The notes beneath the pieces are model-generated. The model did no database searches. It had not been told where the DNA came from and saw only the letters and a program-made list of their open reading frames with translations. Shown piece by piece: positions 1-25,760 of a DNA stretch of 25,760 nucleotides; within the stretch, counting starts at the first letter, position 1; every line of letters begins with the position of its first letter. Origin of the DNA: Candidatus Brocadiia bacterium (GTDB lineage: Bacteria; Planctomycetota; Brocadiia; SM23-32); assembly GCA_046538485.1 (NCBI GenBank), contig JBKHIT010000065.1, positions 1 through 25,760 of the forward strand. The letters run 5' to 3'. Both the position numbers and the translations under genes were made by a program.

Positions 1-14
1 TGGTGCTGTCGGTA

Positions 15-260
15 AGCCCGCGGAGCGGGCGTGGCAGACGTAGCCCGGGGCGAAAAGAGGCCGTTGTTTGGCCGAACGAGCCCTGGGATAACGGAACGTA
101 AGAGAAAGAATGCGGATCGCCTCGCCGCAGGCGAGCGCCGCAGAAGCGGCGACGGACCTCGTCCGTGCGATCCGCTCCGCATTGTTAGCCGTCCTCTCCC
201 CCGGGCTCCCCCTGAATCGGGCTGGCCCGGGGCTACGTCTGCTCCGGCCCTTTGGGCCTC
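15..260. repeat. Large nested palindromic element (REP/MITE-like); left end may lie outside the window
   Basis: Perfect 13-bp inverted repeat GCAGACGTAGCCC (34-46) / GGGCTACGTCTGC (230-242). An inner stem GCGGATCGC (112-120) / GCGATCCGC (167-175) encloses three adjacent hairpins (121-135, 136-151, 152-166). Small terminal hairpins at about 16-30 and 246-258. No credible ORF. Confidence 0.65.
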
Positions 261-289
261 TTTTGAAACGGCAATTGATACGCTAAACA

Positions 290-1040
290 AGTACTTCTCC
301 CAGCCCCTCCCCGTTGTCGCGATGGGGTTGATTCCCCATATTTACCGGCGTACGGCTTTCCCGTACCGGGCGACCCGTCGAAGATTGCCCCTTGCGAGGA
401 GCGGCACAGGCTCCTGCTTCGCCTCTGGTGCGTGCGCCGCTGCATCCGTCAGGCCATCGAGCTGTTAGGAGATGTTTCTTAGCAATCCGTCAGGTTGTCC
501 CCATGCGGGCGGGCCAATTTTGGGCTTGAGGCGAGGGCCGGTTAGGCAATCGTTCTCGCTTCTCCGCATGGCCCCTGCCGTTTCACCGTTGGCTTGTCGG
601 CGGGACGACCTCCACGAGGAGGACGGAGCGGGATATTCACCGGTATGACTCGTTTCCATTGTCTCCAAGTGCTCACACGTATCACCCGCGCAGGTCCCCC
701 GCAGATATCCGCACGTTCTGCGGCGGGAGACGGAGAGGAAAGAGGGTCCGTCTCGGCGCTTCACCTGAGGGGCGGTGGATGGCGCACAGGGCAGGCCGAA
801 GTGCCAACCCCCGGAGCCTCACTGCCTGGCCTCTACGCTACGGTTCCTTCTTCCGGAGGAACCGGTGGATACCGCACTGGCAGCCGTACCCCCGCATGGA
901 ATCGCGGGGTTCGAGCAGCGAGTTCTGTACGGGCGCGGACCCGCACAGGTAGGTTTTGATCCGTTTATTTGCCTCCTTTCCGGTATCTCACCGTTTGACA
1001 AACGTAGACTGAGTAACGAGCCATGACGGCTCACGCGCCC
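290..1040 (-). ncRNA. ORF-less group II intron-like (IIA-like) structured RNA; 3' end not resolved
   Basis: Minus-strand motifs are collinear with IIA introns such as Ll.LtrB (compared from memory): GCGCG 5' end (1038-1034) plus hairpin, AGTC (1010-1007), GTGAGATA (991-984), GGGTACGGCTG (891-881), GAAACG...ATGCGGAGAA (584-560), TGCCTAA (548-542), ACGGA J2/3-like (449-445), GGCGAAG DIII-like (423-417), a tiny DIV with a GCAA tetraloop (395-392), a DV-like CGC-5bp-AC-bulge hairpin (374-345) and a DVI-like GGGGAGGGGCTGGGAGAAGTAC (312-291). G-U pairs favour the minus strand. Confidence 0.6.
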
Positions 1041-1396
1041 CTGCGGGGCTAAACGGGAGTTGGAACACCAGTATTTATTGCCGGCACAACTCTCTTACTG
1101 CGTTGCCCCCATCGGCGCAGGACCGATGGCGGGCCAAAGGTGAGTTGAAGGCACGTAGTGAGCTAATCGCCGCGCCACCGACACAGGGTCGGCGGAGACC
1201 AGAACTTTTTGCCGCCTATCCCTTTTTATCGCATCCCCGACTACATGGCACGCAAGCGGACTCCAGAGCTTTATTCGAAGATTCCACCCCTCGAAAGCTG
1301 CCGTCCTTACGCGCAATGACCCGGGCTGTTGTAACCCGCAGCCGGCCGTTGATGCCCGCGTCCTTAATTACCAATCTGGAAAAAGTTTTTCGTTAT

Positions 1397-1476
1397 GTGG
1401 CATTTTACCCCTTGACGGACTCCGTTTACCCCCTATAATGCAGGATGAGCCGGGAAGCGAAGGGGCAAATTTCCCC
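1397..1476. promoter_or_regulatory. Two putative operator palindromes flanking the sigma70 promoter
   Basis: GTGGCATTTTACCCC (1397-1411, abutting the -35) and GGGGCAAATTTCCCC (1462-1476) both resemble the perfect palindrome GGGGCATTTTGCCCC at 7086-7100. Confidence 0.5.
1412..1439 (+). promoter_or_regulatory. sigma70 promoter of the H2-sensor operon
   Basis: TTGACG (1412-1417), 16-bp spacer, perfect TATAAT (1434-1439), about 70 bp upstream of the ATG at 1511. Confidence 0.75.
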
Positions 1477-1510
1477 GGCCGGCGGTTATATTAAGAGCGT
1501 TGGAGCGCAT

Positions 1511-2509
1511 ATGATAAAATTACTGTGGCTGCAGGCCAGCTGCTGTGGAGGAGAGACCGTCTCGCTGCTGAATGCGGAGCAGCCGGATCTTCTCACCACG
1601 TTTGATCTTCTCGGGGTGGACCTCGTCTGGCACCCCTCTTTCAGCCGGACACAGGGCGACGCAGCGCGGGAATTGCTGAACAAGTGTGTCAACGGCGAGA
1701 AAAACCTTGATATTCTTGTTATCGAAGGTGCCGTGCCGACCGGTGAGGATGAACGCCCCAGGGGGCTGGGACCTGAGGGACCGGGTATTGCGTGGCAGAT
1801 CGAACGGCTGGCCGGAGTTGCCAAACATGTCATGGCTGCCGGGACGTGCGCGTGTTTCGGGGGAGTGATGTGCGCGGGTTCAGGTCGCACCTCGGCCACA
1901 GGGGTGCAGTTTCAGCGTCAGGACTTCGGCGGACTTCTTGAACCAGATTTTCGGTCGGGAGCGGGTCTGCCCGTGGTGAATGTCCCGGGCTGTCCGGCGC
2001 ATCCGGACTGGATCACAGGAACGCTCACTGAGCTGGCCCGGGACAGCCTTCAGGAGAACGATCTGGACCAGTATAATCGCCCGCGGATGTTCTATTCTAA
2101 ACTGGCCCATCACGGTTGTCCGCGCAACGAATACTATGAATTCAAAGCTTCGGCCGAGAAATACTCCCAGCAGGGATGTCTGTTCGAAAATTTGGGGTGC
2201 AAGGGGACGCAGTGCGATTCAGATTGCAACGAGCGTTTATGGCTGGCTCGCACGGGCAGCTGCACCCGGGGGGGGTTCCCCTGTCTTTCGTGCACGTCGC
2301 CGAAATGGCCGGAAGGATTCGTGCCGTTCTTTGAGACCGAGAAGATCGGCGATGTGCCGACCACCCTCCCGCTCGATGTGCCGAAGGCCTGGTATGTGGG
2401 GATCAGTGGCCTCGCTAAACTTGCCTGCCCGGAAAGATTGTCTGTTAATGCCGTGAGTTTCAAACCAGTGGAGTCGGACGATGGGGACGAACAAGAATAT
2501 AGTGTTTAG
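1511..2509 (+). CDS. hupU: Regulatory (H2-sensing) [NiFe] hydrogenase small subunit, HupU/HoxB-like
   Basis: ATG at 1511 after GGAG (1502-1505). No Tat leader. Motifs LLWLQ, VEG-like IEGAV, GTCACFGG, VPGCPAHP, HGCPRNEYYEFK, GCLFENLGCKG, SCTRGGFPCLSC, and the HupU/HoxB-type C-terminal tail (LPLDVPKAWY...PERL). Confidence 0.9.
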   Translation: MIKLLWLQASCCGGETVSLLNAEQPDLLTTFDLLGVDLVWHPSFSRTQGDAARELLNKCVNGEKNLDILVIEGAVPTGEDERPRGLGPEGPGIAWQIERLAGVAKHVMAAGTCACFGGVMCAGSGRTSATGVQFQRQDFGGLLEPDFRSGAGLPVVNVPGCPAHPDWITGTLTELARDSLQENDLDQYNRPRMFYSKLAHHGCPRNEYYEFKASAEKYSQQGCLFENLGCKGTQCDSDCNERLWLARTGSCTRGGFPCLSCTSPKWPEGFVPFFETEKIGDVPTTLPLDVPKAWYVGISGLAKLACPERLSVNAVSFKPVESDDGDEQEYSV

Positions 2510-3917
2510 TCCGTTCACCCGGGTGGAGGGAGACCTGCGGCTGGGTGTGGAAGTTGAGGACGGGACCGTGGATTCGGCCCGCGCGTCCGGAACACTTTTT
2601 CGGAATTTTGAGAACCTTTTACGTGGGCGCGATCCCATGGATGCGATCGTGGTTCTCTGCCGGATTTGTGGTCAGTGTGGGGCGGCCCATTCCCGGGCGT
2701 CGGCCGGTTCTCTCGCCGATGCGTTCGGCGTTGAGCCACCAAAGAACGGTTTTCTTGCGGCGACAGTCATACAGGCGGCGGAATTTATTCTGAGCCATAT
2801 GGCGCACTTCTATTTTTCCTTTGCGCCGGATCTCTGTGGTCTCCCGGAACAGGAGGACCTCGAGGAACGGTTTGAACCCGTCCGGGGAAGTTCCTTTCGC
2901 CAGGCCGTCAAAGTCCGACGGACCCTGCTCGGGCTGATGGGGCTGTTTGCCGGAAAATGGCCCAATACTCTCGCCATCCAACCCGGTGGCGTCACGCGTC
3001 CTCTGACGGAAGGAGAACTCATCCGCTCAAAAGGGATTCTCGCCGAGTTTCAACGCGGGGTTGAAGGTAGTTTGCTGCGCGGTCGACTCGATGATTGGCT
3101 CGCTAATACCTGCTTTGAAGATGTTGAACGATGGTTGGAAACGGACGATCATTCCGAAAGCGATCTCGGTCTGCTGATCCGGCGAGGAATGGACAATGGT
3201 TTGACGGAGATCGGCAAAGGCCCGGCCCGGTTTCTATCGACCGGTTGTCTCGAATTGGGCCGGGGCGAAAGCTGGCTCAGAGCGGGATACCGAGACGAAG
3301 ATATTCGAGATCTGGAGGCGACGGCGATCACCGAGGATGTGGCATTTTCGTGGTTTGATTCCGGTGGAAAACACCCCTCAGAGCAGGGCACAATTCCCGC
3401 TCCGGACAAAAAAAAGGCCTACAGCTGGGCCAAAGCTCCCAGATACAAAGGAAAATCGGTGGAAGTCGGACCGCTCGCACGGATGGTGATCGACGGCGAC
3501 CCTCTGGCCCTGGACTTGAACGAGAAGTTTGGGCCCTCCGTTTTGACGAGAAGCGTGATGCGAATCCATGAGATGTTACGGCTCATGAAAGCTATGGAAA
3601 GCTGGATTGAAGAAATCGATCCCGAACGACCGTTCTGCCGCAGCGCCGACGTCTCCGGGATGGGCGAGGGTTGTGCTTTGACGGGAGCCCCCAGGGGCGT
3701 GCTCGGGCACTGGCTGCGGGTCGAAAAAGGACGGATACGCAACTATCAGGTGGTCACACCGACCAGCTGGAATCTGTCGCCCAGGGACTCAAACGACCAC
3801 CCCGGTCCTCTGGAAGAAGCCCTTGTAGGCACCCCGGTGGAGGATCCCGATCAGGCCACAAACGTCGCGCTGGTGGTTCGGTCGTATGACCCCTGTCTCT
3901 ACTGCAGTGTTCACTGA
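2481..3917 (+). CDS. hupV: Regulatory [NiFe] hydrogenase large subunit, HupV/HoxC-like (group 2b-type)
   Basis: PFTRVEGDL N-terminus, L1 RICGQC, GKWPNTLAIQPGG, YSWAKAPR, APRGVLGHW, PTSWN. L2 DPCLYCSVH ends at the stop with no cleavable extension, as in sensory hydrogenases. Confidence 0.92.
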   Translation: MGTNKNIVFSPFTRVEGDLRLGVEVEDGTVDSARASGTLFRNFENLLRGRDPMDAIVVLCRICGQCGAAHSRASAGSLADAFGVEPPKNGFLAATVIQAAEFILSHMAHFYFSFAPDLCGLPEQEDLEERFEPVRGSSFRQAVKVRRTLLGLMGLFAGKWPNTLAIQPGGVTRPLTEGELIRSKGILAEFQRGVEGSLLRGRLDDWLANTCFEDVERWLETDDHSESDLGLLIRRGMDNGLTEIGKGPARFLSTGCLELGRGESWLRAGYRDEDIRDLEATAITEDVAFSWFDSGGKHPSEQGTIPAPDKKKAYSWAKAPRYKGKSVEVGPLARMVIDGDPLALDLNEKFGPSVLTRSVMRIHEMLRLMKAMESWIEEIDPERPFCRSADVSGMGEGCALTGAPRGVLGHWLRVEKGRIRNYQVVTPTSWNLSPRDSNDHPGPLEEALVGTPVEDPDQATNVALVVRSYDPCLYCSVH

Positions 3918-3929
3918 GCGAGGATTTCA

Positions 3930-5216
3930 ATGCCGAGCAAGGTATCTCAATGGGAAGCGCAGGAAAGTGTCTGGGTGCAGATTATCCAGCAGATGGAGGA
4001 ATTGTACGCGCAGCTGGCGGATTCTCAAGCGGAAATTGAACGACACGCCGAAGAACTCAGAGATGCCAAAAAACTTGTCGATAATATCATCCGTAGCATG
4101 AGCGATGTGCTGATCGCAGTCGATTCCTCCGGGACCATCACTCTGGTGAACGAGGCCGTCGACCGGTTGTTCGGTTTTTCCGAGGAAGAGTTGGAAGGAG
4201 CAACTCTGGCAAAACTTCTTCCGGGGGAAGCGCAAAAGCAGAAATGGAGCTGGCCCCGGCTCAGCCGCAGGATCCGAAAAAGCGGTTCGTTGCGCGAGGT
4301 GGAAACGCGCTGGCAGGCCCGGCGCGGAAACCTCATACCCGTGGGGGTCACGGTGTCTGCCCTGAGGGACGAGTGGGAGGAAGTTGCCGGGGCGGTGCTT
4401 GTGGTTCGGGATCTGAGGGAGCGCAAACGCCGGATAGCTGAGGCCCAGGCCGCCACCGCCGCCGCCCGTGAAAAAGCCAGGGAACTTGAAGAAGCAAACG
4501 AAAACCTGAAACGACTTCAGGACGAACTCGTCCAGGCTGCCAAAATGAGTTCTCTTGGCCGGCTGGCGGCCGGGGTGGCTCATGAACTCAATAATCCCCT
4601 GGGCGGCATTATGCTCTACAGCGACCTGCTGCTGGAAGATATTCCAAAAGGGGATACCCGGCGCCCCACGGTCGAGAAGATCGCCGACCAGACCAGTCGT
4701 TGCCGCAGTATTGTGCAGGACCTGCTGGAATTCTCTCGACCTGCCCAGGCTGCCTCCCGACCCGTCGATATCAATTCCTTGCTTGAGGAAGCCGTGAATA
4801 TCCTCGAAGGACAACAGGTGTTCCACAATGTCTCAAGCCACTGGAAACTGGCCGAGGAAATCCCCTCGCTGACCGGGGACCCCGACCGGCTCCGGCAGAC
4901 GTTCCTTAACATAGTCCTGAATGCCGTCGAAGCGATGGAAGGAAAGGGAGAACTGTATCTCCGGACAAGCGTCAAGGATGGCAAAGTGACGATCGAAATC
5001 CAGGATTCAGGCTGTGGTCTCACCGAGGAGCAACAGGAACATCTTTTTGAGCCGTTCTACACGACAAAAGAGACGGGAACGGGGCTCGGATTACCAGTCA
5101 CCTACGGGATAATCGAACGACATGGCGGGGACATCGAAGTCGAAAGTGAAAAAGGTCAGGGTGCAACTTTTCGAATCAGCCTCCCCCTGACCGAGGAGGG
5201 CGAAAGGGATGAATGA
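3930..5216 (+). CDS. hupT: PAS-domain histidine kinase, HupT/HoxJ-like
   Basis: N-terminal VWVQIIQQMEELYAQL...SMSDVL typical of HupT/HoxJ; PAS domain; H-box LAAGVAHELNNP; N-box NIVLNA; DSGCG, FEPFYTTK, GTGLGL. Directly follows hupUV. Confidence 0.85.
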   Translation: MPSKVSQWEAQESVWVQIIQQMEELYAQLADSQAEIERHAEELRDAKKLVDNIIRSMSDVLIAVDSSGTITLVNEAVDRLFGFSEEELEGATLAKLLPGEAQKQKWSWPRLSRRIRKSGSLREVETRWQARRGNLIPVGVTVSALRDEWEEVAGAVLVVRDLRERKRRIAEAQAATAAAREKARELEEANENLKRLQDELVQAAKMSSLGRLAAGVAHELNNPLGGIMLYSDLLLEDIPKGDTRRPTVEKIADQTSRCRSIVQDLLEFSRPAQAASRPVDINSLLEEAVNILEGQQVFHNVSSHWKLAEEIPSLTGDPDRLRQTFLNIVLNAVEAMEGKGELYLRTSVKDGKVTIEIQDSGCGLTEEQQEHLFEPFYTTKETGTGLGLPVTYGIIERHGGDIEVESEKGQGATFRISLPLTEEGERDE

Positions 5217-6573
5217 AGGCGGCAGAGTGCTCGTTGTCGATGACGAAGAAGTTATCCGGGATAGCTGCCGGGAAGTGCTCGAGCGCGAGGGGCTCAGTGT
5301 GGCAGAAGCCGAAAATGCACCCGCAGCTCTCAACGTTCTCGACCAGGAGAGATGGGACGTGGTGCTTCTCGACCTGAAAATGCCCGGGGTCAGCGGTCTG
5401 GAAGCCCTTAAAAAAATCAAAAATCGTGATAGCGAACCCGTAGTAATTATCATTACCGGCTACCCGAGCGTCCAGACCGCCGTGGAAGCTATGAAATGGG
5501 GAGCGATGGATTATCTGACCAAACCGTTTGATTGCGAAAAGCTTACGGCGACGGTCGGTCGGGCACTGGCACGCCGAGACCTGGAGTTGAGCAGCTATCC
5601 CGGAGAAAGAGGCGCGGAAGATCAATCCCCGAGCGGCTCCATGCTTGTGGGGGAAACACCCCAGATCAAAGAGATCCGCTCCCTGATCAAACAGGTGGCG
5701 GAGACAGAAAGTACCATTCTGATTATGGGGGAGAGCGGGACCGGGAAAGAAGTGGTCGCGCGAATGCTCCACCAGCAAAGCGCCCGGAGCGATGAACCTT
5801 TCGTGGTCGTTGACTGTACAACGCTGGTAGACTCACTGGTGGAAAATGAGCTGTTCGGCCACGTCAAAGGGTCGTTCACCGGAGCCTCGGAAACGAGACG
5901 TGGGCGATTCGAGATGGCCGAGGGCGGCACGCTGTTTCTGGACGAAGTGGGCTCAATCGACAAAGGGTTGCAGTCGAAATTGCTGCGCGCAATTGAACGA
6001 GGAGAAATCGTGCGGGTCGGGTCGAACGAAGCTATCCACGTCGACGTCCGTGTCATCGCGGCCTCCAATACCGATCTTGCACGCGCCGTGGAGGATGGTG
6101 AGTTCCGGGAAGATCTCTACTATCGCCTGAGCGTCGTTCCGATTGTGCTCCCGCCGTTGCGGCAAAGAAAAGAAGATATCCCGCTGCTGGCTCGCCATTT
6201 TCTTGAACTTCATGCCGAAAACCGCAAACGAGATGTCCGTCGGATTAGCGATGACGCCATGGATGTTCTTAAAGCACACGATTGGCCCGGGAACGTGCGC
6301 GAACTCTCCAATGCCATCGAACGGGCCGTGGTGCTTGCGGAAGGGGAAGAGATCGTCCCCCAGCTGCTTCTCCATTACGGGTTTACCTACAGTCCCGACC
6401 GCGTTCGGAGTGACGCGGATGTGCCGACACTTGAAGAACTGGAAGAGCGTCACATCCGCCGCGTTCTCCGCCGCACCGGCGGCAACAAAACACGCGCGGC
6501 CGAACTTCTCGGAATCGACCGTAAGACGATCTACCGGAAACTTCAGCAGTTTGAAGAAGAGGAATCGGGCTGA
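5209..6573 (+). CDS. NtrC-family sigma54-dependent response regulator (REC-AAA+-HTH)
   Basis: REC (VVDDE, LDLKMP, KPF); Walker A GESGTGKE; GSFTGA; FLDEVG; FREDLYYRL; WPGNVREL; Fis-type HTH GGNKTRAAELLGIDRKTIYRKL. Overlaps the kinase stop. Confidence 0.95.
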   Translation: MNEGGRVLVVDDEEVIRDSCREVLEREGLSVAEAENAPAALNVLDQERWDVVLLDLKMPGVSGLEALKKIKNRDSEPVVIIITGYPSVQTAVEAMKWGAMDYLTKPFDCEKLTATVGRALARRDLELSSYPGERGAEDQSPSGSMLVGETPQIKEIRSLIKQVAETESTILIMGESGTGKEVVARMLHQQSARSDEPFVVVDCTTLVDSLVENELFGHVKGSFTGASETRRGRFEMAEGGTLFLDEVGSIDKGLQSKLLRAIERGEIVRVGSNEAIHVDVRVIAASNTDLARAVEDGEFREDLYYRLSVVPIVLPPLRQRKEDIPLLARHFLELHAENRKRDVRRISDDAMDVLKAHDWPGNVRELSNAIERAVVLAEGEEIVPQLLLHYGFTYSPDRVRSDADVPTLEELEERHIRRVLRRTGGNKTRAAELLGIDRKTIYRKLQQFEEEESG

Positions 6574-6719
6574 GGGGGCAGACGGGAAATACGGCGTCGG
6601 AGATTTTGACGCCCGAGGCGGACAGACTCGGTCGCAAGGGCAAACCGCTGAGCGGTTGCGTTTGTCGAGTACTTCGATTTCAAACCGCGGCGCGAGGAAT
6701 ACATGAGGGAGGCGTTGAA

Positions 6720-6890
6720 ATGACAGAGGATATCGATGTCGAGCGGATCCAGCAGTTGATCAGTTCCATGCGGGAGTCCGTCAGCATGCTATGCGAACTG
6801 GCGGAGCTGGAGAAAGGGGAATTTAATGGGGATCGGCACAAGCAGAGCAGCGCAGCCTCAGAGCTTCTTAACCGCTGGAAACTGCGATGA
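6720..6890 (+). CDS. Putative small helical protein (56 aa), unknown function
   Basis: GGAGG at 6708-6712 before ATG 6720; amphipathic helical-looking sequence. No recognised domain. Confidence 0.35.
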   Translation: MTEDIDVERIQQLISSMRESVSMLCELAELEKGEFNGDRHKQSSAASELLNRWKLR

Positions 6891-7063
6891 TACCAGAGTG
6901 TGATCTTTCCGGGCTGAAGCTCCCCTCTGGTCCTGCGCACGATGGAGGGCTGCGCCCGCCCGGTGCGGCGTGGAGTGGCGAACCGTTTCCCCGCCGACAG
7001 GTGGTCGACGGAGAAGCCAAACGACGGATCACAGTTCCATCCGCAGTTTATGGGCGTAAAAGC

Positions 7064-7101
7064 GGGGCAGCGCGCCTCGGGGGCCGGGGCATTTTGCCCC
7101 G
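7064..7101. promoter_or_regulatory. Putative tandem enhancer (UAS) sites for a sigma54 activator
   Basis: Perfect palindrome CGGGGCA-TTT-TGCCCCG (7085-7101) and a degenerate copy GGGGCAGCGCGCCTC (7064-7078) offset by 22 bp, about 260 bp upstream of a -24/-12 promoter. Confidence 0.55.
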
Positions 7102-7359
7102 ATCTGGGGTCGTGGTCGCCGGAGACGTTGTCGGCTTCCGGAACCCGTGGCCCGGCTGAACTCCAGGCAGCTATCTCTTCGAGAGATGCCTGTGCGGCGC
7201 GATAGCGAAAGCCTGGCTTTATGATGTAAGTAATGTTCGAACAAGGGCTTAGCAGCCACCACCACGCTGCGGAATCCGGCAAAAACCGAAAAGCCTTCCC
7301 GCCCGTCGGGCTGCCGAGCCTCTCCATAACTGCCTTTTCGATTCTATTTTGGAATCCCC

Positions 7360-7375
7360 TGGCGTGGATTTTGCA
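7360..7375 (+). promoter_or_regulatory. sigma54 (-24/-12) promoter
   Basis: TGGCGTGGATTTTGCA: GG (7361-7362)-N10-GC (7373-7374), close to the TGGCAC-N5-TTGCW consensus, 70 bp upstream of the ATG at 7445 and downstream of a sigma54 activator gene. Confidence 0.75.
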
Positions 7376-7444
7376 ATACCTGTTTGCCAGCTTGACAGGT
7401 ATTGGATTCTTTCGAGCAATCAGGTGATCCGCTGAGGGGAAAGA

Positions 7445-7840
7445 ATGAGCGAAAATCGAAGGAAAATACTCGTCGTGGACGACGATGAGGACTATCAGGC
7501 CGCGGTAAGAAAGATTCTGGAGGACGCGGGCTACGAGGTCGTTTCTGCTTTCAATAAACAGGAGGGGCTGAAATCGCTGCACACCGATGATCCCGACCTT
7601 CTCATCCTGGACATCATGATGGATAAAAGCACGGACGGGTTCTTTTTCCTGTATGAGATGGGTGAAGAGGAAGGAATGGAGAGGCCCCCCGTGCTGTCGG
7701 TCAGCGTAATAGAGGAAGAAACAGGAATGGATTTCTCTCCGACTTCCGATGAGGATTATTTTCCCGCCGATGATTTTCTCAGCAAACCCGTGGATCCCGA
7801 AGAACTCATCTCCCGAGTCGAAAAGTTGCTGTCCCGGTGA
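7445..7840 (+). CDS. Single-domain response regulator (REC)
   Basis: ILVVDDDED, LILDIMM phosphoacceptor, FLSKPV; GAGGGG RBS. Confidence 0.92.
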   Translation: MSENRRKILVVDDDEDYQAAVRKILEDAGYEVVSAFNKQEGLKSLHTDDPDLLILDIMMDKSTDGFFFLYEMGEEEGMERPPVLSVSVIEEETGMDFSPTSDEDYFPADDFLSKPVDPEELISRVEKLLSR

Positions 7841-7880
7841 AATTGTGATCGGATTGCGCAGGAACAACGAGTGAACAAAT

Positions 7881-9065
7881 ATGCTGACGGTTCTTGAATC
7901 AATGGGCGATATAAACCAGTCAATCGAAACCCCGGTACAAACGGCGATCCCGCGCGACGAAGACAAGAAGCCGGGTCGTAAGGTACTTGTGGTGGATGAC
8001 GATCAGGCGATGCTGGATTCCTGCTCGGAGGTTCTCGAGCGAGAGGGATTCGATGTTATTGGATGTGGCAGCGGCGAAGAAGCTCTCAAGACCATGCGCG
8101 CCATCGGGCCAGATATTTTGATCATAGACCTTAAAATGCCGGGAATGTCGGGCGAAGAGTTTCTCAAGAAAGCCAAAGAGGTTGACTCCCAGGTGGTGGC
8201 CGTGGTGGTGACCGGCTACCCGGAACTCAGTTCCGCGGTGGAGGTTATGAAAGCGGGAGCGTCGGATTTTCTGCCGAAACCTTTTGGAGCGGAGGAGCTG
8301 CGTATCGTGACCCAACGCGCCATGGAGAAACGCGAACTGGCGCTTCAGGTCGCTGCAGGGCGGAGAGAAAAACAACGCATGCACGATAACTTCGCGGCGA
8401 TGATCTCCCATCAGCTCAAATCCCCCGCGGCCTGTGTGAAAGAATGCTTGGACGTGGTCAGACATTCCTTCAGCGATCGTATGCCGGAAAAGTGCACGGA
8501 GCTTCTGGACCGCGCCGCCGCGCGATCGCAGCTCCTGCTGGACCTCATGGACGACTGGCTCTCGCTGGCTCGTGTGGAATCCGGACAGCTCAAGGAATCG
8601 GATGAATGTGTCGACCTGGCCGAGGTTGTGGAAGAAGCTGTCAGCGCGGCTGAAGACGGCCACGAGGGGCCCGCAGCAGATGTTGCTATCGAATCCCGGG
8701 CAGAAGAGACTTCTGTCCGTGGCGATGCCGACGCGCTTCGGGAGATGGTCTTCAATCTTGTCGATAATGCCATGCGGTATACACCCGAAGAGGGGCGTGT
8801 GGAGGTGAGAACCGAAGCCGCCGGCGATGAAATTATTGTGGAGGTCGAGGACAACGGGCCCGGTATCCCGCGCGAAGAAGTCGAAGTGATTTTCGAGCCA
8901 TTTCACCGCGGCAAAAGAGGCCGTGGAAAACAGGGCACAGGGCTCGGTCTGGCGATTGTGAAACAGATTGCGCTCGCCCATGGCGGGCGAGTGGAAGTTG
9001 AAAGTGAGAACGGACGCGGGACCACCTTTGCCGTTCATTTACCCGCTGAGGGGAGTGGAGCATGA
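7881..9065 (+). CDS. Hybrid REC-histidine kinase without a sensor domain (start could be 7902)
   Basis: REC (VVDDD, IDLKMP, KPF); H-box ISHQLKSP; NLVDNAMRY; DNGPGI; GTGLGLAIV. Confidence 0.92.
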   Translation: MLTVLESMGDINQSIETPVQTAIPRDEDKKPGRKVLVVDDDQAMLDSCSEVLEREGFDVIGCGSGEEALKTMRAIGPDILIIDLKMPGMSGEEFLKKAKEVDSQVVAVVVTGYPELSSAVEVMKAGASDFLPKPFGAEELRIVTQRAMEKRELALQVAAGRREKQRMHDNFAAMISHQLKSPAACVKECLDVVRHSFSDRMPEKCTELLDRAAARSQLLLDLMDDWLSLARVESGQLKESDECVDLAEVVEEAVSAAEDGHEGPAADVAIESRAEETSVRGDADALREMVFNLVDNAMRYTPEEGRVEVRTEAAGDEIIVEVEDNGPGIPREEVEVIFEPFHRGKRGRGKQGTGLGLAIVKQIALAHGGRVEVESENGRGTTFAVHLPAEGSGA

Positions 9066-10132
9066 GCAATGGAGCAACTGACGCCCGTCTCGTTTCCCGG
9101 TCAGAACTGGGCACTTTGCTGACCGAAGCCCTGTCCGGGCGGCGCGTTTTTGGCTCAAGCTGTGAAAACGACGAAGTCCACCTGCGTCAAATAACCCCGG
9201 ATAGAGTGGATATCCCGCCTCACAGGAGTATCGAACCTCCCAAACCGCTCTTTTTCCGAACGCGGGAGAATCTGGGCAGTTATCTGGGAGACGACGGAAC
9301 GCCTGAATCGGAGCCGCGCGCCCTCGTCGGCGCCACGGCCTGCGACCTGGCTGCTTTAAAGATGCTGGACTGGGTCTTTCTGGAAGGCGACGTCGTCGAT
9401 CCCTATTACGAAACTCTGCGGGATAGCACGCTCGTGGTCTCGGTCGATTGCACCGAGCCCAAGGACGAGTGTTTCTGCACCTGGTTGGGGCGGAAACCGT
9501 ATCCCGAGGGAGCCTTTGACATCAATCTGTCTCCCATTTCAGATGGTTATGTGGTGCAGATCGGCAGCGAGCGTGGCCGTGAGGCGATGGGAGAAATTCT
9601 GGAAAAGTGTCCTGCCGCTTCCGCCGACCACCTCCAGCAGCGAGATCAGATGCGCGGGCAAGCCGAACAACACGTCGACGCGACGGTATCGGAGCTTGGG
9701 CTGCACATGACCGATGATTTCCAGGAACGGGTCCGAGAGAGCATTGATCTTGCCCTGTGGGAAGAGCTGGCCGAAAAATGCGTCGAGTGCGCGGCCTGCA
9801 ACTTCATCTGCCCGACCTGCCACTGTTTCTTGCTGGCAGATGTGGAAGCAAAGGAAGATTTTAAACGATTCAAGAACTGGGACGCCTGCCTCTACGAAGC
9901 TTTTGCCCTCGAAGCCAGTGGGGTGAACCCACGTCCCCGCCGGGCCGCCCGACTCCACGGACGTCTGGAAAAGAAATTCGATTTTCTGAAAACCAATACC
10001 GGCGACTGGGGGTGCACCGGTTGCGGGCGTTGCATCGAAGCCTGCGCCGGGGAAATTGATATGCGCGAAACCATACAGAAGATCACGGCCCCGGAAGGTC
10101 AAAAGAAAAGAACGGAGGCCGCGAATGCCTAG
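9062..10132 (+). CDS. 4Fe-4S dicluster protein, AsrA / sulfhydrogenase beta (HydB)-like
   Basis: ACDL, CFC, CVECAACNFICPTCHCF, WDAC, CTGCGRCIEAC. ATGA overlap with the upstream kinase. Confidence 0.88.
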   Translation: MSNGATDARLVSRSELGTLLTEALSGRRVFGSSCENDEVHLRQITPDRVDIPPHRSIEPPKPLFFRTRENLGSYLGDDGTPESEPRALVGATACDLAALKMLDWVFLEGDVVDPYYETLRDSTLVVSVDCTEPKDECFCTWLGRKPYPEGAFDINLSPISDGYVVQIGSERGREAMGEILEKCPAASADHLQQRDQMRGQAEQHVDATVSELGLHMTDDFQERVRESIDLALWEELAEKCVECAACNFICPTCHCFLLADVEAKEDFKRFKNWDACLYEAFALEASGVNPRPRRAARLHGRLEKKFDFLKTNTGDWGCTGCGRCIEACAGEIDMRETIQKITAPEGQKKRTEAANA

Positions 10133-10937
10133 CATTTACCATTGCGTGAAGACAGAACTGGCTGATGTGACGACGGAAACGGACAATATCAAGACGTTCC
10201 TGCTCCGGCCCGAGGTGCCCGTTTCTTTCAACGCCGGCCAGTTCGTGGAAGTTACCCTGCCCGGGCTGGGCGAGGCCCCCTTCACACCTTCCTCTTCACC
10301 CGCCGAAGATCAGGAACTCGCCGTCACGGTCATGAAAGCCGGGAAGGTGACATCGGCCATGCACGAGTTGGAACCCGGCGCCGAACTCGGCGTCAGAGGA
10401 CCTTATGGCAACATTTACCCGCTGGATGATTACGAAGGCCGCAACATTCTGATACTGGGAGGCGGGGTTGGACTGGCTCCGCTCAGGTCACTCCTCTACG
10501 CGCTGCTCGCCGATCGCGACCGGTTTGAGCGAATTGTCCTCTGTTACGGCGCCCGCACCCCGGACGATCTGGTCTACAAAGATCAGCTCCCTGAGTGGAG
10601 CGCGCGGGAGGATCTGGAAGTGCACCTGACCGTCGATAAGGCCGACGAAGATTGGGATGGTAAGGAAGGCGTGGTCACCGAAACGCTTGAGGACGTAACA
10701 ATCGATACAAGTGCAACAGTCGGCGTCGTCTGCGGCCCCCCGATCATGATGCGATTCGGCACGATAGCTCTCGAGAATAAGGGGTTTACGCCCGAAAACA
10801 TCTACCTGTCGATGGAACGGAATATGAGCTGCGGGCTCGGGAAATGCGGTCATTGCCGGATCGGCAATTACTACGTCTGCAAGGACGGCCCCGTTTTCAC
10901 GTATCAGCAACTCGAAGGAACACGCCACCTGTGGTGA
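10125..10937 (+). CDS. FAD/NAD(P)-binding [2Fe-2S] oxidoreductase, AsrB / sulfhydrogenase gamma (HydG)-like
   Basis: GQFVEV, GEAPFT, RGPYGN, GGGVGLAP, CGPPIMM, CGLGKCGHC...VCKDGPVF. ATG 10125 after GGAGG. Confidence 0.92.
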   Translation: MPSIYHCVKTELADVTTETDNIKTFLLRPEVPVSFNAGQFVEVTLPGLGEAPFTPSSSPAEDQELAVTVMKAGKVTSAMHELEPGAELGVRGPYGNIYPLDDYEGRNILILGGGVGLAPLRSLLYALLADRDRFERIVLCYGARTPDDLVYKDQLPEWSAREDLEVHLTVDKADEDWDGKEGVVTETLEDVTIDTSATVGVVCGPPIMMRFGTIALENKGFTPENIYLSMERNMSCGLGKCGHCRIGNYYVCKDGPVFTYQQLEGTRHLW

Positions 10938-10953
10938 GGTGAAAAACAGCGAA

Positions 10954-11445
10954 ATGGAGCAGAGACTTCAGATCAACCTCGATATCTGTCGCGAATGCGA
11001 GGATTGCACGGCGACATGCGGCTATCCCTACCACCATCCCAACAACGGTGTAGCTCGTCTTCGCGAACTGGCCGCCCAGGAACTCACCTGCCGCCAGTGT
11101 GAGGTGCAATCCTGCGTTCTGGCATGTCCCAATGATGCGCTGGAAAAGGACGAGGACGGGATATTGCGACGCTACAACATGCGCTGCACGGGATGTCTAT
11201 CGTGCAGCGTTGCATGTCCGTTCGGGACGCTGATTCCCGCGGCTCTTGAGTTTCGCGACAGTTTTTGCGACGCCTGCGCTGATCGGGGTGAGGGAGAACT
11301 TCCCGAATGCGCCAGAACGTGCCCGGAAGATGCTATCGTTATCGGCTCTGTGGATGAAGACGAAGAAAACGTGCACCTGCTGGGAGAGAACCTGGCGGTG
11401 CGTTCGCTCGTATGGCAGAAAAAGGAACCGGCGGAGAGCAAATGA
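10954..11445 (+). CDS. Multi-[4Fe-4S] electron-transfer protein (HycB/CooF/DmsB-like); alternative GTG start 10939
   Basis: Cys motifs CREC...C, CRQC...CVLACP, CTGCLSCSVACP, CDAC...CARTCP. Confidence 0.85.
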   Translation: MEQRLQINLDICRECEDCTATCGYPYHHPNNGVARLRELAAQELTCRQCEVQSCVLACPNDALEKDEDGILRRYNMRCTGCLSCSVACPFGTLIPAALEFRDSFCDACADRGEGELPECARTCPEDAIVIGSVDEDEENVHLLGENLAVRSLVWQKKEPAESK

Positions 11446-12407
11446 GCAGCGAGATCCCCATATACCTGTTTCGCTTCATCGTATTTCCCGGCCTGTTTTT
11501 CACCGCGGGGCTCGGGCTCCTGGTGAGCTGGGTCGACCGGAAGGTCACCGCCCGCATTCAGTGGCGGGTGGGGCCACCGTTGCTCCAGCCGTTCTACGAC
11601 CTGGTGAAACTGATGGGCAAAGAGACCATCGTCCCGGCAAATGGTTCACACCTGGCGTTTCTCGGTGCGCCACTGATCGGGCTGGCCGGCGTGACGCTCG
11701 CGGCGACACTCCTCGGCACGGCTGTTATCTATCCTCAGGCAGGGTTTACGGGCGATCTTGTTGTTTTGCTCTACCTGCTGGTTCTGCCGGCCCTGGCGGT
11801 GATCCTCGGGGGCGTGGCTTCGAACAGCCCCCTGGCCTCCGTGGGAGCCAGCCGGGAAATGAAACTGGTGCTCAGCTATGAACTGCCTCTGATCGCGATT
11901 ATTACCGTTCCCTTGATTCAGATGGCGCAGGCGGAGCCGGCGGTGGAAGGCGGGCTTCTGCGTCTCAGCACACTGCTGGGATACCAGACGTCGAACGGGG
12001 CGTTCGCCTGGAGCGTCTCGGGCGCAGTGGCCCTGGTGGCCGCCATCTTCTGTATGCAGGCAAAACTGGCCGCCGTGCCGTTCGATCAGGGGGAAGCCGA
12101 GACCGAGATTATGTCCGGGGCGTTCATCGAATATTCCGGCGCCCCGCTCGCGATATACAAACTGACGAAAGCGATGATGCTGGTGGTGATGCCGATGTTT
12201 CTGGTGGTCGTGTTGTGGGGCGGATTCGGTTCCAGCACCCTCTCGGTTCTGTTGGGGATCGGGAAATATCTGGTGCTGGTGGTGCTGTTCACGCTTCTTC
12301 GCAACACGAATCCCAGAGTTCGTATCGAACATGCGATGAAGTTTTTCTGGGGACCGGTCACCGGGCTGGCGTTCGTGGCAATTGTGCTTGCTATAGCGGG
12401 AGTCTGA
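11442..12407 (+). CDS. Complex I subunit 1 family membrane anchor (NuoH/MbhM/HycD-like)
   Basis: DRKVTARIQWRVGPPLLQPFYDLVKL, PFDQGEAETEI, EYSG, NPRVRIE; about 8 TM segments; ATGA overlap. Confidence 0.93.
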   Translation: MSSEIPIYLFRFIVFPGLFFTAGLGLLVSWVDRKVTARIQWRVGPPLLQPFYDLVKLMGKETIVPANGSHLAFLGAPLIGLAGVTLAATLLGTAVIYPQAGFTGDLVVLLYLLVLPALAVILGGVASNSPLASVGASREMKLVLSYELPLIAIITVPLIQMAQAEPAVEGGLLRLSTLLGYQTSNGAFAWSVSGAVALVAAIFCMQAKLAAVPFDQGEAETEIMSGAFIEYSGAPLAIYKLTKAMMLVVMPMFLVVVLWGGFGSSTLSVLLGIGKYLVLVVLFTLLRNTNPRVRIEHAMKFFWGPVTGLAFVAIVLAIAGV

Positions 12408-12409
12408 AA

Positions 12410-12856
12410 ATGGCGCTCGAAGGCCTGAAGATGAAAGCGCTCTCAAAATCGCCCTGGGTGTTCCATGTCAGCGCGGGATCCTGTAACAACTGCGACATCG
12501 AGATCCTGGACTGTCTTTGCCCGCGGTTCGACATCGAACGGTTCGGCGCTCTACTGGTGGGAAGCGTCCGGCACGCCGATGCTCTGCTTGTCACCGGCGG
12601 GATGAACAGAAAATCGGCAAAACGTGTGAAAAACCTCTATGAACAGGCCTCGAAACCCTGTCTGGTCATCGCAATCGGCACGTGTGCGTGTGGGCAGGGC
12701 ATATTCCGGGATAGCTACGCGTTGACGACCCCGCTGGATGAGGTGCTCCCGGACGCTGTCACGGCTTACGTGCCCGGATGCCCGCCAAAGCCGGAGGCCA
12801 TCATTCTGGGCGTGGTGAAGGCACTCGAGCAATTGAAGGGAAAAGAAAATGAATGA
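12410..12856 (+). CDS. Group 4 [NiFe] hydrogenase small subunit (NuoB/MbhJ-like)
   Basis: SPWVFH, GSCNNCDIE, RHADALLVTG, IGTCA, VPGCPPKPE. ATG 12410 directly follows the upstream stop. Confidence 0.93.
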   Translation: MALEGLKMKALSKSPWVFHVSAGSCNNCDIEILDCLCPRFDIERFGALLVGSVRHADALLVTGGMNRKSAKRVKNLYEQASKPCLVIAIGTCACGQGIFRDSYALTTPLDEVLPDAVTAYVPGCPPKPEAIILGVVKALEQLKGKENE

Positions 12857-13310
12857 AGGTTTCGAACAGATCATTCGCCAGAACCTCGAGGATATTGCTC
12901 GGGAAATCGAGGTCCACGCTCCGGAGCGGATCTACGTGGAAGTGGGGCCTGATGATCTTCTGGATGCTGCCGGCCGGCTTTTCCAGAAACTGGGGGCCCG
13001 CTACGCCATCGCCTCGGGCACGCATATCGAGAACGGCTTTGAAGTTCTCCACCATTTCGCGTTCGACGGGGAGGGAGGCCTGGTCAGTCTGCGGGTGCGG
13101 ACCGAAGAGGATCCCCCCGAGTTCGACTCCCTCGCCCCGATGATCAAAGGAGCCCGTTTCATCGAGCGGGAGATCCATGATCTGCTCGGGATCCGGTTCC
13201 GGGGTCATCCAAATCTCACGCGGCTTATCCTGCCGGAAGACTGGCCGGACGATGTCTATCCGCTCCGACAGGGCAAGCCCTGGGAAGGAAAGGTGAAAAA
13301 ACAGATATGA
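12849..13310 (+). CDS. NuoC/MbhK-like subunit
   Basis: EREIHDLLGIRFRGHPNLTRLILPEDWP...YPLR. Confidence 0.92.
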   Translation: MNEGFEQIIRQNLEDIAREIEVHAPERIYVEVGPDDLLDAAGRLFQKLGARYAIASGTHIENGFEVLHHFAFDGEGGLVSLRVRTEEDPPEFDSLAPMIKGARFIEREIHDLLGIRFRGHPNLTRLILPEDWPDDVYPLRQGKPWEGKVKKQI

Positions 13311-14494
13311 CCACATCCACCATACCAATAGGGCCGTTTCACCCGCTCCAGGAGGAACCCGAGCTGTTCCGACTGCACGTGGATGGGGAGACGGTCGTTG
13401 ATGTGGACGTTGAGATCGGATGGAACCATCGCGGCATCGAAAAGGTCTCCGAGGGCAAGACTTTTGATCAGGTGCCTTTTCTGGTGGAAAGAATCTGCGG
13501 GATCTGTTCGACTTCCCACCCGATCGCCTATGTGCAGGCGGTGGAGGATGCCGGGCACCTCGAGGTGCCCGAACGGGCGCTCTACATCCGCAGCATCATC
13601 GCGGAACTGGAGCGTCTGCACAGCCATCTGCTATGGGTGGGTTTGGCCGGCCATTTCCTCGGTTACAACACGGTTTTCATGTGGGCCTGGAAATACCGTG
13701 AGCCCGTTCTCGATATCTGCGAAGAACTGACGGGCAACCGGAACAATTACGCCATGATCAAAGTCGGCGGAGTCCGACGGGATCTGGACGAGTCGAAGTT
13801 TCCCGGAGTTCTGGGTCGTCTTGACGAACTCGAGAAGAAAGTCAAGATGCTCGCCGGGGCAGTTACCGATGATCCTGTCCTGCACGCCCGTCTCAAAGGA
13901 GTGGGCGTTCTCACCGAAGAGGCGGCGAGAGATTACGGGGCGCTCGGGCCCACCGTACGCGGCAGTGGCATTCCCTGGGACGTGCGAGCCGACGAACCAT
14001 ACGCAGCCTATGATCTCGTCGATTGGGATATCATAACGGCCCCTTCCTGCGATGTTTACGGGCGTGCTGTCGTGCGGGTGCTGGAGTGCTTCGAGTCGAT
14101 CGAGATCATCCGCCAGTGCTTCGAAAACATGCCGGAGGGCGATATTGATGCGAATGTGACCGAGATACCGCCCGGGGAAGGCATCGGTCACGCCGAAGCT
14201 CCCCGGGGTGAGACGTTCCATTACGTGCGCTCCGACGGGACCAATCAGCCCGTCCGCCACAAAGCCCGGGCGCCGACATACATGAATCTGCCGACCTGCT
14301 ACGAGACCGTGGTGGGCGAGTCGGTGACGGATGCCACAATTATCCTCGCATCGGTCGATCCGTGTTATAGTTGCACCGAGCGGATGGGTGTTGTCTACGA
14401 TGCTTCGAGCGGCGAGCGACTTCTTGATGGCAAAGAACTCGTGAGACTTTCGCAAGAGAAAACCGAGGCCCTACGAAGGGAGATGGGGAGATGA
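13307..14494 (+). CDS. Group 4 membrane-bound [NiFe] hydrogenase large subunit (MbhL-like, NuoD family)
   Basis: PIGPFHP, HRGIEK, intact L1 ERICGICS and L2 DPCYSCTER (four Ni-ligating Cys), EAPRGE, 36-aa C-terminal extension. Confidence 0.93.
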   Translation: MTTSTIPIGPFHPLQEEPELFRLHVDGETVVDVDVEIGWNHRGIEKVSEGKTFDQVPFLVERICGICSTSHPIAYVQAVEDAGHLEVPERALYIRSIIAELERLHSHLLWVGLAGHFLGYNTVFMWAWKYREPVLDICEELTGNRNNYAMIKVGGVRRDLDESKFPGVLGRLDELEKKVKMLAGAVTDDPVLHARLKGVGVLTEEAARDYGALGPTVRGSGIPWDVRADEPYAAYDLVDWDIITAPSCDVYGRAVVRVLECFESIEIIRQCFENMPEGDIDANVTEIPPGEGIGHAEAPRGETFHYVRSDGTNQPVRHKARAPTYMNLPTCYETVVGESVTDATIILASVDPCYSCTERMGVVYDASSGERLLDGKELVRLSQEKTEALRREMGR

Positions 14495-16329
14495 ACGCTG
14501 AGACTGCAATGCACCTCGCCGTAACCGTACCCTTCGCAGCGGGGCTTCTGTGCATTCTGATGCCCCGTCGGGTGAGCCTGTTCCACAAGGTTCTTGCGAT
14601 TTTGACCTGCGCCGCCGTGCTCTCAGGGACCGTTGTGCTCTACGGCATGGAAGATGTGGTGAAAGCACCGGAATGGGCCGGCGAACGTGTTCTTCTCGGG
14701 CTGGACGGGCTCAGTTCCATGATCCTCGTGGCGGCCGCCGGCTTTTCATTCCTCATGGTCCTTTACTCCGTCGGCTTTTTGTCGGACGAAGAGGTGAATC
14801 CGAGGCCGTTTTACGCGAATATCCTGTGGGCTGTGGGGTGTGCCTGTGCAACAATCCTCGCCCGGGACCTGCTGGTTCTGCTATTTTTCTGGGGATTGAT
14901 GGGGATTCCATTTTTCCTTCTGATCAATCTCGGCCCGAAGGACCCCGGTGCGGCCGCAAAGAAAACTTTGATTGTGCTGGGGGGAAGCGATTCGCTTTTG
15001 ATTCTGGGGATTGCGATTATCCCGATGCTCTCGGGGAGTTTCGACATCCTTCAGGATCCCCTTCCACTGCAGGGAATATCGGTGGTGGCCTGCCTTTGCC
15101 TGGCTGTGGCGGCCTTTGCGAAAGCGGGAGCCATGCCGTTTCATTCGTGGGTCCCGGACGCGGCGGAGAAAGCCCCCGTGCCCGCTGTTGCGTTGTTACC
15201 GGCTTCGCTCGATAAACTGCTCGGGATCTATCTTTTTGCCCGGATCTGCCTGGATATGTTCCGGATAAATGACGAAATGAGATCTCTGTTTATGCTGGTG
15301 GGCGCTTTCACGGTGATGGCGGCGGTGATGGCAGCTTTGCAGCAGCATAACCTGCGTCGTCTGCTCGGTTACCACGCGGTCAGCCAGGTTGGCTACATGG
15401 TGCTGGGAATCGCCAGCGGCACGGCCCTCGGGGTGGTCGGAGGACTGTTCCATATGCTGAATAATGCAATCTACAAATCCTGTCTGTTCCTCGGAGCCGG
15501 TTCGGCTGAGAAACGATCCGGCACGGGAGAGCTGGATGAGATGGGGGGGATGGCGCGGGCGATGCCCGTGACGTTCGTGTGTTTCTTAATTGCAGCATTG
15601 GCTATTTCCGGCGTTCCCCCGCTGAACGGGTTCGTCTCCAAATGGATGATCTACGGCGGGTTGGTGGATCAAGCGGGAGAAGGCGGATATCTGTGGGTGA
15701 TTGGCCTGATTGCGGCAATGTTCGGCAGCGCCCTGACTCTGGCGAGTTTCGTCAAGGTGCTTCATGCCGTCTTTCTCGGTCGGTCGCGCGAGGGAGCGAG
15801 CCATGAAGGGCCGCTTCCCAACACGGCCATGGTGCTGCCCATGGTGGTGCTGGCGCTCGTTTGCGTTGCATTCGGCGTTATGGCGTTCGTTCTGCCGGTC
15901 CAGAACATCCTCCTCCCGGCAGTCCCCGAAGCCCTGCGTCCTGAGATGGCCGGGGCCGCCTGGGATCCGGGTCTGGGGACCATCCTTCTGGTGGTGGCGC
16001 TTCTGTTAGGAGCGGGCGTGTACCTCCTCGGACGCGGTTTCAAGGTTCGCGAGGACGAATCTTACATGGGAGGCGAAATCGGAGAACGAGCGGCACCCTA
16101 TCGTTTCAGTGGCGTGGATTTCTATCAGACAATTTCTTCAAAAGTTCCCTCCCTGAAAACACTTTATAAGGATGCTGAGGAAGGCTGGTACGACATTTAC
16201 CGGCTCGGCCAGAGGTTCATGGAATGGATCGCGGTTCCTCTGAAGAGCTTTCATTCGGGATTGTTGCTGACGTATGTGGCGTGGTGTGTGCTGGGCCTTA
16301 TCGGCTTGTTGTGGCTGTTCCTGCATTAG
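14491..16329 (+). CDS. Large antiporter-like membrane subunit (NuoL/MrpA type)
   Basis: KAGAMPFHSWVPDA, LLGYHAVSQVGYM, HMLNNAIYKSCLFL, GVPPLNGFVSKW, plus a C-terminal lateral-helix/last-TM-like region (HSGLLLTYVAW). Confidence 0.9.
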   Translation: MNAETAMHLAVTVPFAAGLLCILMPRRVSLFHKVLAILTCAAVLSGTVVLYGMEDVVKAPEWAGERVLLGLDGLSSMILVAAAGFSFLMVLYSVGFLSDEEVNPRPFYANILWAVGCACATILARDLLVLLFFWGLMGIPFFLLINLGPKDPGAAAKKTLIVLGGSDSLLILGIAIIPMLSGSFDILQDPLPLQGISVVACLCLAVAAFAKAGAMPFHSWVPDAAEKAPVPAVALLPASLDKLLGIYLFARICLDMFRINDEMRSLFMLVGAFTVMAAVMAALQQHNLRRLLGYHAVSQVGYMVLGIASGTALGVVGGLFHMLNNAIYKSCLFLGAGSAEKRSGTGELDEMGGMARAMPVTFVCFLIAALAISGVPPLNGFVSKWMIYGGLVDQAGEGGYLWVIGLIAAMFGSALTLASFVKVLHAVFLGRSREGASHEGPLPNTAMVLPMVVLALVCVAFGVMAFVLPVQNILLPAVPEALRPEMAGAAWDPGLGTILLVVALLLGAGVYLLGRGFKVREDESYMGGEIGERAAPYRFSGVDFYQTISSKVPSLKTLYKDAEEGWYDIYRLGQRFMEWIAVPLKSFHSGLLLTYVAWCVLGLIGLLWLFLH

Positions 16330-16341
16330 GAGACCGGACAG

Positions 16342-16905
16342 ATGGTAAATCTGCTGATTCTGCTGCTGGTTTTCATGATCATCGCGGCGGTGATCGCGCT
16401 GTGGACCGAAGATTTGCTCTCGAGTGTCATTGCCGTCGGCGCCGTGGGTTTTGGCAGCAGTGTGGCATTTCTATTGCTCAGTGCGCCCGACCTGGCGATC
16501 ACCCAGATTGTGGTGGAAGTGCTGACGCTGGTGCTGTTGATCCGCGCGACGGTAGGCAGAGATGTCAAAACCACCTCGGGTTCCCGCGATGTTTTCGGAC
16601 TGGCGGTCTCGGGGGCTCTCGTGTTGATACTGCTCGTGTTCGCGGTTCAGACAGCCCAGTCTCTGCCCGAATTCGGCCAACGACCTCCGGTAGCGAGAGA
16701 AGCAGCCCCGGCCGCGCAGTATCTGACCGATGGATTGGATAAAACCGGATCGGCAAACATCGTAACCGCCGTCTTACTGGACTATCGGGCCTATGACACT
16801 CTGGGGGAAGCCACGGTGCTTTTTGCGGCGGTCGTCGGCGCAATGACGTTGCTGCGCAGGAGAAGCCGGAAAGAAGAAACTCCCGCTGAGGAGGAACAAA
16901 CATGA
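16342..16905 (+). CDS. MbhD/MbhE-like fusion (DUF4040 plus MrpA C-terminal/MnhB-related domain)
   Basis: APDLAITQIVVE and NIVTAVLLDYRAYDTLGEATVL. Confidence 0.88.
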   Translation: MVNLLILLLVFMIIAAVIALWTEDLLSSVIAVGAVGFGSSVAFLLLSAPDLAITQIVVEVLTLVLLIRATVGRDVKTTSGSRDVFGLAVSGALVLILLVFAVQTAQSLPEFGQRPPVAREAAPAAQYLTDGLDKTGSANIVTAVLLDYRAYDTLGEATVLFAAVVGAMTLLRRRSRKEETPAEEEQT

Positions 16906-17375
16906 GGGACCGCAGTCTGGTTGTGGAGACAGTCTGCCGATGGATAGCACCTTTCATACTGCTCTATGGGGTTTACGTGGTGGCTTTTGGCCATCTCTCT
17001 CCCGGGGGTGGTTTCCCGGGCGGGGTTGTGCTCGCATCGGCTTTCATCCTTATGGTCCTCGCCTGGGGTAAGGACAAGGCCACCCGACACCTCCCGTTTC
17101 ATCTCGCCGAGGGACTGGACAGTCTTGGAGCTCTTCTCTTCCTCGGCCTTGGCCTTGCCGGATTGGCAGGGGGATGGATGTTGACTAACTTCGTCCATCA
17201 AACGACTCCCGGCGGACGTTTCCGGTTGTTCAGCGCGGGAACGATTCCTCTGGCCAACATAGCAATCGCCCTCAAAGTTTGTGCTTCGCTCTTCCTGGTA
17301 ATGGTGGTTCTATCGGTTCTGCGGGTGAAGGCCGGGGGCACGAACGAAGATCTTCGCACACAACAGGAGGTTTGA
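16902..17375 (+). CDS. mnhB: Mrp antiporter subunit B (MbhF-like)
   Basis: GHLSPGGGFPGG motif; 4 TM segments. Confidence 0.9.
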   Translation: MRDRSLVVETVCRWIAPFILLYGVYVVAFGHLSPGGGFPGGVVLASAFILMVLAWGKDKATRHLPFHLAEGLDSLGALLFLGLGLAGLAGGWMLTNFVHQTTPGGRFRLFSAGTIPLANIAIALKVCASLFLVMVVLSVLRVKAGGTNEDLRTQQEV

Positions 17376-17378
17376 AAC

Positions 17379-17729
17379 GTGGTTTACATTCTCTGCCTGG
17401 CTCTGCTGCTGGTGGGTTTGTTTGGCGCCCTCACGCAAAAGAATCTCATCAAGATTATCGTAAGCGTTGCGATCATAGAATACGCGGTCAACCTGTTCCT
17501 CGTGCTCGTGGGGTTCCGGGTTGGCGGTCAGGCCCCAATCCTGACCTACTCGGAAATGCCGGCGGCCCAATGGGCTTCGGGAACAGTCGATCCGTTCCCG
17601 CAGGTAATGGTTTTGACGGCGATAGTGATCGGACTCGGCGTTCTGGCTTTGATGGTGGCCCTTGCGCTCCGTATCTATCATCGACATGGCACCTACGATG
17701 TGACCGAAATCCGCAAACTTCGCGGATAA
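17379..17729 (+). CDS. mnhC: Mrp antiporter subunit C (MbhG-like)
   Basis: NLIKII, DPFPQVMVLTAIVIG; GTG start after GGAGG. Confidence 0.92.
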   Translation: MVYILCLALLLVGLFGALTQKNLIKIIVSVAIIEYAVNLFLVLVGFRVGGQAPILTYSEMPAAQWASGTVDPFPQVMVLTAIVIGLGVLALMVALALRIYHRHGTYDVTEIRKLRG

Positions 17730-17737
17730 GGGAGTAA

Positions 17738-19318
17738 ATGATGAACCTGATACCTTTGATGGTCGGTATTCCGCTCGGCGCCGGTTTTGTGCTGGCTCTG
17801 ATGCCAAAAAGTAAACCCCGTATTTCCGATTTGCTGGCGAACGCGGCGGCTGTCAGTCTCGTGTGCCTGGCAATGGCGCTTCTGGGGCGAACCGCAGTTT
17901 ACAAACTGGGTGGCTGGCCTCCGCCGCTGGGGATAAACCTTGTGCTGGACGGGCTGAGCTGGCTGATGCTGGCAATCGTCTCGGTGATAAGTTTTGCCGC
18001 CACGCTTTTCAGCGTCTACTACATGGACCGCTATACCGGCCGTCCCCGGTATTATGCGTTGTTCATGCTGATGCTGGCCGGTATGAACGGGGCCATCCTC
18101 TCGGGAGATATGTTCAACCTCTATGTTTTTGTGGAAATTGCCGCCGTCTCCTCCTACGCCCTGGTGGGATTCGGATGTCAGGAGGAAGAACTTGAGGCGG
18201 CGTTTAAATACGCCGTCCTCGGAGCCGTTGCTTCGGCGTTCATTTTGCTCGGCGTCGCCGTTCTGTACTGCCTCTACGGCACGGTCAACATGGCCCATCT
18301 GAGCCGGCAAATGGCGGGAGTCGAGGCCGAAAACATGCCACGGATATTTGCGCTCTGTCTTCTCCTGGTAGGACTCGGGTTGAAATCGGCCCTCGTGCCG
18401 TTTCATGCCTGGTTGCCGGACGCACATCCGTCGGCGCCGGCTCCCATCTCGGCTATGCTTTCCGGCGTGTTGATCAAAGCCATCGGCGTTTACGCCCTTA
18501 TCAGAGTGATGTTCAGCGTCTTCGGCATAACGCCGGAAGCGGCTCAGGCCCTGATGTGGCTCGGGACTCTGTCGATGGTCGTGGGTGTTGCGCTGGCCCT
18601 GGCCCAGTGGGATTTCAAAAGATTGCTCGCCTATCACAGCATCTCTCAGATTGGATACGTAATCCTGGGTGTCGGAGTGGGAGGCTACCTCCTGGCGAAA
18701 CAGCATCAGGAAACCGTTGCAGCCCTGGCAATCGTGGCGGGCCTGTTCCATCTGATCAACCATGCAGTCTTTAAATCACTCTTGTTCTTTACAGCGGGTT
18801 CCGTGGAATACCGCACAGGCACACGAGAGCTTAAAGAACTCGGAGGACTTCGAGAACGGATGCCGGTTACCGGCGGAGCTTCCCTCGTCGCTTCTCTTTC
18901 GATAGCCGGTGTGCCTCCTTTCAACGGATTCGTGAGCAAGCTGATGATTATTTACGCCTGCGTGCATGCCCATCGTTACGGCTATGCATTCTGGGCAGTC
19001 GTCGTCAGCATCCTGACCCTGGCCTCTTTTATGAAGGTCCAGAAATACGCGTTCTTCGGCAAACTGCGCGAAAACTGGCAAAAAGTGAGAGAAGTTCCGT
19101 TCCTGATGTGTGCTGCCATGGTTCTTCTATCGCTTTTATGCCTCGGGATGAGTCTGCTCGCGATTCCGAGCGCAAGGGCGACGGTGCTTGATCCCGCGCA
19201 GAAAGCACTTGCCGGCCGCAACGACTATGTGCAAAGCGTGCTGGGGAAAGAGACGCGGGCGGAAAAGGACACGAACAGAATTCAAACAGCGGAGACCGAA
19301 CCATGGGACGAAGATTAG
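17738..19318 (+). CDS. mnhD: Mrp antiporter subunit D (MbhH-like)
   Basis: GGWPPPLGI, DMFNLYVFVEI, KSALVPFHAWLPDAH, KRLLAYHSISQIGY, GVPPFNGFVSK. Confidence 0.92.
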   Translation: MMNLIPLMVGIPLGAGFVLALMPKSKPRISDLLANAAAVSLVCLAMALLGRTAVYKLGGWPPPLGINLVLDGLSWLMLAIVSVISFAATLFSVYYMDRYTGRPRYYALFMLMLAGMNGAILSGDMFNLYVFVEIAAVSSYALVGFGCQEEELEAAFKYAVLGAVASAFILLGVAVLYCLYGTVNMAHLSRQMAGVEAENMPRIFALCLLLVGLGLKSALVPFHAWLPDAHPSAPAPISAMLSGVLIKAIGVYALIRVMFSVFGITPEAAQALMWLGTLSMVVGVALALAQWDFKRLLAYHSISQIGYVILGVGVGGYLLAKQHQETVAALAIVAGLFHLINHAVFKSLLFFTAGSVEYRTGTRELKELGGLRERMPVTGGASLVASLSIAGVPPFNGFVSKLMIIYACVHAHRYGYAFWAVVVSILTLASFMKVQKYAFFGKLRENWQKVREVPFLMCAAMVLLSLLCLGMSLLAIPSARATVLDPAQKALAGRNDYVQSVLGKETRAEKDTNRIQTAETEPWDED

Positions 19319-19815
19319 CCACATTTGTTTTCGCATTTCTCGCGTGGTGCCTGCTGGCCTGGCCCTACGGTGAGGCGGCCGGCGGTTGGGATATGCAAAT
19401 CTTGATCGTCGGGCTCGGGGCTGCGCTGCTCGTCGCTCTTATCTGCGGGGAAGGTCTGGGCGATAAATCGCTCCAGCTCTTCAATCCCGTCCGGTGGTTC
19501 TGGTTGCTGTGCTACATTCCGGTCTTTGCATACTACTGCGCGAAAGCCAACCTGCAGGTGGCGTACCTCGTTTTGCACCCCGAGATGCCCATCAAGCCGG
19601 GAATAGTGAAGGTGAAAACGCGGCTTCAGAGCAAGGCGGCCCTGACGGCCCTGGCGAACTGTATCACGCTGACCCCGGGAACGCTAACTGTTGAAATGGA
19701 AGATGACGGCACGCTTTACGTCCATTGGATCGAGGTCAAATCGACACAAGAAGACGAAACGAGTGCTGAAATTTGTGAGAGGTTTGATGGTTTCCTGAAA
19801 AAAATTATGGAGTAG
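19303..19815 (+). CDS. mnhE: Mrp antiporter subunit E (MbhA-like)
   Basis: PIKPGIV, LANCITLTPGTLTV, LYVHWI. Confidence 0.93.
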   Translation: MGRRLATFVFAFLAWCLLAWPYGEAAGGWDMQILIVGLGAALLVALICGEGLGDKSLQLFNPVRWFWLLCYIPVFAYYCAKANLQVAYLVLHPEMPIKPGIVKVKTRLQSKAALTALANCITLTPGTLTVEMEDDGTLYVHWIEVKSTQEDETSAEICERFDGFLKKIME

Positions 19816-19855
19816 AAATCCTGCTTCGGCACGCAAAAAAACAGGCTGGACTATC

Positions 19856-20122
19856 ATGGAAGAGATCATATACACCGGTTTAGCGGTTCTGGTGGTCGCA
19901 AGCTACCTCTGTCTGTACAGGATAGGGCGTGGTCCCACGGCGCCCGATCGCACCGTCGCGATCGACATCCTCGGTGTCATCCTCGTGGGCTTCTGCGCAC
20001 TCCTGAGTGTCCTGACGGGCAAAGGTTTCTACATCAGCGTGGCGCTGGCCTGGGCGCTGTTGAGTTTCATCGGGACGATTGCCCTGTCGAAACACCTGGA
20101 GGGGAGAGGCTTCGATGAATGA
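19856..20122 (+). CDS. mnhF: Mrp antiporter subunit F (MbhB-like)
   Basis: GPTAPDRTVAID, LSFIGT; 3 TM segments. Confidence 0.92.
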   Translation: MEEIIYTGLAVLVVASYLCLYRIGRGPTAPDRTVAIDILGVILVGFCALLSVLTGKGFYISVALAWALLSFIGTIALSKHLEGRGFDE

Positions 20123-20459
20123 ATACATAGGTTTGGCCATAATCGCCGTTGGACTACTGTTCGATCTTTTCGGCTGCATCGGGCTTGTGCGGCTGCCCGA
20201 CCTCTACACCCGCCTTCAGGCGGCTACCAAGACGGTGACGCTCGGGACGTGTCTGATTCTGATCGGGACCTGCATCTATTTCGGTTTCGGCAGCATCGGT
20301 GCGAAGGCCCTGCTTTGTATGGCTTTTGTTCTGGTGACTTCCCCCACGGCGGCCCATGCGATTGCGCGGGGGGCTTACGAAGCCGGCATAAAAATGCAGG
20401 AACCAACGGTCGTCAATCAATACGAGGATTCTCGGTCACAAAAACAAGAGGCTGAATGA
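20115..20459 (+). CDS. mnhG: Mrp antiporter subunit G (MbhC-like)
   Basis: GLVRLPDLYTRLQAATK, SPTAAHAIARGA; ATG 20115 overlaps the end of mnhF. Confidence 0.93.
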   Translation: MNEYIGLAIIAVGLLFDLFGCIGLVRLPDLYTRLQAATKTVTLGTCLILIGTCIYFGFGSIGAKALLCMAFVLVTSPTAAHAIARGAYEAGIKMQEPTVVNQYEDSRSQKQEAE

Positions 20460-21052
20460 TGCGTGCTCCCAAACTGCGTGAGCTGAAGGAAGCCATAATC
20501 GCTCTTATCAAAGGGCCTTACACGGCCAGTTTCCCGGCCGAACCGACACCGCTGCCCGAAGCGTTCCGAGGATGCCCGCGTTTTGATGAAGAGAAGTGTG
20601 TCGGATGTGGCGCATGCACGAATGTCTGTCCCACGGGTGCCTGTGCGATGGAGGATGATCCTGAATCCCGCACGCGCCGTATCACCATTCGCCTCGACCG
20701 ATGCATCTTCTGCGGACAGTGCCATGCCAACTGTCTCACCGAAGAAGGTGTTACGCAGACCGCCGAATACGATCTGGCAACAACCGATCGGAGCGAGTTG
20801 CACGAGGACATTGAGAAGGATCTGATCCTCTGTGAGACATGCGGTGCGGTTATTGGAGCCGAAGATCACATCCGCTGGGTCGCCGATCAGCTCGGGCCGG
20901 TGGCATTTGCCAACCCGACGCTACTTCTGAGCAAAATGCGCGATCTGGAAGCCGTCGACGAACTCCCGGAACCGTCCGAGGATTTGCACCGGGCCGACCG
21001 ACTCCGCATCACCTGCCCGAAATGCCGTCAGACGACCTCTCTGCTGGCCTGA
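20456..21052 (+). CDS. 2x[4Fe-4S] ferredoxin-like subunit (NuoI/MbhN/HycF-like)
   Basis: GPYTASFP, FRG, CVGCGACTNVCP, CIFCGQCHANC, plus extra CETC and CPKC pairs. Confidence 0.92.
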   Translation: MMRAPKLRELKEAIIALIKGPYTASFPAEPTPLPEAFRGCPRFDEEKCVGCGACTNVCPTGACAMEDDPESRTRRITIRLDRCIFCGQCHANCLTEEGVTQTAEYDLATTDRSELHEDIEKDLILCETCGAVIGAEDHIRWVADQLGPVAFANPTLLLSKMRDLEAVDELPEPSEDLHRADRLRITCPKCRQTTSLLA

Positions 21053-21114
21053 TTTTCCTTGCTGTTCTTCTGCTCTGCAGGGGGCCATAAACTCCGAACG
21101 CTGGGGACCGGTCC

Positions 21115-21350
21115 GGCTGCGGGAATGGACCGATAACTGGCTGCAGGATCGCGTCCTGGTGGTCAAAGGCGTGGCGGGCACGGAGAGCGATAAACCATTA
21201 TCAGCACCTGAAGAATTTGGGGGTTGATCTATTTGTAATGATAACATGCCTAAACCTCGCGTGTGGCTTCAGTGAAACTTGCAAAAGAGCCGGATGCGGG
21301 AAAACCCCATGTCCGGTTCGACGAGGGGGGGTATGCCCTCCCTGCTCTAC
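21115..21350 (+). mobile_element. 3' remnant of a group II intron (domain V + VI, possibly with a decayed IEP tail)
   Basis: DV GAGCCGGATGCGGGAAAACCCCATGTCCGGTTC (21287-21319) with AGC triad, followed by a DVI hairpin ending CTCTAC (21350). No 5' domains or intact RT ORF. The 5' boundary is approximate. Confidence 0.8.
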
Positions 21351-21383
21351 TGGTGAGAACTCGTTGCTGGGGTTTGGTTTCTG

Positions 21384-21461
21384 GTTACTGATCACCGGTC
21401 ACCGATCACCCGCCGTCTTCTCTCCGTTTCTCAGTTCACTCTAAACTCTGAACTCTCAACT
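21384..21461 (+). repeat. Two short 7-mer tandem arrays
   Basis: GTTACTG-ATCACCG-GTCACCG-ATCACCC (21384-21411) and ACTCTAA-ACTCTGA-ACTCTCA-ACT (21438-21461). Confidence 0.75.
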
Positions 21462-21475
21462 TGCTCCCCCAGCCG

Positions 21476-21505
21476 TTGCACCCAAACCCCCTTTCCTTAT
21501 AAACT
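21476..21505 (+). promoter_or_regulatory. Possible sigma70 promoter of the R-M gene
   Basis: TTGCAC (21476-21481)-N18-TAAACT (21500-21505), 35 bp before the ATG at 21541. Confidence 0.3.
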
Positions 21506-21540
21506 GTGTATGCAATCGCTCCTCGAACGGGGATCCAAAC

Positions 21541-24500
21541 ATGGCGGCTGAATATATCCACAACAATAAACTGTTCTCCGATTACTATCTCGACAAACTC
21601 CTGCCGGAACGGGATGAATGGGATCGCGATTGCTCACACGTGCGCGATGAACTCTCCCGCCTGCTTGATGACCGGCGTCGGGCCCTCCCCACGCTGAACG
21701 AGGCACAGACCGAGGAGGATTTCATCCGGCCCGTGCTGCGCGCGCTGGGATGGGAGTTCCAGCCGCAGGTCAGGTTCCGCCGACGCGAACGGATTGAAAT
21801 CCCCGATTACGCGCTGTTCGCCTCGGCGGACGATAAAACGGTCGCTCAGTCGACCCGGGAGGATCGCGCGGATGTATGCGGAGCGGAATATCTCGAGAAA
21901 ACCGCAGCGCTGGGGGAGGCGAAATACTGGCAGCGTCCGCTCGAAGAACGTGAGGCCGAAAATGACCGTGAACGCCGACGTGACCAACGCCGCTCCCCCC
22001 ACTTCCAGATCATCGACTACATCGACGACGCGGATGTGCGCTGGGGGATCCTCACCAACGGGCGACGCTGGCGACTCTATTTCGGGGGCGGCGATACCGC
22101 CCAGATCCTCTACTACGAGGCCGACCTCAAGGCCATCCTGGAGTCCGGCGACGCCGATGATTTCCGCCGTTTCTACCTCTTTTTCTCCGCCGATGCCTTC
22201 CGTCCCGACGAGGATGAGCTCTGCCTGCTCGACCACGTGCGCGAGGAGAGCCAGCAATACGCCGAAGCGGTGGAAGAACGGCTCAAAGAACGCGTCTTCG
22301 ACAGCGTCGTGCCGGCACTGGCCGGGGGGTTCCTGCGCCACATCCGACGCGAGAAGGGGATCGAGGTGGGCACCGGTGACCGCGAGCAGCTCGACGACAT
22401 CTACAACGGCACGCTCCTGCTGCTCTATCGCCTGTTCTTCCTGCTCTTCGCCGAATCGCGCGAACTGATCGCCGTCGGCGAAAGCAGCGGTTACGACGGG
22501 AAAAGCCTGGAACATCTAAAACGGGAGATCTTCGAGGCCAGAAACAGCGGCATCAGCCTGGGCGCCCGCTCCACCGACTGGTGGGACGATCTGACCAATC
22601 TGTTCGACGTCATCAACGGCGGCGACCCCGGCCTCAACGTCCCGTGCTACAACGGCGGACTCTTCCATCCGGAGGGCCTGGGCGACCCGGATATTGCCCC
22701 GGCGGCCCGGTTCCTGGAGGAACACACCATCGCCGACCGCGAACTGGCCGAAGCCATCATGCTCCTGACCCGCGACGTGGCCACCGAGGACGCCTGCGAT
22801 GATCCCCGTTTCATCGACTTCCGCGATCTGGGTGTGCGGCATCTGGGATCGGTCTACGAGGGACTGCTGGAGTTCAAACTCCGCGTCGCCGACGAGCATC
22901 TGACCAGGGCCACCGAGGACGGTAAACCGGTCTGGCAACCGACCGACGATCCGGCGGAGGCCGACCGCGAGCCGGGCGATCTGTATCTGACCAACGATAA
23001 GAGCGAACGCAAAGCCACCGGCTCCTACTACACCCCCGATTACATCGTGCGCTACATCGTCGAAAACACCATCGGCCCGCAGATCGACCGGATCGAGAGG
23101 GAACATGCGCTGGCCGGGGAGATCCAGTCCGACGAGGGAGACCGACGCGGATGGGACGAACTGCTCGACGAGGTGCTGGCCGATAAAGGCGAGGATGAAA
23201 CCCACAACGTGCGCGAGCTGTTCGAGAAGGTCCAGTCCGACGCGGACCGGCGGAGGATTCTGCTCAACCAGCTCGATGGTCCCCAGCCCGACCACGATTA
23301 CGATCCGCCGACGCGGCTGCTGGAGCTTAACGTGCTGGATCCGGCGCTGGGCAGCGGGCATTTTCTGGTGGGCGCGCTGGACTACATCACGACGCGGCTG
23401 GCGGGGATGTTGAGCGAATACGCGGATTCGCCGGTCTTCGAGCGCATCCGCGAGGACCGGGCCCGGATCGTGGAGTCGCTGGCCGGGCAGGATATCCAGG
23501 CGGACGAAGACAAGCTGACCGACGAAAATTTATTGCGTCGGATGGTGATGAAGCGGTGTCTGTACGGGGTCGATCTCAACCCGCTGGCGGTGGAGCTCTC
23601 GAAACTCAGCCTCTGGCTGCACGCCTTCACGGCGGGCGCGCCGCTCTCGTTTCTGGACCATCACGTGAAATGCGGCAACAGTCTGATCGGCACGACGCTG
23701 GATGAGCTGGAGCGGCGCGTGGAGCAGGCACCGGGCCTGTTCCGTCTGCGCATGGAGCCGCTGGAGCGGGCGGTGGACCACATGCTGACGGTGGCGGAGC
23801 TGAGCGACGCCAGTTTCGAGGACGTCCAGCGCAGCCGGGAGGAATACTGGAAGGCCGACGCGCGGGTGGAGGCCTACCGCGCGCTGCTGGACAGCCTGAC
23901 GGCCGAACATTTCGGCGTCGACGATGCCAGCCATTTCATCGATTACGGCATGGACATCGATCTGGAGAATTTTGAGGAGAGCGTCGCGGAATTCCCCGAG
24001 GAGGATCAGGAGCGACTGGACGAGGCACGACGCGTGGCGCACGAGCGCCGTTTCTTCCACTGGAACGTGGAGTTCCCGGAGGTGTTTTTCGAACGCCGTA
24101 ACGGCGGCGTCCGCGGCAAGGACGACGCCGGATTCGATGCCGTCGTGGGTAATCCGCCGTATGTGCGACAGGAACAGCTCGGCAGCGACAAGGAGTATTA
24201 CGAGCTGGCGTATGAGGTGTATCACGGCGTCGCGGACATCTACGTGTATTTCTACGAGCTCGGCCACGAGATGCTCCAGCCGGCCGGGTTGTTCGGCATG
24301 ATCACGTCGAACAAATTCATGCGGGCGAATTATGGCGACCCGTTACGGGAGTTCCTGGGGGAAAAGTGCAGGATGCAGCAGCTCATCGATTTCGGCGACC
24401 TGCCGGTTTTCGGAGAAGTGACGGCGTATCCGGTCATCTGCATTTCAGCGCACCGCGACGTCGGCGACGGCGTGCGCTATCTGGAGATCTCCGACCTGGA

Positions 24501-25320
24501 TTTCCGGGAACTTCAGGAGAAAGTGGGAAAAGAGGGCGACGTTCTGCCGGCATCGGCGTTTGAGGGCTACAACTGGTCCCTGACCGATGCGGAAACCTGC
24601 GCCGTGCTGCAGAAGATGGAACGATACGGCGTGGAGCTGGGCAAGCTCGTGGATGGAGAAATTTACAGGGGGGTTTTGACGGGATTTAACGAGGCGTTCA
24701 TTATCGACGACGAGAAGCGCCGGGAACTGATCGAGGAGGATCCCAGGAGCGAGGAGCTCATCAAACCGCTGGTGGTGGGGCAGGATGTAAAGCGATATCA
24801 CGTGAACCGGGAGGATAGATGGCTGATATTTACGCGACGAGGCATCGATATCGACGCGTACCCTGCGATAAAGAAGCATCTCGGACAATGGCGGGAGGAT
24901 CTGGAACCAAAGAAGACAAGCAGTCAGTCGGGGCCGGGCCGAAAACCCGGAGACTATGAGTGGTATGAGATACAGGATACGGTAGATTATTTTACAGAAT
25001 TCGAGAAACCGAAGTTGATGTTGCCCGACATTGCGGCCAGAGCGACGGTGTATTGGGACGATGAGGGATTGTATGGAACAAACACTTGTTACTTTACTCC
25101 GATGCCCAGCAGGACCACATGCGCTTTAGTCAACTCACGTCTGATAACCGCATGGTACGCGCAGACTGCTGCAACTTATCGTGGTGGATATCTCCGTTTT
25201 TTCACGCAGGATGTTGAGAGAATCCCCATCCGCCGCACATTCCACACCACGCCGGAGAAGGAGCGCGAGGAGCAGGTGGAGGAGCTGAAAACGCTGTATG
25301 CGGAGGCGGTGGAAGAATAG
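21541..25320 (+). CDS. Fused type IIG (Eco57I-like) restriction endonuclease / N6-adenine methyltransferase with C-terminal TRD
   Basis: PD...EAK nuclease (IPDYAL, LGEAKY), WGILTNGRRWRLY, YNGGLF, LGSVYEGLL, RKATGSYYTP, motif I VLDPALGSGHFL, motif IV FDAVVGNPPY, TaqI-C-like TRD. Confidence 0.92.
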   Translation: MAAEYIHNNKLFSDYYLDKLLPERDEWDRDCSHVRDELSRLLDDRRRALPTLNEAQTEEDFIRPVLRALGWEFQPQVRFRRRERIEIPDYALFASADDKTVAQSTREDRADVCGAEYLEKTAALGEAKYWQRPLEEREAENDRERRRDQRRSPHFQIIDYIDDADVRWGILTNGRRWRLYFGGGDTAQILYYEADLKAILESGDADDFRRFYLFFSADAFRPDEDELCLLDHVREESQQYAEAVEERLKERVFDSVVPALAGGFLRHIRREKGIEVGTGDREQLDDIYNGTLLLLYRLFFLLFAESRELIAVGESSGYDGKSLEHLKREIFEARNSGISLGARSTDWWDDLTNLFDVINGGDPGLNVPCYNGGLFHPEGLGDPDIAPAARFLEEHTIADRELAEAIMLLTRDVATEDACDDPRFIDFRDLGVRHLGSVYEGLLEFKLRVADEHLTRATEDGKPVWQPTDDPAEADREPGDLYLTNDKSERKATGSYYTPDYIVRYIVENTIGPQIDRIEREHALAGEIQSDEGDRRGWDELLDEVLADKGEDETHNVRELFEKVQSDADRRRILLNQLDGPQPDHDYDPPTRLLELNVLDPALGSGHFLVGALDYITTRLAGMLSEYADSPVFERIREDRARIVESLAGQDIQADEDKLTDENLLRRMVMKRCLYGVDLNPLAVELSKLSLWLHAFTAGAPLSFLDHHVKCGNSLIGTTLDELERRVEQAPGLFRLRMEPLERAVDHMLTVAELSDASFEDVQRSREEYWKADARVEAYRALLDSLTAEHFGVDDASHFIDYGMDIDLENFEESVAEFPEEDQERLDEARRVAHERRFFHWNVEFPEVFFERRNGGVRGKDDAGFDAVVGNPPYVRQEQLGSDKEYYELAYEVYHGVADIYVYFYELGHEMLQPAGLFGMITSNKFMRANYGDPLREFLGEKCRMQQLIDFGDLPVFGEVTAYPVICISAHRDVGDGVRYLEISDLDFRELQEKVGKEGDVLPASAFEGYNWSLTDAETCAVLQKMERYGVELGKLVDGEIYRGVLTGFNEAFIIDDEKRRELIEEDPRSEELIKPLVVGQDVKRYHVNREDRWLIFTRRGIDIDAYPAIKKHLGQWREDLEPKKTSSQSGPGRKPGDYEWYEIQDTVDYFTEFEKPKLMLPDIAARATVYWDDEGLYGTNTCYFTPMPSRTTCALVNSRLITAWYAQTAATYRGGYLRFFTQDVERIPIRRTFHTTPEKEREEQVEELKTLYAEAVEE

Positions 25321-25398
25321 TTGCTGGTTTGATGGTGAACTGATTAAAGCGCTGGAGCTGGTTGTTGGTGAACAGATTGAGGTGGTGGAAGGATAAAC

Positions 25399-25669
25399 GT
25401 AATCGGTTATCGGTGATCTGTAATCGGTAATCGGTGTTCAGGCAACGGTATACGACAATATCGTTTGTAGTCAAAGCCTGCATCTGTGTAATCAGTGTAA
25501 TCTGTGGACCTGAAAGCCGTTGCCGTCAGCCGTTAATAATAGAACAAAGCCGTTCCGTTCTTCGTGTTCTTCGAGCCCTTCGTGGTCAAATCGCCGTTGC
25601 GTCGTTGCTGTTATGCCGTTAATAATAAAAACGGCCGTTGCCGTCCTCCGCGCCTCTGCGTCTCTGCGG
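25399..25669 (+). repeat. Stack of short tandem arrays (7-, 9-, 9- and 8-mer) with GCCGTT-rich linkers
   Basis: GTAATCG-like x6 (25399-25440); ATCTGTGTA-like x3 (25482-25507); CTTCGTGTT-like x3 (25560-25585); CTCTGCGT-like x3 (25646-25669). GCCGTTAATAATA and GCCGTTGCCGTC each occur twice. Confidence 0.8.
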
Positions 25670-25760
25670 GATACTCGTCGTTGTGGTGAGTTGTTTGCCC
25701 CCGCAGCCGCAGCCATTTTAAAGGGGGAGTTAATCAGAGACAATCAACGAAATCGGAAAT

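Follow-up and report, generated by a model that had tools for sequence, protein, structure and literature searches.

An ORF-less group II intron copy beside hydrogenase genes in a Candidatus Brocadiia genome leads to an intron lineage with a branched domain V

INTRODUCTION

No part of a group II intron is more conserved or more central to catalysis than domain V, the counterpart of the ISL and triad of U6. Among group II ribozymes, those of class IIC are about 400 to 450 nt long. The TeI3 family of Thermosynechococcus, reportedly described by Mohr et al. in 2010, is said to consist of group II introns without an ORF that rely on the IEP of a related intron in trans. Passages of Zimmerly and Semper 2015 (PMC4424553) describe bacterial ORF-less introns as rare and as nearly always residing in genomes with related IEP-encoding introns, and present class C introns as having an En-less RT and targeting hairpins or terminators. 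In excerpts of PMC1865049 and PMC2691827, Bacillus introns of the B.c.I4 type carry a 3′ extension of 53 to 56 nt. In the spliceosome, helix Ib joins the AGC triad of U6 to U2, the ISL comes next after that triad, and helix II forms between the 3′ end of U6 and the 5′ end of U2 (passages of PMC6294511). The group II census of Miura 2022 used an RF00029 cut-off of >24 bits, as given in an excerpt of that paper (PMC8919778).

Here, we describe a locus in a window of 25,760 nucleotides, the whole stretch of DNA that was analyzed, which forms the start of contig C10 in the 143-contig genome assembly of a Candidatus Brocadiia bacterium. We conclude, with a probability of roughly 0.85, that the minus strand at window positions 295 to 1034 carries a non-autonomous group II intron retroelement copy without an ORF. 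The domain V of its lineage departs from the canonical form.

RESULTS

The element is about 740 nt long and non-coding. Its limits, 295 and 1034, lie close to those of the non-coding element of about 750 nt that an earlier note on this DNA had placed at 290 to 1040. It sits in a non-coding span (1 to 1440) that is followed on the plus strand by a pair of genes for the small and large subunits of a NiFe hydrogenase; the neighboring cluster, about 400 nt off and divergent from the element, encodes a sensor-type NiFe hydrogenase, a histidine kinase, and a σ54 activator. No host gene was found around the element, in keeping with the earlier note, and no gene was found upstream of it on the minus strand. 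Promoter-like sites in 1 to 1600 were found on the plus strand only, the better one (TTGACG-16-TATAAT, 1412 to 1439) facing the hydrogenase genes; on the minus strand of the same span, none was found. The window copy contains no RT, the RT/maturase ORF being present in domain IV of full-length members only.

The Rfam search that the earlier note had suggested was run and gave no group II match, although the element is a group II intron. The whole window had no match at the gathering threshold, and at an E value of ≤10 no group II family (RF00029 and group-II-D1D4-1 to -7) appeared in 1 to 1600; the matches obtained there at this threshold, a miRNA and Acido-Lenti-1, were due to chance. Nor did folding energy set the region apart. 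For 290 to 1040, the minus strand gave z = −0.68, with 6 of 20 dinucleotide shuffles folding as well, and the plus strand gave z = −1.25, with 2 of 20 shuffles doing so; the dense hairpins claimed in the earlier note are thus no better than chance by this measure.

Homologues were recovered through sequence words. The exact 20-mer of 332 to 351 occurs in at least 120 metagenome contigs, and nearly all of those listed are 80 to 95% identical to window positions 300 to 400. The 3′-terminal 100 nt of the element are found again in no fewer than 117 metagenome contigs, immediately behind RT/maturase ORFs: in the orientation of the window minus strand, this 3′ module lies directly 3′ of an ORF of 390 to 460 aa, and all three ORFs tested contained RVT_1 and GIIM. 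An upstream flank of 1,000 nt or more was available at 47 metagenome loci. In 38 of them, an RT ORF of 350 aa or longer lies immediately 5′ of the module; the other nine comprise two ORF-less loci (L037 and the mini-derivative L048) and seven with broken or unclear ORFs. A further 70 metagenome loci, too short to judge, were left out of this count. A covariance model (CM) search of 95 loci, 86 of the 20-mer contigs included, returned 92 matches. L050, L099, and L104 had no CM match and were discarded as chance matches to the 20-mer. ORF-less relatives of similar size came from other samples (L037 and L089). When genome contigs were scanned with a 20-mer from the 5′ end, five matched, and only L028 was similar beyond the word itself.

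The loss of the ORF is visible in the alignment of the window with a full-length intron of the same phylum (L171:978-3053, from genome G098), which covers window positions 1049 to 756, 602 to 527, 485 to 471, and 405 to 304. The L171 ORF occupies positions 1723 to 2979, and window 485 to 471 corresponds to L171 1655 to 1669 and window 405 to 304 to L171 2920 to 3020; the ORF segment of about 1,250 nt is therefore replaced by 65 nt in the window (406 to 470). This agrees with the short, RT-free domain IV that the earlier note had described. Because the homologues carry an RT ORF and the window alignment exchanges it for these 65 nt, we identify the element, on the minus strand, as a group II intron that has no ORF, in agreement with the earlier note. 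The remnant of domain IV together with J4/5 spans 375 to 485, as placed by alignment to L171 and to a sibling intron on contig C120 of the same genome; it includes the conserved pre-ORF motif (471 to 485, from the alignment to L171) and a GCAA-capped hairpin (384 to 401) whose counterpart in the siblings is the region of the ORF tail. Domains I to III probably occupy 486 to 1034, all on the minus strand, and were assigned from consensus pairing and from identity to L171 (72.5% over 295 nt), L174 (71%), and the C120 intron. When the first 300 nt of 10 members were aligned, pairing survived a change of both partners at 25 of the 41 predicted pairs. L171 has about 745 nt ahead of its ORF, and the ribozyme without ORF is about 765 nt long.

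A sibling RT was compared with RTs of solved structure. It matched the IIC enzymes 6ar1 and 7uim at 3e-69 and 4e-66, LtrA at 1.5e-45, and 6me0 at 1.9e-38, and with about 410 aa it has no En domain. The IIA-like label of the earlier note, which came from a comparison with Ll.LtrB, is therefore unsupported, and we rejected a IIA assignment on both grounds. In a quick maximum-likelihood tree of 43 RTs, the 40 from introns with an insert in domain V formed one clade (SH-aLRT 98), with three canonical-domain-V introns as the only outgroups and a small sampling. The nearest canonical-domain-V outgroup in this small set was C99. The intron of G126, considered as a canonical-domain-V sister lineage, was rejected as such, the quick tree placing it far off, with C44. 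The lineage could appear under an "unclassified" IEP type in the supplements of Toro 2013 or Miura 2022.

Domain V of the window copy lies at 316 to 374 on the minus strand, a placement based on structure counts, covariation, and minimum free energy (MFE). Read 5′ to 3′, the domain in the lineage consists of G-U-CGC, of which CGC is the triad (372 to 370 in the window), CCGGU, an upper helix of 3 to 5 bp closed by a 5-nt loop, then the AC bulge and GCCGG; there follow UAAAU, a hairpin AUGGGG-N6-CCCCAU, and Y, after which GCG-A-C closes the domain. Taken without the middle piece, domain V would be canonical, with five pairs above the triad, a bulge of 2 nt, and an upper helix that ends in a loop. 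In the window, this piece is an insertion of 24 nt in the 3′ strand (321 to 344), composed of the linker UAAAU, the hairpin AUGGGG-AAUCAA-CCCCAU, and a C; across the lineage, it measures 24 to 37 nt, with about 24 nt being typical. In this lineage, domain V is a three-way junction: its 3′ strand carries a hairpin at the point where the partner strand of the triad would otherwise adjoin the remaining helix. The middle pair of the triad is G-C, not G·U. The loop of the upper helix in the window is GAAAG, so that both loop types named in the earlier note, GCAA and GAAA, do occur in the element. The upper helix is variable, being 70% paired after CM realignment and, by eye, paired in both length variants.

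To evaluate this structure, 81 distinct 3′ modules (79 from metagenomes plus those of C120 and G007) were aligned. In the hand-drawn structure, 91.4% of the cells were paired, compared to 44 to 52% with the partners slid, and the covariation of 0.152, versus 0.084, was not reached by any of 500 shuffles. A lineage CM (R1) was then built, and sequences were added with the CM rather than the 20-mer, which brought in G098, G064, and G028. The extended set of 92 matches was 93.2% paired, compared to 48 to 58% when slid, with a covariation of 0.185 versus 0.089 and again none of 500 shuffles reaching it. Homologues with compensatory changes, to which the earlier note had looked, were thus found. 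Domain VI forms a long helix in the 81 aligned sequences, with one bulged A at a distance of 7 nt from the end of homology (ACCCNCU|); the triplicate copies in G028 have the bulged A at the same position relative to the end of homology, and homology in the alignment ends after ...UUACCCNCU. The pair above the branch A is G·U in 88 of 90 sequences, and three other domain VI pairs are G·U in 10, 9, and 28 of 90. Since these conserved G·U pairs exist only on the minus strand, the RNA is read from that strand, which the earlier note had favored.

The insert might be thought to lie outside domain V, which would then be the CCGG-capped hairpin only, with a fortuitous pairing of GUCGC and GCGAC. Such a reading could draw on the second closing pair, which is U-A in 79 of 90 sequences and C·A, uncompensated, in 11; three pairs never vary and are hence uninformative, and much of the region is fixed by the exact 20-mer used for collecting, columns inside which are invariant by ascertainment. 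However, it would leave the CGC triad unpaired and a lower helix of 5 bp, and the outer closing pair does covary (of 90 sequences, 82 have G-C, 7 have A-U, and 1 has another combination). In C120, G098/G064, and G028, where the insert has another sequence at the same position, both partners are also replaced in the two outer pairs of the insert hairpin (columns 72-114, AU 79, GC 8, and GU 3; columns 73-112, UA 79, AU 7, GC 3, and CG 1). G028, a complete genome from another family, keeps GUCGC...GCGAC around an unrelated hairpin, GGAUACUUUG...CAAAGUAUC, and compensates three of the four CCGG pairs. Moreover, when the same CM aligns the G126 intron, whose domain V is canonical, exactly the insert is missing, and MFE folding returns the three-way junction in all four divergent members examined (z of −3.3 to −5.3). 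We therefore see little chance that the closing pairs are fortuitous and place the insertion within domain V. No description of a domain V insertion in published group II introns was found in the literature searched, and an earlier one may exist; as far as could be checked, the branched domain V is an undescribed variant of the group II core.

The branching also accounts for the failure of Rfam. Three other introns of the same genome, used as controls, scored 50.4, 33.6, and 30.7 bits with RF00029, and the canonical domain V from G126 reached 51.9 bits. In contrast, the C120 intron gave no match, nor did L171, L174, L175, or L037, and the best score within the lineage was 21.7 bits (L089; gathering threshold, 40). 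Rfam misses the lineage because of the hairpin inserted in domain V, and an RF00029-based census with a cut-off of >24 bits would miss the clade. For the same reason, taking the lack of covariance-model hits as a refutation, as the earlier note proposed, would wrongly kill the idea of an intron. That note made no mention of the genomic repetition, the interruption at 294/295 by another repeat, or the non-canonical domain V.

The element is repeated in its own genome. In a blastn search of window 1 to 1500, the region split into four repeat parts: 1 to 295, with about 14 to 30 other genomic copies covering any part; 295 to 325, matching the terminal 30 nt (last or first) of contigs C26, C48, and C96; 986 to 1049, matching the first 55 to 63 nt of C33, C70, and C141; and 471 to 723, matching the end of C120. 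Since contigs stop just inside both ends of the element, we conclude that a multicopy element was collapsed by the assembler; the limits obtained in this way, 295 and about 1036 to 1049, agree with those in the earlier note. Contig ends of the genome hold at least six intact sibling 3′ ends and three further 5′ ends, and the same element stands at other, unrelated flanks. The sibling 3′ ends in C26, C48, C96, C62, C111, and C141 run ...GGGAGAA-UCCCAGCCCUUUACCCGCU|UCUG. C120 carries a full-length sibling with an open RT of 409 aa (C120:7302-8528; 66% identical to a metagenome RT) and a domain V/VI scoring 91.8 bits with the lineage CM, and this RT is a candidate helper in trans for the ORF-less copies. 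The identity between the window and C120 is mosaic, with 96% over 197 nt in 527 to 723 and about 70% in 307 to 401. The domain V/VI of the window subfamily differs from that of C120 by about 30%. A multicopy ORF-less family and a related RT-encoding intron in one genome support one option of the earlier note, a non-autonomous intron that would be mobilized in trans. Beyond the own genome, a DNA search of 41 relatives and 31 family genomes found the element only in G007, at contig ends only; among the 30 other family genomes, one has any match, at contig ends and not at this locus.

Insertion sites were compared at 18 distinct 5′ junctions, which remained after 2 of 20 matches to the 5′-end motif were dropped as unrelated chance matches. 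All 18 have GC directly before GUGAG, and in 13 a G/C hairpin with a stem of 4 bp or more ends 0 to 2 nt before the junction; 4 others directly follow the 3′ end of another copy plus GC, and 1 has neither. The window copy bears this insertion-site signature of the lineage on its minus strand, with a 5′ exon at 1035 to 1049 (hairpin GCCCC-GCA-GGGGC, then GC) followed by the 5′ splice-site motif GUGAG at 1034 to 1030. Most members start with GUGAG at the 5′ end and G028 starts with GUGCC, near the GUGYG consensus without matching it exactly, and the boundary is set by the end of homology. The loci with the order [DV-DVI]-GC-[GUGAG...] were considered as circularly permuted introns, a reading that was rejected because tandem insertions at overlapping GGGGC|GC| sites fit better; such tandem copies would be explained if ...GGGGC|GC| sites offer two overlapping targets.

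The boundaries were confirmed independently in G028, which has three copies that agree at 1,966 of 2,013 columns (~98%), each with an intact ORF of 433 aa, while their flanks diverge at GGC|GUGCC and after ACCAGCU|. These near-identical copies also point to recent movement of the lineage. In the own genome, all six intact 3′ exons start with UCUG followed by a hairpin, and three of the six are the left arm of a MITE-like repeat, colinear with uninterrupted copies of that repeat from UCUG onward. This colinearity places the 3′ splice site after ACCCGCU.

The same MITE-like dispersed repeat also abuts the window copy, occupying 1 to 294 outside the intron. It has terminal inverted repeats, GCGTTTAGCG...CGCTAAACGC, ends in GTAC (294), and shares its termini with complete units in C3, C26, C6, and C114; in the assembly, its right terminus meets the intron at 294/295, within the loop of domain VI, and its left part is cut by the contig start. 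Acido-Lenti-1 was rejected as the identity of this repeat, with no match at an E value of ≤0.01 in eight loci with MITE copies. Of domain VI, only the 5′ strand and loop are left (295 to 314, minus strand), as indicated by comparison with sibling ends and by the CM score, which is 65.8 bits compared to 92 to 121 bits for intact copies. Missing from the window are the last 23 nt, where siblings have the 3′ strand of domain VI with its bulged branch A, and the 3′ splice site; these 23 nt may lie beyond the contig start or have been deleted, and if the MITE simply inserted into the domain VI loop, the copy is interrupted rather than truncated. Because of the MITE in the domain VI loop, the absent branch strand and 3′ splice site, and the lack of a minus-strand promoter or gene, the window copy is most likely an inactive relic, consistent with the decaying intron that the earlier note had listed among its options.

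Three other accounts of the locus were weighed against this one. The copy could still be a working non-autonomous intron, with the MITE harmless in the domain VI loop and the 23 nt beyond the contig start: the contig begins inside the MITE, the MITE ends exactly at its own terminus with the intron resuming in the loop, as expected of a simple insertion, and domain V, the 5′ GUGAG, and domains I to III look intact, with 72% identity to a full-length relative and pairing kept. Nevertheless, such an intron would have to tolerate about 300 nt of structured sequence placed within domain VI, beside the branch site, it has no promoter-like site in 1 to 1600 or upstream gene on its strand, and no contig joining a left MITE end to UCCCAGCCC... 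was found (C62 starts there and is uninformative). We consider continued function of this copy very unlikely. The domesticated ribozyme or large structured ncRNA that the earlier note entertained, here one serving the neighboring hydrogenase regulon, would fit the divergent position about 400 nt upstream of the hydrogenase/kinase/activator cluster and the strong, covarying structure. It is at odds with the unrelated flanks of the other copies in the genome, with the RT-bearing siblings, with the single family genome among 30 that has pieces of the element, at contig ends and away from this locus, and with the loss of half of domain VI in the window. Flanks that vary between copies and a locus that is unconserved in relatives leave this account unsupported, and we regard it as extremely improbable.

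An assembly artifact, in which the ORF-less architecture or the mosaic arose from a chimeric path through intron paralogues, is unlikely. The mosaic identity to C120 and the contig breaks 30 and 55 to 63 nt inside the element would be in line with it, and so would the Logan contigs. For the latter, 14 listed sequencing runs, all of DNA, were kept as contigs. In all four runs with matches from 295, the contigs extend to the left with an intact intron 3′ end, not the MITE; those of the four runs differ from the window at 12 of 215 positions in 295 to 510 and at 8 of 331 in 527 to 857, and none of the Logan contigs listed bridges 262 to 295. On account of the mosaic and these differences, the interior of the MAG contig may blend intron paralogues. 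Yet an independent Logan contig of 821 nt, present in three runs, matches 295 to 510, continues at that end into the 23 nt of an unbroken 3′ end, and meets the window again at 922; being of about ORF-less size, it is too short for an RT ORF. Its depth in run X1 was 445, compared to 31 for the unique flank, a value that sums organisms and is not a copy number. ORF-less relatives exist in other samples (L037 and L089), and the microhomology where MITE and intron join (TTCTCC) is shorter than a k-mer mis-join would need. The ORF-less form is real.

DISCUSSION

Taken alone, the window copy is an ordinary relic, as an ORF-less, decaying group II intron would be anywhere; its significance lies in the lineage that it exposes. 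By analogy with established group II biology, on which the steps of excision, reverse splicing, and copying are modeled, the intron RNA would be excised with maturase help and would reverse-splice into DNA just after a G/C-rich hairpin ending in GC, and the En-less RT would copy the inserted RNA from a host-provided primer. ORF-less copies would borrow the RT/maturase of a sibling in trans, that of C120 being the candidate. The target rule suggested by the junctions would be the hairpin plus GC.

Somewhat tentatively, at a little under even odds, we propose that in a large clade of group II introns, common in the environment and continuing to move, domain V, held to be an invariant 34 nt, has become a three-way junction of U2/U6 topology through a hairpin inserted exactly between the triad helix and the bulged upper stem. 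If this is true, a hairpin resembling a break point is tolerated and retained at the spot where U6 and U2 would have had to part in an ancestral domain V, domain V-based surveys have consistently overlooked the clade along with its ORF-less derivatives, and the clade would offer a ready experimental model for fragmenting the group II core into U6-like and U2-like pieces. A hairpin kept beside the triad in at least 89 sequences from several genera would surprise specialists and provide a natural test of what the core tolerates. The parallel with U2/U6 would make the fragmentation of the group II core into snRNAs a question for the bench.

Set against the spliceosomal core as presented in passages of PMC6294511, the lineage would share the order of strands: triad, ISL or upper domain V, third helix, triad partner (GCGAC), and branch-site helix or domain VI. 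Unlike U2/U6, it is a single RNA with a loop-capped third helix, and the likeness is one of topology, implying neither common descent nor a shared three-dimensional structure. With B.c.I4-type introns, as far as the excerpts of PMC1865049 and PMC2691827 describe them, the lineage has in common an extra structured element at the otherwise fixed domain V-VI end; however, theirs is added after domain VI, whereas the addition here is inside domain V, beside the catalytic triad.

Several features recall class IIC. The RT lacks an endonuclease domain and its best solved relatives are IIC RTs, the triad is CGC (compare C358-G359 of the IIC triad in a passage of PMC6294511), and insertion just after a stem-loop at 13 of 18 junctions resembles the terminator targeting of IIC introns described in passages of PMC4424553. 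In contrast to IIC introns, the ribozyme without ORF is about 765 nt long, the target hairpins are followed by GC and not by a U tract, and domain V carries an insertion, with no RF00029 or D1D4 match. Because of the ribozyme length, and despite the stem-loop targeting, we did not adopt a IIC assignment.

The closest comparison is with the ORF-less introns of bacteria. Known members have a canonical domain V and were found through searches with it, whereas the branched domain V of this lineage is invisible to RF00029, and the window copy is, in addition, broken by a MITE. In other respects, the element matches the ORF-less introns described in passages of PMC4424553: the domain IV ORF is lost, the ribozyme is kept, several copies are present, and an RT-encoding relative resides in the same genome.

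Repeats flanking the intron

In the window, the intron abuts a MITE-like repeat at its 3' end and a second dispersed repeat family on its 5' side. The MITE-like repeat (1-294) has a unit of ~300 nt bounded by the terminal inverted repeats GCGTTTAGCG...CGCTAAACGC, and any part of it is covered by ~14-30 further copies in the same genome, many of them located at contig ends. A long inverted repeat lies in its interior. Because the left arm of this repeat constitutes the 3' exon in three of six intron copies with intact 3' ends in this genome, the MITE-like repeat seems to be a favoured target of the intron. On the other side, the hairpin preceding the intron is part of the second repeat family (1037-1260), which has ~3-10 copies with 73-94% identity, on contigs C13, C57, C131, C141 and C112 among others. 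C13 holds an "empty" relative, in which the homology reaches the last base of the hairpin.

The Acido-Lenti-1 RNA motif (RF01687) scored above gathering at L171:3100-3145 (58.7 bits), ~45 nt downstream of the 3' end of the full-length intron of genome G098, and at locus L094:1847-1893 (41.4 bits). We also obtained a weak match at window positions 36-87 (15.2 bits); since none of eight loci with MITE copies contained a match at E ≤ 0.01, it was rejected as noise.

Genes of the window

The hydrogenase gene region occupies 1445-6573 and 9062-21052, and a near-consensus promoter-like site is found at 1412-1439 on the plus strand. The genes for a small and large subunit pair of a sensor-type NiFe hydrogenase come first; next are those for a PAS histidine kinase and a sigma-54 response regulator, and then a gene set for a membrane-bound, Mbh/Mrp-like hydrogenase/antiporter of group-4 type. 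On the minus strand, opposite to the surrounding genes, a 428-aa ORF (6680-7966) matched no Pfam family at E ≤ 1e-5 and may be spurious, in G+C-rich DNA. By its domains (Eco57I-type methylase, N6_Mtase and TaqI_C), the 1,259-aa ORF at 21541-25320 resembles a restriction-modification enzyme of type IIG.

Variant and rearranged members of the lineage

At L048:1392-1579 (plus strand), domains V-VI are directly joined to the first ~80 nt of the intron (GUGAGCC...), ~190 nt in total; this mini-derivative looks like a "solo-ends" copy that arose by internal deletion. Head-to-tail tandem introns occur in four different contigs (L128, L133, L138 and L141), where the 3' end of one intron is separated from the GUGAG of the next by a spacer of exactly GC. 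In a rearranged copy from G098 (L169, C109:61150-64100, minus strand), a stretch of ~50 nt from the 5' end is fused to RT fragments and to a segment of the pre-ORF region in inverted orientation, yet domain V-VI is intact (108 bits). In one member (L039:1129-1262), the loop capping the upper helix of domain V contains ~25 additional nt, besides the domain V insertion of the lineage.

L029, L047 and similar loci represent a short-loop domain V variant. Here, the reading frame of the RT continues across the 5' strand of domain V, including the catalytic triad (...GUC GCC CGG UGA), and the proteins end in ...VGVAR, so that in this part of the lineage the coding sequence overlaps the catalytic core of the RNA.

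Follow-up and report, generated by a model that had tools for sequence, protein, structure and literature searches.

The closest described counterparts of the locus studied here are the HoxBC-HoxJ-HoxA and HupUV-HupT-HupR circuits, built on group 2b [NiFe] hydrogenases. In the literature excerpts consulted, the [NiFe] sensors described so far control uptake hydrogenases of Proteobacteria. HoxA is active when unphosphorylated, and HoxJ phosphorylates HoxA in the absence of H2 (excerpt of PMC10073562). For fermenters and syntrophs, the excerpts discuss only putative sensory [FeFe] hydrogenases, namely those of group C (HydS/C1), which are proposed to sense H2 and so retune fermentative hydrogenases and whose descriptions there define no regulator or operator. 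This proposed role is shared with the sensor reported below, but the enzymes are unrelated, and expression of the known cluster goes with high H2. A search of our host genome (G000, 88% complete) for [FeFe] hydrogenases found none. The window (the whole 25,760-nucleotide stretch of DNA analyzed) appears to carry a complete circuit of an uncultured anaerobe, with sensor, kinase, activator, binding site, and promoter, and ties the uncharacterized group 4g/Hun complex to a putative H2 signal. A literature search found no description of such a circuit and, as the earlier note had supposed, no characterized example of a sensor paired with a group 4 enzyme. We propose, with a probability of roughly 0.5, that the hydrogenase, kinase, activator, and enhancer together drive Hun and that the operon would be ON at low H2.

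Unlike in the Hox/Hup systems, the four sensor genes form one block, which is putatively autoregulated:

1412..1439, + strand: sigma70-type promoter of the sensor operon (TTGACG-16-TATAAT, 11/12 matches)
1461..1477, no strand assigned: lone palindrome of the type putatively bound by the activator (15.4 bits), just 3' of the sigma70-type promoter
1511..2509, + strand: HupU/HoxB-like small subunit, by sequence comparison
2481..3917, + strand: HupV/HoxC-like large subunit, with four Ni cysteines and no C-terminal extension
3930..5216, + strand: soluble histidine kinase, with N-terminal helix WVQIIQQMEELY, PAS, coiled coil, HisKA (His218), and HATPase
5209..6573, + strand: REC(Asp55)-AAA+(GSFTGA)-Fis sigma54 activator, 48% to ZraR and 38% to HoxA

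Translation of the small subunit likely starts at ATG 1511, where alignments to four relatives begin exactly or within 5 residues; a start at 1397, as annotated earlier, is impossible, since that reading frame hits a stop at 1436-1438. Boxes resembling the sigma70-type promoter are visible 5' of the small subunit in relatives as well.

The sensor resembles group 2b in several respects. The small subunit has no Tat leader ahead of its first cluster motif and retains the HoxB-type C-terminal tail (LPLDVPKAWYV), the large subunit has no C-terminal extension, and the output is through sigma54. The hydrogenase is 39-46% identical to HoxBC/HupUV, and 2b is the nearest named group in the tree. The active-site motifs, on the other hand, depart from it: L1 and L2 of four 2b references (PRICGICSVSQS / SFDPCMVCTVH) are not matched by CRICGQCGAAHS / SYDPCLYCSVH, the latter running up to the stop codon. 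Where the 2b motif is described as carrying Gln in place of His (PMC5665086, excerpt), 43/44 large subunits of the sensor clade have His. Likewise, instead of the bulky Ile/Phe gas-channel residues given as a 2b feature (PMC11023054, excerpt), Gln occupies the HoxC I62 position in 37/44 large subunits and Ser the F110 position in 35/44; the window's own protein has Gln/His/Ser for I62/Q67/F110. The proximal motif of the small subunit is CGGE, as in 43/59 small subunits with the region present, versus CGGC in the HoxB type. All four Ni cysteines are invariant among the large subunits compared. In a FastTree tree of 89 large-subunit rows, the sensor clade (SH 99) and group 2b (SH 100) formed a joint group (SH 97) whose branching order is unsettled. 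Thus, the call of hupUV made earlier stands for a sensory-type [NiFe] hydrogenase and falls for canonical group 2b: its sequence places it in a clade of anaerobes of its own (RICGQCG..H), near 2b.

Group 2c, whose members are putatively linked to diguanylate cyclases (HydDB Table 1), has similar hosts (anaerobes and sediment bacteria) and an acidic proximal residue (CGGD in 2c-like rows), and the BLAST score against it roughly equals that against 2b. Nevertheless, L2 differs from the SFDxCLVCTVH given for 2c (PMC4853749, excerpt), and the neighbors are a kinase and an activator, not a diguanylate cyclase; a single upstream GGDEF gene, in G026, was seen among the loci scanned. The 2c-like rows, labeled without a verified 2c reference, form another branch, mostly carry C-terminal extensions, and have another tail, and their kinases, unlike the one here, lack the HoxJ helix. 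Searching genome contigs with a single sensor protein returned only 5 loci, all distant; a scan of viral sequences gave zero matches, and Rfam at gathering threshold gave none.

The gene next to the sensor does encode a HupT-like kinase, as noted before, with PAS-HisKA-HATPase architecture and the N-terminal HoxJ/HupT input helix that supports a 2b-type linkage; HoxJ's insertion after the H box is absent. A HoxJ-type input helix is present in 68/73 kinase rows. The kinase follows the large subunit in 62/62 metagenome loci, and the activator comes next in 38/40 with room, these loci being related rather than independent. Because PAS-less kinases exist (L044, L080, L093), the conserved kinase input appears to be the hydrogenase-docking helix. 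The PAS-to-His linker is 57 residues here versus 43 in HoxJ/HupT, exactly two extra heptads (10/63 kinases have 56 residues); being equal modulo 7, it would keep the kinase in HoxJ's coiled-coil register under a heptad rule established on YF1, not on this sensor kinase (PMC6798134, excerpt).

The sigma54 activator reported earlier is present as a REC-sigma54-Fis protein. It is nearer ZraR than HoxA/HupR in all three domains and has its own enhancer. Its receiver carries DLKMP versus DQRMP in HoxA/HupR, the REC-AAA linker is 70-72 residues versus 89 (~18 longer in HoxA/HupR), and the recognition helix is LG(I/V)xRKT in nearly all activators listed, versus LGLSRVGL in HoxA. These activators and HoxA/HupR fall in separate 100/100 clades, which places the activator outside the HoxA clade. 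An AU test did not reject their grouping (p=0.21), so shared ancestry, perhaps with shared logic, is conceivable, and we dropped the firm claim that the activator is not a HoxA orthologue. Similarity to ZraSR/NtrC1-type systems extends to the tandem dyad enhancer, IHF-like site, -24/-12 promoter, and autoregulation; the difference lies in the input, here a hydrogenase-docking kinase.

We then consider the DNA between the activator and the target operon, where three control elements were located:

7063..7101, no strand assigned: putative tandem palindromic enhancer (CGGGGCAGCGCGCCTCG, CGGGGCATTTTGCCCCG; 22-bp period)
7242..7251, no strand assigned: IHF-like site YAA-N4-TTR
7360..7375, + strand: sigma54 -24/-12 promoter (box TGGCGTGGATTTTGCA; predicted start near 7386)

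The enhancer consensus is YG(G/T)GGC-N5-GCC(C/A)CR. Its GGC-N5-GCC dyad occurs in 15/21 regions versus a shuffle maximum of 9, and Gibbs information was 17.3 versus 10.4-11.2. When a matrix built from 22 sites of other lineages was run on the 5.19-Mb host genome, site 7085 was the top single site (23.9; next, 18.3) and 7063/7085 the top pair (34.0; next, 20.6). Tandem periods of 20-23 were allowed, as a fixed 21-bp pattern misses the window's 22-bp site. The exact tandem pattern, derived partly from the three positive genomes themselves, was found in 3/32 genomes of the order, precisely those with sensor and Hun, and in 0/16 Hun-bearing, sensor-negative genomes. The tandem site goes with the target operon regardless of where that is located: in G026, where sensor and Hun lie on separate contigs, it precedes Hun and none follows the activator. 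The tandem score is weak (9-20 vs. 27-43) in nine Aerophobetes-like loci. A site above 12 bits lies near the small-subunit start in 18/24 loci versus 35/1600 random windows, and the palindrome at 1461-1477 is probably an autorepression site.

YAA-N4-TTR, which we take to be the IHF consensus, lies at -107 to -120 in 10/21 regions versus 1.5 expected. The sigma54 box is weak by itself, with 62 genome positions scoring equally high, but strongly conserved (strict pattern in 14/28 regions vs. 0.31 expected), and the host genome encodes rpoN. The earlier note was right about a -24/-12 promoter before the operon, and also about enhancer-like palindromes, for which it gave no positions. Two other candidates for the enhancer were rejected: the GGCT-N4-AGCC pairs (7246, 7309), which are confined to the window and occur in 0/27 relative regions, and an inverted repeat at 7374-7404, which was likewise unseen in relatives.

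The operon at 7445-21052 comprises the following:

7445..7840, + strand: single-domain receiver (double receiver in relatives)
7881..9065, + strand: REC-HisKA-HATPase hybrid; helix 1 of its receiver looks like that of the activator
9062..11445, + strand: HunABC-like module, with AsrA/HydB-like FeS protein, AsrB/HydG-like FAD/NAD(P) protein (10125-10937), and polyferredoxin
11442..14494, + strand: NuoH-, NuoB-, and NuoC-like subunits and group 4 [NiFe] large subunit
13307-14494, + strand: the group 4 [NiFe] large subunit itself (RICGIC / DPCYSCTER plus a 36-residue extension)
14491..20459, + strand: Mrp-type membrane module (MrpA-like, MbhD/E, MrpB, C, D, E, F, G)
20456..21052, + strand: NuoI-like ferredoxin subunit (HunP-like), the final gene

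It holds 18 genes, not the 17 first counted: two signaling genes, the receiver protein and the receiver-kinase hybrid, precede a 16-subunit complex. Tight coupling (intergenic gaps of -16 to +40 nt) and the assignment to an Mrp-linked group 4 [NiFe] hydrogenase were borne out, the latter by two CxxC Ni motifs, an Mbh-like large subunit, and complex I-like and Mrp subunits. Its gene content identifies the target as Hun, a group 4g-Mrp supercomplex already named and published, with 16 subunits, an AsrAB-like pair, an FeS protein, a NuoH/B/C/D/I-like core, and an Mrp module (bioRxiv 10.1101/536078, excerpt). Compared with that account, the operon here is headed by REC and REC-kinase genes, and its L2 reads CYSC, not CYCC; CYSC is shared by G003, by G026, and by each of the 14 family regions, whereas CYCC occurs in 65%-identical Hun copies (L061, L063). 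The part of the account consulted does not mention sigma54 enhancer control. Judging from its receiver, the hybrid probably serves the sensor kinase as a second substrate.

Conserved synteny was found in G003, whose 22-gene order is identical to the window's. In relatives, this cassette stands in front of operons of three kinds (group 3b, Mvh/Hdr-NuoEF, or Hun), in place of the group 1d/3d uptake enzymes controlled in aerobes. Co-localization of the sensor with group 4/Mrp genes, suggested earlier, thus exists in three family genomes but accounts for 2/26 metagenome loci with a downstream operon; the rest are group 3b or Mvh/Hdr/NuoEF, and group 4 is a minority among several targets. A close Hun copy (82%) exists in G006, where the sensor was not found, and G013 (66% complete) has the sensor, with Hun not found. 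We rejected as sensor targets the Hun operons that run divergently in L050, L061, and L063: they have sigma70-type promoters and Rex-like boxes, and neither enhancer nor sigma54 box was found at them. A point against the reading proposed here is that Mvh/Hdr and group 3b enzymes, which make up many of the targets, work reversibly or usually oxidize H2.

Together, enhancer, promoter, and sensor co-occurrence make it very probable that the group 4 operon is under the control of the sensor module, and we hold this wiring by itself with considerable confidence. In the proposed mechanism, a cytoplasmic H2-sensing hydrogenase would dock by its small-subunit tail on the kinase's N-terminal helix, as homology to HoxBC-HoxJ suggests, and the kinase would phosphorylate the adjacent activator. 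The activator would bind the tandem GGC-N5-GCC enhancer, reach the -24/-12 promoter through a DNA loop bent in IHF fashion, and drive Hun transcription; it may also repress its own sigma70 promoter via the single site. The first two target genes may feed back as phosphate sink or relay. A kinase of HoxJ polarity (active without H2) combined with a conventional, phosphorylation-activated activator would turn the operon ON while H2 is low and ion-pumping H2 evolution driven by NAD(P)H/ferredoxin is worthwhile, and OFF once H2 builds up. Since the kinase has HoxJ's register and the activator lacks HoxA's hallmarks, such inverted logic is suggested and, granted the wiring and H2 as signal, is somewhat the better guess. 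More tentatively, and at a little under even odds for the whole, an as yet undescribed [NiFe] H2-sensor lineage of anaerobic sediment bacteria (Planctomycetota, Aerophobetes, and others) would run an inverted HoxBCJA circuit, switching on NAD(P)H-linked and ion-pumping hydrogenases only at low H2. It would let the product feed back on its own formation during interspecies H2 transfer, and its cassette would have been shuffled before 3b, 3c, and 4g enzymes. Such anaerobes may then use a direct reading of H2 to regulate their hydrogen metabolism, perhaps in the reverse sense, with scarce H2 as the on signal. Given Hun's tie to a putative H2 signal, whether H2 raises or lowers expression would show in which direction Hun works; an inverted circuit could also serve as a natural reporter of low H2 and would hint at how HoxA's unusual logic evolved.

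The strongest competitor, possible though the doubtful side of the question, leaves the wiring unchanged and has H2 turn the operon ON. Hun (in relatives, group 3b or Mvh/Hdr) would then oxidize H2 and, through reverse electron transport, pass the electrons to NAD(P)+ and ferredoxin; alternatively, it would vent reductant at high H2 via ion coupling. All characterized group 2b circuits induce at high H2 in the accounts consulted, as does, in an excerpt of PMC6776011, the [FeFe] sensor cluster of Ruminococcus albus; VhuA-like and sulfhydrogenase-like enzymes are among the targets, and the AU result allows HoxA kinship. Against this stand the missing HoxA/HupR receiver and linker features and the HoxJ register of the kinase modulo 7: with a ZraR-like activator and a HoxJ-register kinase, either the first or the second would need to act otherwise than proteins of its sequence type do.

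It is improbable that a circuit so wired reads general redox state (e.g., by FeS-level ferredoxin exchange) or a PAS input instead of H2. The prevalence of CGGE and of Gln at the I62 position would fit, but the invariant Ni cysteines, the PAS-less kinases, and the HypD and HypE encoded in the host genome speak for H2. Mere adjacency, with the sensor acting elsewhere and Hun driven by another activator or the REC-kinase pair, has precedent in the divergent Hun operons and at least seven other sigma54 AAA+ activator matches in the host genome to draw on, but is very improbable, as the enhancer is that genome's top site, recurs at the sensor's promoter, and goes with the sensor from genome to genome, while the host's other hydrogenase operons have none.

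Apart from the circuit, the gas-channel Gln and the proximal CGGE differ from the sensors tested so far and, as natural variants of gas channel and proximal cluster, deserve spectroscopy.

Searching 24 ORFs of the window against Pfam and NCBIfam recovered every protein part that the earlier note had named, i.e., a sensor hydrogenase, a HupT-like kinase, a sigma54 activator and an Mrp-linked group 4 operon. An 871-nt gap separates the activator gene from the operon, which is as tightly packed as had been claimed (spacing of -16 to +40 nt) but comprises 18 genes rather than 17. An in-frame stop forbids a small subunit starting at 1397, and ATG 1511 is the likely start.

Features of the window (sensor block by Pfam/NCBIfam)
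1412-1439, sigma70-type promoter, preceding ATG 1511 of the small subunit
1511-6573, sensor block: small [NiFe] subunit, large [NiFe] subunit, PAS kinase, REC-sigma54-Fis activator
7063-7079 and 7085-7101, tandem palindrome copies
7360-7375, sigma54 -24/-12 box
7445-21052, operon: genes 1-2, REC, REC-kinase; genes 3-5, AsrA-like, AsrB-like, ferredoxin; genes 6-9, NuoH, NuoB, NuoC, group 4 large subunit; genes 10-18, MrpA-like, MbhD/E, MrpB, C, D, E, F, G, then NuoI

The window is the entire contig C10 of a 5.19-Mb genome (88% complete), which also encodes rpoN, HypD, three HycI proteases, one HU/IHF-family gene and two further hydrogenases, one group 1-like and one group 3b-like; no FeFe hydrogenase was found in this 88% complete assembly. 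The named close homologues come from Planctomycetota. Hydrazine synthase is present in two of three tested genomes of one family of the same class and absent from this genome, and we infer that the host is a non-anammox member of an anammox-containing class.

The -24/-12 promoter proposed earlier is by itself unremarkable, with 62 genome sites scoring equal or better, but conservation lends it weight: the strict sigma54 pattern occurs in 14/28 upstream regions (0.31 expected), and a relaxed box lies immediately ahead of the first gene in nearly all of them. An IHF-like site, YAA-N4-TTR, sits 107-120 nt ahead of the box in 10/21 regions (1.5 expected). De novo motif search returned a palindrome, GGC-N5-GCC, in 15/21 regions, where shuffled sequences gave 9 at most; its copies mostly form tandem pairs at a 20-22-bp period. 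Using a matrix of 22 sites, with the window and the genomes G003 and G026 excluded from training, we found in the window both the genome's top single site (23.9; next, 18.3) and its top pair (34.0; next, 20.6). At 7374-7404, two perfectly matching 10-bp inverted arms separated by 11 nt span the -12 element and the predicted start; this repeat is a possible extra operator and was not seen in relatives.

Judged by sequence, this putative enhancer goes with the target operon wherever that lies. Pair scores were 27-43 in 17/17 non-Aerophobetes-like loci with a downstream operon, a partly circular figure as some of these trained the matrix, 9-20 in nine Aerophobetes-like loci, and below 0 in four loci without a downstream operon. 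In one of these four, L093, a sigma54 box and a pair of sites at a distance of 23 nt are directed toward a divergent Hdr/Mvh operon. G026 carries Hun and the activator on different contigs; the tandem site is present ahead of Hun and missing behind the activator. A Hun-type subunit occurs in 19/32 genomes of the order; the exact tandem pattern, partly derived from the three genomes with both Hun and sensor, was present in all three and in 0/16 other Hun genomes. We also checked 14 sensor-negative Hun regions, which represent 13 of these 16 genomes. In the nine that extend upstream of asrA, the best single enhancer scores were ≤9.2; by eye, five carry sigma70-type boxes, and a weak sigma54-like box is present in L160. 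One palindrome copy, on its own, sits at the promoter of the sensor genes (1461 in the window; 18/24 loci), as expected if these genes were autorepressed. Synteny should not be over-read, since the divergent Hun operons of three loci (L050, L061 and L063) have sigma70 boxes and no enhancer, no sensor was found in the genome G006 despite its close Hun copy, and in G009, which lacks a sensor, Hun is preceded by REC and REC-kinase genes. Rex-like boxes, TTGTGA-N6-TCACAA, at these divergent operons (L050 4736-5748; L061 8709-8909; L063 5720-5921) suggest NADH/NAD+ control of Hun in that lineage.

A metagenome scan confirmed 149 stretches, of which 80 were kept; the loci are related, so their counts are not independent. 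The kinase follows the large subunit in 62/62 loci with room, and the activator is in place in 38/40. A full activator was present at 36 loci; six had too little downstream DNA, leaving 30, and in 26 of these a co-oriented operon continues downstream, with a receiver gene first in all but one.

Operons downstream of the activator (n = 26)
NuoE/NuoF-headed, 12
Hdr-headed, 3
AsrA(B), 7, with a group 3b-like enzyme in all 5 reaching that far
AsrAB + Hun, 2 (L079, L106)
Cut off, 2

Co-localization of a 2b-like sensor with a group 4 enzyme was seen in 2/26 metagenome operons and in G003, where the 22-gene order of the window is identical, but most other targets are group 3b-like or NuoEF/Hdr. G032 has Hdr/NuoEF instead, and the NuoEF-headed operon of G439 runs on to HdrA and a VhuA-like enzyme. 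Aerophobetes formed one of the homologue clusters. The sensor system is rare, occurring in 4/32 genomes of the order and, at a looser cut-off that admitted other subgroups, in 7/401 genomes of a phylum sample. In four NuoEF-headed operons (L047, L070, L081, L086), a CBS-HATPase gene, a possible post-translational regulator, follows nuoF. Divergent from the sensor, L047 (805-7339) carries a CO dehydrogenase (prismane family), a CbiA/ParA-family ATPase, a ferredoxin and NuoEF-like genes.

By sequence, the 16 structural genes of the window operon fit the Hun complex, described in the available text of its paper as a 16-subunit group 4g enzyme with AsrAB-like HunAB (bioRxiv 10.1101/536078). Both Ni motifs are present in the group 4 large subunit, and the nearest solved chains are Pyrococcus Mbh and formate hydrogenlyase; the subunit's L2 motif is CYSC, whereas that of Hun is CYCC, which is found in 65%-identical copies. 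Given its FAD/NAD(P) subunit, the complex may have NAD(P)H as a partner. Group 4g enzymes with Mrp are common among anaerobe genomes, according to the accessible parts of PMC8542988 and PMC9324843, and HydDB Table 1 gives their role as undetermined. A second Hun type (L148-L160, L079, L106) has a large subunit ~60% identical and an extra ~1.7 kb gene between asrB and ferredoxin; an extra gene in some genomes' operons is also stated in the available Hun text (bioRxiv 10.1101/536078). The 543-aa ORF of L079 had no Pfam match at 1e-8.

The earlier note had assigned the sensor to HupUV, group 2b. Compared with Cupriavidus necator HoxBCJA, it shares the small-subunit C-terminal tail, a large subunit whose last residue is the L2 histidine, and the N-terminal helix of the kinase, which was the sole match in the genome to a HoxJ N-terminal query; by homology to HoxBC-HoxJ, tail and helix would take part in docking. 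The active-site motifs differ: in a 44-row alignment, HoxC positions I62, Q67 and F110 are occupied by Gln in 37 rows, His in 43 and Ser in 35, respectively, and 43/59 small subunits carry CGGE as their proximal motif, versus CGGC in canonical 2b. An 89-row FastTree separated the RICGQCG clade (SH 99) from canonical 2b (SH 100), with both and some further anaerobe lineages under one SH 97 node, apart from 2a-like rows and from 2c-like rows assigned by motif from the available text of PMC4853749, without a verified 2c reference. BLAST identity (39.5% to 2b vs 37.8% to 2c-like) does not separate the classes. Because the Hox-type tail and helix are kept but active-site motifs and tree placement differ, the sensor would work in the 2b manner without being a canonical member. 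In G432, a genome of the anammox-containing family, a related sensor (L138 10548-16743) precedes an Hpt-bearing hybrid kinase and a REC-HD-domain protein rather than a sigma54 activator. At L041 (9442-16099) and L143 (8093-15260), 2c-like hydrogenases precede hybrid kinases and a REC-SpoIIE phosphatase or REC-nucleotide cyclase, not a diguanylate cyclase.

In the characterized system, HoxJ phosphorylates HoxA in the absence of H2, and it is unphosphorylated HoxA that is active (PMC10073562). In the window kinase, the input helix-to-PAS spacing is 41 residues, as in HoxJ. The PAS-to-His linker is 57 residues in the window and in 43/63 kinase rows, 56 in 10 rows and 29 in two, versus 43 in HoxJ and one HupT. 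By the heptad rule for linker length and polarity derived from YF1 (accessible text of PMC6798134), polarity should be kept as in HoxJ, and the 56-residue kinases (L050, L056, L059, L061, L063, L068, L111, L113, L114, L117) could have the opposite one. In three PAS-less kinases (L044, L080, L093), HisKA comes immediately after the HoxJ-type helix; these are minimal versions of the sensor kinase. Sequence identity of the activator is 48% with ZraR and 38% with HoxA. ZraR/NtrC-type proteins are activated by phosphorylation. Because kinase polarity appears kept and the activator is ZraR-like, a two-step argument predicts that a HoxJ-polarity kinase and a phosphorylation-activated activator would turn the operon ON when H2 is scarce, in keeping with the thermodynamics of H2 evolution driven by NAD(P)H. 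The opposite direction, ON at high H2, is also fairly likely, if somewhat less so: the activators form their own 100/100 clade, and a sister relation to HoxA/HupR, with which this direction is compatible, was not rejected (AU p = 0.21), but the window activator is missing HoxA's longer linker and receiver signature, and the kinase linker predicts HoxJ polarity.

Receiver helix 1 sets kinase specificity. That of the operon's REC-kinase matches the activator's at 10/18 positions (next best of 33 genome receivers, 6), and cognate exceeded non-cognate similarity in 3/4 lineage groups. Given this similarity and the role of the helix, the operon-made hybrid is probably a second substrate of the sensor kinase, i.e., a feedback.

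Full-text searches covering few subscription papers returned neither a case in which a NiFe sensor controls group 4 or anaerobic group 3 operons nor any account of the RICGQCG clade or its enhancer. The earlier note knew of no characterized sensor/group 4 pairing, and we met none in the literature searched; in Rubrivivax, where HupUV and a group 4 enzyme are both present, the available text of PMC4257681 assigns them to separate regulators. The sensor and Hun halves are both of known kinds; the coupling, the sensor clade, the operator and a possible sign reversal appear new.

Elsewhere in the window, positions 1-1400, ahead of the sensor, include a 145-aa ORF (31-468) of no Pfam/NCBIfam family. 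Between activator and enhancer lies a 56-aa ORF (6720-6890, + strand) that has a good ribosome-binding site but no Pfam match and no homologue in this genome or the fetched loci. Past the operon lie a group II intron domain V/VI remnant (21285-21350, + strand; RF00029, 36.8 bits, E 1.2e-5, below the gathering score of 40) and a 1259-aa restriction-modification fusion unrelated to the sensor circuit (21541-25320, + strand; HSDR_N, Eco57I methylase, TaqI_C; weak PglX-like matches).

What the first reader, a model, noticed from the sequence alone, without database searches (positions are those of the whole stretch)
9062..11445. Soluble-hydrogenase-type NAD(P)H module built into an Mrp-hydrogenase operon
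Seen: AsrA/HydB-like, AsrB/HydG-like and multi-Fe-S genes tightly linked directly ahead of the nuoH-like gene. No AsrC and no group 3b hydrogenase subunits are in the window. Known: Pyrococcus MBH uses ferredoxin, complex I uses NuoEFG, and HydBG normally serve soluble group 3b enzymes. Inference: an ion-gradient-coupled NAD(P)H:H+ oxidoreductase with an alternative input module. It could run as reverse electron transport to H2 or as energy-conserving H2 to NAD(P)+.
Basis: partly seen in the sequence, partly recalled or inferred. Interest (0 to 1): 0.75.

Follow-up and report, generated by a model that had tools for sequence, protein, structure and literature searches.

The report
NAD(P)H module on membrane hydrogenase
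Three genes resembling the NAD(P)H-handling half of a soluble hydrogenase are a conserved part of a membrane-bound, ion-pumping hydrogenase operon, a type already seen in genome surveys but never tested at the bench.

Summary
Window 9062-11445 holds three tightly coupled genes: a homologue of P. furiosus soluble hydrogenase I subunit beta, a homologue of subunit gamma (FAD, NAD(P), [2Fe-2S]), and a 16-cysteine HycB-like polyferredoxin. They sit directly ahead of 13 genes for an Mrp-linked group 4 [NiFe]-hydrogenase whose large subunit keeps both Ni-Fe motifs.

The linkage is not a chance adjacency:
- In 80 related genome loci, the HydB proteins next to such hydrogenase genes form one clade of 38 loci plus the window.
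- No locus in that clade shows another context.
- The clade is sister to the group 3b type.
- Module and hydrogenase core co-diverge.

A Rex (NADH-sensing) gene or operator precedes the operon in 12 relatives. In the window the operon instead lies beside an H2-sensor hydrogenase, a histidine kinase and a sigma-54 activator.

Activity, direction and ion coupling are untested.

The cluster type is already in print:
- "Mbh-Mrp-oxidoreductase type" (2019, 2020).
- Soluble-hydrogenase beta/gamma homologues on group 4b clusters (2026).

The window is therefore a new member of an uncharacterised but known kind. Interest is moderate.

The parts
9062..10132 (+). HydB/ShyB/AsrA-like iron-sulfur subunit (356 aa), homologue of soluble hydrogenase I subunit beta
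   Evidence: Pfam Fer4_22 4.9e-26. PDB 9nez_B 4.1e-34, with the cysteine motifs shared. Fifteen cysteines are invariant among 29 membrane-linked homologues. The start ATG overlaps the stop of the upstream kinase gene (ATGA).
10125..10937 (+). HydG/ShyC/AsrB-like FAD, NAD(P) and [2Fe-2S] subunit (270 aa), homologue of subunit gamma
   Evidence: Pfam NAD_binding_1 2.9e-19, FAD_binding_6 and DHODB_Fe-S_bind. PDB 9nez_C 2.4e-56 over the full length. The motifs EAPFTPSSSP, GGGVGLAP and CGLGKCGHC...C are conserved in homologues.
10939..11445 (+). HycB/CooF/DmsB-type polyferredoxin with 16 Cys (four [4Fe-4S] motifs); the likely start is ATG 10954
   Evidence: Pfam Fer4_11 1.6e-10. PDB hits include HycB3/HycB4 (7qv7) and FHL subunit 2 (7z0s_B). 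Alignment A3 shows the two central cluster motifs invariant in 29 sequences.
11442..12407 (+). NuoH/HycD/MbhM-like membrane anchor
   Evidence: Pfam NADHdh 5.5e-60. Its ATGA start overlaps the stop of the previous gene.
12410..12856 (+). NuoB/MbhJ-like hydrogenase small subunit
   Evidence: Pfam Oxidored_q6 3.9e-25. NCBIfam NuoB subfamily 117.5 bits against a cut-off of 116.
12849..13310 (+). NuoC/MbhK-like subunit
   Evidence: Pfam Complex1_30kDa 1.6e-23.
13307..14494 (+). Group 4 [NiFe]-hydrogenase large subunit (395 aa) with RICGICSTSH and DPCYSCTER motifs and a 33-aa C-terminal tail
   Evidence: Sequence read. PDB MbhL 6cfw_L 2.3e-89 and HycE 7z0s_E 4.3e-89.
14491..16329 (+). First antiporter-like subunit (612 aa; NuoL / MrpA N-terminal / MbsH'-like)
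   Evidence: Pfam Proton_antipo_M 1.2e-55. PDB 6cfw_H 2.5e-41, 6z16_A 5.5e-40, 6u8y_X 4.1e-33.
16342..17729 (+). MbhD/E (16342-16905), MnhB (16902-17375) and MnhC/NuoK-like (17379-17729) small membrane subunits
   Evidence: Pfam MbhD, MbhE, MnhB and Oxidored_q2.
17738..19318 (+). MrpD/MbhH-like second antiporter-like subunit (526 aa)
   Evidence: PDB 6cfw_H 2.5e-83. Pfam Proton_antipo_M 5.3e-67.
19303..20459 (+). MnhE (19303-19815), MrpF (19856-20122) and MnhG (20079-20459; start uncertain)
   Evidence: Pfam MNHE 7.8e-40, MrpF_PhaF 4.2e-18, PhaG_MnhG_YufB 7.8e-26.
20456..21052 (+). HycF/NuoI-like 2x[4Fe-4S] subunit (198 aa), last gene of the operon
   Evidence: The best solved relative is E. 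coli HycF, 7z0s_F 5.5e-18, ahead of MbhN, 6cfw_N 1.2e-15. The top NCBIfam hit is the formate hydrogenlyase iron-sulfur subunit, 1.2e-28.
7445..9065 (+). Single-domain response regulator (7445-7840) and hybrid receiver-histidine kinase (7881-9065), the latter translationally coupled to hydB
   Evidence: Pfam Response_reg, HisKA and HATPase_c. ATGA overlap at 9062-9065.
7360..7375 (+). Candidate sigma-54 promoter TGGCGTGGATTTTGCA, 70 nt upstream of the response-regulator start codon
   Evidence: The pattern TGGC-N7-TTGCW gives 2 hits in the window against 0.5 expected; 7 of 100 shuffles reach 2. The consensus is recalled. This is suggestive only.
1445..6573 (+). Putative H2-sensing unit: cytoplasmic [NiFe] small subunit (1445-2509) and large subunit (2481-3917), PAS histidine kinase (3930-5216) and sigma-54 activator (5209-6573). 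That it regulates the operon is inferred.
   Evidence: Pfam results. The large subunit ends at DPCLYCSVH with no C-terminal extension. Its best PDB match is a 'Hydrogenase-2, large subunit', 7uus_A 5.3e-84; that this entry is the group 2a Huc enzyme is recalled. The small subunit has no twin-arginine motif.

Best explanation
The three genes encode the cytoplasmic electron input/output module of one large membrane complex. That complex is an Mrp-linked group 4 [NiFe]-hydrogenase with a formate-hydrogenlyase-style peripheral arm. The formate dehydrogenase of that arm is replaced by the beta-gamma half of a soluble NAD(P)-dependent hydrogenase.

Inferred electron path: NAD(P)H <-> FAD and [2Fe-2S] (HydG-like) <-> [4Fe-4S] clusters (HydB-like) <-> four [4Fe-4S] (HycB-like) <-> two [4Fe-4S] (HycF-like) <-> one [4Fe-4S] (NuoB-like) <-> Ni-Fe site. 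This path is coupled to H+/Na+ movement through a membrane arm with two antiporter-like subunits plus the MrpB, C, E, F and G homologues.

The reaction NAD(P)H + H+ <-> NAD(P)+ + H2 lies close to equilibrium, with an E0' gap of about 94 mV (established values). The complex is therefore expected to be reversible:
- With an ion gradient as input it vents NAD(P)H electrons as H2. This direction is the likely one in the fermentative relatives under Rex control.
- At high H2 it makes NAD(P)H and exports ions. This direction is plausible in this organism, where the operon lies next to an H2 sensor.

Shown here: gene content, cofactor motifs, conserved synteny, an exclusive clade, co-divergence, and Rex genes and operators in relatives. 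Inferred: physical assembly, the order of the wire, the substrate, ion coupling and direction.
For: 1. All cofactor motifs are present and the beta and gamma homologues match solved soluble hydrogenase I over their full length.

2. The large subunit has both Ni-Fe motifs. So do all 26 complete large subunits of the related loci; 2 more are cut by contig ends and keep the first motif.

3. Of the 80 loci found with a HydB profile, 33 carry hydB-hydG-(hycB)-nuoH-nuoB-nuoC-nuoD in the same order. Of those, 21 continue into Mrp genes.

4. In the HydB tree (79 rows) these proteins form one clade of 39 rows with SH-aLRT 99. The clade holds the window, the 33 loci, 2 loci that end after hycB and 3 that end after hydG. 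No locus in it shows another context. Its sister is the clade of HydB proteins next to group 3b hydrogenases (6 rows).

5. Pairwise distances of HydB and the large subunit correlate at r = 0.84. That is as strong as large subunit against NuoH (0.81). In each case 0 of 999 permutations reach the observed value (28 loci).

6. The last gene is closest to HycF, the subunit that docks HycB in E. coli FHL. The third gene is HycB-like.

7. A rex gene lies directly upstream of hydB in 6 of the 27 loci whose upstream ORFs were scanned. Only 11 sites in the 1.19 Mb of all 80 loci match the Rex operator with at most 1 mismatch. Seven of them lie within 150 nt upstream of hydB in membrane-linked loci, and one lies upstream of a rex-hydB pair. 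The operator consensus is given in the abstract of PMC2883068.

8. PntA transhydrogenase genes are neighbours in 2 loci, and hyp maturation genes in 5.

9. PMC13582414 (section 16 read) reports AlphaFold models in which soluble-hydrogenase beta/gamma homologues join the Fe-S network of related group 4b complexes.
Against: - No activity, assembly or ion-transport data exist for any member. I found none in six literature searches.
- NAD(P)H-to-H2 transfer is endergonic under standard conditions, so a pumping complex seems mismatched unless it runs in reverse or at low H2.
- Rex also controls ferredoxin-dependent enzymes in some bacteria (recalled). Rex control therefore does not prove NADH is the substrate.
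- The window has neither a rex gene nor a Rex operator.
- The HydB and HydG homologues score below every NCBIfam equivalog cut-off, so function cannot be transferred by name.
- NADH versus NADPH preference could not be read from the sequence.
- Four related loci (L006, L012, L018, L075) show no Mrp genes downstream. Ion coupling through Mrp is thus not universal in the clade.
- MAG papers that describe relatives assume ferredoxin as the donor (PMC9324843, PMC8542988).
Confidence: 0.6

Rival explanations
1. Confurcating or bifurcating membrane hydrogenase. The complex takes electrons from reduced ferredoxin (docking on the HycB- or HycF-like subunit) and from NAD(P)H together to make H2. Alternatively it splits H2 electrons between the two carriers. 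The Mrp arm tunes the energetics.
For: PMC13582414 (section 16) proposes bifurcation or confurcation for the related clusters that also carry an Fdh-like protein, on the basis of a branched Fe-S network in AlphaFold models. The HycB-like protein carries four cluster motifs, more than a simple wire needs. Relatives such as MBH use ferredoxin (PMC8165549).
Against: The window and 27 of the 33 linked loci lack the third, Fdh-like branch. Soluble hydrogenase I, the closest solved relative of the module, is described as a reversible NADPH-oxidising enzyme, not a bifurcating one; I saw only the title of Xiao et al. 2025, as cited in PMC13582414. No bifurcation-type flavoprotein (NuoF, HdrA or EtfAB type) is encoded in the operon.
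Confidence: 0.17
2. Sulfur-linked complex. The HydB/HydG-like pair acts as a sulfur, polysulfide or sulfite-type reductase site, as in 'sulfhydrogenase' and AsrAB. The complex would then pass electrons from H2 or the membrane arm to a sulfur compound rather than to NAD(P)+.
For: The closest named families are the sulfhydrogenase beta/gamma subunits and AsrA/AsrB. P. furiosus hydrogenase was described as a sulfur reductase (Ma et al. 1993, seen only as a reference in PMC2678158 and PMC9324843). The related MBS complex reduces sulfane sulfur (PMC8165549).
Against: No AsrC (sirohaem) subunit is in the window. The large subunit keeps the Ni-Fe ligands, unlike MBS/Mbx. The FAD and NAD(P) motifs of HydG are fully conserved. 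Regulation in relatives is by the NADH sensor Rex. No sulfur-metabolism genes were conserved among the neighbours scanned.
Confidence: 0.08
3. Independent soluble enzyme. The three proteins do not bind the membrane complex. They serve a partner encoded elsewhere (AsrC, HdrA or a group 3b hydrogenase) and are merely co-transcribed.
For: HydB/HydG-like pairs from other lineages do sit next to group 3b hydrogenases (5 loci), HdrD/HdrA-like genes (5 loci), AFOR, FrhB-like and GltD-like genes.
Against: The window protein belongs to the clade in which every locus with readable downstream sequence (35 of 38) continues into hycB and, in 33, into hydrogenase genes. That clade is separate from the 3b-linked and Hdr-linked lineages. 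Module and core co-diverge. Start and stop codons overlap on both sides of the module.
Confidence: 0.04

Closest known systems
'Mbh-Mrp-oxidoreductase type' group 4 [NiFe]-hydrogenase clusters from genome surveys: Saganbacteria RX5A (PMC6349859), Elusimicrobia lineages (10.1101/765248), and group 4b clusters with SHI-beta/gamma homologues (PMC13582414)
   Same: The same building blocks occur together: a group 4 hydrogenase core, Mrp antiporter-like subunits, a CooF/HycB-type ferredoxin, and AsrA/AsrB (= SHI beta/gamma) homologues. An Elusimicrobia locus (L031) falls in the same HydB clade as the window.
   Different: The Saganbacteria cluster and the 2026 clusters also carry a molybdopterin or Fdh-like protein. 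In my sample that protein was confirmed by Pfam in 3 loci and is likely in 3 more. The window lacks it. Those papers left the function unknown or proposed bifurcation. None reports the Rex link, the exclusive HydB clade, or an H2-sensor neighbour.
P. furiosus soluble hydrogenase I (group 3b; PDB 9nez)
   Same: The HydB- and HydG-like proteins align over nearly full length with subunits beta and gamma and share all cysteine and FAD/NAD(P) motifs.
   Different: There are no group 3b alpha and delta subunits. The partner is a membrane-bound group 4 enzyme reached through an extra HycB-like subunit. The HydB clade is sister to the 3b-linked clade, not inside it. NCBIfam scores fall far below the equivalog cut-offs.
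P. furiosus MBH (PDB 6cfw; group 4d, ferredoxin-dependent)
   Same: The large subunit (2.3e-89), the MbhH homologue (2.5e-83) and the MbhD/E, MnhB, C, E, F and G homologues match.
   Different: The window has a second antiporter-like subunit, a HycF-like rather than MbhN-like terminal Fe-S subunit, and a three-protein flavin/Fe-S module that MBH lacks.
E. coli formate hydrogenlyase (PDB 7z0s) and the archaeal Fdh-Mrp-Mbh complexes (group 4a/4b)
   Same: The HycE-like large subunit (4.3e-89), the HycF-like subunit and the HycB-like polyferredoxin adaptor match.
   Different: No formate dehydrogenase is present; the HydB/HydG-like pair takes its place. The membrane arm is Mrp-type.
SudA-linked MBX/FHL-like complexes of Desulfurococcaceae (PMC3035292)
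   Same: An earlier proposal of an NADPH dehydrogenase replacing FdhA on an MBH/FHL-type complex.
   Different: The flavoprotein there is different (SudA/GltD type), the organisms are archaeal, and two of the three species lack the Mrp genes (passages read).

Membership tests
Soluble hydrogenase I / sulfhydrogenase subunit beta (HydB/ShyB) and AsrA family | Fer4_22 domain and full-length similarity to the solved beta subunit, with its cysteine motifs | tested here: met
   Pfam 4.9e-26. 9nez_B 4.1e-34, aligned 48-345 against 45-339, cysteines aligned.
Soluble hydrogenase I / sulfhydrogenase subunit beta (HydB/ShyB) and AsrA family | Score above the NCBIfam equivalog cut-off (ShyB 690, HydB 750, AsrA 323) | tested here: not met
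   Scores are 150.3, 132.5 and 116.5 bits. The protein is a relative, not an equivalog.
Soluble hydrogenase I subunit gamma (HydG/ShyC) / AsrB | FAD-binding, NAD(P)-binding and C-terminal [2Fe-2S] motifs | tested here: met
   Three Pfam domains. Motifs conserved. 9nez_C 2.4e-56.
Soluble hydrogenase I subunit gamma (HydG/ShyC) / AsrB | Score above the NCBIfam equivalog cut-off (AsrB 288.6, HydG 650, ShyC 600) | tested here: not met
   Scores are 227.5, 194.3 and 184 bits.
Group 3b soluble [NiFe]-hydrogenase | Alpha and delta (large and small) 3b subunits encoded with beta and gamma | tested here: not met
   None in the window. HydB proteins linked to 3b enzymes form a separate clade.
Anaerobic sulfite reductase AsrABC | AsrC sirohaem subunit next to AsrA/AsrB | tested here: not met
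   No NIR_SIR-type domain among the 27 ORFs. Elsewhere in the genome this is not testable.
Group 4 membrane-bound [NiFe]-hydrogenase | Large subunit with the N-terminal RxCGxCxxxH and C-terminal DPCxxCxxR motifs (motif forms recalled) | tested here: met
   RICGICSTSH and DPCYSCTER. The same motifs occur in 26 of 26 complete relatives.
Group 4 membrane-bound [NiFe]-hydrogenase | NuoB-, NuoC-, NuoH- and NuoI-like partners | tested here: met
   Pfam and NCBIfam.
Mrp-linked subtype (MBH/MBS-like membrane arm) | Homologues of MrpA/D, B, C, E, F and G in the operon | tested here: met
   Pfam MbhD, MbhE, MnhB, Oxidored_q2, Proton_antipo_M (twice), MNHE, MrpF and MnhG.
HydDB subgroup (4b, 4d or 4g) | Placement by the HydDB classifier | not testable with these tools
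   A MAG whose contig is locus L007 is reported to have a 'Group 4g Mbh + Mrp' (PMC9324843). Clusters with SHI beta/gamma homologues are called group 4b in PMC13582414. I could not run HydDB.
Formate hydrogenlyase-type complexes | Catalytic formate dehydrogenase subunit | tested here: not met
   Absent from the window. A degenerate molybdopterin protein is present in L011, L012 and L075.
Respiratory complex I | NuoE/F/G N-module and a quinone site instead of Ni-Fe | tested here: not met
   No NuoEFG domains. Ni-Fe ligands present.
H2-sensing regulatory hydrogenase (group 2b-like), for genes 1445-3917 | Large subunit without a C-terminal extension, small subunit without a Tat signal, adjacent histidine kinase and response regulator (criteria recalled) | tested here: met
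   The large subunit ends at ...DPCLYCSVH. The small subunit has no RR motif. A PAS kinase and a sigma-54 activator follow. Sensor activity itself is not testable.

The most novel reading that the evidence does not exclude
A single membrane complex, widespread in uncultivated anaerobes (Omnitrophota, Planctomycetota, Kiritimatiellia, Auribacterota, Cloacimonadota, Bacteroidales, Thermotogota, Nitrospirota, Atribacterota, Elusimicrobiota), uses the ion gradient to push NAD(P)H electrons uphill onto protons. Fermenters could then vent NADH as H2 with no ferredoxin and no confurcating [FeFe]-hydrogenase. The same machine run backwards would be an energy-conserving H2:NAD(P)+ oxidoreductase. In this organism it would be switched by a dedicated H2 sensor through a sigma-54 promoter.
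Probability: 0.35. Interest if true: 0.8.

Novelty: new member of a known kind. Interest (0 to 1): 0.5.

Why it matters
How strict fermenters reoxidise NADH to H2 is usually explained in one of two ways: confurcating [FeFe]-hydrogenases, or Rnf working with a ferredoxin hydrogenase. A direct, ion-coupled NAD(P)H:H+ oxidoreductase would be a third solution. It would also be a close functional analogue of complex I, with protons in place of quinone.

MAG studies currently label these enzymes as ferredoxin-dependent 'Mbh' (PMC9324843, PMC8542988). The conserved flavoprotein module and the Rex control suggest that this label, and the metabolic models built on it, may be wrong for many phyla.

The clade defined here, its Rex operators and the H2-sensor variant give concrete handles for a first biochemical test.

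Tried and rejected
- **Complex prediction.** The HycB-like (alignment A3) and HydB-like (alignment A2) proteins gave no verdict. The three runs scored 0.00, 0.52 and 0.24 against a mark of 0.32, and the controls were not run. This counts neither for nor against binding.
- **NADH versus NADPH preference.** I tried to read it from the HydG segment after the GGGxGxAP strand. The position varies (D, E, S, A, K, Q, G) with no clear rule, so I make no call.
- **Loose sigma-54 consensus.** TGGCAC-N5-TTGC with up to 2 mismatches gave 17 hits against 23 expected, which is uninformative. The tighter pattern gave 2 hits against 0.5 expected, which is only suggestive.
- **Sigma-70 promoter and terminator scan.** The counts were no different from shuffled sequence.
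- **Unassigned ORFs.** The small ORFs 6606-6890 and 6887-7159, the long minus-strand ORF 6680-7966 and other unassigned ORFs gave no Pfam or NCBIfam hit.
- **Rex operator in the window.** None was found with up to 3 mismatches near hydB or in 6500-7500.
- **Papers that led nowhere.** The Mesotoga preprint and the Kiritimatiellia preprint were not relevant. Xiao et al. 2025 on the hydrogenase I structure is not held.
- **Not checked.** The supplementary figures of PMC13582414, PMC6349859 and 10.1101/765248 show the published cluster maps and models, and I did not see them. They may already show the Fdh-less form.

Full report
**What is there**

All recognisable genes of the window lie on the + strand. 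The finding's coordinates, 9062-11445, span exactly three genes.

- The first gene (9062-10132, 356 aa) has a Fer4_22 domain (E 4.9e-26). It aligns over residues 48-345 with subunit beta of the solved P. furiosus soluble hydrogenase I (9nez_B, E 4.1e-34), and the cysteine motifs are shared.
- The second gene starts at ATG 10125, which overlaps the upstream stop codon. It runs to 10937 (270 aa). It has FAD-binding, NAD(P)-binding and C-terminal [2Fe-2S] domains and aligns end to end with subunit gamma (9nez_C, E 2.4e-56).
- The third gene (10939 or, more likely, ATG 10954, to 11445) is a HycB/CooF/DmsB-type polyferredoxin with 16 cysteines in four cluster motifs.

NCBIfam places the first two nearest to ShyB/HydB/AsrA and AsrB/HydG/ShyC. 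All scores fall below the equivalog cut-offs. They are relatives, not equivalogs.

**What follows the three genes**

Thirteen genes follow directly, with overlapping or abutting start and stop codons:
- a NuoH-like anchor;
- a NuoB-like small subunit;
- a NuoC-like subunit;
- a 395-aa large subunit;
- a 612-aa antiporter-like subunit;
- MbhD/E, MnhB and MnhC;
- a 526-aa MrpD/MbhH-like subunit;
- MnhE, MrpF and MnhG;
- a NuoI-like subunit.

The large subunit carries RICGICSTSH and DPCYSCTER, so it is a real [NiFe]-hydrogenase and not an Ehr/Mbx-type relative. Its best solved relatives are MbhL (6cfw_L, 2.3e-89) and HycE (7z0s_E, 4.3e-89).

The 526-aa protein is the MbhH counterpart (2.5e-83). 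The 612-aa protein is a second antiporter-like subunit. The membrane arm therefore resembles Mrp and MBS (two such subunits) more than MBH (one); the subunit numbers come from PMC8165549.

The terminal Fe-S subunit is closest to E. coli HycF (7z0s_F, 5.5e-18; MbhN 1.2e-15). The peripheral arm thus looks like that of formate hydrogenlyase (HycB-HycF-small subunit-large subunit), with the HydB/HydG-like pair where the formate dehydrogenase would be.

**Is the linkage more than chance?**

A profile of 35 HydB-like proteins retrieved 80 loci from one genome per species. I scored the window's proteins against the six-frame ORFs of those loci. The contexts were:

| Context downstream of hydB-hydG | Loci |
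|---|---|
| hydB-hydG-(hycB)-nuoH-nuoB-nuoC-nuoD in the window's order | 33 |
| A different group 4-like cluster (L070) | 1 |
| Contig ends just after hycB | 2 |
| Contig ends after hydG | 9 |
| Group 3b hydrogenase subunits | 5 |
| HdrD/HdrA-like genes | 5 |
| Other neighbours (AFOR, FrhB-like, GltD-like and unrelated genes) | 25 |

Of the 33 loci with the window's order:
- 21 continue into Mrp-type genes.
- 8 are cut by contig ends before that point.
- 4 (L006, L012, L018, L075) have further sequence but no Mrp hits.

A maximum-likelihood tree of 79 HydB rows was built; two 'other' loci with short matches were left out. In it all 33 loci, the 2 that end after hycB, 3 that end after hydG, and the window fall into one clade of 39 rows with SH-aLRT 99. 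No member of that clade has a different context. Its sister group is the 3b-linked clade (6 rows, support 96; the joint node has 91). The Hdr-linked and other lineages lie across the root.

The nearest relative of the window protein is from a Brocadiia MAG (L001, 47% identity).

Among 28 loci with all five proteins complete, pairwise distances correlate as follows (0 of 999 permutations reach the observed value in each case):
- HydB against the large subunit: r = 0.84.
- HydB against HycB: r = 0.83.
- Large subunit against NuoH: r = 0.81.

There is no species-tree control. This shows co-inheritance of module and core as one unit. It does not show contact.

All 26 complete large subunits in the clade keep both Ni-Fe motifs.

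**Variants**

Seven loci carry extra sequence between hydG and hycB:
- In L011, L012 and L075 it is a molybdopterin-oxidoreductase-like protein.
- In L026 it is a 531-aa ORF with no Pfam hit.
- In L024 and L035 it is a 1.5-1.7 kb gap holding only fragmentary ORFs.
- In L006 it is a TPR protein.

These Fdh-like forms branch at the base of the clade. They correspond to what is in print (see "What is already known" below).

**Clues to substrate and direction**

In the relatives, the gene directly upstream of hydB is rex in 6 of the 27 loci whose upstream ORFs I scanned: L017, L022, L025 and L031 on the same strand, and L053 and L079 divergent. All six score above the NCBIfam cut-offs.

I then searched all 80 loci (1.19 Mb) for the Rex operator TTGTGAA-N4-TTCACAA with at most one mismatch. 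The consensus is given in the abstract of PMC2883068. Only 11 sites turned up:

| Location of the site | Sites | Loci |
|---|---|---|
| Within 150 nt upstream of the hydB start, membrane-linked locus | 7 | L012, L014, L017, L023, L024, L025, L075 |
| Upstream of a rex-hydB pair | 1 | L031 |
| About 650 nt upstream of hydB | 1 | L007 |
| Just upstream of a 3b-type hydB | 1 | L059 |
| Elsewhere | 1 | L014, position 877 |

Rex releases its targets when NADH rises (abstracts of PMC2883068 and PMC6391272). This fits an NADH-disposing, H2-evolving role in those fermenters. PntA transhydrogenase genes are neighbours in L016 and L079, and hyp maturation genes in five loci.

The window differs. It has no rex gene and no operator. 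Instead hydB is translationally coupled to a hybrid receiver-kinase gene, which is preceded by a single-domain response regulator.

About 1 kb further upstream lies a four-gene unit:
- A cytoplasmic [NiFe] small subunit with no twin-arginine motif.
- A 478-aa large subunit that ends at the final histidine of DPCLYCSVH with no C-terminal extension. Its best solved relative is 7uus_A, deposited as 'Hydrogenase-2, large subunit' (E 5.3e-84); that this entry is the group 2a Huc enzyme is recalled.
- A PAS histidine kinase.
- A sigma-54 activator.

By criteria I recall for HoxBC/HupUV, this is the anatomy of an H2 sensor.

A sigma-54-like element, TGGCGTGGATTTTGCA, sits at 7360-7375, 70 nt before the response-regulator start codon, in the only long gene-free stretch. 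The tight pattern has 2 hits in the window against 0.5 expected, and 7 of 100 shuffles do as well. This is suggestive only.

The inferred chain is H2 sensor, kinase, activator, promoter, operon. It would make this copy H2-responsive and so point to the H2-oxidising direction, or at least to control by H2.

**How it most likely works**

NAD(P)H binds the HydG-like flavoprotein. Electrons pass through its [2Fe-2S] cluster, then the HydB-like clusters (15 invariant cysteines), the four HycB-like clusters, the two HycF-like clusters and the NuoB-like cluster, and reach the Ni-Fe site. The anchor and the Mrp-type arm couple this to H+/Na+ movement.

NAD(P)H to H2 is uphill by about 18 kJ/mol under standard conditions and about level at very low H2 (from the standard potentials). 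The complex should therefore be reversible: gradient-driven H2 evolution, or H2-driven NAD(P)+ reduction with ion export.

Everything past gene content, motifs, synteny, phylogeny and regulatory sites is inference.

I put 0.6 on this reading. The rivals are:
- A mixed ferredoxin plus NAD(P)H confurcating mode, 0.17.
- A sulfur-reducing role of the module, 0.08.
- An independent soluble enzyme, 0.04.

The remainder is left for something not foreseen.

**What is already known**

- PMC6349859 (passages read) describes an 'enigmatic' Saganbacteria group 4 cluster with Mrp-like subunits, a molybdopterin oxidoreductase, cooF, asrA and asrB.
- 10.1101/765248 (passages read) names a 'Mbh-Mrp-oxidoreductase type' in Elusimicrobia and states that its function is unknown.
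- PMC13582414 (section 16 read) reports that about half of the group 4b clusters it studied carry an Fdh-like protein without the Mo ligand, together with SHI-gamma and SHI-beta homologues. It models a three-branched Fe-S network and suggests bifurcation among H2, NADPH and an unknown substrate.
- PMC3035292 (passages read) earlier proposed a SudA-type NADPH dehydrogenase on MBX/FHL-like complexes of Desulfurococcaceae.
- PMC9324843 and PMC8542988 (passages read) describe MAGs of Ca. Tritonobacter lacicola and Ca. Tenebribacter mawsonii, species from which contigs were retrieved here as L007 and L056. They assign these a 'Group 4g Mbh + Mrp' that oxidises ferredoxin. The passages I read do not mention the flavoprotein module.
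- HydDB lists group 4g as of undetermined role (PMC5037454).

I found no biochemical study of any member in six searches. The library does not hold most subscription journals.

**Verdict**

It remains untested and is not new as an idea.

What this analysis adds:
- The module-bearing enzymes form one dedicated HydB lineage, sister to the 3b type.
- The Fdh-less form seen in the window is the commoner one in the sample.
- Relatives are under Rex control.
- This copy sits next to an H2 sensor.

I file it as a new member of a kind known only from genome surveys, of moderate interest.

Noticed in passing
window 1445-6573: A putative H2-sensing unit. It comprises a cytoplasmic [NiFe] small subunit without a Tat motif, a 478-aa large subunit that ends at the mature C-terminal histidine (no extension to cleave), a PAS histidine kinase and a sigma-54 activator. 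It lies next to a group 4 rather than an uptake hydrogenase operon.
   Followed up: partly
window 7360-7404: A sigma-54-like -24/-12 element (7360-7375) is followed at once by a perfect 10-bp inverted repeat, CAATACCTGT/ACAGGTATTG (7374-7383 and 7395-7404). The repeat could be an operator or a 5' hairpin.
   Followed up: partly
window 6573-7445: About 870 bp with no recognisable gene. The ORFs 6606-6890 and 6887-7159 and the long minus-strand ORF 6680-7966 have no Pfam or NCBIfam hit.
   Followed up: partly
window 21541-25320: A 1259-aa single-chain restriction-modification enzyme of the Eco57I/MmeI type. It has a TaqI_C specificity domain and weak similarity to the BREX PglX methyltransferases. 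It follows the operon after a 490-bp gap.
   Followed up: no
L017 1254-1904, L022 9151-9867, L025 7738-8415, L031 9084-9809, L053 9109-9750 (-), L079 8243-8848 (-): rex genes lie directly upstream of hydB in six related loci. Near-perfect Rex operators precede hydB in further loci that have no adjacent rex: L012, L014, L023, L024 and L075.
   Followed up: yes
L070 9899-21053; L052 9818-13975: A HydB/HydG pair from a different lineage, outside the main clade, sits ahead of another group 4-like cluster in a KSB1 MAG (L070). That cluster holds a HycI protease, three antiporter-like genes, NuoC, a large subunit with DPCFSCTER, NuoH and NuoI. The Acidobacteriota sister locus L052 shows an MrpD-like gene after hydG. 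This may be a second, independent recruitment.
   Followed up: partly
L011 10946-12790, L012 1980-3722, L075 12048-13589 (also L026 3041-4633): Degenerate molybdopterin-oxidoreductase (Fdh-like) genes are inserted between hydG and hycB. These loci branch at the base of the membrane-linked HydB clade. That pattern hints that the module was added to a formate-hydrogenlyase-type ancestor and the Fdh was later lost.
   Followed up: partly
L003 9424-9879, L054 9500-9904: A small NIL-domain plus 2x[4Fe-4S] protein is encoded immediately upstream of hydB in two Omnitrophota loci. Its role is unknown.
   Followed up: no
L016 6769-8258 (-), L079 6881-8038 (-): Genes for the membrane transhydrogenase (PntA, and in L016 the PntB 4TM region) lie near the operon in two loci. 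This is another link to pyridine-nucleotide balance.
   Followed up: no
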